64,000 bases of DNA from Syntrophales bacterium (GCA_963668175.1 OY764159.1:704001-768000); one strand, 5' to 3'. Positions 1 through 64,000 are shown, numbered from the stretch's first letter. Made by a program: numbers and translations. Notes: generated by a model from the sequence alone, not told the origin.

Positions 1-179
1 TTCTTGTTGAAAATGGGGATAAGGACATCCAGTAGTCCCGTATCCTGAGTGCTCGTAGTCGTCGCCAGAATGATATTCTTTTCCCCACCCGCAGCCGCAA
101 ACGATGATACCGTACAAGGAAACCACATCGAAAATACGGCCAGTAAAATAAAGACGGATACTAAAAAGCGCTTCGTCAT
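1..179 (-). CDS. tupA: Tungstate ABC transporter substrate-binding protein, N-terminal part (truncated by window edge)
   Basis: Not in ORF track. Minus-strand ATG at 179 after AGGAGG translates to MTKRFLVSVFILLAVFSMWFPCTVSSFAAAGGEKNIILATTTSTQDTGLLDVLIPIF: signal peptide plus the TupA signature ATTTSTxDxGLL. Confidence 0.85.
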   Translation of the reverse strand, partial: MTKRFLVSVFILLAVFSMWFPCTVSSFAAAGGEKNIILATTTSTQDTGLLDVLIPIFNK

Positions 180-395
180 ATCGGATGCACCTCCTGTTTG
201 TGTCGAATGTTGCTTCCTGCCTCTCATTTTCGCGATCATCCTCAGGTCCGTATCAGGAACGTACGGTTGATTACGGGTCCCTTTTCTCCATCCCGTCAAT
301 AGGTTATCTATATAAGAAGCGGTCTAAAATAACAACGGAAATCTATGTCTGTATGACACGGTATGCACTGCAAGGTCGAAGGTGACCCTTTCGCG

Positions 396-425
396 TTGAC
401 AGAAGGGCCCATTTCCCTGTAGCAT
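396..425 (+). promoter_or_regulatory. Candidate sigma-70 promoter for the 5'-nucleotidase
   Basis: TTGACA (396-401), 18-nt spacer ending in TG, TAGCAT (420-425). Confidence 0.45.
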
Positions 426-556
426 CTCTTATGACGGCCCTTTATGGAGGAGCCTGCTTCCCGTTCTGCAGCCGTCATCGGAACTGTCCTGGCCGTGATC
501 TTCAGCAGGAACCGGCAAGTTCAACCCAAGTACTATCCGTGTATCGCGCAGACGCC

Positions 557-2071
557 ATGACGAAAATACGGAAAATTTTCCTTATAGTTCTTCTTTTCAG
601 CGCCGTCTGTCCGTTATGGCAGGGTATTGCCGGGGCGTCGCCTCCCGTTCGCCTGACTATCCTCCACGTCAACGATTTTCATGGACATCTCCTGCCGTTT
701 GTCGAAAAAGCCATTAGGAATGAACCTGTCGGCGGCGCAGCTTCCTTGGCGGCAGCGATTACGGCGAAAAGGACCCGGAACCCGGACGGGACCCTGCTTC
801 TATCGGCTGGCGACATGTTCCAGGGAGCGCCCGTATCGGACCTTTTCCGCGGGCAACCGGTTCTGGAGATGATGAATGCATCCCGTTTCGATGCCATGGC
901 CCTCGGCAATCATGAGTTCGACTGGGGCCTGGATGTTTTAGACCGGTTGAGGGCAAGCGCCGCATTCCCTTTCCTGGCTGCAAATATTGTCGATTCAAGA
1001 GGAAAATATCTTCCGGGAGTCCAACCTTACGCCCTGTTTCAAAGAAAAGGAATCAAGATTGCCGTCATCGGCTTGACCACAACAGGAACGCCCTATGCAA
1101 CAAAACCGGACAACGTCAAGGGCCTTACGTTCATCGAACCGGCAGCGGTCTTACCGACGATCATGGCTGACGCGAAGGCGAATGGCGCCGGATTCTTCAT
1201 CGTCTTGTCCCACCTGGGCTTCGATAAAGACCGCGAGCTCGCACGACAGGTTCCCGGCATCCATATCATCGTCGGCGGTCACAGCCATACGATCCTCCCC
1301 AATCCGGTTATCGCCGGAGAAACACTCATCGTCCAGGCGGGCTATTACGGCATATACCTCGGGGCCCTGGATCTCGATATCGATCCGCTGAGCGGCAGGA
1401 TTGTCAACTATCCCCGAAAGGGCGTTCTGCAACTCATCGTACCGAACGATGCGGCGAACCGGACGCCGGTTTTTGTCGAAAAATACGACAAGCTGGTGCG
1501 GGCCGAATTCAATCGCATCGTGGGCCGCGCCGCAGTCGATCTGGTCAGAGCCGATGCCGGCGAGTCCAATATCGGCAATATGATAAGTGATGCCATCAGA
1601 GAAAGCACGGGCGCCGATGTGGCGTTTATGAACGGCGGCGGCATCCGGGCCGATATCCCTGCCGGCGAGATCACGATGGAACAGGTCTATACGATGGAGC
1701 CTTTTGACAATATCGTCGTTGCCATGGATTTGACGGGAAGACAGCTCGTGGACATCCTTGAAGAGAGCGCATCGGGGAGGCACCGCCTCATGCAGATGTC
1801 AGGATTGACGGTTCGCTACGACGCGGCAAGGCCGTCGGGTAAGCGCGTCGTCGCCGCGGCCGTTGCGGGCAGACCGATTGTCCATGACCGGGTTTACCGG
1901 GTGGCGGCCCACGATTTTCTTGCCGCCGGCGGAGATCAATATGTGACATTCCTTCACGGTAAGCGCGTGGCATACGGAGATTCCCTGCGGGATGTCATTC
2001 TTGCTTACATGAAACATCATGCGCCCGTTTCGCCCAAGATCGAAGGGCGGATTACCATTACAGGCCGATGA
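557..2071 (+). CDS. Secreted bifunctional metallophosphatase/5'-nucleotidase (UshA-like)
   Basis: Motifs HVNDFHG, AGDMFQG, LGNHEFD, LSHLG, GGHSH and C-terminal NGGGIRA. A signal peptide follows the ATG at 557, so the upstream ORF extension is probably not translated. Confidence 0.9.
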   Translation: MTKIRKIFLIVLLFSAVCPLWQGIAGASPPVRLTILHVNDFHGHLLPFVEKAIRNEPVGGAASLAAAITAKRTRNPDGTLLLSAGDMFQGAPVSDLFRGQPVLEMMNASRFDAMALGNHEFDWGLDVLDRLRASAAFPFLAANIVDSRGKYLPGVQPYALFQRKGIKIAVIGLTTTGTPYATKPDNVKGLTFIEPAAVLPTIMADAKANGAGFFIVLSHLGFDKDRELARQVPGIHIIVGGHSHTILPNPVIAGETLIVQAGYYGIYLGALDLDIDPLSGRIVNYPRKGVLQLIVPNDAANRTPVFVEKYDKLVRAEFNRIVGRAAVDLVRADAGESNIGNMISDAIRESTGADVAFMNGGGIRADIPAGEITMEQVYTMEPFDNIVVAMDLTGRQLVDILEESASGRHRLMQMSGLTVRYDAARPSGKRVVAAAVAGRPIVHDRVYRVAAHDFLAAGGDQYVTFLHGKRVAYGDSLRDVILAYMKHHAPVSPKIEGRITITGR

Positions 2072-2283
2072 AGACGTACATAACCGTATCGGTAAACAAG
2101 GAACAGATCCGTATCCACCGGGGGATGACGGTCAAACATGCCCTCATCGCCTGCGACCAGGCCCTGTATGAGGCGGCGATGAAAGGGGATATCTCGCTGG
2201 AAGATGCCCGCGGTTTTCAAATCGGCCTGGACGGCGGGCTTGAAGACGGAGCGGAAATCGTCGCCCGATTTTGGTCCCGGTGA
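2068..2283 (+). CDS. Small hypothetical protein, possible beta-grasp (ThiS/MoaD-like) fold without C-terminal GG
   Basis: ATGA overlap with the nucleotidase stop; pattern ITVSVN..G.TV..AL...LEDGAEIV. Confidence 0.6.
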   Translation: MKTYITVSVNKEQIRIHRGMTVKHALIACDQALYEAAMKGDISLEDARGFQIGLDGGLEDGAEIVARFWSR

Positions 2284-2541
2284 TCCAACGTAAAGCCCGA
2301 GATTGGAGGTCGCCGCCCGGGCTCTGTGAACAACCGCCTGCCTTCACCTGGCAGGTCGGCCCGTCATGGTTCCTTTGACGCTGCAATTCTTCTCCATCAG
2401 GTCCTTGTGCAGGATAGGCAGGATTGTTATAATAAAGCATGAAAAGGAAGCGGTCTGTGAAAAATTTCCATGTACCATAGTAGTATGTAACGGCTGCATG
2501 GCGATCCTTTTGCAGACCGGTTCAGGGAGGCGAACCGCAGC

Positions 2542-5214
2542 ATGAGCGATTTGGGAAGGATGTTCAATCCGTCGTCGATTGCCCTGATCGGGGCAACGGA
2601 GGCTGAAGGTACCGTCGGCAGAAGAATACTGGAAAACCTCCTCCTGTCGGAAAAGCGCAAGATATTTCCCGTTAACCCCAACAGGAAAGAGGTGTTGGGA
2701 ATCCCATGTTATGCGCGGATGAGGGATGTTCCCGTCCATGTCGATCTGGCGATCGTTGCGGTTCCTCTCGATTCGCTGGCTTCCGTGACCGAAGAATGCG
2801 CCAAATCGCAGGCCGGCGGCGTTGTGATCACTTCGTCCCTGAACGGAACATCCGATCGGATGGACGGTTCGCTGGAAAGAATCCTCCTCGGCATCCGCCG
2901 GGAATACGGCATGCGCATACTCGGTCCGGAATGTCTCGGTTTCATCCGGCCCCACACGGGCCTGAACACGACACCGGTGTCCGGCATACCGGATAAGGGC
3001 GAAATTGCCCTGATCACGCAAAGTGTCGCCTTCGGCAAGTCGCTCTTTGACTGGGGTATCAGTTCAAATGTCGGCTTCAGCATGTTCGCATCCCTGGGGA
3101 TGGCTATGGATGTCGGTTTCGGGGATATCATCGATTATCTCGGCACGGATCCTCACACGCGCAGCATTATGATTTATATGGAGAGGAATCTGGGCGACGT
3201 GAAGAAATTTTTCGGTGCGGCCCGCGCGTATGCCCGGAACAAGCCGATCGTGATCCTCAAGCCCCAGGAATTTCCCGGGCAGAAGCAGGAAGCCATGTCT
3301 CATACATCCGTTCTGGCCGGGCCCGAAGAGGTGTATGACGCGGTCTTCCGTCGCCTCGGCGTCGTGCGCGTCTGGGAGGTCAAGGATCTTTTCAATACGG
3401 CGGCGGTCCTTTACGCCAAACAACTTCCCAAAGGGCCGAGACTGGCGATCATTACCAATGCCGGCGGGGCCGCCACCATGGCGGCAAACCGGCTGGTGCG
3501 TTCGGGAGGCCAACTGGCCGTACTGTCTCCGGAAACCGTGGCTCGCCTGGACGACGTCCTGCCGGCGCGATGGAATCGACGCAACCCGGTTGATATCTTC
3601 CGTACGGCCGGTGTCGAGCAATATATGGAAGCCGTCAGGGTGTCTCTCGATTCGCCGGACGTCGACGGCATCCTCGTGGTCTATACGCCGCTGAACGGCG
3701 CCCGCTCGGAAGAACTGGCCCATGCCCTGGGGCCTGTCGCCAAAGGAGCCCATAAGCCGATCATTACGACCTGGCTGGGAGGAAAGAATGTCCTGGCCGG
3801 GCGGGAAATCCTGGCCGGTTATAATATCCCGACATACGACACCCCGGAGGATGCCGTCCGGACGTACATCTATATGTACAGCTACGAAAGAAACCTGCAA
3901 CTGCTCTATGAAACGCCTTCGGAATTGCCCCTCAACGAAGCGCCGCCGAAGAATCATCTCAAAAATATGATCCGCAAGGCCTGCAAGGAAGCGGTGCCGA
4001 TCCTCACGGAGGAGGAATCGCGGAAATTTCTGGTCAATTACGGCATACCGACCCTGGAGACGAAAACGGCATCCAGCGCCGAAGAGGCGATCCGTTACGC
4101 CCATGCTATAGGCTATCCCGTGGTGCTCAAGATAGCATCTCCGGACATCATCTATCGGCAGGACGTCGGCGGTGTGATCATGGATGTGAATTCCGACGAT
4201 GTCCTGAAGACGGAATACGATAAAATCCTCAGGCGCGTCAGTCAGTATGCCCCAGATGCGGAAATTCGGGGTGTGTCGATTCAGAAAATGATCGAAGTCA
4301 TCGATTACGAATTGATTCTCGGGGCGCGGAAGGATCAGCTTTTCGGCTCCGTCATCCTGTTCGGGATGGGCGGAATCGGCGTTCAGTTGTACCGGGACTT
4401 TGCGATCGGCCTCCCTCCGCTGAACCAGGCGCTGGCGAGGCGCATCATCGAGGATACGGGAGTTTATAAGATGCTCCAGGGCTACCGGGGCAAGGCCCCT
4501 GCCGATCTTCGACAGCTTGAGCAGATCATCGTCAGTTTTTCCAACATGATCGTCGACTTCCCGGAGATTTTCGAGATGGATATCAATCCGATTGCGGTGA
4601 GCAACGGCAAGGCGTTCGCCCTGGGTTCGAGGATCATCCTCGATTCCGCCTGCCGGGATATCGGCGGGTCCTATACGCATCTGGTCATAACACCCTATCC
4701 GACGCGGTATATGTCGCCATGGCGCCTTTCCGACGGGACGGAGATCCTTTTGAGGCCGATCAGGCCGGAGGATGAGCCCTTGGAACATGAAATGTTCATG
4801 ACGCTTTCCGAGGAAAGCCTGCGGGGGCGCTACTATCAATCCGTCAGAAATATCAGCCATATGATGCATGTCCGTTCCTGCAATATTGACTACGACCGCG
4901 TGATGGCCATCGTGGCCGAACTGAGGGAAAACGGCAAACGCAGGCTTATCGGCATAGGCAGTTTCGAAATCGAGCCCGACTTCAAGAAATGCGAATTTGC
5001 CATTATGGTCCACGACGCGTTCCAGGGCAGGGGGCTGGCTTACAAGCTGCTCGACGTTCTGATCGGCATTGCCCGGGAGAAGCGCCTGGAAGAATTCTAC
5101 GGATATATCGAAATGCAGAACAAGAAGATGGTTCAGCTTTGCGAAAAACTCGGCATGATAAGAGAAGCCGGCGACGACGATGAGTTGTACAAGGTCAGGC
5201 TTTTTCTTCATTGA
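2542..5214 (+). CDS. Bifunctional acyl-CoA synthetase (NDP-forming)-like / GNAT protein acetyltransferase (Pat/YfiQ family)
   Basis: CoA-binding N-terminus (FNPSSIALIGAT, FPVNP, ILGPECLG), SHT, TNAGG and NPVD motifs, ATP-grasp (GYPVVLKIASPD, EMDINP), C-terminal GNAT (LRPIRPEDE, FQGRGLA). Confidence 0.9.
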   Translation: MSDLGRMFNPSSIALIGATEAEGTVGRRILENLLLSEKRKIFPVNPNRKEVLGIPCYARMRDVPVHVDLAIVAVPLDSLASVTEECAKSQAGGVVITSSLNGTSDRMDGSLERILLGIRREYGMRILGPECLGFIRPHTGLNTTPVSGIPDKGEIALITQSVAFGKSLFDWGISSNVGFSMFASLGMAMDVGFGDIIDYLGTDPHTRSIMIYMERNLGDVKKFFGAARAYARNKPIVILKPQEFPGQKQEAMSHTSVLAGPEEVYDAVFRRLGVVRVWEVKDLFNTAAVLYAKQLPKGPRLAIITNAGGAATMAANRLVRSGGQLAVLSPETVARLDDVLPARWNRRNPVDIFRTAGVEQYMEAVRVSLDSPDVDGILVVYTPLNGARSEELAHALGPVAKGAHKPIITTWLGGKNVLAGREILAGYNIPTYDTPEDAVRTYIYMYSYERNLQLLYETPSELPLNEAPPKNHLKNMIRKACKEAVPILTEEESRKFLVNYGIPTLETKTASSAEEAIRYAHAIGYPVVLKIASPDIIYRQDVGGVIMDVNSDDVLKTEYDKILRRVSQYAPDAEIRGVSIQKMIEVIDYELILGARKDQLFGSVILFGMGGIGVQLYRDFAIGLPPLNQALARRIIEDTGVYKMLQGYRGKAPADLRQLEQIIVSFSNMIVDFPEIFEMDINPIAVSNGKAFALGSRIILDSACRDIGGSYTHLVITPYPTRYMSPWRLSDGTEILLRPIRPEDEPLEHEMFMTLSEESLRGRYYQSVRNISHMMHVRSCNIDYDRVMAIVAELRENGKRRLIGIGSFEIEPDFKKCEFAIMVHDAFQGRGLAYKLLDVLIGIAREKRLEEFYGYIEMQNKKMVQLCEKLGMIREAGDDDELYKVRLFLH

Positions 5215-5286
5215 TTGCTTCCATCCTCTTTCGCGGAGCCGTAAGCGTTGATCGCAGGTCCCATTAACCCATACAGGAGGTGTGAT

Positions 5287-5751
5287 ATGGCAGAGAAGAA
5301 AGTGATATCCGTCGGGAAAAAAGCGGCCGATTTCGTCCTCAGGGACCAGAATAACAAGGATGTCAAACTCTCCGATTATCGGGGCAAGAAAGTCGTTCTC
5401 TCTTTTCACCCATTGGCCTGGACCCCCGTTTGCGCCGAACAGATGAAGAACCTGGAAAAAAGCAGCAAGGTGTTCGAGAAGCTCAATGCCGTGGCTTTCG
5501 GGATCAGTGTAGACAGCGTTCCCTGCAAAGCTGCCTGGGCCAAGTCCCTGAAGCTTAAAAAGACCCGCCTGCTGGCCGATTTCTGGCCGCATGGGAAGGT
5601 GGCCAAATCCCTGGGCTTGCTTCGTGCCGAGGGCATCTCCGAACGGGCCCATATTATTCTCGATGAAAAGGGACGGGTCATTTATACCAAAGTCTATCCC
5701 ATCCGGCAGCTGCCGCCGATGGACGAGATTATTGCGGCCCTGAAGCCATAG
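5287..5751 (+). CDS. Peroxiredoxin (AhpC/TSA, AhpE-like)
   Basis: FHPLAWTPVC peroxidatic motif, GISVDS, LLADFWPHG, SERA; AGGAGG upstream of ATG 5287. Confidence 0.9.
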   Translation: MAEKKVISVGKKAADFVLRDQNNKDVKLSDYRGKKVVLSFHPLAWTPVCAEQMKNLEKSSKVFEKLNAVAFGISVDSVPCKAAWAKSLKLKKTRLLADFWPHGKVAKSLGLLRAEGISERAHIILDEKGRVIYTKVYPIRQLPPMDEIIAALKP

Positions 5752-5964
5752 GCCGCGTGCGAAGCGGTAGATACTCGCCGGCTGTTTTTCATGGTATCCA
5801 CTTGTTGCGGAGATAGAAAACAGTGCGATTCGTTGCGATTATCATAATCGGGAATAATTCGTGACCGATTATAGGGTATCGTCATTGGCTTTCCGGCCGT
5901 GAATCGGATACGTATCATAAATAATTGCTCATTCCATGGATGAACATGGAAGTGGATAACGTTA

Positions 5965-7143
5965 ATGGATGTGCAGGAAAATCCGGACACCGGGGTCATA
6001 TATTTAGATAACGCCGCGACTTCATGGCCCAAGCCCGAAGCGACGCTTCAGGCCATGGAACGGTATATGCGTTTTACAGGAGGCAGTCCCGGCCGTTCGG
6101 GCCACCGCCTGTCCATTGAGGCCGGAAGGATCGTGTTCGACACCCGGGACGCCCTGGCGGAGTTGTTCGGCATCGCCGACTCTTCCCGGATCGTTTTCAC
6201 GAAGAATGCGACGGAGGCGCTCAATCTGACCATTTCCGGTTTGCTCAATTCAGGCGATCATGTCATCTGTTCCGGGATGGAGCACAATTCGGTCATGAGG
6301 CCGCTCAATGCCATGACCGAACGGGGTGTTGAATATTCCATCGTTCCATGTGCCGGGACCGGCGAACTTGATCCGCAGTTCCTGGCCAAAGCCATTCGGA
6401 AAAACACCCGGGCCGTCTATCTGACCCACGCATCCAATGTCACGGGAGGCATCATGCCGATTGCGGAAGTCGGTGCCGTCGCGCGGGAGCATGGATTGAT
6501 TTTCTGTGTGGATGCGGCCCAAACGGCAGGAGCGCTGCCCATTGACGTCGCAACCATGAATGTCGACTTGCTCGCATTTACGGGACATAAGTCGCTCTTT
6601 GGACCGCCCGGGACGGGCGGTTTGTACATCGGGAAAGATCTTGAGGGACAAATCCGCCCCATACTTCGAGGCGGTACGGGAAGCCGGTCCGAATCGGAAT
6701 ATCAGCCCGATTTTCTTCCCGACAAGTATGAATCGGGGACGCCGAACACCGCCGGGCTGGCCGGGCTGGGTGCCGGCGTCCGGTTTGTACTTACGGAGAC
6801 CGTCGAGAAGATTCGCGCGAAAGAGCTTCAATTGACCTCTTTCTTCCTGGAAGGAATAACTGCAATTTCCGGTATCAGGATATATGGTCCGGGAAGCTTG
6901 GCAGGAAGAATTCCGGTAATATCTTTTGCTTTGGACGGGATGGACCCGGCGCAGGTGGCGCTGATGCTTGACGAAGAGTTCGGTATCATGTCCAGGCCCG
7001 GGCTGCACTGCTCCCCTCAAGCCCATAAAACAATCGGTACTTACCCGACCGGCACCGTCCGGTTCAGTTTCGGGTATTTCAACACGGAAGATCAACTTAT
7101 CAGCGCCCTGGCCGCTTTGGCTCAGATAAGACGCCACCGCTGA
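5965..7143 (+). CDS. Cysteine desulfurase / selenocysteine lyase family (PLP aminotransferase class V)
   Basis: YLDNAATSWPKP, EHNSV, DAAQTAG, FTGHKSLFGPPGTG (PLP Lys), RPGLHCSP catalytic Cys. Confidence 0.9.
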   Translation: MDVQENPDTGVIYLDNAATSWPKPEATLQAMERYMRFTGGSPGRSGHRLSIEAGRIVFDTRDALAELFGIADSSRIVFTKNATEALNLTISGLLNSGDHVICSGMEHNSVMRPLNAMTERGVEYSIVPCAGTGELDPQFLAKAIRKNTRAVYLTHASNVTGGIMPIAEVGAVAREHGLIFCVDAAQTAGALPIDVATMNVDLLAFTGHKSLFGPPGTGGLYIGKDLEGQIRPILRGGTGSRSESEYQPDFLPDKYESGTPNTAGLAGLGAGVRFVLTETVEKIRAKELQLTSFFLEGITAISGIRIYGPGSLAGRIPVISFALDGMDPAQVALMLDEEFGIMSRPGLHCSPQAHKTIGTYPTGTVRFSFGYFNTEDQLISALAALAQIRRHR

Positions 7144-7167
7144 ATCATTGCAATCGGAGGAAATCCT

Positions 7168-7791
7168 ATGATGAGGGAGATGCAGGTTGTCGATGCCCGC
7201 GGTCTTGCCTGCCCGCAACCCGTTATTCTCGCGAAGCAGGCCGTCGAAAAGCACCGGAGTGTCGAGGTGATTGTCGACGATACAATTGCACGGGAAAACA
7301 TCCGGCGCATGGCAAAAAAGCTGGGTTGCACCATCCAGATCGAAGAGAGGGAAAAGGGGATATTCCATATCCTGCTTACCCTCTCCGGCGGAGAGACCTC
7401 GGAAAAGCAGGGGGATATCTCCGCCGAATCCTTCTGTGGTCCGGTCCGGTCCCAAGGAACCCTGGTCGTTGTCTTTTCCGAAAATAAAATGGGAAGGGGA
7501 AATCAGGAACTTGGCGAAGTGTTGGTCAAAGCCTTCATCCATACGTTGAGTGAACAGGAAGAAGTTCCCGATACGATCATTTTCTATAATACCGGCGTGT
7601 TTTTAACGGTGAAGGACGGGGATAGCGTCGCTGATTTGAAGAAAATGGCCGACGCGGGGGCCAATATCCTCGTCTGCGGCACTTGCGCCAATTATTTCAA
7701 TATATCGAAGGATATCGCCGTGGGTGTCATATCCAACATGTACGATATCGCCGAGACCATGTGCCGGGCAGGACGCTTGGTGATGCCGTGA
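7168..7791 (+). CDS. yedF: Sulfurtransferase-like selenium metabolism protein YedF (TusA + DsrE domains)
   Basis: N-terminal VDARGLACPQPV TusA motif; C-terminal MGRGNQELG...FYNTGV...VCGTCANYF...ISNMYDI. Confidence 0.85.
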   Translation: MMREMQVVDARGLACPQPVILAKQAVEKHRSVEVIVDDTIARENIRRMAKKLGCTIQIEEREKGIFHILLTLSGGETSEKQGDISAESFCGPVRSQGTLVVVFSENKMGRGNQELGEVLVKAFIHTLSEQEEVPDTIIFYNTGVFLTVKDGDSVADLKKMADAGANILVCGTCANYFNISKDIAVGVISNMYDIAETMCRAGRLVMP

Positions 7792-8015
7792 TCGATGGTA
7801 AATCATATGGCGTCATTCTGTTCGATTCGGTGCATCATGCCCTGAAAGCGGAGAAGATGCTGAAAAAGAACGATATCGTCTTCAAATTGATTCCCGTCCC
7901 GAAGCACATCAGTTCCGATTGCGGTGTGTGCTTGCGTTTTCTTTTGGAAGACCGGGTATTGATTGAAGACGCCCTTGCCGACAAGGTGGCCTATCGAGAA
8001 ATCAGAGCATTGTAA
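7788..8015 (+). CDS. DUF3343-type putative S/Se carrier protein
   Basis: GTG start overlapping the yedF stop; motif FDSVHHALKAEK...LIPVPKHISSDCG. Confidence 0.8.
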   Translation: MIDGKSYGVILFDSVHHALKAEKMLKKNDIVFKLIPVPKHISSDCGVCLRFLLEDRVLIEDALADKVAYREIRAL

Positions 8016-8192
8016 ATCGCTGTAATGTCTCATGCCAGCCCGACTGCGTGACGAAGCCCATTAACGACAGGATAAGAAAATCATTTCACGCCGAGTTTTT
8101 ATGCCCGGCAGCAAATGGTTTTCGGGACCCGGGCCTCGTCATCGTCCTCATCCGGCCGTCGGGACTCACCTTACGCCTCCTCACCATATTCA

Positions 8193-8221
8193 TTGACAAC
8201 AGGATCAATTTCGCTTAATAT
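8193..8221 (+). promoter_or_regulatory. Candidate sigma-70 promoter for the sensor kinase operon
   Basis: TTGACA-17 nt-TAATAT. Confidence 0.5.
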
Positions 8222-8483
8222 TCAATTACATCACGAGTTCGTTCATATGGTTGATCCGGCGATGATGAATCCTCTTCAAGATGATATGCCATAGAGAATC
8301 CATGTTCACCGCAAGGACCGACCGTGTACGCCGGCTTTTAATTCGGCGTTGCGATTTCTTCCTCCGCATCGGAAAATCCGGCGCAGATATTTCAATCCGG
8401 TGGTTTTTTGAAACAGACGGATGTTGATTCGATTTTCCGGGGGGGGACAGCGAAAGACATCAAGGCCTACGAAGTAAGCGAAA

Positions 8484-11093
8484 ATGCTGATTGAAAGCCT
8501 GTCACATTTTCTTGACGGACATCCCAGTCCCGTTCTTCATATCAGTAAGGACGGTGCTATCGTATATGCCAATAAGGCCAGCTCACCGCTTCTCGATGCC
8601 TGGAAAGCCCAGGCGGGCAGTCGGCTGCCCGAAGAATTCCACCAACTTGTCCTGAAGTCGCTTGAGAACGGCGCAAAGATGCAGACCGAGACGACCGCCA
8701 ACGGGGCAACATATACTCTGGAGATTACACCTCTCAAAGACGGACAAGGCGCCGGTATCTACGGCACCGATATCACGAAACTGAAATTTACCGAGAAAGC
8801 CTTAAAAGAATCAGAAGACCGTTTAAGGATCATTGCCGAACATACCTATGACTGGGAGTGCTGGCTGGATCCTGACGGCGTCTACCTTTTCACCTCTCCT
8901 TCCTGTGAAAGAATAACGGGCTATAAAGCGGCAGCGTTCGCGGCGGATCAAAATCTGATGACGAGGATCGTTCATCCGGAAGACCAGCCTGCCTACCGCC
9001 GGTTCTTACAGCAACAGGACGGCACGCCCGAAGATCCGTTCCGTTTTCGTATCGTTCATCGGGACGGTACCCTGCGCTGGCTGGGCCAGTCTTGTGAAAC
9101 GGTCCGGGATGGTGCCGGCAGTTACCTCGGCAAACGTTGCAGCATCCGCGACATAACGGATCAGAAATGGGCCGAAGAGGAACTGAAGATCAGGAACATC
9201 CTTTTGACGGCCCAGCAAGAGGCGTCCATCTACGGCATTTTGATCGTTGATGACCGGGACAGAATCCTTCGTTTCAACAAGCAACTCACGGATATGTGGG
9301 GACTTACTGCGGAAGAGCTTCACGGGATATCGGGAAGATCCGTCCTGGAAAAGGTAGCGGATAAAGTATCGGAACGGCAGCAATATCTGGACAGAGTAGC
9401 GTTTCTTTACGGGCACAAGGCCGAAAACAGCCAGGATCAGATCATCCTGAAAGACGGTCGGATGTTCGAGTGGTATTCGGCCACGACGTTTGGATCCGAC
9501 GGCGAATATTACGGAAAAATTCTGTATTTTAGAGATATTACTGCTCGCAACCAGGCGGAGCGCGCCCTTCGGGAAAGCAGGGAGCTTTACGAGAATCTGG
9601 CGGAAAAGTCGCTGGCCGGCGTTTTCGTGGTCCAGGACGGTAAATTCAAGTTCATCAATTCCCAGGGGATTGCCTTTTCGGGTTACGAGCCGGAAGAAAT
9701 ACTGGAGAAGGATGCCTCCATGCTCATCCATGACGAGGACAGGGACCACGTCATGAAGAACGCCAAGAGAATGCTCTCGGGAGAGCAGACAAGCCCTTAC
9801 GAATTCCGGATTGTGACGAAACAGGGAACACATCGGTGGGTCATGGGCATGGTGACTGCCATCCAATACAGCGGCCGTCCGGCTATTCTCGGCAACACCA
9901 TGGATATCACGGAGCAAAAGAAGGCGGAAGAAGATAAACGGAGCTTGGAAAAACAATTGCGGCAGGCGCAAAAGATGGAGGCCATCGGAACCCTGGCGTC
10001 GGGGATCGCCCATGATTTTAACAATATCCTGGGCGCTATTTCGGGTTATACCGAGATGGCCATGGAAGAGGCTGACAGGGAAACAGGCCTGTATGCCTAT
10101 CTCGATCAGATATTCCGGGGATCGAAGCGGGCCATCGACCTGGTCAGGCAGATTCTGGCTTTCAGCCGTCAGACGGAGCAGGAACTGAGACCGATAAGTT
10201 TTGACAGGATCACCAAGGAGACGCTGAAACTCATGCGGGCTACCCTGCCGTCGACCATCAGGATTATCCATCACCTCGAATGCGACCATGACATCGTTCT
10301 TGCCGATCCCGGACAGATTCAACAAGTCTTGATGAACCTCTGTACCAACGCGGCCGATGCCATGCGCGACCGGGGCGGGACCCTGGAGGTGAATCTTGTC
10401 AGCCGATCGATAAGTTCCCAGGATGCCGTCAATTACGGGTCGTTGCCTCCCGGCCCCTATCTGGAGCTTTCGGTCAAGGATGACGGTGAAGGTATTCATC
10501 CGGATATTATCGACCGTGTATTCGATCCCTTTTTTACAACCAAGAATAATGGTACGGGCATGGGCCTGTCCGTCGTGCACGGTATCATCAAGAACCATGG
10601 GGGGGAAATCGCTGTGGAGTCCGATTGGGGGCACGGGAGTATATTCCGGGTCTATCTCCCCAGTCTCGAGGCAGACCCGCGTCCCCTCGATCAGGATTTA
10701 AATGCGGAGTTGCCTAAAGGGCGGGAGAGAATCCTCTTTATCGATGACGAAGAGATTCTGGTCAAGCTCGGTCAGGTCATGCTGTCGAAGTTGGGGTACA
10801 AAGTCGAAGGCGAATGCAGCAGTTTCACGGCCCTGGAAAAATTCAAAGCCGATCCGGAACGTTATGATTTGGTCATTACCGACATGACGATGCCCGGCAT
10901 GACGGGGGTGGAGCTTGCCCGGGAACTCCTCTCGATAAGAGAAGATCTGCCCATGATTCTCTGTACGGGATTCCACGATTCCATTTCCCCCGTGAAGGCG
11001 AAGCAGCTTGGTTTCCGCGAGTTTGTGCTGAAACCCATATTGATGCAGCAGATTGCCGGAATTATTAGACGAATATTGGACCAGCCCTTTTGA
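8484..11093 (+). CDS. Multi-PAS hybrid sensor histidine kinase/response regulator
   Basis: About four PAS/PAC repeats, H-box GIAHDFNNIL, N/G boxes (NLCTNAADA, DDGEG, FDPFFTTK, GTGMGL), C-terminal receiver (IDDE, TDMTMP, KP). Confidence 0.93.
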   Translation: MLIESLSHFLDGHPSPVLHISKDGAIVYANKASSPLLDAWKAQAGSRLPEEFHQLVLKSLENGAKMQTETTANGATYTLEITPLKDGQGAGIYGTDITKLKFTEKALKESEDRLRIIAEHTYDWECWLDPDGVYLFTSPSCERITGYKAAAFAADQNLMTRIVHPEDQPAYRRFLQQQDGTPEDPFRFRIVHRDGTLRWLGQSCETVRDGAGSYLGKRCSIRDITDQKWAEEELKIRNILLTAQQEASIYGILIVDDRDRILRFNKQLTDMWGLTAEELHGISGRSVLEKVADKVSERQQYLDRVAFLYGHKAENSQDQIILKDGRMFEWYSATTFGSDGEYYGKILYFRDITARNQAERALRESRELYENLAEKSLAGVFVVQDGKFKFINSQGIAFSGYEPEEILEKDASMLIHDEDRDHVMKNAKRMLSGEQTSPYEFRIVTKQGTHRWVMGMVTAIQYSGRPAILGNTMDITEQKKAEEDKRSLEKQLRQAQKMEAIGTLASGIAHDFNNILGAISGYTEMAMEEADRETGLYAYLDQIFRGSKRAIDLVRQILAFSRQTEQELRPISFDRITKETLKLMRATLPSTIRIIHHLECDHDIVLADPGQIQQVLMNLCTNAADAMRDRGGTLEVNLVSRSISSQDAVNYGSLPPGPYLELSVKDDGEGIHPDIIDRVFDPFFTTKNNGTGMGLSVVHGIIKNHGGEIAVESDWGHGSIFRVYLPSLEADPRPLDQDLNAELPKGRERILFIDDEEILVKLGQVMLSKLGYKVEGECSSFTALEKFKADPERYDLVITDMTMPGMTGVELARELLSIREDLPMILCTGFHDSISPVKAKQLGFREFVLKPILMQQIAGIIRRILDQPF

Positions 11094-11109
11094 TGAAGGA
11101 GAGCCGTAG

Positions 11110-12504
11110 ATGGCGACCATACTTATTGTGGACGACGAAAAGATTATGTCCAACATGATCAAGGACATGGTGACGCAAATGGGCCATGAAGCCGTTACCG
11201 TTTATACGCTTAAAGACGGTGTCGCCGAGGCTTCTGACCGCCCTTTCGATGTTGTCTTCCTGGATGTGAGACTTCCCGACGGTAACGGCCTGGATGCCCT
11301 GCCGCAGATTCAGGCTACTTCTTCGACGCCGGAAGTTGTTATTATTACGGGTTATGGCGATCCCGACGGGGCGGAACTGGCCATGAAAAATGGTGCCTGG
11401 GATTACCTGGAAAAGACATCGTCCTTGAAAACCATTAAACTGTGCCTGGAAAGGGCAATCCAATATCGGGAAATCAAAAAGGAGAAAAGAACGCCCCTGG
11501 TGTTCAACCGGGAGCAGATTATCGGCGGCAGCACCAAGATGATGTCGTGCCTGGATCTCCTGGCACAAGCAGCTGTGACCGATGCCGATGTGCTCATTTT
11601 TGGCGAAACGGGTACCGGCAAGGAACTGTTTGCACAGGCCATCCATAAGAACAGCAAGAGATCGCAGGGCAATTTCATCATTGTCGATTGCGCCGCCCTG
11701 CCGCCGACCATTGTGGAGAGCATCCTGTTCGGTCATGAAAAGGGTGCCTTTACCGGCGCCGACAAGGCCAGGGAAGGGCTTATCGGCCAGGCCGACGGGG
11801 GGACGCTCTTTCTGGATGAAGTGGGAGAACTGCCCCTTGTGGTTCAAAAGGCCTTTCTGCGGGTACTTCAGGAAAGGTCTTACCGCCCCGTAGGAGGAAA
11901 AGTCGAACATAAGAGCAATTTCCGGTTGGTTTCGGCCACGAATCGGGACCTGGATCAGATGGTCAAGAACAACCAGTTCCGCGACGATTTTCTCTTCCGC
12001 CTGAAGACGATTACCATCGAGCTGCCGCCGCTCAGGGAACATAGCGAGGACATCGGAGAACTTGTCTTCTATTACCTTGGGAAATTCTGCGAACGCTACG
12101 ATATGAAGCCCAAGAGTCTTTCCTCCGAATTCCTGGACAGTCTCGTAGCTTATTCCTGGCCCGGCAATGTCCGGGAATTGGTCCATACCTTGGAAAGGGT
12201 CCTGGCGGTGACGAGGGACGAAACCATTCTTTATCCGCAGCACCTTCCCACGGAGATAAGGGTTAAGCTAGCCCGGGCTTCATTGACGAGAAAGAAACCC
12301 AGCACGAGTTTAGGTTTTACTTTCGATGTCGCATCAGGGTATCCGAAGTTTGCTGAGTACCGGAAAACCGTCGATGAGGAATATTTACGCGGCCTGATGA
12401 CTTTGACAAGCAGCAACATCAAAGAAGCATGCGCCATTTCAGGGCTTTCCAGATCACACTTGTATGCCCTGTTGAAGGATCACGGTTTGCAGCAGCCGGA
12501 ATGA
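11110..12504 (+). CDS. Sigma-54-dependent NtrC/Fis-family response regulator
   Basis: Receiver (VDDE, LDVRLPDG), AAA+ GETGTGKE, GAFTGA, FLDEVGE, WPGNVREL, C-terminal HTH. Confidence 0.93.
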   Translation: MATILIVDDEKIMSNMIKDMVTQMGHEAVTVYTLKDGVAEASDRPFDVVFLDVRLPDGNGLDALPQIQATSSTPEVVIITGYGDPDGAELAMKNGAWDYLEKTSSLKTIKLCLERAIQYREIKKEKRTPLVFNREQIIGGSTKMMSCLDLLAQAAVTDADVLIFGETGTGKELFAQAIHKNSKRSQGNFIIVDCAALPPTIVESILFGHEKGAFTGADKAREGLIGQADGGTLFLDEVGELPLVVQKAFLRVLQERSYRPVGGKVEHKSNFRLVSATNRDLDQMVKNNQFRDDFLFRLKTITIELPPLREHSEDIGELVFYYLGKFCERYDMKPKSLSSEFLDSLVAYSWPGNVRELVHTLERVLAVTRDETILYPQHLPTEIRVKLARASLTRKKPSTSLGFTFDVASGYPKFAEYRKTVDEEYLRGLMTLTSSNIKEACAISGLSRSHLYALLKDHGLQQPE

Positions 12505-12556
12505 CACTCTGCCAAGGAGGGGAGCCCAGCCGGGAGCCTTTCCCCCTGAGAATCAA

Positions 12557-12591
12557 GTCCGATATTTTGGATGCCGTCCGGCATTTCGGAC
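12557..12591. promoter_or_regulatory. Tandem palindromic candidate enhancer sites for a sigma-54 activator
   Basis: GTCCGATATTTTGGAT (12557-12572) and GTCCGGCATTTCGGAC (12576-12591), about 110-140 bp upstream of a -24/-12-like element. Confidence 0.5.
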
Positions 12592-12698
12592 AACCCAGCC
12601 TATCGTCAGTTCCAATTCTATAACGCCGTCAAATAAGCGAAAAGTTTAACTAGCTGAATAAATTATTCATTCAAATATTTTTCGCCTGCGATGCGCTA

Positions 12699-12714
12699 TG
12701 GCACAATTATTGGT
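12699..12714 (+). promoter_or_regulatory. Candidate sigma-54 (-24/-12) promoter
   Basis: TGGCAC-AATTA-TTGGT versus consensus TGGCAC-N5-TTGCW (one mismatch at -12), preceded by an AT-rich tract. Confidence 0.5.
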
Positions 12715-12766
12715 TAGATAATACCTTAGTTCTTTTACGGGGGAGAATCAGGAATTCAAGAAAGCA

Positions 12767-13147
12767 GTGATGTCGATGTCGATACTGATCTATTATACCG
12801 ACTCAACAGAGGCCGGCGAAAGCCTGAGGCAGGCCATCGAACAATCGGTTCAGGACGAGACGATCGAAGTCTACAGGGAAATAGGTGCTTTGTCGAAAAG
12901 GCTGCATCGTCCCTCTTTTGATCTTTCGGTTGTGATCCTGTTTTGCTGTTCCAAGGACGACCTCATGGATGTTCTCACTTTACAGAACCTGTTGAAAGAT
13001 GTGCGTATTATCCTGATTCTTCCGGATGACGACGACGATACCCTGGCCAAAGGGCATGCTTTAGGTCCAAGGTTCCTCAGCTACCGCGACGAGGGTTTTC
13101 GCGATGTTGCCGGCGTACTGAGCCGCATGATCGGCAAGCGGGAATAG
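12767..13147 (+). CDS. Hypothetical protein, degenerate receiver-like alpha/beta domain
   Basis: Alternating hydrophobic strands (ILIYY, VVILF, IILIL) in a 126-aa protein; canonical phospho-acceptor residues not evident. Confidence 0.65.
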   Translation: MMSMSILIYYTDSTEAGESLRQAIEQSVQDETIEVYREIGALSKRLHRPSFDLSVVILFCCSKDDLMDVLTLQNLLKDVRIILILPDDDDDTLAKGHALGPRFLSYRDEGFRDVAGVLSRMIGKRE

Positions 13148-13211
13148 CCGTCACGGGTTATCGGTTCCCGTACAGTCCTGATCGGGATAGATGATCGGCG
13201 GATTGATCTAG

Positions 13212-13279
13212 GGGAAGGAGGAGTGGAAGTGCTTACCCCCCCCATTATGAGTGCCAAGCTCCTCTCTTTCCCTTTTTTT
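13212..13279 (+). terminator. Putative intrinsic terminator (large-loop hairpin + U tract)
   Basis: GGGAAGGAGGAG...CTCCTCTCTTTCCC followed by TTTTTTT. Confidence 0.4.
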
Positions 13280-13847
13280 ATTCGTTTGTTACGACTCTTA
13301 AGGCGTCAGGGGAGAGAGTTCGACCGCAGTACGGCAACCGTCAATCCGGGGCCGCTGCCATTATGATCTTGACACGTGTGTCTAAAATACACGTCGCATG
13401 ACCATCCTATATATTGGTCATACAAATCGTGCGGCAATATGAAAAGCGCGATCGATGCAAGGTTAACGGGACGGTATCAATATTGATCTTGCCGATATCT
13501 GAACAGGAATATACCGTTTTCATGAAGGGGGAGACATCAATCCCCCTTTTTTTTCGCCGTCTTCGGTTTCCTGGCAACAGACACCAACGCCATCGTGCCG
13601 TTCCGGAATTCTCAGTCGTCGCTCGCCGAAGCGACGGCTCGCTTCCCGCGGGGCGCTGCCTGGCCAGTGGGCGTCCACGGTCCGTTACATTGAATCCTTG
13701 CGGGTTCCGAAAGATTCTCAGCCGCCAGTCTTTTGCACCGGCATGACGCCGTAATAAAAAAATTGACAACATCCCTTAATATTCAGTAAATAGTCCAATT
13801 CCCGATGATCTCTTCGATTATCATCCATCCGTATGAGGTGTAACCAT

Positions 13848-15947
13848 ATGCGAATAAGACGACTCATGATTGCCATGATTGTGCTTCTGGTTGCCGCTCA
13901 AGCCCATTCTGCGAGTTCGATCAACAAGTGGGTATCCCTTGACTCGGATTCCAAGAGCCGCATCAAGAAAATCATTCAGTCCGAAGTCGAAGGACAGGAA
14001 GGGTTTTCGACGTCGCAGGAAGAAAAAATGAACACGAGAGTTGTAGAACAGGAACGCACCAAGGAACTCTCGTCCTTCAAGGCGGCTATTGACGGCGCCA
14101 ATAAGGAGTTCGTTCGGACAAAGAAGAGGCGGGATGATATATCGGCCCAGTTTCAGACGGCATCATATGATTTCGAAGAGCTGCAGAAAAACGTCAAGAC
14201 CATGACGACGGGCATCGAGAATATCAACAACCAGATTGTCCGGTATGAGCAGGATATCAAGACGCAGCAGGCGGCCCTGAAAAAATGGCTGCAAACGGAA
14301 AAACAAGGCGAAGCGGTAGTTGCCGTCATCTATACGCGGGGCTTCAAGGATAAAGCCCACGATCTGGAAGCCCTTGCCGATCAGGCGTCTTCGCCGCTCA
14401 TGGCCCAGCATATGGGTACCTATATCCGCTCGTTCAGCAAGGTCATAGATAAGGTCCTCACGGCCGACTTCATTCAGGCCATCGAAGAAGGTTCGGCGAA
14501 ATGGAATAATGAAGAACCGCTTCGTATAGAGCTTGATAAAGGCAACCGGGGAACAACCTATCTCCGGCTCAAGAGGTATGAGCTGTATCCTTTCCAGGAC
14601 CCGAAGACGGGCCGCGTTCGTCCCAATGCCGAAGCGAAGAAGATGAAAGCGGCTCTTGTGACTTCTCCAAAAGAATTGGAAGCATTTCTCGCTCAGAACA
14701 AGTTCTCGCCTAAGGAATTCGACCTCAGCAGGGCGGATTATATGATCCGTGAAACCCTCCAGAACGACAAGCAGGCCGAAGAAGGTTTGAAAGAACAGGT
14801 GGGCTCCTTCCGCGAGAGGATATCTGCCCTTCAGGAAAAGATCACTTCCTCCCGGTCGGACCGCGAGCAGGAGACGTCCCAGGTCAAGAAGAAACAGCTT
14901 CAGTTCGACAAGATGCGCCTGGATTTGAATGGCCTGAAGCAAAAGAAGGATGCCGCCGAGAAGGCATTTCAGGACGCCCAGACGGCGCTCCACGATATCA
15001 AGCGCACGCACGAGTCGATCATCATCAAGACGAGTCTTGCGACGACCAAAGGTTCCCAGACGCCCGCCGAGGCGTCGGCCGAAGCCATCATCGATAAGCT
15101 CGAAGAGGTTCGCAACGATGCCAAAATGCAGCATTCCACTTCAACGACCGAGGTGATGAACTATCAGGTCACGAAAGAGTCGTCGGCCCAGGCCGTCACC
15201 GAAGCGAAAATTATCGCCGTGCGGCTGATCTCCTTTGTGAATGAAGGCGACAGTGTCCGGGTAAAGATGGCGTTTCGCGTCAAGACGTCGCTCGAGGAAC
15301 AGAAGACAGGAAAACAGGAAAAAGGATTCTTCGACGGAGTGTTTGGTTCTTCCTCTCAGGAAGAACCGCCGCCCAAAGCGGTCGAAAAGAAAGAACCCCC
15401 GCCGAAGTCCGTCGCCAAGTATGAACCCGCGCCGGAAGTCCCAAAGGCTGCAGAGGTTAGAAAGCCCGCTCCGGAACCCGAGAAAGCCGCGCCGGCTACC
15501 CCCAAGCGGCCGACGAAGGCGATTGCTTCCGGACAGTCCAATGAATTTATCTTCGATTTAATCAGTGCCCAGATTTCGGGAGACCAGGTTACGTTTACAG
15601 TGGCAGCCACGAACAATGCCTCGGGCACCAAGTATATCACCCTGTATGATGAAACGTCGGGACGCTATAAAAGGTCGTCGCTGACGGACTATGCGGGAAA
15701 AACATATGAAGTGAACGAAGTCTACCTGTGGCGCGGAGAGCAGAAGACCCCGGCAAGAGATGCCTACAGGGGCATTCCGGTGGAGGCAGGAGAGAGCATT
15801 ATAGCCCAACTGATCTTCAAGAAAATGTCGCCCCGTACCCGGGGAGTCAAACTCCTGACGCTTCATCCATTTACGGCGGTCCGGGTCATGTTCTTTAAAT
15901 GGCGTGACGAAGATCTGGTTTTTTCCAATATCCCTGTGCGCCGTTAG
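13848..15947 (+). CDS. Secreted coiled-coil hypothetical protein with Pro/Lys-rich linker and C-terminal beta domain
   Basis: Signal peptide (RRLMIAMIVLLVAAQAHS), long heptad-rich segments, EPPPK/PAPE linker; about 700-aa ORF with an upstream TTGACA. Confidence 0.8.
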   Translation: MRIRRLMIAMIVLLVAAQAHSASSINKWVSLDSDSKSRIKKIIQSEVEGQEGFSTSQEEKMNTRVVEQERTKELSSFKAAIDGANKEFVRTKKRRDDISAQFQTASYDFEELQKNVKTMTTGIENINNQIVRYEQDIKTQQAALKKWLQTEKQGEAVVAVIYTRGFKDKAHDLEALADQASSPLMAQHMGTYIRSFSKVIDKVLTADFIQAIEEGSAKWNNEEPLRIELDKGNRGTTYLRLKRYELYPFQDPKTGRVRPNAEAKKMKAALVTSPKELEAFLAQNKFSPKEFDLSRADYMIRETLQNDKQAEEGLKEQVGSFRERISALQEKITSSRSDREQETSQVKKKQLQFDKMRLDLNGLKQKKDAAEKAFQDAQTALHDIKRTHESIIIKTSLATTKGSQTPAEASAEAIIDKLEEVRNDAKMQHSTSTTEVMNYQVTKESSAQAVTEAKIIAVRLISFVNEGDSVRVKMAFRVKTSLEEQKTGKQEKGFFDGVFGSSSQEEPPPKAVEKKEPPPKSVAKYEPAPEVPKAAEVRKPAPEPEKAAPATPKRPTKAIASGQSNEFIFDLISAQISGDQVTFTVAATNNASGTKYITLYDETSGRYKRSSLTDYAGKTYEVNEVYLWRGEQKTPARDAYRGIPVEAGESIIAQLIFKKMSPRTRGVKLLTLHPFTAVRVMFFKWRDEDLVFSNIPVRR

Positions 15948-15965
15948 AGAAGCGTATTATCAGAA

Positions 15966-16349
15966 ATGGTCTGCAAGGGACGACGCCTCTTGTTTATCAT
16001 AAGAAAAATGATGCGGCATCTGGCAAAGACGGACTTTGTCCGGCGTGCCCTGGCCGAAGAAACGGATTTGAGTATCTTAAGGCGAAAGCCGACAGCACGT
16101 ACCTACACGGGCCTTTTCCTGATTCTGTTCAGTTACGTTATAGGCTGGCCTGCCGTGGCGCTCACGGGATTCCTCGCTTTCCACACCGGGGAACCGCTGA
16201 TTGCCGTCGTCGGAGGCCCCGTCATGTACGGATTGTCCCACCTTGTTTTTCTAGCCGGCGCCTATCTCGCCGGAATTGACTATGCAAGGGTTTTCCTGTT
16301 ATGGGCTACGCGCGCAGCCTATAAGAGGGTACTCGATCATCGGGATTAA
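15966..16349 (+). CDS. Hypothetical membrane protein
   Basis: 2-3 hydrophobic helices (TGLFLILFSYVIGWPAVAL, VMYGLSHLVFLAGAYLAG); immediately upstream of the ACP. Confidence 0.7.
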   Translation: MVCKGRRLLFIIRKMMRHLAKTDFVRRALAEETDLSILRRKPTARTYTGLFLILFSYVIGWPAVALTGFLAFHTGEPLIAVVGGPVMYGLSHLVFLAGAYLAGIDYARVFLLWATRAAYKRVLDHRD

Positions 16350-16449
16350 GCACCGCCGAAATTGCAGATGCGCAAAAAGCCGAATCAGGGTGTCTATATG
16401 AATAATTCACCAGGCGGTGAATTTGATAATGAACGGAGGATAGAGGTTC

Positions 16450-16704
16450 ATGGATGAATTGGTCAAGGAACTAAAAGTAAAGATTATCGAAACATTGGGG
16501 TTGCTGGACGTCACGCCTGACGATATTGACGAATCGGGACAACTGGTTGGAGGCGATCTCGGCCTCGATTCCATCGATGTCCTGGAGTTGGTCATGATGA
16601 TCGAGAAAGATTACGGGATTAAAATCGACAACAAGGAACTCGGCGTTAAAGTTTTTGCCTCTGTAAGGGCGTTGGCCGAACATATCCAGGCCAATCGTAC
16701 TTAA
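16450..16704 (+). CDS. Acyl carrier protein 1
   Basis: 84 aa, acidic, LGLDSIDVLEL phosphopantetheine-Ser motif. Confidence 0.92.
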   Translation: MDELVKELKVKIIETLGLLDVTPDDIDESGQLVGGDLGLDSIDVLELVMMIEKDYGIKIDNKELGVKVFASVRALAEHIQANRT

Positions 16705-16741
16705 GTGTAAAAATTCTTTTCAGTCCTGCGAAGAGACAACG

Positions 16742-18214
16742 ATGACGGATACAGTTCAGGAGTCTGCCGAGATAGTCATCATCGGTTCCGGTATTGGCGG
16801 CCTTTCCGCGGGTATCATCTTGGCAAGACTCGGTTACCGGGTCGTCCTCGTCGAAAAGAACCGGCGTCCCGGCGGGTTGATGAGGGGCTACCGAAGGAGA
16901 GGATACGATTGCCCCGTAGGCATCCATTATCTGGGATCGCTGGCCGAAGGCCAGGTTATGCACCGGATGTTTCAATATCTCGGTGTCATGGACAGGATTC
17001 CTCTGGAGCGCATGGGGCGCGAAGGGATTATCGACCGTTACATCTTCCGTGATTTTATCTTCGATCTTCCCGAAGGCATTCAGGCGTTCGCAGAAAACCT
17101 GAGATCGGCCTTTCCGGGCGATCGGGACCTTATAGACGGAATAATCGGCAATATCACCGATATTGCCGCCCGTCTCGATACCCTCGAATTCCTCTACTCT
17201 CCGTCTCTTTCCATCTCATCGTTCGAGCATTTGGAATCGATGGATTCTTTTTTGACGAGGCACGGCTGCTCGCCGCGTCTCCGCGCCGTGCTGGGGGTGC
17301 CGCCTTCCTGGATAGGCCTTTCCCTCCGTGATTGCCCCGTCCTCTATCACCATATGGCTTTGGTCTCCTATCTCTTGTCCGCCTGGCGCTTAAAGAAAGA
17401 CGGTTCACAGATGGCCGATGTCCTGGTCGACCGCTTCCGGGAGTTGGGCGGACAGGTCCTGACCGGTGAAGAGGTCGAACGGATTCTCGTGAACAACTCT
17501 GTTGTCGAAGGCGTCGTCTGCAAGTCAGGGCTTCTACTCAAAACCGCATCCGTCATTGCCGCCGTCCATCCCGGAGTGGTCGTCGGGATGATTCCACCGC
17601 CTGATCTGAAGCCGTCTTATCGGCGCCGCGTCAGAGAGATGGAGAATACGCCCGGAATCTTTTCCGCAAGTTTCGTCGTCAACGACCTGTCATGCCCGGA
17701 TTATCCTTACAATATTTTCGATGTCGAGGATGACGACGAGGGCAATGTCGACACCGGAGCCTTTTATCAGCTGAGAAGGAGTCCGGAAGACGGAAAAGTC
17801 CTTCTCTCTATCCTTGTGCCGGAAACCATTGAACCCTGGCGGGCATGGGAAAATTCTCGATCGGGGCAGCGCGGCGATGCCTATCTCGAAGCCAAGGAGA
17901 AGAAGGCGGAACATTTACTAGAGACGGCAGTGACGGTCATAGGTCCCTTAAAGGATGTCGAACTCCTCGACACTTATACGCCGCTGACGATACGGGATTG
18001 GGTCGGAAGTCCCGACGGATCGGCCTATGGCGTTTCCCGCTCTACAAAACAGCTTCTTCACACGGCGACCTTAAGCCGTCCGGCCGTCCGCGGGTTGTAT
18101 TTCGCCGGGCAGAATGTCCTGCTCCCGGGCATCGTCGGTACCGTATTCGCATCGTTTCATACGGTCAAACAGATCATCGGTTATGAATGTTTTTGCAGCG
18201 AGGTCTCCTTATAG
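16742..18214 (+). CDS. FAD-dependent oxidoreductase, phytoene desaturase/retinol saturase family
   Basis: IIGSGIGGL dinucleotide motif, EKNRRPGG, TPLTIRDW...GSAYG, GLYFAGQ. Confidence 0.85.
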   Translation: MTDTVQESAEIVIIGSGIGGLSAGIILARLGYRVVLVEKNRRPGGLMRGYRRRGYDCPVGIHYLGSLAEGQVMHRMFQYLGVMDRIPLERMGREGIIDRYIFRDFIFDLPEGIQAFAENLRSAFPGDRDLIDGIIGNITDIAARLDTLEFLYSPSLSISSFEHLESMDSFLTRHGCSPRLRAVLGVPPSWIGLSLRDCPVLYHHMALVSYLLSAWRLKKDGSQMADVLVDRFRELGGQVLTGEEVERILVNNSVVEGVVCKSGLLLKTASVIAAVHPGVVVGMIPPPDLKPSYRRRVREMENTPGIFSASFVVNDLSCPDYPYNIFDVEDDDEGNVDTGAFYQLRRSPEDGKVLLSILVPETIEPWRAWENSRSGQRGDAYLEAKEKKAEHLLETAVTVIGPLKDVELLDTYTPLTIRDWVGSPDGSAYGVSRSTKQLLHTATLSRPAVRGLYFAGQNVLLPGIVGTVFASFHTVKQIIGYECFCSEVSL

Positions 18215-18273
18215 GGGCGTACAGTTCTTCTACTGCGGGATTCATGGTATATCAGGAAACCTTCCCCTTCGCT

Positions 18274-19707
18274 TCATCTCTGTTGATCAGGCTCAAATTG
18301 CCGTCTGGCGGCGGCAAAAGACGGAAGGTGACGCAGCAAATGGAAAAGACTCCACCGGTGCTGCCATAACCGTCCGGCAAAGCGTTTGCGCCACGCCCGA
18401 TCCGAATAGAACCTCTTGACGTGCGTGTTGTAGAGAAAATCCAGTTTCTCCTTCGATTCTATCCCGCGGGGTATGAAGACAAAATTGAGGCAATTCATCA
18501 ACCGCCAGTCCTCGTGAAAAAGGCCCTCTTCATGCAGGGCTGTCCAGATGGGCGCTCCCGGAAAGGGCGTAAACTTCGACATGTTCATGTCGTCGAGCCC
18601 AAGCGACAGGGTAAAGTCGCTCGTCTTCCGGATCGACTCTTCCGTTTCGCCGGGGAGGCCCATCATGAAGAGTCCCTTGGCCCGGAGCCCGGAAGCCTTG
18701 ATCCTTGCGACGGTGTCCTCGACCTCGGCCGTCGTGACGCCCGCCTTATGGCGTTCAAGCATGGCGGGATCGGCCGATTCGATACCGATGGATACCATGA
18801 GGCAGCCGGCTTCTTTGAGCATCTTCAGCAATGCGTCATCGGCATGCCCCACCCGGACCGCACAGTTGAACTGAACGCCCAGCGGCCTTGCCGTCAGCAG
18901 GCGGCACAATTCGGCGATCCGCGGCCTGTTTAACGTGAAGAGATCGTCATAGATATTGATATGCCGGACTCCGAACCCGGTTCGGAGATGACGCATATGT
19001 TCATAGATATAACCGGCGGAATTGAAACGATGGGAGCGTTTGAAGACGGAGCGGTCGCAATACGAGCATTGATAAGGGCAGCCGCGGCTGGTCGTCATGG
19101 TAGCCCCGGGAAAATGGATGAAACTGAAAAGGGGGAGGTTGTATCCTCCGGGAAACCCTTTCAGGGAGGCATAATCGGGGAAAGGAAGCCGATCCATGTC
19201 CGGCAGCGGCTGTCGGGGTGGGTTCGTGACGATTTCGTCGCCGCGTCGCCAGATCAGACCGTCGATGTCGGCTTCTTCCCGGCCGGACGCCAGTTCGGAG
19301 AGAGTCGCTTCTCCTTCTCCGAGGCAGAGATAGTCGATTTTTTCGTACTTTTCGAGCAGCGATGCGCCCAATGCGGAGACGTGCACGCCGCCGAAGACGA
19401 CCTTGATTTCGGGACGGGCCTTCTTAATCATCGACGCCATGTCGCAACCGTCGAGAAAACTTGAAGTCGTCGTGGAGAATCCGATCATATCCGGTCTAAC
19501 GCGGAGAGCGGCCTTCACATTGGCCTCGATACCCTCGGGGGCAAAAGGGCCCAGGCAGTCGTGGACAAACACCTCGTGGCCGCCCTGCTTAAGATAGGCG
19601 GCGATGGATAGCAGTCCGAGGGGGGCCATCCGATTTGCCGTTGCCGCTATGTCCTTCCTGCCGGGCATCCAGTTGTACCCGGCCGGATGAATGAGCATGA
19701 CCCGCAT
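18274..19707 (-). CDS. B12-binding radical SAM protein
   Basis: N-terminal cobalamin domain (PLGLLSIAAYL, FGGVH, GEGE) plus TSRGCPYQCSYC. Confidence 0.9.
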   Translation of the reverse strand: MRVMLIHPAGYNWMPGRKDIAATANRMAPLGLLSIAAYLKQGGHEVFVHDCLGPFAPEGIEANVKAALRVRPDMIGFSTTTSSFLDGCDMASMIKKARPEIKVVFGGVHVSALGASLLEKYEKIDYLCLGEGEATLSELASGREEADIDGLIWRRGDEIVTNPPRQPLPDMDRLPFPDYASLKGFPGGYNLPLFSFIHFPGATMTTSRGCPYQCSYCDRSVFKRSHRFNSAGYIYEHMRHLRTGFGVRHINIYDDLFTLNRPRIAELCRLLTARPLGVQFNCAVRVGHADDALLKMLKEAGCLMVSIGIESADPAMLERHKAGVTTAEVEDTVARIKASGLRAKGLFMMGLPGETEESIRKTSDFTLSLGLDDMNMSKFTPFPGAPIWTALHEEGLFHEDWRLMNCLNFVFIPRGIESKEKLDFLYNTHVKRFYSDRAWRKRFAGRLWQHRWSLFHLLRHLPSFAAARRQFEPDQQR

Positions 19708-19829
19708 AGTCCGTTTGCGAGGCCTCCAAATTTATTTGCCAACTTTCGATTCATTAGCTATAGAATGACGTATAACATTTTCGATGCCATATCAATGGTT
19801 GTATTGATCCCCGGAGGCTAAGGGAATTC

Positions 19830-21182
19830 TTGAGAGTACTGCTGATATCGCCCAACATATTGACCGCACCCTATCCCGTCTACCCCATCGGGCTGGATTA
19901 CGTGGCCGGCGCCCTTGAGGGCCGTCATGATATAAGGATTCTCGATCTTAATCGGGAATCGGGTCCCGATGTGCTTCAACGTGCCATCGATGGTTTCAGA
20001 CCCGACATCATCGGTTTCTCCATCAGGAATGTGGATAACACCGACGCCTCCAATTCGCAGAGCTTCATCGCCGGTTATAAAAGCGTGGTCGATGGGATCC
20101 GGAAATACAGTAACGCCCCCCTGGTTCTGGGCGGCAGCGGATTCACGATCTTCCCGGAAGCGCTTATGAATGCGCTGAATGCCGATTACGGCATCCAGGG
20201 CGACGGCGAATCGATGGTATGTCTTGCGGATGCCCTGGAGAATCACGGCGACCCCACTGCAATTCCCGGTGTGATGGTAAAGGGCTTTCATGCCTCGCGT
20301 CCGCCCGATCTCCCGGATAGCACTTTCCGTCGGCGTTTCAATCGGGATGACGGTCATGTCGAATATTACCTCAAGCGCGGCGGCATGTTGAACATTCAGA
20401 CAAAGCGGGGCTGTCCTTTCCGTTGCGTCTATTGTACGTATCCTCACATAGACGGTGGCCGCCTGCGGTTGACCGATCCCGACGGCGTCGCCGAAACGGC
20501 GATCGCTCTTCAAAACGCCGGCGCCAAATACCTCTTCATCACCGATTCGACGTTCAACTGCAGTGTCTCCCACAGTCTTGCAGTTGCCAAGGCCTTCATC
20601 CGGGCCGGCCTTTCCATTCCATGGGGGGCCTTTTTTGCCCCTCTCGATGTGCCCCACGACTATTACCGGATCATGGCGGATGCCGGACTGGCCCATGTCG
20701 AATTCGGCACGGAGTCCCTGACCGACGCGGTTCTTGCCGCCTACGGCAAGCCGTTCCGGAAGGCGGACGTCTTCCGGGCCCATCGTATGGCCCTCGACGC
20801 CGGGGTCCATGTCGCCCACTATCTTATGCCCGGCGGGCCCGGGGAGGACGAAGCAACGCTTTCCGAAACCCTTTCTGTGGCCGACAAGCTGGAAAAGACC
20901 GTGCTCTTTTTCTTCTGCGGCGTTCGTATTTATCCCCATACCGCCCTGTATAACCTTGCCTTGCGGGAAGGCCAGATATCGCCCGGGCAGGATTTGCTGA
21001 CGCCCGTCTTTTATCAATCGGGCAAGCTGACAAGCGATGCGATCAAGGAAGAATTGACCGCACATGCGGATGGACGCTCCCATTGGCTGATCGGTTCCGG
21101 GGGGGATAAAACGGCGAAAGTGGTCTCCCGGCTGTATGCCCGCGGACACCATGGCCCCTTATGGGAGCTTCTGACGCCATGA
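19830..21182 (+). CDS. Lipid-biosynthesis-type B12-binding radical SAM protein
   Basis: PYPVYPIGLDYV, SIRNVDNTD, LGGSGF, QTKRGCPFRCVYCTYP, GVRIYPHT; resembles the family (TIGR04072-like) found in ladderane-candidate clusters. Confidence 0.85.
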   Translation: MRVLLISPNILTAPYPVYPIGLDYVAGALEGRHDIRILDLNRESGPDVLQRAIDGFRPDIIGFSIRNVDNTDASNSQSFIAGYKSVVDGIRKYSNAPLVLGGSGFTIFPEALMNALNADYGIQGDGESMVCLADALENHGDPTAIPGVMVKGFHASRPPDLPDSTFRRRFNRDDGHVEYYLKRGGMLNIQTKRGCPFRCVYCTYPHIDGGRLRLTDPDGVAETAIALQNAGAKYLFITDSTFNCSVSHSLAVAKAFIRAGLSIPWGAFFAPLDVPHDYYRIMADAGLAHVEFGTESLTDAVLAAYGKPFRKADVFRAHRMALDAGVHVAHYLMPGGPGEDEATLSETLSVADKLEKTVLFFFCGVRIYPHTALYNLALREGQISPGQDLLTPVFYQSGKLTSDAIKEELTAHADGRSHWLIGSGGDKTAKVVSRLYARGHHGPLWELLTP

Positions 21183-22654
21183 CGAAGACCGGAGCGACCA
21201 TCTGTCCCATCTCTCCCGGCGACCTGACCGGACTGGCGGCGATTAAATTGTCCATCATCCTGGCTTTTTTTCAACCCACCCTTTCCGCCGTTCCTCTCGT
21301 CGCTTACCTCTTCGCATGCGCCGCTTTGTCCCTGATTCCGACGTCGCGTTTTTTCCTTCCGGTGATCAGCCGTGGACGGACCGGAAAAGGGATCGTCGCC
21401 CTCACCTTCGACGATGGGCCCGATCCGGCCACGACGGAGAAATTGCTTGGCCTCTTGTCCCGTCATAACGTGAAGGCGACTTTTTTCGTGCCGGGCCGGC
21501 GGGCGTCGCAGCATCCCGAACTGGTCAGGAAAATACTCTCCGAAGGACACGACATCGGTAACCATTCCTGCAGCCACGATCCCTTCCTGATGCTGCGGAG
21601 CAAAGCGGTCATCGAACGTGAAATCGCATCCGGGCAGGAGATATTGACCGCCTTTGGGGTTGTGCCCCTGGCGTTCAGGCCTCCCGTCGGCACCACGAAT
21701 CCCAGGCTTTGGCGGATACTGCTCGGTCAGGGACTCATTTGCGTCACTTTCAACCGCAGGGCGGGGGATTTCGGCAACCGGCGAACGAAGGATCTCGCCG
21801 GCAGAATATTGCGCAAGGTCCGACCGGACGACATCGTCATGCTGCATGATGTCATGCCCGGACGAGGCATGGATGTGGATCTTTGGCTTCAGGAGATAGA
21901 GAAGATACTTTCAGGCTTGAAGAGTAAAGGCCTTAAGGTTGCACGACTGGCGGAAGTCATCGGGCAGCCGGTCATGGTTCCGGCCGACGCCGGCGCGGCG
22001 GTGAACCCCGTGGCGACCTTTTACGATAACCTGGCGGACGACTACGATCACGAACAGTTCGCTTCCGGAGTTTCCCTTGCCAAGAAAAAAGAGTCGGAAG
22101 CCGTATTGTCCCGGTTGCCGGGACTGGTTTCCGCGACAGACAGGGTGCTTGAAATCGGTGCCGGCACGGGTATTTTCAGCATGCCGATCGCCGGACTGTG
22201 CCGGGAGTTGGTTGCCGTCGACATATCCGGGAGGATGCTCTCGGTGCTTGAACGAAAAGCGGCCGCGGGGCATATAAACAATATCCGGTGTATTGCCGGA
22301 AATATCACGACCATGAATATCCCCGGCACCTTCGATGCAGTCTGTGCTTTTTCCTCCCTGGAATATGTTCCCAATATGACGGGGCTTTTAAAAAGATTGA
22401 CGCCGCACTTAAAACCCGGCGGCCGTTTATATTTTACGACAGCTCATTGTTCGTTCTTTCGTTTCTTTACCCAGGTTGGAAATGCCATGAGACAGGGGGT
22501 ATGGCTCCATGCCCGGACCAGAAGCGAGGTTATACGGATGCTTGCAGCTGCCGGTATGAGACCGGTGAGGATCGAAACCCATCTTATGAAGATCTTTCCC
22601 GGGGGTGGCATGATTCTTGAAATTGAAGCAATCAAAGAAGGGGCAACCCCATAG
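21179..22654 (+). CDS. Fusion: membrane-anchored polysaccharide deacetylase (NodB/CE4) + class I SAM methyltransferase
   Basis: ALTFDDGP, GNHSCSH, FRPPVG, MLHD CE4 motifs; C-terminal VLEIGAGTG, AVDIS, LKPGG; ATGA overlap with the upstream gene. Confidence 0.85.
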   Translation: MTKTGATICPISPGDLTGLAAIKLSIILAFFQPTLSAVPLVAYLFACAALSLIPTSRFFLPVISRGRTGKGIVALTFDDGPDPATTEKLLGLLSRHNVKATFFVPGRRASQHPELVRKILSEGHDIGNHSCSHDPFLMLRSKAVIEREIASGQEILTAFGVVPLAFRPPVGTTNPRLWRILLGQGLICVTFNRRAGDFGNRRTKDLAGRILRKVRPDDIVMLHDVMPGRGMDVDLWLQEIEKILSGLKSKGLKVARLAEVIGQPVMVPADAGAAVNPVATFYDNLADDYDHEQFASGVSLAKKKESEAVLSRLPGLVSATDRVLEIGAGTGIFSMPIAGLCRELVAVDISGRMLSVLERKAAAGHINNIRCIAGNITTMNIPGTFDAVCAFSSLEYVPNMTGLLKRLTPHLKPGGRLYFTTAHCSFFRFFTQVGNAMRQGVWLHARTRSEVIRMLAAAGMRPVRIETHLMKIFPGGGMILEIEAIKEGATP

Positions 22655-22682
22655 AAACGAAAGTATAAGGTTTTATTTTCGC

Positions 22683-24206
22683 GTGACCAGGAAACATATC
22701 TATCTCATCAATCCCAAGAGCCCGGACAATTTCTGGGCCATGAAAGGCGCACTCGATATCATCGATAAGCATAAGACCCTTATGCCGAATGCCGCGCTCC
22801 TGACCTTGATCGCCCTGACCCCGGACGATCTCGATATTCAATATACATACTGCGATGAGAATGTCGGAACGATCGATTGGAATCTCCCCTGCGATCTTGT
22901 CGGCATTACAGGCTATACCATCCAGTGGGAGCGCATGCAGGAGATTATCTCCCGCTTCAGGGCGCGCGGCATCCCCGTGGCGTGCGGCGGTGTCTATGCG
23001 ACCCTCGATGCCGACAGGGTCGGGGCCGTAGTGGATTATCTCTTTGTCGGGGAGGCGGAGTATACATGGCCCAGGTTTCTCAGGGAATGGTGCAATGGCG
23101 GCGCCGGCCGGGTTTACAGGCAGGAATCGTTCGTCAATATCGAGGATACGCCTGCTCCGGACTTTTCTTATATAAAACCGGAAGATTACCATTACTATTC
23201 CGTCCAGACGAGCCGGGGTTGCCCCAACAACTGCCAGTTCTGCGACGTTGTTCTGTTTGCCGGCCGGAAGTACCGCTGCAAAACGATCGGGCAGATCTTG
23301 CGGGAAGTGCAACAGGCATCGGATTGCGGGGCGGAGACGGTCTTCTTTTCCGATGACAACTTTCTGGTGGATAAGGCGTTCACCGTCGGACTTCTGAAAG
23401 AACTTATCGCCTGGAACAGACAACAGGACCGTCCCTTGTCCTTCAGCACCCAGGCGACGGTGATGGTAGGAGACGACGAAGAAATCCTGCGCCTGCTGGC
23501 CGATGCGCGCTTCAGCGTTATTTTCCTCGGGCTGGAGTCCATCAGTAAGGAATGCCTTCAGGAAGTGAATAAAGGACAACTGGCCCGTTTCGACCCCTAC
23601 GAGGTCATCCCCCGTATATCGAGTTACGGAATCGTTCCATTCCTGGGAATGATCGTCGGGTTCGATCACGATACACCCGCCGTATTCCGGGAGATAGACG
23701 AATTCCTTAACGAAACGGGGAGCCCGATCGCGTCGATCAGCGTCCTTAACGCACCGAAAAACACACCTCTGTATGCGAAAATGAAGAGGGAAGGCCGTAT
23801 CATCGAGGATTTCAACGGGCTATGGCACCAGACCTCCAATATCGTGCCCAAGCAGATGAGCCTGGACGAGCTTCATCGCGGGCATAAAGAACTTTTTAAG
23901 AAGATTTATGAACCTCGACACTTCGAATACCGCATGATCCGCTGGCTTGAAAATGTGAAATACTTCACCGATTTGTATTCCACGCGGAAAAAAAATCTGT
24001 TTCGGGTGTTGACGATTGTGAAGATATTCCGCCATTTCAACTTTCGCGTATCCCCGCAGGAGCGGCGAATGTTCTGGCGGGTTCTCGTCGCCGCCTGGAG
24101 GATCGATCCGCGCCTTATTTCACGAACCGTCTCCATGATGGTTCAATATTGGCATTATCGCGATTTTTCGCAGAAGGAGGCATGGCAGCAAGGGGAAATC
24201 GGCTGA
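22683..24206 (+). CDS. B12-binding radical SAM protein (DUF4070/HpnP-like architecture)
   Basis: INPKSPDNFWAMK N-terminus, GGVYAT, GEAE, QTSRGCPNNCQFCD, SDDNF, IVGFDHD. Confidence 0.87.
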   Translation: MTRKHIYLINPKSPDNFWAMKGALDIIDKHKTLMPNAALLTLIALTPDDLDIQYTYCDENVGTIDWNLPCDLVGITGYTIQWERMQEIISRFRARGIPVACGGVYATLDADRVGAVVDYLFVGEAEYTWPRFLREWCNGGAGRVYRQESFVNIEDTPAPDFSYIKPEDYHYYSVQTSRGCPNNCQFCDVVLFAGRKYRCKTIGQILREVQQASDCGAETVFFSDDNFLVDKAFTVGLLKELIAWNRQQDRPLSFSTQATVMVGDDEEILRLLADARFSVIFLGLESISKECLQEVNKGQLARFDPYEVIPRISSYGIVPFLGMIVGFDHDTPAVFREIDEFLNETGSPIASISVLNAPKNTPLYAKMKREGRIIEDFNGLWHQTSNIVPKQMSLDELHRGHKELFKKIYEPRHFEYRMIRWLENVKYFTDLYSTRKKNLFRVLTIVKIFRHFNFRVSPQERRMFWRVLVAAWRIDPRLISRTVSMMVQYWHYRDFSQKEAWQQGEIG

Positions 24207-24325
24207 AATGACGGTTAAAGATATCGGTATTTCACATGAATTAAAGATGAAAGTTCATCTTGACAGTACAATGACCCCTTGATATGTGAAGACTTTATGT
24301 CTTATAATGTATTTATCGGATTATC

Positions 24326-24700
24326 ATGACGGAAGACAAATGGCATTCCCTTGAATGCAAGGCTGGGAACAGTGCCGACGGCGTTGTTGCAGACGCCCTT
24401 GTCGAACCAGGTTCTCCGTGGTTCTCCGGTCACTTCCCGGGCTGGCCCATTCTTCCGGGCGTCGCCATGTTGTCCATGGTCGGCGAGGCCGTCCGGCATG
24501 ACGAGCGGAAGCGCGGCGTGAAGGTGAGAATAAACGGCGTCAAGAGGGTGCGGTTCCGGCAGCCGATCCGTCCCGACGATCCGATATCGATATCCCTCTC
24601 CCGCACGGAGGGGGAAAGAGAGAATTCGTATAACTTCAAAATCGTCGTTCGGCAGGACATTGCCTGTTCGGGGGTTATGACGGCAAAAAGGATTGATTAA
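24326..24700 (+). CDS. FabZ/FabA-like (ApeI-type) hotdog 3-hydroxyacyl-ACP dehydratase
   Basis: WFSGHFPGWPILPGV motif, VRFRQPIRP. Confidence 0.85.
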   Translation: MTEDKWHSLECKAGNSADGVVADALVEPGSPWFSGHFPGWPILPGVAMLSMVGEAVRHDERKRGVKVRINGVKRVRFRQPIRPDDPISISLSRTEGERENSYNFKIVVRQDIACSGVMTAKRID

Positions 24701-24779
24701 GCCGAACGACGGATAATTCATAGAAGGCATATGGAATAGTGCACCATACCCTATGTGATTTCAGGAGGAAATGAGTTAA

Positions 24780-25058
24780 ATGCCTGCAAATGGTGATAAA
24801 CAATCGATCATAACGCGCGTTGCCGACATCATTATTTCGGAACTCAAGCTGGAAGATGTGACCGCGGCAACCTTTGACCCCGATCTTGATCTGGTGGATG
24901 AACTAGGCATCGACAGCATGGATTTGGCGACGGTAGCCCTGATCCTTCAGGACGAATACGGTATTGTCATCGACGAGGACGACTATCCGAAGCTTGTGAA
25001 TGTCCGTCTTATCGCCGAGTATATTATGGAAAAGTTATCCAGCTCCGATAAACAGTAA
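24780..25058 (+). CDS. Acyl carrier protein 2
   Basis: ELGIDSMDL motif, acidic 92 aa, AGGAGG RBS. Confidence 0.92.
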   Translation: MPANGDKQSIITRVADIIISELKLEDVTAATFDPDLDLVDELGIDSMDLATVALILQDEYGIVIDEDDYPKLVNVRLIAEYIMEKLSSSDKQ

Positions 25059-25072
25059 ATGGTTGTCCGCTG

Positions 25073-26161
25073 ATGCGATTGGTTCCGAAACCCATAGGTA
25101 AACACACCGACAGGACCGCCGGTCAAAAATGGCGGTTTGCGGACCTGCTCGGCGAAGAGGCTGTCCGCCTCCGCTGGGAAAAAGTCAGGCAATATTTTTT
25201 CCTCAGGGAGTCGACCTATGACATGACCAATCGCTGCAACATCCGTTGCGAGGGATGCTATTACTACGAAGGTGAAAAGCAGTTTGCCGAAGAGAATGCC
25301 GATCCCGCCGCCTGGCGCAAACTGATGCGCGAAGAAAAGGAGCGCGGGATCACCTATGTTGTCCTTGCCGGGGCGGAACCCTCCCTGGTTCCAGAGTTGT
25401 TGGCGGTATGCTTCGAGGAGATGCCGCTCGGCTCCATCGCTTCGAACGGCTTCCGCCGTATTCCCGAAACCGTCGGATATAGAATCCACGTGTCCGTCTG
25501 GGGCAACGATAAGACCAGCCGGCGCATACGCGGGGCCAAGGGACTTCTCGCCAAGCAGATTGAAAATTATCAGGCCGATCCGAGGGCCGTGTTCGTTTAT
25601 ACTTTCACGCGGGATAACATCGATGAAGTCTACGAAGTGATGGAATCCATCGTTGCCCACGGCTGTAAAATAACATTCAACATGTTTTCTTCGCCGGTGG
25701 GTTACACGGGACCGCTTCGTCACGATAAATCGTCGCTGGCGCGCACGCGTCGGGTCATGCTCGACCTCTTGTCCCGGTACCCGCGGGAGGTGTTGTTCTC
25801 ACCCTACAATGTCATGGCTCATACCCATGCTTACGGACTCCATGCCCTTTATGAATGTCCGTACCCGAGGATGAATCCTTCAACGGCGATCGGTCTCGGC
25901 CGCTCTTTCCGACAGTACCGCACCGATCTATCCTGGGACAGAAATGTGGCCTGCTGTGTCCCCGATACGGATTGCGAAGATTGCCGGCACTACGCCTCCG
26001 GAAGTGCCGTCGTTACAGCGCGTCTTTTCCGGCATGCGACCGACCCCGATAAATTCAAGGCGTGGCTCGATTACGTCGATACCTATTTGGCGGTCTGGCT
26101 CATGGGATACGAAAAGGGTGAAAACCTGTGCCGGGACATCGTGGAGCCCCCGGGGGCTTGA
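25073..26161 (+). CDS. Radical SAM protein (non-B12) with C-terminal auxiliary Cys motif
   Basis: CNIRCEGCYY, LAGAEP, ASNG; C-terminal ECP...CCVPDTDCEDC. Confidence 0.88.
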   Translation: MRLVPKPIGKHTDRTAGQKWRFADLLGEEAVRLRWEKVRQYFFLRESTYDMTNRCNIRCEGCYYYEGEKQFAEENADPAAWRKLMREEKERGITYVVLAGAEPSLVPELLAVCFEEMPLGSIASNGFRRIPETVGYRIHVSVWGNDKTSRRIRGAKGLLAKQIENYQADPRAVFVYTFTRDNIDEVYEVMESIVAHGCKITFNMFSSPVGYTGPLRHDKSSLARTRRVMLDLLSRYPREVLFSPYNVMAHTHAYGLHALYECPYPRMNPSTAIGLGRSFRQYRTDLSWDRNVACCVPDTDCEDCRHYASGSAVVTARLFRHATDPDKFKAWLDYVDTYLAVWLMGYEKGENLCRDIVEPPGA

Positions 26162-26259
26162 ATGCAGAGGGATACATCGACGACGTGTGTTTTCCGGGAA
26201 TCCGGCCGCGATCGTTTGACGAGTAAAATGCAGCAAAGGAAGAGATACGATATTATATA

Positions 26260-27258
26260 ATGAATACCGTCAGTTCGTTGCTCGACCAGGCATGGTACGA
26301 GCGCTACAAGAGAATTTCACGCCTGAATATCCGCAGTTCGATATACGATGTCACCAATCAATGCAACCTGCGTTGCAAGGGATGTTTCTTTTTTTCGTCG
26401 GATGAGCACAAAGCGGCGCCGGAAGAAACCGACCTATCCAAGTGGGAGGCCTTCGTCGACGGAGAAAAAAACCGGGGCGTCAATCTGGCCATTCTCATCG
26501 GTGGTGAGCCGACCCTTCACCTGGACCGGGTAGAGATCTTCTATAAGAGACTTCCCTCGTATTGCGCGACCAACGGTTTGATCAAGGTTCCCAGGGACCG
26601 TTTCCCGGACATGATGGTCGGTATTTCGCTATGGGGGGATGAAACCGACGAAAAGACGCTGCGGGGCAAGGATACCTTTGCCGTTTCCAGCAAGAATTAC
26701 GAGAACGACCCGTATACCTACTATCTGTATACCATTACACCGAAGCAATTGGGACGGACGGAACGTGTTATCAAGAGGATTGCCGATGCGGGCCTGAAGG
26801 TCCATATGCAGCTTTTGTCCAACGACGAAAAGGTCGACGGGTTTTTCTGGTCGCCGCAGGAACTGCAGGAGATCCGTGCGGAAATGGACGAGATGCTGGA
26901 CAAATATCCCCGGACGGTCGTGTCGTGCAAGTATTACCATGAGATCATCTGTTCCGGGAGGATGTTCGGCCGCCCCTTCGGATGGGGGGAATGCCCCTCC
27001 GTGACGGAAACGGTCGACCACAGAGACCCCAAACCCAAGCGGCTTATCCATTTCATCCGCTGGGCCTCGGACCTGAACACTATGCATCGCTGCTGCACGT
27101 CGGCCACCCGCGATTGCGGAACGTGCAAGGACGGTGCGGCCCATATGAGCTGGGTCATGGTGAATAAGCGGGAACATCTGCGGTCGACGAAAGACCTTCA
27201 GAACTGGATAGAAGTATATGAGATGTTCGCGAAACTTTACAGTTTCATCCCCTGGTAG
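26260..27258 (+). CDS. Radical SAM protein (non-B12), paralog of the preceding gene
   Basis: CNLRCKGCFF, LIGGEP, ATNG; C-terminal ECP...CCTSATRDCGTC. Confidence 0.88.
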   Translation: MNTVSSLLDQAWYERYKRISRLNIRSSIYDVTNQCNLRCKGCFFFSSDEHKAAPEETDLSKWEAFVDGEKNRGVNLAILIGGEPTLHLDRVEIFYKRLPSYCATNGLIKVPRDRFPDMMVGISLWGDETDEKTLRGKDTFAVSSKNYENDPYTYYLYTITPKQLGRTERVIKRIADAGLKVHMQLLSNDEKVDGFFWSPQELQEIRAEMDEMLDKYPRTVVSCKYYHEIICSGRMFGRPFGWGECPSVTETVDHRDPKPKRLIHFIRWASDLNTMHRCCTSATRDCGTCKDGAAHMSWVMVNKREHLRSTKDLQNWIEVYEMFAKLYSFIPW

Positions 27259-27389
27259 TTTGTCGAGCCTTCATGTATCCTATTCCCAAGCAAGATATCT
27301 AAATCTCCGATCTTTTAGGTGAAAGGCGCTCCTGTTTTAGGGGTATTCGATTCGGGACAATATCATTAGAGAGGGATCAGAAGACAGGT

Positions 27390-28640
27390 ATGACTGAAAG
27401 CCGTCCCGTCATATTGGGTTATGATGCCGCCTCCCCGCTCGGTACGGACATGAAGACCCAGTGGGAAAGGGCGACGGAAGGCAAGAGCGGCGTCAGGCCC
27501 CTGACGCGGTTCTCTCTCCGCGATGGGTTTCCGGTCCGCGTTGCCGGCGAGGTTGACGACATCGACATCGGGCCCTATCCGTTTCTCAAGCCCCGGGAAA
27601 TGGCCCATTGGACGTCGCCGATTTTCAAATATGCGATGCTGGTTGTGCACCGGGCCCTCCGGAAGAGCGGAATCGAGATGACGCCCGACATCGCGCCGCG
27701 GGTCGCCACGACCTTCAGCACGGCCATCGGCGGGCTGGATGCCGTGATCCAGGCGGATCGCCTCATGGTCGCCGAGGGAAAGCTGCCCCACCCCTTTACC
27801 AATCCGAATTCCTGCATTAACATGGTGGGGGGGAAGGTCTCCATCCTCACCACGGCGTCCGGTCCGATCTGTTCGCCGGTTACGGCCTGCGCCACGGGCT
27901 CCTCGTCGATGATCATGGGGGCGATGTTCCTTGAACAGGGTATGGCGGATGTGGCCATATGCGGGGCCGTCGATTTCGCCCTTGTTGAACCGATTGTCGG
28001 CGGTTTTGCCACGATGAACGGCGCCTACCGGCCGAAGGAAGGGCAGCCGGAAGAACCGGCGGAATCTCTGAGCCGCCCCTTCTCCCTGAACCGCCGCGGC
28101 TTCATTGTTTCCGAGGGTGCCGGGTGCGTGGTCATTGCGACGCGGGAATTCGCCAGGTCCCACGGGCTTGAAGCGCATATCGAAATGGCGGGGTGGGCCA
28201 TGACCGCGGACGCCTGTCATTTTGTAGCGCCGAACTACGCGACGGTCAGGCGCTGTATGTCCGAGTGCATCACTCACGCCGGGATCGATCCTGCCGATAT
28301 CGACGCCGTCAATGCCCATGCGGCTTCAACGAAAGTGGGTGACAAGGTGGAGGCGGACGCCCTGCATGATGTCTTTAATGGTGCCGTGCCGCCCGTTTCG
28401 GCCAACAAATCGCTCATCGGGCATGCCATGGGGGCCTCCAGCGCCATCGAGTCCATCTTTGCCATGGAAGGTATGCTGAACGACACGATCCTGCCGACGA
28501 TCAACTACAAGCCCGATCCGGCCATTGTAATCGATTGTGTCCCGGAGGGGGCGCGGCATTCGGAGCAGGAGTATGTTTTGAAGAATGCGTTCGGTTTCGG
28601 CGGCTGCAATGCCTGCATTATATTTCACAGGATAGATTAA
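27390..28640 (+). CDS. Beta-ketoacyl-ACP synthase (FabF-like) 1
   Basis: TACATG (Cys), NAHAAST (His), KSLIGH (His), NAFGFGG. Confidence 0.92.
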   Translation: MTESRPVILGYDAASPLGTDMKTQWERATEGKSGVRPLTRFSLRDGFPVRVAGEVDDIDIGPYPFLKPREMAHWTSPIFKYAMLVVHRALRKSGIEMTPDIAPRVATTFSTAIGGLDAVIQADRLMVAEGKLPHPFTNPNSCINMVGGKVSILTTASGPICSPVTACATGSSSMIMGAMFLEQGMADVAICGAVDFALVEPIVGGFATMNGAYRPKEGQPEEPAESLSRPFSLNRRGFIVSEGAGCVVIATREFARSHGLEAHIEMAGWAMTADACHFVAPNYATVRRCMSECITHAGIDPADIDAVNAHAASTKVGDKVEADALHDVFNGAVPPVSANKSLIGHAMGASSAIESIFAMEGMLNDTILPTINYKPDPAIVIDCVPEGARHSEQEYVLKNAFGFGGCNACIIFHRID

Positions 28641-28651
28641 CGGCGGATTTC

Positions 28652-29917
28652 ATGAAAGCTCCCTTGAACAGACGTGTCTTTGTCATAGGCTACGGTGCAG
28701 CCACCCCGCTGGGCGGGACCTTCTCCCAAACCTGGGAACGGGCGGTGAAAGGTGAGGCGGGATTCAGAAAGGTTACCCGCTGCGACGTGAAAACGGTTTG
28801 CGACGTCGTCGGCGAGATTCCTGACTGGAATCCCCGGATGTTCGATTTTACGACGGCCAAAGAGGCCTATAACTGGAACGCTGCCTTTGTTCTTCTGACC
28901 ATGGGTGTCTGCAAGGAGGCTTTGAATCACGCCCGCCTCGAAATGAATGCCGAAACGGGGCCCCGCACGGCTTGCCTGATCGGGTCCGCCCTGAACGGAA
29001 CGGATGCCTTCCGGGTCGCCGTCAACAATCTGCGCGAGAAGGGGGCCCTGAAGATCAGTCCCTATCTGCTTCCCAATTTGTGCGCAAACCTTCCTTCCGG
29101 CAAGGCGGGTATCCTCCTCGGCTTTACGGGACCGATCTTCTCCCCCCAGGGTGCTTGCGCTTCGGGAAATCATGCCGTCGGCATCGGGGCCAGGATGATC
29201 AGGGACGGCGATTGCGATTTTGTCCTTGCCGGGGGCGTGGATATGGCCCTTGTTCCAGAGTTGATTCACGGCTTTGAGAACATGAACGCGACGGTCAAGA
29301 TGACGCCGAAAGACAGGGCCTATCAGGATCCGACCCAGGCTTCCAGGCCTTTCAGCATCGACCGCAAGGGGTTTGTACTGTCAGAAGGAGCGGGGGTTTT
29401 GGTTCTCGCTGCGGAAGAGATGCTGGCCGCCCACGGTCTTACCCCCAAGGCGGAGGTGCTCGGCATCGGGTGGACGTCGGACGCCTTCCATTTCACGAAT
29501 CCCAACCCCGAGACGATCGTCCGGGCCATCAAGGAAGCCGTCGACGATGCGGGTCTTGCGCCCCAGGATATCGAATACGTCAATACGCACGGGACGTCCA
29601 CGCCCAAGGGCGACCTCGTCGAAGTCCAGTGCCTCAGGAAAATATTCGGAGACTATTTGGGGAAGATGCCCATATCGTCCAACAAATCCCAGATCGGCCA
29701 TACGCTGGGCGCCGCGGCGGCCATAGAGGCCGCCCTGACGATCGAGGGCATGAATCGGGGTATTGTCCTGCCGACAATCAACCATATGCCGGACCCCCGC
29801 CTCGACGACGTCGACGTGGTTCCTAATCAGGCCCGCAGGAAACAGGTGGAGATCGCCCTGTCCAATGCGTTCGGGTTCGGTGGGACGAATTGCTGCGTCA
29901 TCTTCAAGGGGGCATGA
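28652..29917 (+). CDS. Beta-ketoacyl-ACP synthase (FabF-like) 2
   Basis: GACASG, NTHGTST, KSQIGH, NAFGFGG; ATG at 28652 just after the previous stop. Confidence 0.92.
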   Translation: MKAPLNRRVFVIGYGAATPLGGTFSQTWERAVKGEAGFRKVTRCDVKTVCDVVGEIPDWNPRMFDFTTAKEAYNWNAAFVLLTMGVCKEALNHARLEMNAETGPRTACLIGSALNGTDAFRVAVNNLREKGALKISPYLLPNLCANLPSGKAGILLGFTGPIFSPQGACASGNHAVGIGARMIRDGDCDFVLAGGVDMALVPELIHGFENMNATVKMTPKDRAYQDPTQASRPFSIDRKGFVLSEGAGVLVLAAEEMLAAHGLTPKAEVLGIGWTSDAFHFTNPNPETIVRAIKEAVDDAGLAPQDIEYVNTHGTSTPKGDLVEVQCLRKIFGDYLGKMPISSNKSQIGHTLGAAAAIEAALTIEGMNRGIVLPTINHMPDPRLDDVDVVPNQARRKQVEIALSNAFGFGGTNCCVIFKGA

Positions 29918-29918
29918 T

Positions 29919-30398
29919 ATGAAGCCAAAACCTTTCCGGCCGGAGCCCTTCTCTGCCGATGAGCGCTACGTGAGGGACACGACGACGGGCCTGACCTGGC
30001 ACCGCTGCCGCAACCGCACGCTCTATGCCGATACGGACCGATCCGCCGTCGTCTACCACGCCAATTATCTGCGCTACTTCGAGCTGGGCCGGGCGACGCT
30101 GATGCGGGATGCGGCCTATCCGTACCGTGAAGTCGAGGACGACGGCTATGTGTACCCGATTATCGAAACGGGCATTACCTTTTACCAGCCGCTATATTAC
30201 GACGACCCCATGTGGGTCCATACCAGGCCGGCCGAGTTGGAGAGGGTACGCCTTAAATTCGAATACGCCGTCACCCACGCGGACACCCAGGTCCTTATCT
30301 GCAAAGGGTTCACCCGGCACTGCGCCCTCAACAAGTCGGGGAGGCCCGTGTCCGTAGATCCCAAGACCGTTCAGCTCTGGAAAAATTTTCCTGCATGA
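29919..30398 (+). CDS. Acyl-CoA/acyl-ACP thioesterase (4HBT/YbgC hotdog family)
   Basis: YADTDRSAVVYHANYLRYFELGR motif. Confidence 0.88.
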   Translation: MKPKPFRPEPFSADERYVRDTTTGLTWHRCRNRTLYADTDRSAVVYHANYLRYFELGRATLMRDAAYPYREVEDDGYVYPIIETGITFYQPLYYDDPMWVHTRPAELERVRLKFEYAVTHADTQVLICKGFTRHCALNKSGRPVSVDPKTVQLWKNFPA

Positions 30399-31240
30399 AA
30401 GAGACGACACGTAAACCTCTCTCCATCGAGGTTCTACCCTATCTACGGGACCACCGGTCCGAAGGGAAAACGGTCCTCCCGGCGGTGGAGGCCCTGCAGC
30501 GGCTGGCGCTGTCCGTCCGGGAGCACTTCCCGGCAATCCATACGCAGGCCATGTATCGCGCCTCTTTCCCGAGGTTTCTCGTCATCGAGCCGGAAGATAG
30601 GAACATCAACGCCTATGGCGAGTTTTTGACGAACGACGGAGGTTATCTCCGTGCGGATCTCGTCACGCTCAGCGTTTCCCCGAAAATGCGGATCGGCCGG
30701 TCCAAAGTCTATGCCTCGGTCTGTTTTAAGGAAAATCCCCCCGATATCGACTTTCCTGAAAGGGATAACGCCTTCGCGGCGGGAGAAGGAGCCTTCACCT
30801 TGTCGGCGGAGCAACTGTACCGGGAACTGGTCCCACTGGGGCCGTCGTACCGCAATGCCTGTGAACCGATCCGCCTGGGACGCCTGGGCGCCACGGGGTA
30901 CCTGAAAGCGCCGGTTCTGCCTGCGCCCGTCGAGCCGCTCGGATCGCCGTTCCCGTTCGATGCCGCGATGCACTGCGCCTGTGCGTGGTCCCAAAGGTAT
31001 TATGGCGTCATCGCCTTTCCTGTCGGTTTCGAACGGCGGATCATCCGCCGCAATACCCGCCCCGGCGGAAACTACCGGTGCCGGATCGTTCCCGTATCGG
31101 AAGAGAAGGGCGTCCTGACCTTCGATATCCGGATTGACGATGAGCAGGACGATCTCTGTGAACTCATAACGGGCGTGAAGATGCAGGATGTCACCGCCGG
31201 CAGGTTGAGCCCGCCCCGGTGGGTCCGGGATAGTGCTTGA
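30395..31240 (+). CDS. Stand-alone polyketide-synthase-type dehydratase (double hotdog, PS-DH)
   Basis: YLRDHRSEGKTVLPA (HxxxGxxxxP), LGPSY, FDAAMH (DxxxH). Confidence 0.8.
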   Translation: MKETTRKPLSIEVLPYLRDHRSEGKTVLPAVEALQRLALSVREHFPAIHTQAMYRASFPRFLVIEPEDRNINAYGEFLTNDGGYLRADLVTLSVSPKMRIGRSKVYASVCFKENPPDIDFPERDNAFAAGEGAFTLSAEQLYRELVPLGPSYRNACEPIRLGRLGATGYLKAPVLPAPVEPLGSPFPFDAAMHCACAWSQRYYGVIAFPVGFERRIIRRNTRPGGNYRCRIVPVSEEKGVLTFDIRIDDEQDDLCELITGVKMQDVTAGRLSPPRWVRDSA

Positions 31241-31271
31241 CAGGACGGAAAAATTCATATTTAGGTGCATT

Positions 31272-31541
31272 ATGACACGTGAAGAGATACTTGCTGAAAT
31301 TATAAGAATATTTCACGAAGAGTTCGAAATCGACAACCCCGGTTTGGACGACAATTTACGGGAAAAATATCATTTTGACAGCATCGATGCCATTGAGTTG
31401 CTCGTGGAAATAGAGAGAATGCTGCGGTCGGAGTTGACCCAGGAAGAGAAGAAGGGGGCGATGGACATAAGGACCATCAACGACATCTGCGACTATATCG
31501 AAGCCCTTATCCGAAAAAGATCGGCTCCGGTGGGCGGTTAG
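31272..31541 (+). CDS. Acyl carrier protein 3
   Basis: YHFDSIDAIELL motif, acidic, about 89 aa. Confidence 0.85.
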   Translation: MTREEILAEIIRIFHEEFEIDNPGLDDNLREKYHFDSIDAIELLVEIERMLRSELTQEEKKGAMDIRTINDICDYIEALIRKRSAPVGG

Positions 31542-31579
31542 AGCTTCCCCTGACGGCCTGACTTGACGGGCCGGCTCCT

Positions 31580-31601
31580 TCCGGTCGGTTCGCCGACCGG
31601 A
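31580..31601 (+). other. Perfect 9-bp stem-loop after ACP3
   Basis: TCCGGTCGG-TTCG-CCGACCGGA with no U tract. Confidence 0.5.
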
Positions 31602-31654
31602 CGTCATGAGCGCATTCTTCAGTTTGACGAAATATTAAGGATAACCTGGAATAT

Positions 31655-32890
31655 ATGGCAAGAAGAGTCGTTATTACGGCCGGTGCGGCCATTACGCCCA
31701 TCGGTCACGGCAAGCAGGAGATCATCGCGAGTCTCTTAAACGGCGTCTCCGGCGTCAAGAGTCTCCGTGAAGACGGGGTCCTGACAGGTTACATCCATTC
31801 GAAGGTCTTCGGAACCGTCGATTATCCGATCGCCTACGATTTTAAGAGGCTGTACCGCAAGACCATGGGGCCCGTCGCCTTTTATGCGTGCCAGGTGGCC
31901 AAGGAAGTCCTGGAACAGGCAGGTCTGGACAGCCAATTTATCACGTCGGGCCGTTTGGGGGTTGCGTTCGGCTCGACACACGGCAGCCCGACCGTCCAGA
32001 GGGACATCTACCGGACTTTCTTCAGTGGCTCCCGTTCGGATTACGCCGCCATCGGGGCCGTCGATTACCTGAAGTCGATGGTCCATACGACGGCGGTCAA
32101 CATTACGAAGATGTTCGGCATCACGGGACGCGTTATTTCCTCGTCGACGGCCTGCACGACGAGCAGCCAGTCGATAGGCTACGGCTACGAAGCGATCAAG
32201 TACGGCATGCAGGATGCGATGATCTGCGGTGGCGCCGATGAATACGACACGACCACCGTGGCTGTGTTCGACAATCTCCTGGCCTGTTCCACCGCATTCA
32301 ACGAAACGCCGCACCTGACACCGAGACCGTTCGACGTCCATCGCGACGGACTGGTCGTCGGGGAAGGGGCCGGGGCGGTCCTCCTTGAAGAGTATGAAAT
32401 GGCGAAGGCACGGGGAGCCGACATCCTGGGCGAAGTCATAGGTTTTGCCTGCAACAACAATGGCGGCGATCTGATTCTTCCCAACCTGAACGGTATCATC
32501 CAGACCATCCGGGTAGGACTGCAGGACGCGGCCATTGCAGCCGACGATGTGGATGTCGTGAGCGCCCACGCGACGGCCACCAAGATGGGCGACGTGATCG
32601 AGGCCCAGGCCATTCACGCGGTATACGGAGACAAACCCCGCGTCGCCGCGTTGAAGAGCTATATGGGGCATACCATGGGATCTTGCGGCGCCATCGAGAC
32701 GATCATCACCCTGTATATGATGGAAAAGGGTTTCATTCCCCCGACCCTGAATCTGGAGGATGTGGACGAAAGGTGTGCCATGATCCGTCATGTCAGGAAG
32801 CTTCAGGAAGACGACGTCCGCGTGGCGGTTATCCAGAATTTCGCCTTCGGCGGGGTGAATACCTGTCTTGTCATCAAAAAATTCTCATAG
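31655..32890 (+). CDS. Beta-ketoacyl-ACP synthase 3 (FabB/FabF family)
   Basis: STACTTSS, SAHATAT, KSYMGH, NFAFGG. Confidence 0.92.
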   Translation: MARRVVITAGAAITPIGHGKQEIIASLLNGVSGVKSLREDGVLTGYIHSKVFGTVDYPIAYDFKRLYRKTMGPVAFYACQVAKEVLEQAGLDSQFITSGRLGVAFGSTHGSPTVQRDIYRTFFSGSRSDYAAIGAVDYLKSMVHTTAVNITKMFGITGRVISSSTACTTSSQSIGYGYEAIKYGMQDAMICGGADEYDTTTVAVFDNLLACSTAFNETPHLTPRPFDVHRDGLVVGEGAGAVLLEEYEMAKARGADILGEVIGFACNNNGGDLILPNLNGIIQTIRVGLQDAAIAADDVDVVSAHATATKMGDVIEAQAIHAVYGDKPRVAALKSYMGHTMGSCGAIETIITLYMMEKGFIPPTLNLEDVDERCAMIRHVRKLQEDDVRVAVIQNFAFGGVNTCLVIKKFS

Positions 32891-32897
32891 ATAGGCC

Positions 32898-33668
32898 ATG
32901 CCGTCCTTACTCAGCATCATCAAACGCCCTATCGATGCCGGAGTGACGCTCCTTCTCTGGAGCTATTACATCCTCGGTTACCTCATCCTGTTTTTCCCTT
33001 TTTATGCCGTCGCCTACTTTGCCGCCCCGGACCGGGAAGCGGCTTTTCAGCGGTTGAATCACCGATTCTACCGAAGTTTCTTCGGCCTTCTGCAATGTAT
33101 TGCCCCGGGGCTGACGATCAGGGCCGACGACCGCATCGGCAATCTCAGGTCATGCGTTGTCGTCTGCAACCATCTTTCCTACCTGGACCCGATCCTGCTC
33201 ATCTCCCTGATCGAAAGACAGAAAACCGTCGTCAAGAGTCTCTTTTTCCGCGTACCCGTCTTCGGTTGGATACTTAAGGAATCCGGGTATATCCCGTCGA
33301 TGATGGACAGGGACTCCTCGTCCCTGATGATGGAACGCGTGGGCGGGATGAGGGACTATCTGGCTGCAGGGGGGAATCTCTTCATCTTTCCGGAGGGACA
33401 CCGGAGCAGGGACGGCAACCCCGGACCTCTGAACAAAGGGGCCTTTATGATCGCCAAACGGTGCCGCGCCCCCGTCGTCATTTTGTCCGTCAAGAATACC
33501 GACCGGCTGTTCACGCCGGGCAAATTCCTCTTCAATACCTGCGTTTCCAATACCATCGAAGTCGAACTGATCGGCCGGATCGATCCGGATGACGACCAGC
33601 ATTATTCCCTGGCCGGCATGCTGGGCCGGGTCCGTTTTTTGTTTGCTAATCGGCAGCGATTAACGTAG
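32898..33668 (+). CDS. Lysophospholipid acyltransferase (PlsC family)
   Basis: NHLSYLD (HxxxxD), FPEGHRS, N-terminal transmembrane helix. Confidence 0.9.
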   Translation: MPSLLSIIKRPIDAGVTLLLWSYYILGYLILFFPFYAVAYFAAPDREAAFQRLNHRFYRSFFGLLQCIAPGLTIRADDRIGNLRSCVVVCNHLSYLDPILLISLIERQKTVVKSLFFRVPVFGWILKESGYIPSMMDRDSSSLMMERVGGMRDYLAAGGNLFIFPEGHRSRDGNPGPLNKGAFMIAKRCRAPVVILSVKNTDRLFTPGKFLFNTCVSNTIEVELIGRIDPDDDQHYSLAGMLGRVRFLFANRQRLT

Positions 33669-33674
33669 AACTGA

Positions 33675-35405
33675 ATGCAAAGGAGGTTTCCGACCATGCA
33701 TGCCCTCAACCGAAGGATCAGAAAGGCAGAAAGTACGGCGTACCGTTTCGGAATTTTTATAACAGCCCTGTGTTTTTGTCTCATGGCCGCCGTCGCTTCT
33801 GCGGAAGCCGTTCCTTCCCGCATCAAGGAGGTCACCCTCTTTCCCAATAAAGCATTGATTAAAAGGGAGGCCGTCGTGACGGCGGGAAAGGGACGCCAGG
33901 AGATCCTTATCGAAGTCGACGCCTACAGGATCGATCATGACTCCGTTTCCGCCAAGGTCTTTGGCGACGGCGAGATATTCAGCGTCCAGTTCCGGGAAAT
34001 GCCCCTGACTGAGGCGCCGCAGGAGAAGATCAAGGCCCTGGAACAGAAGTTAAAGGGATTGAAAAAAGCGAGACGAGCCTTAAACGATGACAAAGAAGTC
34101 CTGAAAAGTAAGGAACAATTTGTCCGTTCGGTGATTCAGTTTTCCGAGCAGCAGGTTCCCAAGGAGATCAAGACCGCTTTTCCCAAGGCGGAGGACCTGG
34201 AAAAGATACTTCGCTTCATCAATGCCAATCTGCAATCGATCAACAGCCAAAAGCAGACGATTGACGCCAGGATAGAAGATCTGGACCGCGAGATTAAAGT
34301 CGTGGAAAGGGATTTGGCGGCGTTGGGCAAGGGACGCCCCGCCGGCAAGCAGGTCATCGAGATCGTCTTCAATTCCAAAAAAGATCAGAAATTGAGAATC
34401 GAGGCGGATTACGTGACGCAAAATGCCTCCTGGTCCCCCCTGTACAAGGTGACGGTCCCCGGTATGGCCGATGCGGCCGGTCTGACGATGTTCGGGAATA
34501 TAAGGCAAAAAACCGGTGAAGATTGGGACCGGGTTGCCCTTTCGATATCGAATGCGGTTCCGCTGGAAGGCGGGGTGCTGCCGTCTTTGTCGAGCTGGAT
34601 CGTGGACATCGAAAGACCACGGCCCAAGGCGAAAAAGGCCAAAAAGGCCGGAGACTCTTTTCTCATGTATAATAAAGCCGCTCCCGCACCGGCTGCCGAA
34701 GCGATGAGAGATGCAGACCGCGATGAAGAGACGGAGAAGACGGAAGCCGCTTTCGTGTCGGCTGAAAGAACGGAATCCCTCCTGGCCTTCGAATATAAGC
34801 TGCCCCAGCCCCTGAGTATCGAATCAAGAGACAAGGAGACGGTGCTTCCGCTCTATACGAAGAGCCTGAAAGGCACTTTCGCCCATTACGCGGTACCCCG
34901 GATGAATAAGGCGACGTTTCTTGTCATGAAGGCAAGCGCCGACGGGGAACTCCTGCCGGGCCCCCTCAACGTCTATTTCGACGGCCGTTTCGTGGGCAAA
35001 ACGATGCTCGGGGACCGGAGGGCCGGGGAGGAGATGAACCTCAACCTCGGTGCCGATCGCGAGGTGAGGGTTCAGCGGGAGGTGATCAGAGACAAGCTGG
35101 AGGAAACCCTGTTCGGGGCCATCGAGAGAAGCACGGTCGTGAGGAACATGGCCTATCGCATCGTCATGGAGAACCTGAAGAAGAAGGAAGTTCACCTGCA
35201 AGTGATGGATTCCGTCCCTGTCTCCCGGAGCGACAAGGTGTCCGTTAAAGATATGAAGATAACGCCGCAACCCAAGGAAAAGAACTATCAGGGACGCGAC
35301 GGCGTCCTGATGTGGGAGGAGGTCCTTAAACCGGGGGAAAAGAAGGAAATCATGGTTGAGTTCGTTGTAACCTACCCTAAAGATATGCCTGTGGTGGGCT
35401 TGTAG
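33675..35405 (+). CDS. Secreted DUF4140/DUF4139 (MuiA-like) protein
   Basis: SRIKEVTLFP, coiled coil, ASWSPLY, RQKTGEDW, YFDGRFVG, signal peptide. Confidence 0.85.
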   Translation: MQRRFPTMHALNRRIRKAESTAYRFGIFITALCFCLMAAVASAEAVPSRIKEVTLFPNKALIKREAVVTAGKGRQEILIEVDAYRIDHDSVSAKVFGDGEIFSVQFREMPLTEAPQEKIKALEQKLKGLKKARRALNDDKEVLKSKEQFVRSVIQFSEQQVPKEIKTAFPKAEDLEKILRFINANLQSINSQKQTIDARIEDLDREIKVVERDLAALGKGRPAGKQVIEIVFNSKKDQKLRIEADYVTQNASWSPLYKVTVPGMADAAGLTMFGNIRQKTGEDWDRVALSISNAVPLEGGVLPSLSSWIVDIERPRPKAKKAKKAGDSFLMYNKAAPAPAAEAMRDADRDEETEKTEAAFVSAERTESLLAFEYKLPQPLSIESRDKETVLPLYTKSLKGTFAHYAVPRMNKATFLVMKASADGELLPGPLNVYFDGRFVGKTMLGDRRAGEEMNLNLGADREVRVQREVIRDKLEETLFGAIERSTVVRNMAYRIVMENLKKKEVHLQVMDSVPVSRSDKVSVKDMKITPQPKEKNYQGRDGVLMWEEVLKPGEKKEIMVEFVVTYPKDMPVVGL

Positions 35406-35512
35406 TTACATTAATCCGGCGAAATGTCCTGATGAGACTTCAAATATCGCCGGCCTATATCAGACAGACGAAGGAAGATGGTGGGTTTATCATTCAATCA
35501 TAAGGAGAGGCT

Positions 35513-36178
35513 ATGAGATTTTCGGAGGACATCTACGTTTATGAGTGGACAGACATGTACGAAAACAACTGCAACAGCTTCTATATCGCCGGGGATGTTC
35601 ATGCCCTGGTCGATCCGGGCCTGGCGAGCCGTGTGCCCGACCTGCTGGACAGCATGAAGATAGACGGATTAAAGCAGAGCGATATCCGCTACGTCATCAA
35701 TACCCACTCCCACCCCGATCATTTCGACGGCTCTCGTCATTTCGACGGGAAAGACGTCCAGATCGCGCTCCATGAAGAAGAGATGGCATTTCTCAATGGT
35801 CCTGGCGGGGACCTCTATTCCCTGTTCGGTCTCAATCATCCGAATGTCCATGTCAATCTTCCCCTGAAAACCGGCGAAATCATGCTGGGAAGCGAGAAGT
35901 TCGACATTATCCATATCCCCGGTCATTCGCCCGGGTCCATAGGCCTGTATTATCCGAAAACCAAAGCCCTTTTCTGCGGCGATGTCATCTTCGATCAAAA
36001 CGTCGGCAGGACCGATTTCCCGGGAGGAAGCGGCAACCTGCTCAAAAAGAGCATCCTCGCCATGTCCAAACTGGACGTGGAATGCCTGTTTCCGGGACAT
36101 ATGGGCATCATCGACGGTTCCCAAAACGTCCAGAATAATTTTCGACTGGTGATTCAGAGTATTTTCCCGTATTTGTAA
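35513..36178 (+). CDS. MBL-fold metallo-hydrolase (glyoxalase II-like)
   Basis: THSHPDH, PGHSPG, GDVIF, GRTDFPGG, PGH. Confidence 0.9.
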   Translation: MRFSEDIYVYEWTDMYENNCNSFYIAGDVHALVDPGLASRVPDLLDSMKIDGLKQSDIRYVINTHSHPDHFDGSRHFDGKDVQIALHEEEMAFLNGPGGDLYSLFGLNHPNVHVNLPLKTGEIMLGSEKFDIIHIPGHSPGSIGLYYPKTKALFCGDVIFDQNVGRTDFPGGSGNLLKKSILAMSKLDVECLFPGHMGIIDGSQNVQNNFRLVIQSIFPYL

Positions 36179-36447
36179 GCAAACGCCGTTTCAGTTTTTA
36201 GAACGACGGTTTATAGCCCGGACATTCTGATTTTTTCTGAATAAGGATTTTCGGAAAGATATCCGTTGCACGGGCCAATGCCCCCTTTCTTAAGGATCGG
36301 GGCTGTTTGCCTGTGGTTTTTCCGTTTTCACGATGGTGATGTCCCGTTTTCAAAAAACTTCCTTCACTTTGCCTCTGAAAAAATCCGTATCCGTCCTGTT
36401 GAATTTCCGTAAATAGTCATTATTATAGAAACAAGGAGGAAAGGATT

Positions 36448-36642
36448 ATGACGATTAAAATAAAAGGAATGTCCTGCAACCATTGTGTTATGGCCGTCAC
36501 CAAGGCTTTAAGCGGCATAGAAGGCCTCAAGGACGTCAAGGTCGATTTGGCTAAAGGCGAGGCTGATTTTAGAAACGATAACTCCGTCGATCTCAAGGTG
36601 ATTAAGAGCGCCGTTGAAAAAGCGGGGTACGAAGTTGGTTGA
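36448..36642 (+). CDS. copZ: Copper chaperone (HMA domain)
   Basis: GMSCNHC, AGY; strong RBS; adjacent to a P1B ATPase. Confidence 0.88.
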
Positions 36643-38893
36643 GCGGGATGATTCTCGGATCACCGTTTCCGTGGGGGGAATGACCTGCGCCGCCTGCGTC
36701 AGGAGAGTGGAGTCGGCCCTTAAGGGATTGCCGGGTGTGAGGGATGTTGCCGTCAATCTGGCGACGGCCCGGGCGACGATAACCCATGACGAGGCATGGG
36801 CAGGGATCGGCGCGATTAAACAAACCGTTACGGATCAAGGTTATGATTATCTGGGCATGCCCGATGACAGCCGCGAAGATCCTATCACGGCGGCCAGGAA
36901 GAAGGAGATCCGCAACTTAACCCTTCGATTTATCGTCGGTATCGTTCTCAGTACAGTCATTTTCATGGGTTCCATGCAGCACTGGTTCCCCTTCCTCGGT
37001 TCGATCCCGAGGCAGGCGATGCTGATCGTCATGTTCGTGCTGACGACGCCTGTTGTATTCTGGGTGGGCAGCCGTTTCTTCTCCGGGGCTTTGAAAGCCG
37101 CAAGGCAGCTGACCACGGATATGAATACGCTGGTGGCCATCGGCGCCTTCTCGGCCTATCTCTATTCCGTCCTGGCGACGTTTTTTCCCCGCTTCTTCAC
37201 CGGCGCCGATATGGCACCTCAGGTCTATTATGACGGGGCGGCCATGATCGTTACGCTGATCATTCTCGGGAGGCTTCTGGAAGCGAAGGCAACGGGCAAT
37301 ACGTCCGCGGCCATCCAGAAACTGATCAACCTCAAACCGAAGACGGCACGGGTCGTGCGTAACGACGAGATGCTGGACGTCGTCATTGAAAGTGTCGTTC
37401 CGGGAGACGTGATCATGGTGAGACCGGGGGAACAAGTGCCCACGGACGGTGTCGTTGTTTCCGGGGCGTCTTCCGTCGATGAATCCATGCTGACCGGAGA
37501 GAGCCTGCCGATCGCGAAAACGACCGGCGACAATGTCTTCGCCGCAACCCTGAACAAGAGCGGCAGCTTCACCTTTCGGGCGACCCGTGTGGGTTCCGAG
37601 ACGGCCCTGGCCAGAATCATACGCCTTGTCGAAGAAGCGCAAGGTTCCAAGGCCCCGATCCAGAGAATGGCCGACCGCGTGGCGTCGATCTTCGTGCCGG
37701 TCGTTATCGCCATCGCAGTGGTGACCTTTCTGATCTGGTATTATGTGGTGCCCGATCCGCTCTTCAGTCGAGCCCTCCTGAATTTCATCTCGGTCCTCGT
37801 TATCGCCTGCCCCTGCGCATTAGGGCTGGCGACCCCTACGGCGGTCATGGTGGGAACGGGACTGGGTGCGGAAAGCGGTATCCTCATCAAAGGTGGGGAG
37901 AGTCTGGAAAATGCCTATAAACTGACGGCCGTCGTCTTCGATAAAACCGGTACCCTGACGAAGGGCGAGTCGGAAGTAACGGATGTCCTTCCTGCAAACG
38001 GCGTAACGAGGGAAGAGCTTCTTACAATCGCGATGGCCATTGAATCCGCCTCCGAACATCCCCTCGCGGCGGCCGTCGTCGCCAAGGGCCGAAACGAAGG
38101 GCTTTATGCCGCTTCCGGTGAAGGCTTTCAGGCCCTCTCCGGTCTGGGCGCGAAAGCCGTGGTGGACGGTCAATCCTGCCTGCTGGGAAATGCCGCCATG
38201 ATGCAGAAAGAAGGTATCGCCCTGAGCGGTCTTGATGTCGACGCCGAGCGGATGGCCCGTGAAGGCAAAACCTGTGTTTTCGTGGCCAGGAAAGGGACGG
38301 CAATAGGTCTGATAGCCCTTGCAGATACGGCAAAGCCGTCTGCCAAGCAAGCTGTCGCGGAAATCAAGGATATGGGTCTGAAAGTCGCGATGATAACGGG
38401 AGATAACGCAAACACCGCCAAGGCCATCGGCGATTCCTTGGGTATTGAGAAGGTCATGTCGGAGGTGCTTCCCGGCGATAAGGCCCGGGAAATAGGCCGG
38501 TTGCATGATGAAGGGGCCGTCGTGGCCATGGTGGGGGACGGGATCAACGATGCCCCGGCCCTGGCGGCCGCCGATATCGGCATTGCCATCGGGACAGGTA
38601 CCGATGTCGCCATCGAGGCCAGCGACATTACCCTGATGAGCGACGATCTGAGAGCCGTACCCAGGGCAATCCGCCTGTCCTTCGAGACGATGAAGGTTAT
38701 CCGGCAGAACCTTTTCTGGGCCTTCTTCTATAACACCCTCGGTATCCCCGTTGCGGCGGGAGTCCTGTACCCCTTTTTCGGCATCCTTTTGAATCCCGAA
38801 TTTGCAGCCGCGGCGATGGCCTTAAGCTCCGTTTCGGTCGTCACCAATTCCCTGAGGTTGAGGCGGGTCTGGAAGTCTCAAAACCGAAGATAG
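36614..38893 (+). CDS. copA: Cu(I)-translocating P1B-type ATPase
   Basis: [36 protein letters not shown] and MALSS motifs; true start may be TTG 36635. Confidence 0.93.
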
Positions 38894-38936
38894 GAAGGTA
38901 TGATGGGATGGGGCTGGCGGCCGTCTGTGACGATAC

Positions 38937-40628
38937 TTACCGGACCTTCAGGACCATGAGGGTGATGTCGTCGAACTGGGGTTGCCGGCCTGCGAAATCG
39001 ATCACGGACCCCTGGATGACTGCGAGGAGTTCGCCGGCGTTCATCTCCCGGTGGCTTTGGACAACATGGATAAGACGGTCCAGCCCGAAGGCTTCCCCCG
39101 ATTCGTTGATGGCCTCGTTGACGCCGTCCGTGTAGAGGACGACAATATCCCCCGATGCCAAATAGAGATCCTCTTCGCCGAGATCGATGTCCGGTTTGAC
39201 TCCCAACGCAATGCCTCTGGCCTTCAGGGGAACGGGGTTTTCTTCTCCTCTTTTGAAGAAAAGAGGCGGATTATGGCCGGCATTGATATACCGGAACCTC
39301 CTGTTGGCATCCAGAACGGCGTAGAAGAGTGTTACGAACATGCCGGACGTGGAATCCCGGCATATCAGCGTATTGGCCTGCCTGATGGCCAGGACGGGAT
39401 TCGGAGTGCTCGTCGTGCTGGCCCGGACGATGGTCCTCGAAAGTCCCATGAAGATGGCGGCAGACATGCCTTTGCCCGAAACATCCGCTATAACGACTCC
39501 CCAATGGTCTTCGGCAACGGGGATAAAGTCGTAAAAGTCTCCGCCGACTTCCCGGGCCGGTATATTGTTGGCCGCAATATCGATTCCCTTGATCGAGGGG
39601 GCGGCCGCGGGGAGCAGCCTCTGCTGAAGGCCGCGGGCGATCTCCATTTCCTTCACCAGGCCTTCTTTCTCCGACGTGGTCCTCTCCAATTTTGCCATCT
39701 GGTCTTCGAGATCGGATGCCATGCGGTTGAATGCGGAGGCCAAGTCCTCGAATTCATCCTCGGTGCGGAGTTGCACCCGGTAGTCTATTTCGCCGCGGCC
39801 GATGGCCCGTACGCCGTCGATTAGGGCCATGATCGGGTTGGTGATCATATTGGAAAGGAGATAGGAAATACTGAACACGACGAAGATGAGAATCATGAGA
39901 AAGACGATGAAACTGGTATAGACGTCCTCGAGCCTCTCATTGACATGCTGGTTGATCGTCTTTGTGGCTGTCTGGATCTTTTCGCGGGTTTCAGTGACCG
40001 GGATCGAAAATTCATCGATGTAGGTTGTGGCCGCGATCATATAGGGCGTTCCGGCTACGGGTACGATGGCCATGAATTTGCGGCGAATCTTGCCGTCCAA
40101 TTCCTCCCAGTCGTAGTAGCCGCTTGCCGGGGATCCGTTGAATGTCCGCTCGAAGATCGCCCAGAACCCGGGGAGCTTGTCTTTCCAATGGTGCATGTCG
40201 TAATTGACGAGTTCGGGGTTGGGATGGAATCTCATGATCCCGTTTGTTTCGTACAGGATGGTATAACCCGTCTTGCCCACCGACTGGACGGCGATGGTTT
40301 CGAATTCCTTCTTTTTTCTGAGTGCATCGATGGTGATTCTCGGATGGGCGTTGAGGTAAACCCTGCATTGCAGGGCAACATCGGCCGCCTTCTGGGCGAT
40401 GATCCTCTCGCCCAGCGCTTCCAGGGCCTGGGTGCTGTCGTTGGCCGCGCTGGTGCCGAGGGAACTGCCGCTTTCCAGGGCGTAGCTGCCGATTTTTTTG
40501 ATATCGTTCAGGGCGAAATATCCGAAGATAATCAGTGAAATGATGGGCAGACCGAGAAAGGCGACCATGATCCGCGTTCTGATCCGGATACGCGGTATTT
40601 TAATACGGAAAGGAGATTGTTTTGTCAA
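38937..40628 (-). CDS. Membrane sensor PP2C phosphatase (RsbU/SpoIIE) with Cache and HAMP domains
   Basis: Two transmembrane helices around a periplasmic domain, HAMP (DEFEDLASAFNRM), VGGDFYD, ADVSGKG, NAGH, YTDG, DDIT. Confidence 0.9.
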   Translation of the reverse strand: MTKQSPFRIKIPRIRIRTRIMVAFLGLPIISLIIFGYFALNDIKKIGSYALESGSSLGTSAANDSTQALEALGERIIAQKAADVALQCRVYLNAHPRITIDALRKKKEFETIAVQSVGKTGYTILYETNGIMRFHPNPELVNYDMHHWKDKLPGFWAIFERTFNGSPASGYYDWEELDGKIRRKFMAIVPVAGTPYMIAATTYIDEFSIPVTETREKIQTATKTINQHVNERLEDVYTSFIVFLMILIFVVFSISYLLSNMITNPIMALIDGVRAIGRGEIDYRVQLRTEDEFEDLASAFNRMASDLEDQMAKLERTTSEKEGLVKEMEIARGLQQRLLPAAAPSIKGIDIAANNIPAREVGGDFYDFIPVAEDHWGVVIADVSGKGMSAAIFMGLSRTIVRASTTSTPNPVLAIRQANTLICRDSTSGMFVTLFYAVLDANRRFRYINAGHNPPLFFKRGEENPVPLKARGIALGVKPDIDLGEEDLYLASGDIVVLYTDGVNEAINESGEAFGLDRLIHVVQSHREMNAGELLAVIQGSVIDFAGRQPQFDDITLMVLKVR

Positions 40629-40642
40629 CGCCCCACCCTGTG

Positions 40643-41593
40643 TCAGAGATTCAGCGACTGCCAGCGGTCTTCCCGCTCCAGTCTGTAGAAAGTCCGGCGC
40701 CGCTCCGGCGATTCCTTAATGGCGACATAACCATTGACGAGGTATCCCCTCGCGAGATAGTGCATGAAGAGAGAACGGCAGCTGTTCCTGAGAATCTGGG
40801 CCTTCGCGCGGTCCGCCAGCAGGATTTTATCCTGATTGTAAGGTATTTCCACAAAAATCGGCGATGCCTTGAGGTTGAAGACGGCCTTTTTCCCGGCCTT
40901 CTCCAGACCTTGTTCGTCGATGATGATTTCGTTGACCGTGTTGGCCGCCGTCATCTCCGAGGCATCGGATAGGTCAGGAGAAATCCCCCGTTCCATACGG
41001 TCTTTTACGCGTTCGGAATTGATCAACCATTCCACGACGAAACGATCCGTCGATATGGCCCTGTTGAACTCGTCGCTGGTGAAGACCGCGCTGTAATAGT
41101 TGAACCCGATCTCCTTTACGATGGCCCCCATTTTATGGATGTAGATATAGCCGTTCCGGGAGACCATAGGGTCGTATGTCCAACGGATCCGCGAAATCTG
41201 CCTTTCTTTCGCGCAGGCATACAGGGTCTGAACGAGTTCTTCTCCGATATTTTTGTCCCAATACTTGCGGTCGACGCCCATTCTGGCGCCGTACCAGAAG
41301 GGGCCCCGCTTGTCGAAATCGGCAAAGCAGACGAGGAATCCGATGGGATGGTCACCCTCATACCAGGCATCTTCCCGGGCCATGGCGGCCTTTTCTTCCA
41401 CAGAAAAGAGCCCTTCGTCGAAAGCCGTCAGGACAAGTCCGTTGGTAATGTACGCGAGCTCAAAATAGAGCATGGGCGCGTTGACTTCCCGGTAACCTTC
41501 ACGCTTCCAGACGCGCTTCTCAAGTTCCACAACATCGTTGAGAACGGATTCCTTGAGATACTTCTCCACCCTTATCTTAGACTTTGAGGACAT
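40643..41593 (-). CDS. Predicted GNAT-family acyltransferase (COG3375-like)
   Basis: ARMGVDRKYWDKNIG acyl-CoA motif, WTYDPMVSRNGYIYIHKMGA, TDRFVVEW. Confidence 0.7.
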   Translation of the reverse strand: MSSKSKIRVEKYLKESVLNDVVELEKRVWKREGYREVNAPMLYFELAYITNGLVLTAFDEGLFSVEEKAAMAREDAWYEGDHPIGFLVCFADFDKRGPFWYGARMGVDRKYWDKNIGEELVQTLYACAKERQISRIRWTYDPMVSRNGYIYIHKMGAIVKEIGFNYYSAVFTSDEFNRAISTDRFVVEWLINSERVKDRMERGISPDLSDASEMTAANTVNEIIIDEQGLEKAGKKAVFNLKASPIFVEIPYNQDKILLADRAKAQILRNSCRSLFMHYLARGYLVNGYVAIKESPERRRTFYRLEREDRWQSLNL

Positions 41594-41605
41594 GCGGCCA
41601 TCCCG

Positions 41606-42052
41606 TTATTGGGTTTGAATGGACGTATAATGTGCCTGCCGAGACACGGAGTGTCGCGCGGGATACATGGTCAAGATAAGGACATTACGCTCTCCGTCCC
41701 GGTGATAGCTGAGCTGATTGGTCAATTTTCTTATGAAAAAGACACCCAGCCCGCCGGTCTTTCGGGCCATCAAATCGGTCGATATATCCGGATCGGGGAG
41801 CGTATGGATGTCAAATGAGACACCTTCGTCGGCGATGACGATTTCAATACCGCCTCCACCGATGGGGGCGCAGATCAGCTCAATGTAACCGGGACGTTGC
41901 GGATAAGCATGGCGAATGATATTCACCAGGGCTTCTTCCACAACCAGTTCTATCTCATTCAACCTCTCCCGATGAAATGCCATGCGACTGGCGCAGAGGG
42001 AGACATGCTCCAGAAATAACCTTAAATTATCCAGGGTGGCGGGTAGTTTCAT
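41606..42052 (-). CDS. Anti-sigma factor Ser/Thr kinase (RsbW-like)
   Basis: EEALVNIIRHAY, DEG, GGLG. Confidence 0.88.
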   Translation of the reverse strand: MKLPATLDNLRLFLEHVSLCASRMAFHRERLNEIELVVEEALVNIIRHAYPQRPGYIELICAPIGGGGIEIVIADEGVSFDIHTLPDPDISTDLMARKTGGLGVFFIRKLTNQLSYHRDGERNVLILTMYPARHSVSRQAHYTSIQTQ

Positions 42053-42074
42053 TTGGAAGGTTTTATTCTTTCAA

Positions 42075-42419
42075 TCATTCACGGCCCTGCTGTCGGCTGA
42101 CGGCTTCCGTTACGGACGCATAAATCGGAAACAACGTATCAAAGCCGGAAATTTCAAAGACTTCTTTTACCGTGCCCCGTAAAGACGTCAAGGCGATTCC
42201 CCCTTGTCTGCCTTCCAGGTTTTTGGCGGCGGCTAGAATACACTGCAACCCAGCGCTGCTGATATATTCCAAGTCGCTGAAATCGAAGACGAAATAAAGT
42301 TCGTTCTCTGCGATCTTCTCGTCCAGGATCTTCTCCAGATCCGGGGCGCAAACAGCATCCATTCTCCCTTTGATGGAGATGACAATGCTGCTTCCTTCTT
42401 TTCTCAGGTCTATAACCAT
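42075..42419 (-). CDS. STAS-domain anti-anti-sigma factor (RsbV-like)
   Basis: GRMDA, LEYISSAGL phospho-Ser motif, VFEISGF. Confidence 0.9.
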   Translation of the reverse strand: MVIDLRKEGSSIVISIKGRMDAVCAPDLEKILDEKIAENELYFVFDFSDLEYISSAGLQCILAAAKNLEGRQGGIALTSLRGTVKEVFEISGFDTLFPIYASVTEAVSRQQGRE

Positions 42420-42446
42420 GGGATGATAGCCATCTCAGCGGGTACG

Positions 42447-42485
42447 TTAAGGACACCCTTCGGATATTCCGGAGGGTGTCCTTAA
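42447..42485. terminator. Long inverted repeat between hbd and the rsbV-like gene (terminator or stability hairpin)
   Basis: TTAAGGACACCCTTCGGA-TAT-TCCGGAGGGTGTCCTTAA, 18-bp arms with one G-T pair. Confidence 0.55.
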
Positions 42486-42507
42486 TCAGGCTTATAAACG
42501 CGACATG

Positions 42508-43371
42508 CTATTTGCTGTAATCGTAGAAACCTCTTCCGGTCTTCCTTCCCAGATAGCCGGCATCGACATATTTCTTAAGAAGCGGGCAGGGGCGGTATTT
42601 GGAATCGCCGAAACCCTGGTGGAGAACATTCATGATGGCATAGCAAGTATCGAGACCGATCAGGTCGGCCAGGGCGAGGGGCCCCATGGGATGGTTCATG
42701 CCGAGGACCATGATGTCGTCGATGGCCTTGGGAGTGCCGACGCCTTCGAAAAGGGCGTATACCGCTTCGTTGATCATGGGCAGAAGAACGCGGTTGGAGA
42801 TGAATCCCGGAAAATCGTTGCATTCCACCGGAGTTTTACCGAATTGTTTGGTCAGTGATTCGGTCAGGGCGAAAGTTTCCTGTGAGGTGGCCAATCCGCG
42901 GATGATTTCGACCAGCCTCATTACGGGAACAGGATTCATAAAGTGCATGCCGATAACTTTATCCGGCCGTTTCGTGGCACCGGCGATTCTGGTGATCGGA
43001 ATGGACGATGTGTTGGTGGCCAGGACGACGTCGGGTTTGCAGAATTCATCCAGCTTCCTGAAGATGTTGAGTTTCAGGTCTTCTCTTTCAACGGCCGCCT
43101 CCACGACAAAATCCGCCCCTTTCATGTCTTCCAGGTTGGTGCTTTTCTTGATCCTGCCGAGAATTTCCGTCTTCTGTGCGGCAGTGAGTTTCTCCTTGGC
43201 TACCAATCTGTCCAGGTTCTTGGAGATGGTATCGTATCCTTTGTCGACAAACTGGTCCGCGATGTCATTCATGATGACATTGATTCCGCCGGGATATGCG
43301 GCAACCTGCGCGATTCCGTTTCCCATTTGTCCGGCACCGATAACACCAATTGTTTTTACTGCCATTCTCAT
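42508..43371 (-). CDS. hbd: 3-hydroxybutyryl-CoA dehydrogenase
   Basis: [45 protein letters not shown]. Confidence 0.92.
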
Positions 43372-43447
43372 TCCCTCCTTCAGATTAGAGTGATATTCGC
43401 TTTCGGGGGCAACGCGATGACAATCCGCAGCCCCTGTTTGAACGTCT

Positions 43448-44809
43448 TTATTTATCGACCCTGATCAGCATGGCGTCGCCCTGGGCATGGCCGGAACAGA
43501 TACCGCAGACGCCGTAGCCCCCTCCCCTCCGCCTGAGTTCGTAACCGAGGGTCATAGCGATCCTGGCGCCCGTAGCCCCGATGGGATGGCCGTAGGCGAC
43601 GGCGCCTCCGTTGATGTTGACTTTCTTGTACATGTCTTCCTTGGACATGCCCAGGATCGACCGGCAGCTTACGAGGGTCACGGCGGCAAAGGCTTCGTTG
43701 ATTTCGATGACGTCCATCTGATCGATGGTCATATCGTTTTGGTCGAGAACTTTCTTGATGGACAGGCCCGGAACGGTGGCAATGTCTTTCGTCGGCTGAG
43801 AGACCTCGGCATAGTCTACAATCGTGAAGATCGGTTTTAAACCAAGCTCGTTTGCCTTTTCCCGGCTCATGAGCAGGCAGACGTCGCCGCCGTCGTTGAC
43901 GCCCGGTGCATTGCCCGCGGTGACGCTTCCGGGCTGGCCGGTCACGGTGCTCTTGTGGTTGAACACCGGCGGCAGTTTGGCAAGGCCCTCGAGCGTCGTT
44001 TCCGGCCTGGGGCCTTCGTCCTTGTCCATGACGAACACTTTTTTACCCTGTTTGATTTCAACGGGGAATACTTCATCGTCCAGTTTTCCCGCCGCCATGG
44101 CCTTGACGGCGTTCAACTGGGAGTTGAGCGCCCATTCGTCCTGATCCGCACGGGTAAAGCCGAATTCGTCGGCCACTTCCGAGCCGTGAATGGCCATGTG
44201 CCTGTTATAGAAGGCGTCCCACAACCCGTCGTAGACCATGGCGTCCACAACGCGTCCGTTGGGCAAGCCCATCCGGGCGCCCCACCGCATATCGGGAAGA
44301 ACGAACGGACAGTTGCTCATGCTCTCCTGGCCGCCGGCAATGCAGATTTCCGCCCTGCCGAGCTGGATCGCCTGGAAGGCAAGGTCGATCGTCTTGATTC
44401 CGGAGGAACACACTTTGTTGACGGTAATGCAGGGAACGGATTCGGGAACACCGGCCAAAATGGTCGCCTGGCGTCCCGGGATCTGGCCGCACCCGGCAGG
44501 GACGACTTGTCCCATGTAAATGTAATCGACGTCCGCTCCTTTGACCTTGCCGTTGGTCCTGCGAAGGACTTCCTTGATGGCCAGGGCGCCAAGCTCCATG
44601 GCGGAAAAGTCCTTCAAGGCGCCGCCGGATCGGCCGTAAGGCGTTCTGCAGGCTTCAACGCACACGACTTCTCGGAGTTTTTTATGGGGATTTTTCATTA
44701 TCCGGCCCATCGTGCTAAAATCGGCCTTTCTTTCCCCAAATTTTGCGATCGGAGCGTTGGCGTAAATTTCGGATTTCTTCTTGTCCAGTTTCTGCGGGGC
44801 TTTTTCCAT
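43448..44809 (-). CDS. Acetyl-CoA C-acyltransferase (thiolase) with N-terminal extension
   Basis: NKVCSSG (Cys), [27 protein letters not shown] before the start. Confidence 0.92.
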
Positions 44810-45151
44810 TCTGTCCTCCTTATATTATATTGGCTGGCATAAAACCTTCAATATGCAAATGTTGAGGCGAATGATGGACATGCTGAAAATAGATTAGATG
44901 ACGCCCTATGTCTTGCATATCCGATTTTCTTTGTCAATCAATTTACGTTTCGCATATTGCAGACCGGAAAACGGCCGGGCCGGGGAAGTCCTGGACGCGA
45001 TTTCTGCCATGCCTGAAAGGCATTCGTGTTTTCAGTTGCGGAAAAAAGGGTCCTTGTGTTAACCCAGTGTCATTATCCACCGTTCAAAATGCAATTCCTG
45101 CAAGGCCGTTGCCGCCGGTATCCGATAAACCTGACGCAAGGAGCGACAAGT

Positions 45152-46357
45152 ATGCCGACCATAACGATTCGGGAATGCCCCAAAGTGTATATCTTAGAGA
45201 CGCATCGATCGAAAACGCCGGAGTCCACCCTGAAATTCGTCGAAGACATGAAAGACGCCCTGGGCATGCTGGATCTCCATGACGCCACGGACGTCGAAAG
45301 GTTGCAGATTCCCGTTTTTCTCTGCAACCGCATCCGCCCCGACCGGTCCGAAACGAGCCATACCGGGAAGGGGGTTTCCGCCATCCAGGCCCGGGTGTCC
45401 CTGACCATGGAATCCATCGAACGCTATTCATCGGAGTATCGCGACGAATATGCCGGGACGCTGGTCAAGGGAGCGTACAACCGCTTACGGGATCAATACA
45501 ACGTTCTCGATCCCCTGTCTCTTATCCTTTCGTCCCGGAGCGATTACGATCATGACAGGGAAATCTTCTGGGTGTGGGGTACGGACCTCGTTGCTTCAGA
45601 AGACATCCTGGTGCCTGCCTGCGCCGTTTATCATCCGTTTCACCTCGAAGATACGTTTCTGATGGAGACCCATACTAACGGCATCGCGGCAGGTAACACC
45701 CTGGAAGAGGCCATCATTCACGGTACGGCCGAGGTCATCGAACGGGATGCCTGGAGTATAGCCCAGTACAACAGAACTTTTGCCGATGCCCTGTCGGTTG
45801 AGGACACGCCGGGTAACGCCTTTATCATCGATATCATTAATCGGTACGAGCACGCGGAAATTGAAATTGTTGCCAAAGATATTACATCCGACATCGGCGT
45901 GCCGGTTGTAGCGGCGTTTTCCCGAGATTTGCGCCATGAAGGAATGATACCGGTCGACGGATTCGGCGCCCATCTCGATCCCCGGGTCGCCGCCGTGAGG
46001 GCGTTGCTGGAGATAGCGACCACACGGGCATTATTTCTGGCGAAATACGGTCTTGAAAGAATGCAGGATTCCCTGCCCCATTATTATCGGGAAGATGATG
46101 AAGACCCCCGCTTCTATGCCTTTCACCAGAAAGGGCTGGGAGAAATCCCTTCCGATTTCACCGGCGATATTGCCGCCGACATCCGTCTCATGATCGCCAA
46201 ACTATGCAGGCAGGGATTGGATAAAGTCGTCGCCGTCGACCTCACCCGCCCTGACATAGGGATTCCCACGGTACGGATGATCGTTCCGGGGATGGAGGCG
46301 ATGTGCTTCGATCGATCACGGAAAGGGGAAAGGCTCATGAATGCCTTGCCGGAGTGA
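45152..46357 (+). CDS. YcaO-family protein (non-azoline, thioamide/amidine type)
   Basis: GKGVSAIQARVSLTMESIERYS, TNGIAAGNTLEEAIIHGTAEVIERDA, GFGAHLDP..A..RALLE, VRMIVPGME; no C-terminal PxP; start at ATG 45152 after AAGGAG. Confidence 0.9.
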   Translation: MPTITIRECPKVYILETHRSKTPESTLKFVEDMKDALGMLDLHDATDVERLQIPVFLCNRIRPDRSETSHTGKGVSAIQARVSLTMESIERYSSEYRDEYAGTLVKGAYNRLRDQYNVLDPLSLILSSRSDYDHDREIFWVWGTDLVASEDILVPACAVYHPFHLEDTFLMETHTNGIAAGNTLEEAIIHGTAEVIERDAWSIAQYNRTFADALSVEDTPGNAFIIDIINRYEHAEIEIVAKDITSDIGVPVVAAFSRDLRHEGMIPVDGFGAHLDPRVAAVRALLEIATTRALFLAKYGLERMQDSLPHYYREDDEDPRFYAFHQKGLGEIPSDFTGDIAADIRLMIAKLCRQGLDKVVAVDLTRPDIGIPTVRMIVPGMEAMCFDRSRKGERLMNALPE

Positions 46358-46363
46358 GAGACT

Positions 46364-46711
46364 ATGCTTTCCGAAGATGAAATCAGGGAACGGGCCTCAT
46401 ATTGCTGCTGTGTCTTGAAACAGCTGGGTTGGCTTTACGGCAATTCCTCCATTCCCCCTGCGCAGTATGTCGAATATCTGGGCAAGTCCTCGCTGGCGCT
46501 CGCTGAAGACGAATTCCTCATGGGCACGTTGATAGAGGCGGCAAGGAAGGAGAATATGGAGCAAGGTCTGTTTTCCCTCATCAATGTCTATGAAGGGCTT
46601 GTCCTGGCCTTCTGCGAATGCCTGGAGACGGATATGGAGACCATAACGAGTGCCATGCCTCCGGACACCTTTAAACGCCTGGCTGCGGAGATGGGTGTCG
46701 ATCTGGATTGA
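46364..46711 (+). CDS. Hypothetical acidic helical protein, probably co-transcribed with YcaO
   Basis: Starts 6 nt after the YcaO stop; 115 aa with no recognisable motif. Confidence 0.7.
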   Translation: MLSEDEIRERASYCCCVLKQLGWLYGNSSIPPAQYVEYLGKSSLALAEDEFLMGTLIEAARKENMEQGLFSLINVYEGLVLAFCECLETDMETITSAMPPDTFKRLAAEMGVDLD

Positions 46712-46792
46712 ACCGCCGACCACCTTCGTTGCCTCATATCATGCCGGGAAAATGACTCACGGGAGAGAAAGATTCATTCCCTGTGATTTTCC

Positions 46793-46821
46793 TTGACATG
46801 CAAAGAGGGATAACCTATAGA
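46793..46821 (+). promoter_or_regulatory. Candidate sigma-70 promoter for the CoA-transferase operon
   Basis: TTGACA-17 nt-TATAGA. Confidence 0.45.
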
Positions 46822-47162
46822 TCATTGTACCCTGGGCAGAGGTTTCGTATAAACATGCTCGGGTATTTCAGCGCTTTACAGGGATTAATCCCGCAGACTC
46901 ACCTGAAAAACACACGAAAAGTTGCTTATCGACCTCTTAAACGTATCAGATTAGGAGGTTAGTCATTTCAGATCATGGCAATACAATAACATTGTAACTG
47001 CAGTCAAAACCGGCTTGCATAAGTCGGACGTGATCAACTCAAATACGAAAAATCAGCAATTTATATGAAGGGAGGTGAATGTTCTTCGTTCAGCAGGATA
47101 ATTCATGTCGAAGCTGCATGTTTGCGGGGGTGTGTAATTGACAACGCCGAAAGGAGGGAACA

Positions 47163-48218
47163 ATGCCGAGAATTCGAGGAAAATCCAAGAAAGCTGAAAT
47201 ATTGACCTTAGAAGCAGCAGTAAAGAAATACATGCATAACGGAATAACTTGTGCCTTCAGCGGATTTACCGGTTTCAACAGGAACCCGTTTGCCTTTGCC
47301 TGGGAGACCGTGAGACAGGGCTTCAAAGACCTCCATGTGCTGGATCGTCACGGAAGCCAGTGCACCTGGCTTCTCAACACGGTCGGCGCCATGAAAATAT
47401 ATGAAACCAACTGGATGGGTTGGGGTGAAATGGCCGGGAAGATCGACATCAACCTGGAAAGGAATTATAAAGCAGGCAAAATGATTCTTGAAGACTATTC
47501 GCACGGCGCCATCGCCATGAGGTTCCTCGCCGGCGCCATCGGGGCTCCCTTTATTCCCTACTGCGCTCCATTGGGATCGGACCTCTACAATCCCAAGTAC
47601 GATTCCCTGGGCAGGGCCGGGATGCGAGACGGGAAGAACCCGAGAATCGCGAAAAAGAAATTCATCCAGATGGAAGAACCTTTCTGGGGTGAAGGCGACG
47701 TCGTCCTGCTGCCTGCAGCCAGGCCGGAACTTGCCATCATCCATGTCTCCCAGGTGGGAGACAAAGGAACCGCCCACTGGCGCGGCGTCGGGACGATCGA
47801 TAAGGAGATCTCTTTTGCCTGCGATAAGGTAGTGATTCTTGCCGAAGAAATCATTCCCGAGGCGGAAATGCGGAAACTGCCCGAAACGAATCAGATTCCC
47901 TATTTCGTTGTGGATGCCATCGTGGAATGCCCCTGGGGGGCCTTCCCGAGCTCCGTGCCCTTCTTCTATGACTATGACGCGCCGTTCATGAGGGAGATGG
48001 ACAAGGCGTCGCGCAATCCCGAAGATCTCAAGAAATGGCTCGACGAATGGGTATTCGGGCCGAAGAACTGGGAAGACTTCGTCGTAAAGCTCGGCGCGAA
48101 GAGGTTGCTGGATCTGAGGGCGGACAGCGTCACCGGATACAGCGTGAAGATGATGCGGGGTAAAAAACCGGCTCCCAGGATGAAGATGCCTTTGTCCGTG
48201 GCACGAAGCGGATACTAA
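47163..48218 (+). CDS. Family I CoA-transferase subunit A (glutaconate CoA-transferase-like)
   Basis: EDYSHGAIAMRFLAGAIGAPF, LGSDL, IHVSQVGDKGTA, VDAIVECPWGAFP. Confidence 0.85.
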   Translation: MPRIRGKSKKAEILTLEAAVKKYMHNGITCAFSGFTGFNRNPFAFAWETVRQGFKDLHVLDRHGSQCTWLLNTVGAMKIYETNWMGWGEMAGKIDINLERNYKAGKMILEDYSHGAIAMRFLAGAIGAPFIPYCAPLGSDLYNPKYDSLGRAGMRDGKNPRIAKKKFIQMEEPFWGEGDVVLLPAARPELAIIHVSQVGDKGTAHWRGVGTIDKEISFACDKVVILAEEIIPEAEMRKLPETNQIPYFVVDAIVECPWGAFPSSVPFFYDYDAPFMREMDKASRNPEDLKKWLDEWVFGPKNWEDFVVKLGAKRLLDLRADSVTGYSVKMMRGKKPAPRMKMPLSVARSGY

Positions 48219-48239
48219 AAGAAAGGGGGGATACTGAAC

Positions 48240-49142
48240 ATGGCAAAATCAATGGAAGAATTGATGGAATTGATCGATAAGATACCCAACGAACCGGCCA
48301 AGGTCGGAGAGTTCATCCTGCCGGAGCTAATGGCCATCGCCATTGCCAATGAAGTCCGTAACGACGATGTCGTCTTTGCCGGAACCGGGCTTCCTATGGT
48401 GGGTATCATGACCGCCAACTTCACCAACGCGCCGAATGCCCTCCTGATTTACGAATCGGGGATATGCGACGGAAAGACCATGCACGTCCCCATGTCCGTC
48501 TGTGACCAGCGTGCCGCCAACATGAGTTCGACCCTGGGCGGATTGGTGGACACCTTCGGATATTACCTGCAGCAGGGTTACGTGACCCTGGGATTCCTCG
48601 GCGGCGCGGCCATCGATAAATACGGCGGCGTCAACGTCACTTCCATCGGCGACTACTATGCTCCCTCCCACCGCTTTACAGGTTCGGGCGGCAACTCCGA
48701 CATCGGTACCATGGCGCACAGAACAGCCTATATCATTCTGCAGGAGAAGCGGAGATTCCTGGAGCGGAACGAATATACGACCACTCCCGGGTGGTGGTGC
48801 TGGGACTTTAAAACGAACGAATGGAAGCCTAAAAAGGAAGTATGGAAAGGGACGGCCTATGCCAACTGCGGTCCCTGCGGCGTCGTGACCAATATGGGGG
48901 TCTACCGGTTTGACGACAAGGGAGAAATCTACCTGGAAACGCATCATCCCGGTGTTACGGTAGAGCAGGTCCAGGAGAACTGCGGATTTAAGCTGAACGT
49001 ATCGAAGGTGAAAGGGGAATCGCCCCATCCCACCTACCGGGATCTCTTCGTCCTTCGGGAATTCGTCGATCCCGAATTGATCTTCCTGCCGGCGAAGACG
49101 GAATATACAAAGGAGATCCAGGCGATCATAGACAAAGGGTGA
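48240..49142 (+). CDS. Family I CoA-transferase subunit B
   Basis: FAGTGLP, IYESG (catalytic Glu), GFLGGAAIDKYGGVN, GSGG, HPGVTVEQV. Confidence 0.87.
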   Translation: MAKSMEELMELIDKIPNEPAKVGEFILPELMAIAIANEVRNDDVVFAGTGLPMVGIMTANFTNAPNALLIYESGICDGKTMHVPMSVCDQRAANMSSTLGGLVDTFGYYLQQGYVTLGFLGGAAIDKYGGVNVTSIGDYYAPSHRFTGSGGNSDIGTMAHRTAYIILQEKRRFLERNEYTTTPGWWCWDFKTNEWKPKKEVWKGTAYANCGPCGVVTNMGVYRFDDKGEIYLETHHPGVTVEQVQENCGFKLNVSKVKGESPHPTYRDLFVLREFVDPELIFLPAKTEYTKEIQAIIDKG

Positions 49143-49150
49143 TATAGAAC

Positions 49151-49188
49151 TGATGAGGGGGGCGGGATTTCCGCCCCTCGTCATTTTT
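49151..49188 (+). terminator. Putative intrinsic terminator after CoA-transferase B
   Basis: TGATGAGGGGGGCGG-GATTT-CCGCCCCTCGTCA followed by TTTTT. Confidence 0.65.
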
Positions 49189-49230
49189 ACTCAAAAATAG
49201 TTAAAGGTCAGTTTTAAGAGGAGAGTTGAA

Positions 49231-50388
49231 ATGAATTTAGATTTATCGGAAGAACAAAAAATCATACAGGATACGGCAAGGAATTTTGCGAAATCGGAGC
49301 TGGAGCCCGTAGCGGCGAAGCTGGATGAGCACGGCGACCGGGAGACATTCCTGAAGAATCTGCGAAAGCTTGCAGAGCTGGGGCTTATGTCCATCAACGT
49401 CAAGGCCGATTACGGCGGATCGGAAGCCGGCGTCGTTGCCTTCAGTCTCGCGGTCACGGAGATAGGCAGGGCCTGCGCCTCCACCGGGGTCACCATGTCG
49501 GTCAACAATATGGTCTGTGAGGTCATCCAGGCCATCGGTTCGGAGGAACAGAAGAAGAAATACATCCCCAAGATTGCCTCCGGCGAATATTACGCGGGGG
49601 GATTCGGTCTTACCGAAACGACGGCCGGTTCCGACCCGGCGGGAATGCGCTGCTCGGCCATCCTGGACGGCAATGAGTATGTCCTCAACGGCAACAAGCT
49701 GTTCATCACGAGCGCCGAGTATGCCGGGGTTTTTGTCGTCTGGGCCGTTACGGACAAGTCGGCCCCCAAAGGCAAGGGCATCAGCACCTTCCTGATCGAG
49801 AACGGCATCAAAGGTTTCACCGTCGGCCGGGCGGAACACAAGATGGGCCAGCACGCCTCGGCGACCAACGAGTTGATTTTCGAAGACTGCCGGGTTCCCA
49901 AATCGGCCATGATGGGCAAACCGAACGACGGTTTCCGCACCGCCGTGGGCGAACTGGCGGGCGGGCGTATCGGTATCGGCTCCCTGGGGCTCGGTATCGG
50001 ACAGGCGGCGATCGAGTATGCCGCGAAGTACGCCCTGGAGAGAAAGCAATTCGATCAGTCCATCACGAACTTCCAGGCGATCCAGTGGATGCTTGCCGAG
50101 TCCTATACGGAACTCGAAGCGGCCAGACTCCTGCTCATGAATGCGGCCTTCCAGAAGGAAAACGGCCGATTCTTTGCCAGGCAGGCTTCCATGGCGAAAT
50201 ATTACGCCACGGAAGCGGCGGAGAGGGCCTGCCATAATGCCATCCAGATTCTGGGCGGCTACGGCTACACCAAGGAATTCCCCGTCGAGCGCTACGCGCG
50301 GGATGTTCGGATCACGTCCATTTATGAAGGGACAAACCAGATTCAGCGCGTCATCATCGCCAGGGACATTCTCAGCAGCCTGAAGTAG
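49231..50388 (+). CDS. Acyl-CoA dehydrogenase (butyryl-CoA dehydrogenase-like)
   Basis: FGLTETTAGSD, NGNKLFIT, KMG, RKQF, QILGGYGY, IYEGTNQIQR. Confidence 0.93.
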   Translation: MNLDLSEEQKIIQDTARNFAKSELEPVAAKLDEHGDRETFLKNLRKLAELGLMSINVKADYGGSEAGVVAFSLAVTEIGRACASTGVTMSVNNMVCEVIQAIGSEEQKKKYIPKIASGEYYAGGFGLTETTAGSDPAGMRCSAILDGNEYVLNGNKLFITSAEYAGVFVVWAVTDKSAPKGKGISTFLIENGIKGFTVGRAEHKMGQHASATNELIFEDCRVPKSAMMGKPNDGFRTAVGELAGGRIGIGSLGLGIGQAAIEYAAKYALERKQFDQSITNFQAIQWMLAESYTELEAARLLLMNAAFQKENGRFFARQASMAKYYATEAAERACHNAIQILGGYGYTKEFPVERYARDVRITSIYEGTNQIQRVIIARDILSSLK

Positions 50389-50498
50389 ATAAAATCGGAC
50401 CGCCATAAAGACCGGAACGACTGGAACGGCGGTTCTTCATAAAGAAAAACGGTCGCTGTCGCAGTAACTGGGACGACGACGGGCAACGGGAGATGTTG

Positions 50499-50538
50499 GA
50501 AGCCTCTTGTCAGCGCGCTGACGAGGGGCTTCTTTTTT
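50499..50538 (+). terminator. Intrinsic terminator after the acyl-CoA dehydrogenase
   Basis: 15-bp stem GAAGCCTCTTGTCAG-CGCG-CTGACGAGGGGCTTC (G-U pairs on + strand) followed by TTTTTT. Confidence 0.75.
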
Positions 50539-50684
50539 GGACTGAAAACGGCATGGACGCCGGGCCGGGGCCTCGTTGAATTTTCCGGCCGTTCATACCG
50601 CAGGCGCAAATCAACCTCAACGCGATTGTCCTCTTTACAGGGCACCTGTCTTATGATCCGCTTTCGGGTGAAAGCGCCGTTCGG

Positions 50685-50879
50685 CTATTCTTTGCTTTTA
50701 ACTTTGACAAGGATGCTGCGGCAGCATTCGGCATTCTTGATGGCGAAACAGTCGGGCCGCTCGATGACCTGATACTGGCCGTTGGCCTCGACTTCAAGGT
50801 CGTCGATGGTAAGCCCGCCGTCTTTGGGCACAAACAACATCCGGCCGATGGGAATGCCGCCTTCTTTCAAAAGAGCCAT
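50685..50879 (-). CDS. Small hypothetical protein (64 aa, C..CC)
   Basis: GAGGAGG RBS before ATG 50879; MALLKEGGIPIGRMLF...DCF...ECCRSILVKVK; follows the aminotransferase. Confidence 0.65.
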   Translation of the reverse strand: MALLKEGGIPIGRMLFVPKDGGLTIDDLEVEANGQYQVIERPDCFAIKNAECCRSILVKVKSKE

Positions 50880-50936
50880 GTTCCACCTCCTCATGCTGAT
50901 TTGTCCGAATTTTGTTGCTTCATTTCCGGGCGGAAT

Positions 50937-52097
50937 TCAGGCCCGGCTTTTCAGGTGTTCCAGGCGTTGCCCGGCCTCGTGGAGCGTTTCCGTTTTTTTG
51001 GCGAAGTGGAGTCGGATGAGATGATTGACCGGTTCATGAAAGAAACTGGAACCGGGCACAGCGGCGACCCCGATTTCCCGCGCCATCCATTGGCAGAAAT
51101 CAATGTCGCTGCCCTTCCAGCCCAAGGCGGAGATATCGATCATGACGTAATAGGCCCCCTCGGGCTTCGTATATGTAAGCCCGGCGCGGTCCAGGTAGGA
51201 GAGGAAGACGTCGCGCCTTTGGGTGTAGCCGTCCCGGAGGTCTCGGTAGTACGAATCGCCGAATTCCAGGGCCGTCACGGCAGCCTCCTGCAAGGGCGCG
51301 GCCGCTCCGACGGTGAGAAAATCGTGTACTTTCCTGGCATTTTCGATGATCTCCCTTGACGCGATAACGTAACCCAGCCTCCAGCCGGTGATGGAATAGG
51401 TCTTGGACAGCGAGCTGCAGGACAGGGTCCTGGCGAACATGTTCGGCAAAGTCGCCATATAGGTGTGGCGGTGGGGCTCGTAAACGATATGTTCGTAGAC
51501 CTCGTCCGTAATGACGAAGGTGTCGTATTCCTGCGCGAGACGGGCGATCTGCTCAAGTTCGGAGCGGGTGAAGACCTTGCCCGAAGGATTGGACGGGTTG
51601 CATAGGACGATGGCCTTCGGCCGCTGCTCGAAGGCCTTCTTCAACTCTCCCGGGTCGAAGAGGAAATCCGGGGGATGAAGCGGAACGTAAATGGGCACGG
51701 CGCCTGTGAGGATTGTATCGGCGCCGTAATTCTCATAAAAAGGAGAGAAGATGATGACCCGCTCCCCGGGATTGCAAACAGTCATCATCGCCACCATCAT
51801 CGCTTCCGTGCTGCCGCACGTCACGACGATATGATCGTCGGGGTCGATTTCCATATCCATGAAACGGGATTGCTTCTTGGCCAGGGCCTGCCGGAATCGG
51901 GGAGCTCCCCACGTGATGGCGTATTGATGGGGGCCGGCGAGGGCCGTGCGCGCAGCAGCCTCCAGGAGTTCCCGAGGGGGATCGAAGTCCGGAAAACCCT
52001 GGGAGAGGTTGATGGCGCCCGTTTCGTTGGCGATCCTTGTCATCCAGCGAATAACGGACTCGGTGAAGCCGCTCAAGCGTCGGCTGATCGACGGCAT
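50937..52097 (-). CDS. PLP-dependent aminotransferase class I/II
   Basis: INLSQGFPDF, NPSNPSG, DEVYE, SLSKTYSITGWRLG. Confidence 0.92.
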   Translation of the reverse strand: MPSISRRLSGFTESVIRWMTRIANETGAINLSQGFPDFDPPRELLEAAARTALAGPHQYAITWGAPRFRQALAKKQSRFMDMEIDPDDHIVVTCGSTEAMMVAMMTVCNPGERVIIFSPFYENYGADTILTGAVPIYVPLHPPDFLFDPGELKKAFEQRPKAIVLCNPSNPSGKVFTRSELEQIARLAQEYDTFVITDEVYEHIVYEPHRHTYMATLPNMFARTLSCSSLSKTYSITGWRLGYVIASREIIENARKVHDFLTVGAAAPLQEAAVTALEFGDSYYRDLRDGYTQRRDVFLSYLDRAGLTYTKPEGAYYVMIDISALGWKGSDIDFCQWMAREIGVAAVPGSSFFHEPVNHLIRLHFAKKTETLHEAGQRLEHLKSRA

Positions 52098-52155
52098 AAT
52101 GCTATCCTTCGGGATGAAGACATTATGCGCAAGATATAAGGAACCCGACTTTTTG

Positions 52156-53829
52156 TCAATCCCGGAAGATGGCGCCCGTGCTGGCCGACGTTACCAGCTT
52201 GGCATACCTCGCCAGGTAACCGCTGGTGATCGGGGACTTGAAGGGTTTCAGGGCCTTTCTCCGCTTGGCCAGTTCCTCATTGCCGACCTGAAGGCTGATG
52301 GTCTTCTTGGGGATGTCGATACGGATCCGGTCGCCTTCCCGGATGAGGGCAATCGGACCCCCTTCGGCCGCCTCGGGCGAGATGTGGCCGATGGCGGCGC
52401 CGCGGGTCCCGCCGCTGAAGCGTCCGTCCGTGAGCAGGGCCACGGATTTGTCGAGGCCCATCCCCGCGATGGCTGACGTCGGCGAGAGCATCTCCCGCAT
52501 CCCGGGTCCGCCCTTCGGACCTTCGTACCGGATGACGACGATATCGCCGGCCTTGATCTTGCCGCCCAGGATGGCCTGGATCGCCTCATCCTCGGAGTCG
52601 AAAACGCGGGCCCGGCCTTCGTTGACGAGCATATCGGCGGCCACGGCCGACTGTTTGACGACGGCGCCGTTGGGGGCGAGGTTGCCCCGGAGAATGGCGA
52701 TGCCGCCTTCCTTGCTGTAAGGCTGGTCAAGGGGGCGGATCACGTCGGCATCGATCACCCGCGCCTTCTTGAGGTTCTCCCCGACGGTTTTTCCCGTTAC
52801 GGTCAGGGCATCCTGATCAATGACGCCCAAAGGCAGGATTGTCTTCATGACGCCGGGGATGCCGCCGGCCCCGTTCAGGTCTTCGAGATGGTGCTTGCCG
52901 GCGGGGCTGAGATGGCAGAGGTTGGGGGTCTTCTTGCTCAAGGAGTTGAAGAGATCGAGGTCGAGACGGATGCCCGCTTCATGGGCGACGGCCGGGATAT
53001 GCAGCACCGTATTGGTGGAGCAGCCGAGGGCCATATCGACGGCGATGGCATTCTTGAAGGCGGCCAGCGTGGCGATGTCCCGGGGCTTGATGTCTTTGCC
53101 GAGAAGCTCCATGACCTTCATGCCCGCCTCTTTGGCCAGCCGGCGCCGCGCCGCATCGACGGCGGGTATCGTCCCATTGCCCGGCAGTCCCAGACCCAGG
53201 GCCTCGGTCACGCAGTTCATGGAATTGGCCGTGAACATGCCGGAACAAGACCCGCAACCGGGGCAGGCGCAGTCTTCGAGGGCCTTCAGCGTGGCCTGCG
53301 TCATCCGCCGGGATTTGACCCCGCCGACGCCTTCAAAGACGCTGATGAGATCGACGGATTTACCCTGCAGGCGGCCCGACAGCATGGGGCCGCCGCTGAC
53401 GAATACGGAAGGGATGTTCAGGCGCATGGCCGCCATCAACATGCCGGGGATGATCTTGTCGCAATTGGGAATAAAGACGAGGGCATCGAAGGGATGAGCC
53501 GTGGCCATGACTTCGACGGAATCGGCGATGATCTCACGACTGGCGAGGGAGTACTTCATGCCCGTATGGCCCATGGCGATGCCGTCGCAGACGCCGATTA
53601 CGGGAAATTCCACAGGGGTTCCGCCGGCCATGCGGATTCCGGCCTTGACGTCGTCGGTGATGATGTCGAGATGGATATGGCCGGGAATGATCTCGTTGGC
53701 GGCATTAACGACGCCGATGATCGGCCGCGACAGTTCTTCATCGGTATACCCCATGGCCTTGAACAGGGATCTGTGGGGCGCCCGCTCCAAGCCCTTGGTC
53801 ATCAGGTCGCTACGACGGGTTTTTTTCAT
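52156..53829 (-). CDS. ilvD: Dihydroxy-acid dehydratase
   Basis: [53 protein letters not shown]. Confidence 0.96.
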
Positions 53830-53890
53830 GGTTTTACCTCCGGGCTGAACTGCCCTCATCTATGGCCGCATCACCAGAGACGGCCTTCGG

Positions 53891-54943
53891 TTATTTCTTC
53901 CTCATCTCCGGTCTCAGGGACCGCACGGCCGCACCGGCGCGCCACATCTCGGAATTTCTAATTTCCGCGAGTTCGCGGTCGAGGCGCTGCCTGTAATCGG
54001 GAGCGCTGTTGGCCTCCAGGACGACAGCCGTTTCCTTGCCGGAGACGACCCGTTCATAGAGCTCGTCGAATACCGGCGCCACGGCGTCGCGGAACTTGTT
54101 TTTCCAGTCAAGCGCCCCCCGCTGGGCCGTTGTACTGCAATTGGCATACATCCAGTCCATGCCGTTGTCGGCCACGAGACGGATCAGGCTCTGGGTCAAT
54201 TCCTCCACGGTTTCGTTGAAGGCCTCGCTGGGCGTATGGCCGTGCTTCCGCAGGAGATTGTACTGAGCCTCCATGACCCCGGCCAGGCAACCCATGAGGA
54301 CGCCGCGCTCGCCGGTCAGGTCGCTGTAGACCTCGTTCGCGAACGTCGTGGGGAAAAGATATCCCGAGCCGATGGCGATACCCAGGGCCAATGTCCTTTC
54401 CGCCGCTCGTCCCGTGAAATCCTGAAAGACGGCATAGCTGGAATTGATGCCGCTCCCTTCCAGGAAGTTGGTGCGGACGGTGCGCCCCGAACCTTTGGGG
54501 GCGACCAAGATGACGTCGACATTGGGCGGCGGGATGATCCCCGTCTGCTCTTTATAGACGATGGAGAATCCATGGGAGAAATAGAGGGCGTCTCCCGCTT
54601 TCAGGTGCGGTTTGATTGAAGGCCACAGGGCCTTCTGGCCGGCGTCGGAAAGGAGATACTGGATCACGGTGGCCCGTTCGGCCGCCTCCTCCAGGGGAAA
54701 GAGCGTTTTTCCCGGCACAAAGCCGTCTTCGACGGCCTTCTGCCAGCTTGCCGTGCCTTCTCTCTGGCCGACGATGACGCGAATGCCGTTGTCCCGCAGA
54801 TTCTTTGCCTGTCCCGGTCCCTGAACGCCGTAACCCAGGACGGCCACTGTTTCGTCTTTGAGGATATCCCGCGCTTTCTGCAGCGTGAATTCATCCGATG
54901 TCACGACGTCTTCCATGACGCCGCCAAAATCTATCTTTGCCAT
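53891..54943 (-). CDS. ilvC: Ketol-acid reductoisomerase
   Basis: VLGYGVQGPGQ, FSHGF, VAPKGSG, SDLTGERGVLMG, CSTTAQRG. Confidence 0.95.
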   Translation of the reverse strand: MAKIDFGGVMEDVVTSDEFTLQKARDILKDETVAVLGYGVQGPGQAKNLRDNGIRVIVGQREGTASWQKAVEDGFVPGKTLFPLEEAAERATVIQYLLSDAGQKALWPSIKPHLKAGDALYFSHGFSIVYKEQTGIIPPPNVDVILVAPKGSGRTVRTNFLEGSGINSSYAVFQDFTGRAAERTLALGIAIGSGYLFPTTFANEVYSDLTGERGVLMGCLAGVMEAQYNLLRKHGHTPSEAFNETVEELTQSLIRLVADNGMDWMYANCSTTAQRGALDWKNKFRDAVAPVFDELYERVVSGKETAVVLEANSAPDYRQRLDRELAEIRNSEMWRAGAAVRSLRPEMRKK

Positions 54944-54953
54944 TTTGTCCCCC

Positions 54954-55448
54954 TTATATCATTTTTCGCTTTTCCAGGGCCACCGTTCCGGTTCGCGAGT
55001 AATCGTCGATTCCCAGCGGTTCCAGCAGGGATAACGCCCTGTCAATATCATCTTTTGCGCCTGTAATTTCAAGTGTAAAGTAACCGTTGTCCAGTCTGAC
55101 GATGCGCCAGTTGTATGTGTTGACGATTTTCATCAGCGCTTCTTTCTGATCGTCCTTGATGTTCATGCGGATCAGGAGCATTTCCCGTTTGGCGGCCTCT
55201 TTTCCCGTCAGATCGTCCACGTGCATGATGTCGATGAGCCGGTCCAGCTGCTTCATGAGCTTTTCCACCGTCGCCTTGTTGCCGATGGTCGTGATGATAA
55301 TCCTCGTCACCTCCGGGTTGATCGTGATATTGGCCGAGATGGATTCGATGTTGAACCCCCTGCCGCTGAACGTACCCGCGATGCGTGCCAGGACATCCGG
55401 TTTATTCCGGACCAGCATGGAAATCGTGTTTTCGCGTACTTTTGTCAT
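54954..55448 (-). CDS. ilvN: Acetolactate synthase small (regulatory) subunit
   Basis: ACT domain NKPDVLARIAGTFSGRGFNIES, RTG. Confidence 0.93.
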   Translation of the reverse strand: MTKVRENTISMLVRNKPDVLARIAGTFSGRGFNIESISANITINPEVTRIIITTIGNKATVEKLMKQLDRLIDIMHVDDLTGKEAAKREMLLIRMNIKDDQKEALMKIVNTYNWRIVRLDNGYFTLEITGAKDDIDRALSLLEPLGIDDYSRTGTVALEKRKMI

Positions 55449-55579
55449 ATACCCTGTCTCCCGATCTCTTGATAATTGCCGACGGTTCCCTGGAGGGACC
55501 GTCCCGTTTCCGTGGTGCTGTTTTTTATTCTTCGGCGTATCTTTTCTCCACCGGCTTCTCTCGCGGTGGTATCCTATGG

Positions 55580-57316
55580 CTAGTTAAAACTTCTGGCGCC
55601 CGGATCTTCTTTGCCGTTCAATTTCGCGGCGTCCGGACCCAATTCCATATCCGTAATCGGGGCCCCCGGCTTTACCATGGGATAGACGCACTCTTCCGGA
55701 CAGACCTGAAAATCCGCTACTACAACGCCGGGCGTTTCTATGACTTTCCTCAAGACCTGGTCAACTTCCTCGGGACGAGTGGCCCGCAGTCCCGTCGCGC
55801 CGTAGGCTTCGGCGAGCTTCACAAAATCGGGTGCCCCCGTCATGTTTGTGTGGGAGTACCGTTTTCCGTAAAAGAGCTGCTGCCACTGACGGACCATGCC
55901 GAGGAAGCGGTTGTTCAGGATGACGATTTTCACGGGGATATTATAGAATACGGCCGTGGCCAGTTCCTGAATGTTCATCTGGATACTGCCGTCACCGGCG
56001 ATGTCCACGACGAGTTGATCCGGACAGGCCACCTGGGCCCCGATAGCCGCCGGGAAACCGTACCCCATGGTTCCCAGGCCGCCTGACGAGAGGAATGTAT
56101 GAGGTTGATCAAAGCGATAGAACTGGGCCGCCCACATCTGATTCTGTCCGACTTCCGTCGTGATGATCGCCTTGCCCCTGGTCAGCTCGTAAAGCTTTTC
56201 GATAACGCACTGGGGTTTGATACCCGGTTCGTTGCAATAGGCCAGGGGAACATCCTTTTTCCATTGGTTGACCTGATCCAGCCAGGCCTTGGTCTGCCGC
56301 CTGGGAATATTCAGCCCCTTCCGTTCAATGGCCTCGTTCAGTTTGGCAAGGGCCGTTTTGGCGTCGCTCACGATAAAGAGATGGGAGCGGATGATTCTGT
56401 CGATGGACACGGGATCGATGTCGATATGGACGATTTGCGCGTTCGGCGCAAACGCATCCACTTTGGATGTGACCCGGTCGTCGAAGCGTACGCCGATAGC
56501 GACCATGAGATCGCAGTTGCTTAGCGCCATGTTGGCGTAATAGGTGCCGTGCATTCCCGGCATGCCGAGCCAGAGATCGTCCGTTCCGGGGAAGGCGCCC
56601 AGGCCCATGAGCGTCGACGTCACAGGCATGTTCACCCGTTTGGCAAATGTGCGCAGCTCTTCGGATGCCCGGCTGAGCAGGACACCGCCGCCGGTAAAGA
56701 TGATGGGACGCTCCGCCTTGCGGATCAGCTCCAGGACCTGATCGATCTGCGCGTCCGTAGGTACCGGAGGCTCCATATTGAGATCGATATCGAAGGAGAC
56801 ATCGGCCTCTTCCATGGTGGCTACCGTGACGTCTCTCGGCAGGTCTACAAGGACCGGCCCCGGACGTCCCGACCGGGCGATATGGAAGGCCTCGCTGATC
56901 GTCCTGGCAAGGTCCTCGACCTTGCGGACCAGAAAGTTATGCTTGCTGCAGGGCCTGGTGATGCCGGTGATGTCGACTTCCTGGAAGGCGTCGTTGCCGA
57001 TCAGGGTGGTAGGGACCTGCCCCGTAAACACAACGACGGGAATGGAGTCCATATAGGCATTGGCGATTCCCGTAACGGTATTGGTGGCCCCGGGGCCCGA
57101 AGTGACCAGGCAGACGCCGACTTTACCCGATGCACGGGCATAACCGTCGGCGGCGTGGATGGCCCCCTGTTCGTGCCGGACCAGAATATGGCGTATGGAC
57201 TGCCGGCACATCTCGTCGTAAATGCCGAGGACGACGCCGCCCGGATATCCAAAAATCGTGTCAACGCCTTCCCTTTTCAGGGCTTCGAAGAAAATCTGTG
57301 CTCCCGTCAACGTCAT
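55580..57316 (-). CDS. ilvB: Acetolactate synthase large subunit
   Basis: FGYPGG, RHEQG, TSGPGATN, GDGSIQMN, GMVRQWQ. Confidence 0.95.
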   Translation of the reverse strand: MTLTGAQIFFEALKREGVDTIFGYPGGVVLGIYDEMCRQSIRHILVRHEQGAIHAADGYARASGKVGVCLVTSGPGATNTVTGIANAYMDSIPVVVFTGQVPTTLIGNDAFQEVDITGITRPCSKHNFLVRKVEDLARTISEAFHIARSGRPGPVLVDLPRDVTVATMEEADVSFDIDLNMEPPVPTDAQIDQVLELIRKAERPIIFTGGGVLLSRASEELRTFAKRVNMPVTSTLMGLGAFPGTDDLWLGMPGMHGTYYANMALSNCDLMVAIGVRFDDRVTSKVDAFAPNAQIVHIDIDPVSIDRIIRSHLFIVSDAKTALAKLNEAIERKGLNIPRRQTKAWLDQVNQWKKDVPLAYCNEPGIKPQCVIEKLYELTRGKAIITTEVGQNQMWAAQFYRFDQPHTFLSSGGLGTMGYGFPAAIGAQVACPDQLVVDIAGDGSIQMNIQELATAVFYNIPVKIVILNNRFLGMVRQWQQLFYGKRYSHTNMTGAPDFVKLAEAYGATGLRATRPEEVDQVLRKVIETPGVVVADFQVCPEECVYPMVKPGAPITDMELGPDAAKLNGKEDPGARSFN

Positions 57317-57425
57317 GTCACACCCCCTCTATCGTTGCTGCATATTCAGTCATCATGATGACCGGATCGGTAAACGCGACGAACAGGTTTCCGCCCGGTA
57401 CGAATCGTTTCATGAAAAAAACGGC

Positions 57426-57462
57426 AAAAAAAAACCGTTACCATCGGCTGGTAACGGTTTTT
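57426..57462 (-). terminator. ilv attenuator terminator hairpin
   Basis: Minus strand AAAAACCGTTACCA-GCCGA-TGGTAACGG followed by T9, located between the leader ORF and ilvB. Confidence 0.85.
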
Positions 57463-57489
57463 CTGTTTATGCCATTTAGGAGTAAACCA

Positions 57490-57570
57490 TCACCCAGCCC
57501 CTGAGATGTCAGGGATAATTATGCCTACGATAATTATGGCGATGTTTACTTTACGTTTGCAATAACCCAT
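57490..57570 (-). CDS. ilv operon leader peptide (26 aa, Ile/Val-rich)
   Basis: Not in ORF track: MGYCKRKVNIAIIIVGIIIPDISGAG*, with 8 Ile and 2 Val, upstream of antiterminator and terminator. Confidence 0.8.
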   Translation of the reverse strand: MGYCKRKVNIAIIIVGIIIPDISGAG

Positions 57571-57670
57571 AAAAACGAATCCAATTGTCTGTACCGGACT
57601 CCCTTAGCAATGTCGCCGGACATTGTCAAGGAGATTTTCGTCTTTCCTCTTAATCGGAATCAATCCGGCA

Positions 57671-58597
57671 TCATGTCTCGCCGCCGGTCGGCCCGAAAGG
57701 CATTTCTTTTTCGAAATCGGGAACCAGGTTGTTGTCGTCGACATCCTGGCAGAATATCGTTTCGAAGCCAAGGTCCAGGGCAAACCGGACGACCCGGTCG
57801 TACTCGTCGGAGCTGATCCTGCGTCCCAGTTGCGGGTGATGCCGTTGGGACGCCATGGGGGTGTACTGGGACATAATGCTCAGAGGCACCGTGGTGGCAA
57901 TGTGTTTCCTGATAAGCGTGAGGACATCGAAACTGTTTGCGATCATGTCCGGCAGGATAAGATGGCGGATGATGATGCCTCGTTTGGCAATATCGTCGAC
58001 CGTTTCAAGTTTGTCCCCGACCTGTCGCACCATTTCCCCGATGGACGCCAAGGCGTAGCGGACGTAATCTTGAGCACCCGAGAGCGATTCCGCCAGACGC
58101 CCATCCGCATACTTGAAATCGGGCATGTAGATGTCCACCCTGTTTTCCAGGAGTTTCACGATTTCCGGGTCTTCGTAACCCCCGCAATTATAAACCAGCG
58201 GGACAGTAAGCCCGCGGCTCCGTGCCTCGCTCAGCGCCTCCATGACCTGAGGCATCTGGGGCGTAGGGGTGACCAGTTCGATATTGTGGCAGCCCTGTTC
58301 CTGCAGGGCGAGCATGATGCCGCTCAAGGCTTCGGGGTCGATTCGCTTTCCGACGGCATGGTGGCTGATCTGGTGATTCTGGCAATAGATGCATCTTAAG
58401 TTGCAGGACGACAGAAAGATGGTTCCGGCACCCGCTGTTCCGGAGATGGGCGGTTCTTCGCCGTGATGAAGGACTGCGCAATGAATCAGGATGTCATCGG
58501 CAAGGCCGCAAAAGCCCGTCTCTCCCTTCGTTCTGTCCACACGGCAGTGTCGGGGGCAGAGTCGGCAGCGGGAAAGGAGATCGGATAAATGACGCAT
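57671..58597 (-). CDS. Radical SAM Fe-S protein, PflX-like
   Basis: CRLCPRHCRVDR...GFCG, HHGEEPPISG, CNLRCIYCQN, YMPDFKY, IRHLILP. Confidence 0.88.
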   Translation of the reverse strand: MRHLSDLLSRCRLCPRHCRVDRTKGETGFCGLADDILIHCAVLHHGEEPPISGTAGAGTIFLSSCNLRCIYCQNHQISHHAVGKRIDPEALSGIMLALQEQGCHNIELVTPTPQMPQVMEALSEARSRGLTVPLVYNCGGYEDPEIVKLLENRVDIYMPDFKYADGRLAESLSGAQDYVRYALASIGEMVRQVGDKLETVDDIAKRGIIIRHLILPDMIANSFDVLTLIRKHIATTVPLSIMSQYTPMASQRHHPQLGRRISSDEYDRVVRFALDLGFETIFCQDVDDNNLVPDFEKEMPFGPTGGET

Positions 58598-58635
58598 GTT
58601 ACGTATATAGGCAAGGATTGAAGCGGTCTCCGGAC

Positions 58636-59703
58636 TCAGAGCCGTTCCACAAGGTGGCGGATTTTGCCGCTTTCAACACACTCCAGAAACTCAACGCCGA
58701 AATGGGCGGAGAGTTTCACCGCCTGGGTCCAGTTCTTGATGCGCGTGGCCGGGTCATCGATGAAGGTCACGATGTCGTCCCTGTCCGGGACCTTCTCTCC
58801 CGGTAACCGGCTGATGAAGGGTTCCGAGGGGTAGATCATGAGGACGTTGTCCATACTGTCTTCCGGCGGGCGGCGTTTTTTCAGCCGTTTATCGAGCCAG
58901 CCGGGGATGATGCGCTCCTGGTGGTGGAAGAACAGAGTGATCTCGTCAAGCTTCTGCGTGTAGTTGTTGGATATGTTGTAGTCTATGAGGCCGCCGTCCC
59001 GGTAGATGCCTTTCGGCGCCCCATAGATGTCCCGAACGCCCGAGACCAAGAGGGGAATCGCCCCCGAGGCCGTAACCGCCGCTTTAAAATTGGTTTGGTT
59101 GAGGGCGATATAACGCCCCCGGAATTCCGGCTTAAAGCAGAAATAGGGGGGTTTGGCCCCGTTGTAAAAGACGATCCGTTCGGCAAAGCGATAGAGGTTG
59201 GAACGGCTTGCCGCGTTCAAGAGGAAGCAGAGACCCAGGCCCAGCCGCTGCAGCCATCCCACTTCCGATGCCAGGAGATTCTTGGCCCTGGCCGTTATGA
59301 TACCGAGACGGAAGTGGTTGTTCGTAAGGGCGAAGGGGATGGCGTCGTCTTCGATGTAAGCGTTGATGATCCCTTCCAGGGTGCGCAGGATGGTGGCCGG
59401 CTTGTCTTTTCTGCTGTAGGACGCACTGATGTACGCCTCGATCAGGGAGCGATAACTTTTCTCCGGTTCCGGCTGCATCAAGGCGGCGAGGCGCCAGGCG
59501 CCGGCGGAGGCCCCGATGAGCCAGACCAGGTTGGAACGTCCGAGGACGCCGTATTTGATCAGCGCCAGATCGAACCCGCTGCTGATCAGCCAGCGTGGAC
59601 CGACGGCCGGCGCGAAGTAGGTCCGCACGCGGTCCATGGTAAATCCGCCGTCCCGGATAATTTCGTAGGCGCGTTTTCCGGCCCGTATGTGCAGGTCGTC
59701 CAT
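58636..59703 (-). CDS. Patatin-like (FabD/lysophospholipase-like) hypothetical protein
   Basis: GASAG nucleophile motif, ASGAIP, YRDGG. Confidence 0.75.
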   Translation of the reverse strand: MDDLHIRAGKRAYEIIRDGGFTMDRVRTYFAPAVGPRWLISSGFDLALIKYGVLGRSNLVWLIGASAGAWRLAALMQPEPEKSYRSLIEAYISASYSRKDKPATILRTLEGIINAYIEDDAIPFALTNNHFRLGIITARAKNLLASEVGWLQRLGLGLCFLLNAASRSNLYRFAERIVFYNGAKPPYFCFKPEFRGRYIALNQTNFKAAVTASGAIPLLVSGVRDIYGAPKGIYRDGGLIDYNISNNYTQKLDEITLFFHHQERIIPGWLDKRLKKRRPPEDSMDNVLMIYPSEPFISRLPGEKVPDRDDIVTFIDDPATRIKNWTQAVKLSAHFGVEFLECVESGKIRHLVERL

Positions 59704-59813
59704 ATGATTAAGTCGTTTGTACGGCTATCCGCTTCAAGCGAAGATGGCTTCTCCCGGAACGATAACCTTGCCACACCACAGTTTTAAAATATCCTCAAGT
59801 TTCCCGATTGACC

Positions 59814-59842
59814 TTGACACAAAACAGTGCATTTTGTACAGT
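59814..59842 (+). promoter_or_regulatory. Candidate sigma-70 promoter for proA-nadD
   Basis: TTGACA-17 nt (ending TG)-TACAGT. Confidence 0.55.
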
Positions 59843-60004
59843 GCCAATGTCGAGAATCTTTAATAACAATGCCGCCGACACATGTCTTGCATCGTCAAGA
59901 TGGCGGTTCATACACAAACACGGCGGGCTTTGTCAATCTCAATTGTTAAGCGGCCGTCGCGGCCCGCACATGATGGCCGGCGGAGTGAAAGAAAAGGATC
60001 GAGC

Positions 60005-61261
60005 GTGGACATCAAGAAAGAAGTCATCGAAATTGCGAAAAATGCCCGCCAGGCGGCGGGTATACTCTCCCGTCTATCTGCCGATGTGAAGAACGAGGCA
60101 TTGCGGCACATGGCGGACGCGCTCGTCCGCCACACAACTTTCCTGTTGGCCGAAAACGTCAAAGATACGGAACGCGCCGCGGCGTCGGGCCTCCCTGCGG
60201 CCATGATCGACCGGTTGACCCTGAAGCAAGAGACGATAGAGATGATCGCCAAGGGATTGGTTGAAGTTGCCGACCTGCCCGATCCCGTAGGGAAGGTGAC
60301 TTCCATGTGGCGGAGGCCCAATGGCCTCCTTGTCGGCAGGATGCAGATACCGCTTGGTGTCATCGGTATTATTTACGAATCCCGTCCGAACGTGACGGCC
60401 GATGCCGCCGCACTCTGCCTCAAATCGGGCAATGCCGTCATCCTGAGGGGCGGCTCGGAGGCGATTCATTCCAATGTGGCCATAGCCAAAATTCTTCAGG
60501 ACGTTCTCAAGAAGCTGGATATGCCGGTTGCGGCCATCCAGGTCATCCCCGTGACCGAGCGGGAGGCCGTCTACGAGATGCTGCAACTGGAGGAGTACAT
60601 CGATTTGATCATCCCCAGAGGCGGCGAAGATCTGATCAGGGCGGTCGTGAACCAGTCCAAGATACCCGTGATCAAACATTATAAAGGTGTCTGCCATATC
60701 TTCGTCGATGCCAGCGCCGATCTCGACATGGCTTACGGTATCTGCCTGAATGCGAAAGTCCAGCGTCCCGGCGTCTGCAACGCCATGGAGACGCTCCTCG
60801 TTCATAAAGATGTGGCGCCCCGTTTCCTGCCGGCGATGGCGCGGAAGTTCAAGGATGCAGGAGTCGTCCTGAAAGGCTGCCCGGCCGCACGGAAGATCCT
60901 GCCGGAGGTCGAAGAAGCCGCCGAAGAAGACTGGCCTAGGGAATATCTGGATCTGATCCTCTCCGTCCGGGTCGTTTCCGGCATCGAGGAGGCCATGGCT
61001 CATATAGAAAAATACGGATCGCTTCATACGGAAGCGATCCTGACCAGCGACTATGCTAATGCTCAGCGATTTTTGAACGAGGTTAATTCTTCGACCGTAT
61101 TGGTGAACGCCTCGACACGGTTCAGCGACGGTTTTGAATTGGGACTGGGGGCGGAAATCGGTATCAGCACGACCAAGCTTCATGCCTTTGGTCCCATGGG
61201 CCTGGAAGAATTGACTACCAGGAAATTTATCATCTACGGAAACGGACAGGTGCGCGTATGA
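60005..61261 (+). CDS. proA: Gamma-glutamyl phosphate reductase
   Basis: [62 protein letters not shown] start at 60005. Confidence 0.95.
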
Positions 61262-61905
61262 AATGGGGTTTGTTGGGTGGAACGTTTGATCCGCTGCATA
61301 TCGGACATTTGCGGTGTGCGGTGGAGGTACTGGAAATTTTTAATTTAAATCGGATCCTCTTTCTGCCGGCCGCCAGGCCGCCCCATAAACTGGATGCCGA
61401 TATCACCTCGTTTTTCCACCGGGAACAGATGATCCGGTCGGCCATTGAAGGGAATCCCTCCTTCTCCTTTTGCGATGTCGAAAACCAGCGGGCGACGACT
61501 TCCTATTCGGTAGAAACCGTGGAGCATATCCTGAAGACGTACATGGAAAACCTGGAACTATACTTCATTCTGGGTCAGGATGCCTTTCATGCCATTCAGA
61601 CGTGGAAAGACTGGGAGAGATTGCTCTTGATGTGCAATTTTGTCGTCATGACGCGACCGGGGTATGAAAACAAGGGCCTTTCCGCCATCCTCCCCGCCGA
61701 ATTTGCATCCCGGTTCCATTACGACCAGGCGAGCAACGGATTCAAAGGGCCGACCAATCATACGATTTTCTTCCGGGAAGTCACTTTTCTCGACATTTCC
61801 TCGAGCGATATCCGGAAAAGGGCCAGAGAGGGCAAATCCATCGCCTACCTGGTGCCGGACGGCGTGAGGCACTATATCGCGAAGAATATGCTCTATAAAG
61901 ACTGA
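61258..61905 (+). CDS. nadD: Nicotinate-nucleotide adenylyltransferase
   Basis: [28 protein letters not shown]. Confidence 0.93.
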
Positions 61906-61977
61906 TTATTGATTTGCCTGCGGCGTCAAGGGTGTGCGTCGCGGAAGCTGCAAAAAATTCATTTTCCGAGGTCAACT

Positions 61978-62307
61978 ATGCCGAATGATTTTCCCGGACA
62001 ATACGACGGCGTGAGCGTGATTTGCAAAGCGAATATCTATTTTGACGGCAAGGTCGTCAGCCATTCGGTTCTCTTTCCGGACGGCAGCAAGAAAACCCTC
62101 GGCCTCATCTTTCCGGGCCACTTCCTATTCAATACCGATGCACCGGAACGGATGGACATCACCGCCGGGGCCTGCAAGGTCAAGCTGGCAGGCGAGGAGC
62201 GGTGGAATGTCTATCAGGCGGGGATGTCTTTTAAGGTCCCCGGCAAATCGTCCTTCGAGATCACCGTGAGCGACGGCGTTGCCGAATATGTATGCTCATA
62301 CGAATGA
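61978..62307 (+). CDS. ppnP: Pyrimidine/purine nucleoside phosphorylase (DUF1255/YaiE)
   Basis: [28 protein letters not shown]. Confidence 0.85.
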
Positions 62308-62343
62308 GCCGAATAGTCCTTCATTAACGGAGGCGACAGTGTC

Positions 62344-62622
62344 ATGTTGACGATCAGTCCGGAGGCCCGTCGTTACGCCCTTGAGAAAGGGGCATCGTTG
62401 TTCCTCGAATATCTCACAGTGAACAACTGCTGTATCCCATTTCAGACGGAGCCGTCCGTCCGGTACGGCAAACCTCACGATCCGGAACATTATCAGAAAG
62501 CGGAAATCGAAGGTATCGACGTCTACATTCCGCTGGACTTGCCGGATGTTCCTCTAGCAATAGAATTGAATACGTTCATTGGATTGAAAAGACTGGTCGT
62601 TACCGGCTGGCGTCATGCCTGA
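62344..62622 (+). CDS. CC/Se-motif family, HesB-like small redox protein (Cys form)
   Basis: ISPEARRY...NNCCIP...PSVRYGKP...EGIDVYIP...LVVTGW. Confidence 0.7.
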   Translation: MLTISPEARRYALEKGASLFLEYLTVNNCCIPFQTEPSVRYGKPHDPEHYQKAEIEGIDVYIPLDLPDVPLAIELNTFIGLKRLVVTGWRHA

Positions 62623-62725
62623 GGGAGGATGACCCAAGCAAAGAATCCTGAGTCCCGCTATCATGCTCATCTGATCGGCAAATCGGGGGGGGTGCGCTGA
62701 AGCGAAGATAGAGACGGGAGGTTAT

Positions 62726-63574
62726 ATGACAGGGGAACAAGGGGATGTCTTTCATCTCATAGAAAAGATCGACAGGGTTATGGCCGGGAAGATCCGCATG
62801 GACACGCTCGGCGATGCCGTTTTTGAAACGCTCGATAATGTGAATGCCAGCCGGAAATCCATCGAGGCGATTCAGTCCATGATCAGCAACGATATTCTGG
62901 CCCGGCTTTTCTCTTTCGCCAACTCGTCCTATCTGGGAAGCTTAAGGCACGGGAAGGCCTCCAATTTTTTTGACGTGGTCAGCCGCCTCGGTCTGAGCCG
63001 TACGAAGACCCTCATCGTAACCCTGGCGAGCTATCACCAGTGCCAAAACGACCCGGACATCGAGTTAATCTTTGCTAAATCTTATGCAACGTCGATCATG
63101 GCCCAGATCCTGGCGGGCCAGGCGGGATTCCGGGACGAAGCAATCAAAAAAGCCGAATTGAGCGGTCTGTTCCTGGAAATCGGCAAGAAGACCTTGCTCC
63201 TTTATAAGAAGATATACGCCGACGAGCGTGAGCGGCTGGATGATGAATTCATCGATGCCTATCACCCTTACCTGGGGGAGATGATCGTCCGTCGTTACGG
63301 TCTGCCCGATTATCTGAAGACAGTGATCCTGGCGAGGATGGTCATCATGGAGGAGAATCAGATTTCCCTGATAGGGATTGTCCGGATGGCCCACGATATG
63401 GTGGAAACCAGTTTTAGGAAATACCAGAACCGGCTGGTGGTCAAATGCCAGACGCCGCGGCCGGCCACGGATGTAACAAGGACCCTTGAGGCCATCATGG
63501 CGGACCGGTTCAAAGCAGTCGGCCTGGAAAAATACCTGCACATCATCAGAATTCCCAGAATATACGATATTTGA
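62726..63574 (+). CDS. HDOD-domain protein (degenerate HD)
   Basis: ARLFSFANS, VSRLG, GLFLEIGK (HD replaced by LE), HPYLG...YGLP. Confidence 0.8.
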   Translation: MTGEQGDVFHLIEKIDRVMAGKIRMDTLGDAVFETLDNVNASRKSIEAIQSMISNDILARLFSFANSSYLGSLRHGKASNFFDVVSRLGLSRTKTLIVTLASYHQCQNDPDIELIFAKSYATSIMAQILAGQAGFRDEAIKKAELSGLFLEIGKKTLLLYKKIYADERERLDDEFIDAYHPYLGEMIVRRYGLPDYLKTVILARMVIMEENQISLIGIVRMAHDMVETSFRKYQNRLVVKCQTPRPATDVTRTLEAIMADRFKAVGLEKYLHIIRIPRIYDI

Positions 63575-63673
63575 TGCCATCGACAGATGATCGATGAGGG
63601 CGTGGCGACCACCATGCCTTTTCCCTTTTCAGCCGCGGCGGGAGGAAAGAATCCGCAGGAAAGCAGGGGCGTC

Positions 63674-64000
63674 CTAAGGTTTAGGCCAGAGGATCATCTG
63701 GGTACAACGGAAGAGGCAGAGCTTATGGTCCGTTTCCTCCGCCTTCACCGTGGCGTCCCAGACCTGGATATGACGGCCGGACTGGACGAGTTCGGCCTCG
63801 CAGGTGATGCCTCCTTCCCGGACGGTACCCAGAAAGTTGCACTTGAGTTCGACGGTGGTAAAGAGCGAGGCCCCGTCCGGCAAATGGGCCACGGTGCCCA
63901 TGCCGCAGCACGTATCGGCGAGGGCGACGATCGTGGCGGCATGAAGGAAGCCGTGGGGGGCCATCAGGGATTGCTGTACCTTCAATCGGCCATTAATGGC
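63674..64000 (-). CDS. PaaI-family hotdog thioesterase, C-terminal part (start outside window)
   Basis: PHGFLHAATIVALADT, TTVELKCNFL, GRHIQVW; frame is open to the window edge. Confidence 0.85.
   Translation of the reverse strand, partial: AINGRLKVQQSLMAPHGFLHAATIVALADTCCGMGTVAHLPDGASLFTTVELKCNFLGTVREGGITCEAELVQSGRHIQVWDATVKAEETDHKLCLFRCTQMILWPKP

Follow-up and report, generated by a model that had tools for sequence, protein, structure and literature searches.

The studied stretch occupies positions 15966..33668 of the window, the 64,000-nucleotide stretch of DNA that was analysed, in a host genome labelled G000, and it holds the following features:

16011..16349, plus strand: small membrane protein of 112 aa without known family; reading frame open from 15966
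16450..16704, plus strand: ACP1, ApeE-like (PRK09184, 72.3 versus a cut-off of 70)
16742..18214, plus strand: CrtI/phytoene-desaturase-like FAD oxidoreductase (desaturase or saturase), accessory (PF01593)
18274..19707, minus strand: B12-binding radical SAM A, HpnJ/BchE-like, accessory (HpnJ/BchE scores below cut-offs)
19830..21182, plus strand: TIGR04072 lipid-biosynthesis B12 radical SAM (393.9 bits versus a cut-off of 360)
21179..22654, plus strand: polysaccharide deacetylase fused to a class I SAM methyltransferase (PF01522 and PF13649)
22683..24206, plus strand: B12-like/radical SAM/DUF4070 protein, rare accessory (domain search)
24279..24308, plus strand: sigma-70-like promoter match, 11/12, in the gap 5' of the core genes
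24326..24700, plus strand: single-hotdog dehydratase, ApeI/FabZ-like, core (best G000 match of ApeI)
24780..25058, plus strand: ACP2, the core's dedicated carrier (domain search)
25073..26161, plus strand: rS1, non-B12 radical SAM with twitch-like C-terminal cysteines (C262, C294, C295, C301, C304)
26260..27258, plus strand: rS2, rS1 paralogue at 25% identity (C245, C278, C279, C286, C289)
27390..28640, plus strand: KS_a, FabF-like, intact triad, core (C167/H310/H345)
28652..29917, plus strand: KS_b, FabF-like, intact triad, core (C169/H313/H350; 40% identical to KS_a)
29919..30398, plus strand: YbgC/FadM-type hotdog thioesterase, core (TIGR00051, 76.9 versus 68.7)
30395..31240, plus strand: PKS-type double-hotdog dehydratase, core (PF14765, weak, E 1.4e-4)
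31272..31541, plus strand: ACP3, ApeF-like (best family PRK05350, below cut-off)
31655..32890, plus strand: KS_c, ApeR-like ketosynthase (best G000 match of ApeR)
32898..33668, plus strand: PlsC-family acyltransferase, ApeD-like (PF01553; best G000 match of ApeD)

Every gene of the original prediction was recovered where it had been placed, including three ACPs (each with a DS motif), three ketosynthases with Cys-His-His, FabZ/ApeI-type and PKS-type dehydratases, a 4HBT thioesterase, PlsC, the CrtI-like flavoprotein, and the deacetylase-methyltransferase fusion. Five radical SAM proteins, three of them B12-binding, had also been claimed; all five CxxxCxxC motifs are present, and two B12-binding domains pass the Pfam cut-off of 32.1 (77.1 and 62.7 bits), whereas the third, in the protein carrying DUF4070, scores 26.5. 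Radical SAM A lies on the minus strand, and the stretch is therefore not one operon. The small membrane protein has two hydrophobic stretches, no Pfam or NCBIfam match, and a homologue in 37 of 80 related loci. The promoter-like site at 24279..24308, the best-scoring one of the scan, is read as a consensus match only, since sigma-70-like sites were not enriched overall (16 versus 12.1 ± 3.4 in shuffles). The window lacks a ketoreductase.

The distinctive part of the stretch is an eight-gene core, namely the FabZ-like dehydratase, ACP2, rS1, rS2, KS_a, KS_b, the thioesterase, and the PKS-type dehydratase, which is present in 31 of 401 phylum genomes. Neighbours were counted among the 80 related loci wherever enough flank was available: rS1 adjoins rS2 in 70/73 loci, ACP2 is nearby in 65/68, and so are the remaining members in 60/66 (FabZ-like dehydratase), 69/72 (KS_a), 52/60 (KS_b), 53/60 (thioesterase), and 43/49 (PKS-type dehydratase). 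The clustering of the core genes is not due to chance, and the synteny of radical SAM with ACP/KS genes, on which the original prediction had been staked, holds in relatives. The gene order is near-invariant, with intact reading frames and catalytic motifs: the triads of KS_a and KS_b are invariant in 68/68 and 60/60 orthologues, His20 and His193 of the PKS-type dehydratase in 38/38, and ACP2 averages 69% identity across 69 orthologues. ACP1 and the TIGR04072 gene usually lie directly upstream. A KS_c orthologue occurs in 49 of 53 core-positive genomes; this and the other co-occurrence counts span related genomes and overstate the evidence, because kin are not independent.

The five radical SAM enzymes are not equal parts of the system: the non-B12 pair is invariant, the TIGR04072 enzyme is usually present (in 45 of the 54 loci whose upstream DNA reaches far enough), and the other two are accessory. 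Radical SAM A reaches at least 55% identity in 3/80 loci and in 6/14 Syntrophales regions; the DUF4070 protein reaches at least 50% identity in 3/80 loci and is found in 0/14 of those regions. An HMM search with TIGR04072, a check proposed by the original prediction, was passed in the window only by the protein at 19830-21182, which lies beside the ACP/KS genes. This model passes in 88 of the 401 phylum genomes versus 31 for the twin core, and the core thus marks a subset. The CrtI-like gene scores below all CrtI/CrtD cut-offs, and its orthologue, present in 29 of 52 core-positive genomes, is often beside KS_c. The deacetylase occurs in 42/54 loci and its methyltransferase part in 4/54.

rS1 and rS2 combine CxxxCxxC with conserved C-terminal cysteines, as in Twitch/SPASM radical SAM enzymes; all five such cysteines are invariant in 72/72 rS1 and 76/76 rS2 orthologues, and rS2 retains 76-89% identity across orders and into Spirochaetota. 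A full SPASM domain, with two auxiliary clusters, has seven to eight C-terminal cysteines, and this assignment was rejected for rS1 and rS2, which have five invariant ones only. No NCBIfam model passes for either protein. The AlphaFold models (pLDDT 93.5 for rS1 and 94.3 for rS2) found their best folds in SkfB, SuiB, and anSME for rS1, and in BlsE (Z 18.3, rmsd 3.7, 259 aligned) and SkfB (Z 17.9) for rS2, at 16-22% identity, from which the reaction cannot be read. Like BlsE (7vob), SkfB (6efn), anSMEcpe (4k36), and SuiB, both have a partial TIM barrel and a C-terminal Cys-rich domain, but they differ from these enzymes (i) in sequence, at no more than ~22% identity and with a CC-x5/6-C-x2-C motif of their own, and (ii) in being paired and tied to an ACP. 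Single-copy proteins distantly related to rS2 have carrier proteins, NRPS, hotdog thioesterases, or diiron proteins as neighbours, and a thioesterase fusion occurs in one of them, which fits with thioester-bound substrates.

The gene set is scattered and widely conserved among anaerobic bacteria, and the window is its largest fragment. The original prediction had set the locus apart from aryl-polyene clusters, reporting no glycosyltransferase, LolA, MMPL, CoA ligase, or ammonia lyase; this absence holds for the window but not for the genome, since these genes (the ligase as an AMP ligase) occur at other G000 loci, spreading the system over at least five, and are contiguous with the cluster in relatives, including G136 and G318. 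The contrast is not supported, and an exported glycolipid of the aryl-polyene-lipid (APEL) type therefore becomes likelier than the proposed loading of bulk phospholipid through PlsC alone.

Among the partner genes, a predicted fused FakA-FakB fatty-acid kinase (G000:C1:4505536) occurs in 31/31 core-positive versus 2/370 other phylum genomes. It shares Dak2, FakA-middle, and DegV domains, as well as the FakA N-terminal nucleotide/metal motif (in alignment), with the FakA/FakB system that feeds PlsY, but it is a single polypeptide within a specialised-lipid cluster of Gram-negative anaerobes, and it falls far below the FakA equivalog cut-off (88 versus 975). The fusion is also found in two clusters without the core (G283 and G319); it is thus part of the scaffold, and the core's product is not necessarily its substrate. 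An MMPL-methyltransferase occurs in 25/31 core-positive versus 2/370 other phylum genomes, no orthologue being found in the other 6/31 at the threshold used. In 33 of 35 loci with both genes, PlsY is the next gene after the core dehydratase and has the same orientation. G000 has one PlsY (C1:135213) and a PlsB-like protein; PlsX was found neither in G000 nor in any of 29 core-positive Syntrophales, 28 of which have a cluster-type PlsY, and the predicted kinase is therefore the evident acyl-phosphate source. The cluster-type PlsY was found in only 41/53 core-positive genomes and in 0/6 of family f36, where 5/5 genomes tested have a generic PlsY.

The aryl-polyene (ape) cluster and its lipid have been studied in E. 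coli CFT073 and Xenorhabdus doucetiae (bioRxiv 10.1101/2020.12.19.423268; PMC8253772); in APEL, the chain at sn-1 is saturated, sn-2 bears a polyene that derives from ApeF/ApeD, and ApeJ attaches a further arm to the sugar (bioRxiv 2020.12.19.423268). The mark of an ape product is an aryl-polyene chromophore carried by a GalNAc-phosphate-glycerol lipid. When the 18 E. coli Ape proteins were searched against the whole of G000, the best genome-wide match was a system gene for 11 (ApeD, E, H, I, J as two genes, K, M, O, P, Q, and R), which makes the scaffold APEL-type; four of these matches, together with ACP3, sit in the window. The 11 include the dehydratases ApeI and ApeP and the ketoreductase ApeQ. 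ApeR matches KS_c (41% identity, E 5e-94), ApeO a KS at C1:4464953 (33%), and ApeE ACP1 (47%), whereas the match of the transporter ApeM is weak (21%); a GT2 and an LpxL-like protein match the two halves of ApeJ, and an ApeH-like AMP ligase is present. The Ape protein nearest to ACP3 is ApeF, whose own best match is a housekeeping ACP; the best matches of ApeL and ApeB are likewise not system genes, and ApeA, the chain length factor ApeC (searched at E 0.01), ApeG, and ApeN had no G000 match, although two KS paralogues without the triad are neighbours of active KSs at C1:4.45-4.47 Mb. Relative to ape, the core genes are dispersed in G000 and not in one locus, and the system adds ACP2, rS1, rS2, KS_a, KS_b, a second thioesterase, the PKS-type dehydratase, the B12 radical SAMs, the deacetylase, the FakA-FakB fusion, and PlsY.

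Other known systems share parts of this inventory. FASII/radical SAM islands were described in 2009 in Kuenenia stuttgartiensis, Desulfotalea psychrophila, Geobacter, and Pelobacter; in the available part of that report (PMC2649909), they contain, like the G000 system, ACPs, several FabF paralogues, a phytoene-dehydrogenase-like flavoprotein, a B12 radical SAM, a deacetylase, an acyl-CoA ligase, and an MMPL-like protein, whereas neither a twin non-B12 pair nor a fatty-acid kinase is described in that part. The kinship to the Kuenenia and Desulfotalea islands that had been suggested is supported, TIGR04072 being passed. The flexirubin cluster has an aromatic amino acid lyase, CoA ligase, deacetylase, acyltransferase, LolA, glycosyltransferase, and exporter (PMC3992019), all with counterparts in the G000 system, and the G000 LolA-like and FabG proteins score to flexirubin models below cut-off. 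By annotation alone, DarA/DarB are not among the system genes, and the radical SAM core, PlsY, and kinase point instead to a glycerolipid anchor.

From sequence comparison, the system resembles an aryl-polyene pigment-lipid pathway with an added radical enzyme pair, and it probably builds an exported glycolipid with an unusual fatty chain, in keeping with the oxygen-independent, ACP-templated pathway with radical SAM tailoring first put forward. We give a little better than an even chance to the window being the main fragment of a dispersed set that makes and exports a glyco-glycerophospholipid of the APEL type with three dedicated acyl arms. In the first arm, chain extension on ACP2 would fall to KS_a/KS_b and the two dehydratases, helped by a ketoreductase encoded at another site in the genome. 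By abstracting hydrogens from the bound unsaturated chain and passing electrons to an auxiliary Fe-S cluster, rS1 and rS2 would oxidise this chain; the oxidation would most likely form a C-C bond and so close a ring, with desaturation as the alternative. The thioesterase would free the acid, the fused kinase would convert it to an acyl-phosphate, and PlsY would place it on glycerol sn-1. In the second, a polyene built by KS_c/ACP3, and in some cases modified by the CrtI-like enzyme, would be placed on sn-2 by PlsC. In the third, ACP1 would work together with an AMP ligase and a KS/CLF pair, both encoded elsewhere, to build a chain for tailoring by the B12 radical SAMs; the LpxL-like acyltransferase would attach this chain to an amino sugar that GT2 adds and the deacetylase edits. 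Export of the lipid would rely on MMPL and the LolA-like protein. By analogy with APEL, the second and third arms and export are quite probable; the routing of the first, suggested by gene order and co-occurrence, has slightly less than an even chance; and C-C bond formation by rS1/rS2, the weakest step, is tentative.

The core might instead provide the sugar-bound arm of an APEL-type lipid with its starter or head group, the ApeH-like ligase reloading the radical-modified acid, once freed by the thioesterase, onto ACP1 in place of 4-hydroxybenzoate, with the kinase and PlsY supplying only an ordinary sn-1 chain. The presence of that ligase, the usual position of ACP1 and TIGR04072 directly upstream of the core, and the kinase fusions in core-less clusters favour this arrangement; we nevertheless consider it unlikely, because PlsY and not the ligase follows the core, ACP-to-ACP transfer would need neither thioesterase nor ATP, and the aromatic amino acid lyase of G000 and its relatives could give the starter. 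In the original prediction, the genes of the window would by themselves yield a modified fatty acid, to be transferred by PlsC to bulk membrane phospholipid; this version draws on the PlsC, three ACPs, and three intact ketosynthases present there. It appears improbable, given the missing ketoreductase, the export and glycosylation genes that co-occur with and adjoin the core in relatives, and the identity of this PlsC as the ApeD counterpart, a separate paralogue scoring higher to the PlsC family.

The passing TIGR04072 score, together with ACP, CrtI-like, and B12 radical SAM genes recalling anammox Cluster I, could speak for genuine ladderanes as the product, or for the polyunsaturated C31 hydrocarbons that were put forward in 2009. 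Cluster I (kuste3603-3608; PMC10139942; bioRxiv 10.64898/2026.05.19.726425), whose product link is also unproven, comprises an ACP, a dehydratase, two FabF paralogues, an enzyme resembling PDH, and a B12 radical SAM, the last two with family-level likeness (kuste3607/3608) to window proteins. It pairs one active and one triad-less KS as a KS/CLF heterodimer, whereas KS_a and KS_b are both intact; an adjacent active and triad-mutated FabF was looked for in the window and is absent, all three ketosynthases keeping Cys-His-His. The defining radical SAMs of our core, moreover, have no B12 domains. The window dehydratase appears, by E-values alone, closer to ApeI than to amxFabZ (E 4e-4 to 5e-3 for amxFabZ chains versus 1e-7 for other hotdog dehydratases), the CrtI-like gene is missing in 23/52 core-positive genomes, and the G000 TIGR04072 protein, at 393 bits, stands apart from a separate group at 540-670. 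Further, no ladderanes were found in D. psychrophila, according to the 2009 report (PMC2649909), and marine PUFA producers make C31:9 via Pfa and OleABCD (PMC6463001). Ladderanes are thus an unlikely product, and we hold this whole reading to be highly improbable. The dispersal over at least five loci and the two accessory B12 radical SAMs, in a genome with 49 radical-SAM-motif proteins, might suggest that the stretch loosely assembles modules with no common function or is a remnant undergoing decay; this is very unlikely, given the intact frames and motifs, the near-invariant core order, and the identity of rS2 across orders.

In summary, the aryl-polyene-lipid scaffold and TIGR04072-type islands are already known, and the new part is the twin radical SAM core variant. 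Within the three-arm pathway that we favour, rS1 and rS2 could, speculatively, represent a new B12-independent class of radical SAM enzymes that forms C-C bonds within a polyene held on ACP; the fatty acid with a ring that results would be built into a glycolipid of the outer membrane by the private kinase and PlsY. We regard this reading as rather doubtful. If true, a ring-lipid glycolipid would be made by ~8% of Desulfobacterota and some spirochaetes, and the system would serve as a tractable model of how fatty acids are cyclised anaerobically and would also provide a new biomarker.

The 17.7-kb cluster (15966..33668) contains 18 intact genes, whose profile matches agree with the families named in the original prediction. 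Its three ketosynthases, KS_a, KS_b, and the ApeR-like KS_c, retain the Cys-His-His triad as claimed. All five predicted radical SAM enzymes are present, one of them encoded on the minus strand, but the B12 domain of one protein, which also carries DUF4070, is sub-threshold; in our TIGR04072 profile check, one of the five scores above cut-off. The GC content of the cluster (52-60%) is similar to that of the remainder of the window. Promoter and terminator counts are no higher than in shuffles. Just 5' of the cluster, 13866-15947 (+) encodes a coiled-coil protein of 693 aa that probably carries a signal sequence and matches no family above cut-off; with homologues (50-70%) adjoining the cluster in four relatives (G002, G005, G031, and G136), it may belong loosely to the cluster. 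Outside the cluster, 57674-58540 (-) encodes a sixth radical-SAM-motif protein of the window, putatively PFL-activase-like by eye.

To separate core from accessory genes, we searched with rS2 (26260..27258), which together with rS1 (25073..26161) makes up a non-B12, twitch-like radical SAM pair. A species-genome collection yielded 556 confirmed rS2 stretches, the system being common there in syntrophs and sulfate reducers; the best 80 of the 556 come from Syntrophales, Desulfobacterales, Desulfobulbales, and some Spirochaetota. Synteny was counted by tblastn, because gene calling was incomplete in some relatives (e.g., loci L035-L038). Across these best 80 stretches, the order dehydratase-ACP2-rS1-rS2-KS_a-KS_b-thioesterase-PKS-type dehydratase is near-invariant, which bears out, for rS1 and rS2, the expectation that radical SAM genes would be syntenic with ACP/KS genes in relatives. 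Four records titled Spirochaetota or Leptospirales (L063, L065, L067, and L071) also contain the core, with an rS2 identity of 79-81%, and suggest either inter-phylum transfer or mis-binning. At L148 9497-11029 (G136), a phosphopantetheinyl transferase is fused to the core PKS-type dehydratase.

Matches to rS2 occurred in 25 of 61 near relatives and in 32 of 401 phylum genomes; for these and the counts below, misses do not equate to absences and counts are not independent, because many genomes are fragmented and related. In 31 of the 32 phylum genomes, the matches are close orthologues, at least two per genome. The core-positive pool from both searches comprises 53 genomes; we excluded G094, which has a single distant rS homologue and no lipid genes alongside. 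Within this pool, orthologues were found of the Dak2-FakA-DegV (FakA-FakB) fatty-acid kinase, a one-polypeptide fusion (51/53), of a B12 radical SAM enzyme encoded at 4.476 Mb in the source genome, G000 (50/53), of KS_c (49/53), of the cluster-type PlsY (41/53), and, with G000 left out, of the CrtI-like gene (29/52). In the 401-genome phylum sample, the kinase fusion is present in 31/31 core-positive versus 2/370 other genomes, and the MMPL-methyltransferase (E below 1e-180) in 25/31 versus the same 2/370. These two core-negative genomes (G283 and G319; loci L150 and L151) have scaffold-only clusters, with the kinase fusion, GT2, LpxL-like, MMPL, and LolA-like genes and no radical SAM core, and constitute natural negative controls. 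TIGR04072 scored above cut-off in 88 of the 401 genomes and is thus more widely distributed than the core. Separately, in G292 (L140-L141), a TIGR04072 cluster that scores high (640 bits) lies 12 kb from the twin core as a second cluster; G154 and G427 also have this high-scoring type.

The original prediction had noted the absence of a glycosyltransferase, LolA, MMPL exporter, aromatic ligase, and ammonia lyase. This does not hold for the genome, a single contig (C1) of 4.57 Mb with nine strong ketosynthase matches, in which counterparts are encoded in trans:

C1:4.454-4.479 Mb: two pairs, each of a ketosynthase and a triad-less ketosynthase
C1:4.454-4.479 Mb: ACP and ABC-2 exporter
C1:4.454-4.479 Mb: aromatic amino acid lyase and two AMP ligases
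C1:4.454-4.479 Mb: ApeP-like dehydratase, FabG, and LolA-like protein
C1:4.476 Mb, inside the 4.454-4.479 Mb set: additional B12 radical SAM enzyme
C1, 298 kb: MMPL-methyltransferase and LpxL-like acyltransferase
C1, 135 kb: PlsY with a BtrH-like gene
C1, 4.505 Mb: second thioesterase, Dak2-FakA-DegV fusion, and GT2

Much of the 4.46 Mb gene set is contiguous with the core in G005, and most of the system lies within about 40 kb in G136 and G318. The BtrH-like/DUF4872 gene and its 133-137-aa partner occur as two G000 copies (C1:133817-135815 and 447425-448822; L049 and L051), one of which adjoins PlsY; relatives have the pair beside the cluster. We judged two G000 loci to be separate from this system, namely (i) the biotin ketosynthase cassette at 4.43 Mb (C1:4430006-4436975; L011), where biotin genes accompany a private ACP, ketosynthase, FabG, dehydratases, and a nitroreductase, and (ii) a self-contained FAS locus at 4.02 Mb (C1:4018106-4025497; L014) encoding FabD, an acyl-CoA dehydrogenase, FabH-like, FabA-like, FabG, and FabZ proteins, a ketosynthase, an ACP, and an acyltransferase.

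A nucleotide search of E. coli genomes with KS_c found nothing, and we therefore compared proteins, using the 18 ape proteins of E. coli CFT073 against 3,961 G000 proteins, with Ape letters given by gene order and product and with PMC8253772. Eleven of the 18 have a gene of this system as their best G000 match; ApeF, ApeL, and ApeB match best outside it, and ApeA, ApeC, ApeG, and ApeN have no match among the 3,961 proteins. In the aryl-polyene lipid (APEL), as described in bioRxiv 2020.12.19.423268, the sn-1 chain is saturated, ApeF and ApeD are the proposed source of the sn-2 polyene, ApeJ attaches the chromophore to GalNAc, and export is proposed to proceed via ApeM and ApeL. The G000 system has counterparts for the sn-2 polyene, sugar-bound chromophore, and export steps, and adds a putative sn-1 route of its own. 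It is of the same type as the TIGR04072 islands reported in 2009 (PMC2649909). The KS/CLF pair test for anammox Cluster I, taken from PMC10139942 and bioRxiv 2026.05.19.726425, was negative for the G000 cluster. We conclude that the system is a conserved variant of the aryl-polyene-lipid kind that probably works like an APEL pathway, with the ACP2-linked radical pair as its distinguishing part.

PlsY requires an acyl-phosphate as its substrate. PlsX was not found in G000 or in any of the 29 core-positive Syntrophales, while 23 of the 55 genomes searched do have it; G000 has a PlsB-like protein (469 bits, under the 610 cut-off) as the apparent enzyme for routine lipids. PlsY comes next after the core dehydratase in 33 of the 35 loci containing both. 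We propose that the core thioesterase would release the radical-modified chain to the kinase fusion, from which PlsY would place it at sn-1; the main rival is that the freed acid would go instead to an AMP ligase and to ACP1. With two dehydratases but no enoyl reductase in the core, the chain on ACP2 is probably unsaturated. Methylation by rS1/rS2 is unlikely, given that neither has a B12 or HemN-like architecture, and we rank oxidative ring closure as the leading candidate reaction, followed by desaturation.

The paralogues rS1 and rS2 share 25% identity and have no other relatives in G000 at E 1e-8. In a midpoint-rooted FastTree of 35 sequences, they form separate clades (support 0.996 and 1.0), so the duplication is old. 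Their confident AlphaFold models resemble twitch/SPASM enzymes, with low sequence identity, and each protein has five invariant C-terminal cysteines, a number predicted to suffice for one auxiliary cluster. No close characterized relative emerged from fold searches, a PDB sequence search with rS2 gave weak N-terminal matches only, and the Atlas matches of rS2 are unnamed radical SAM clusters only. A weak rS2 match to Tes spans residues 29-94 only, and we did not accept it as evidence of tetraether-type coupling. Among 16 plasmid homologues (29-34%), the four examined each occur in single copy and have the CC...CxxC motif of rS1 and rS2. Those of Burkholderia and Alteromonas adjoin a PaaA/C-type diiron protein and a hotdog enzyme, the former with an adenylation-carrier-chlorinase set alongside; the neighbors are Rieske, PaaA/C, and AurF-like proteins in Tistrella, and ACP, TauD, and NRPS in Methylomagnum. 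These neighborhoods, along with a thioesterase fusion in the homologue P0135, support thioester-bound substrates for the family and imply no particular reaction. A small cassette of a PaaA/C-type diiron protein and an rS2-family radical SAM enzyme, plus a hotdog enzyme in two cases, recurs in aerobic Proteobacteria:

L136 14246-17052: diiron and rS2-family cassette
L137 14180-16535: diiron and rS2-family cassette
L139 13581-18960: diiron and rS2-family cassette

Neither the twin radical SAM core nor the kinase-PlsY route was described in any paper that our literature search found, most subscription papers lying outside its scope. At least one carrier, Desulforhopalus sp. IMCC35007 (L119), is an isolate going by its record title, so a direct search for the lipid is possible. 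Analogy with APEL and the proposed route through the kinase and PlsY make specific predictions about the material to extract and the position of the odd chain, and they may reveal the product of the orphan clusters noted in 2009.
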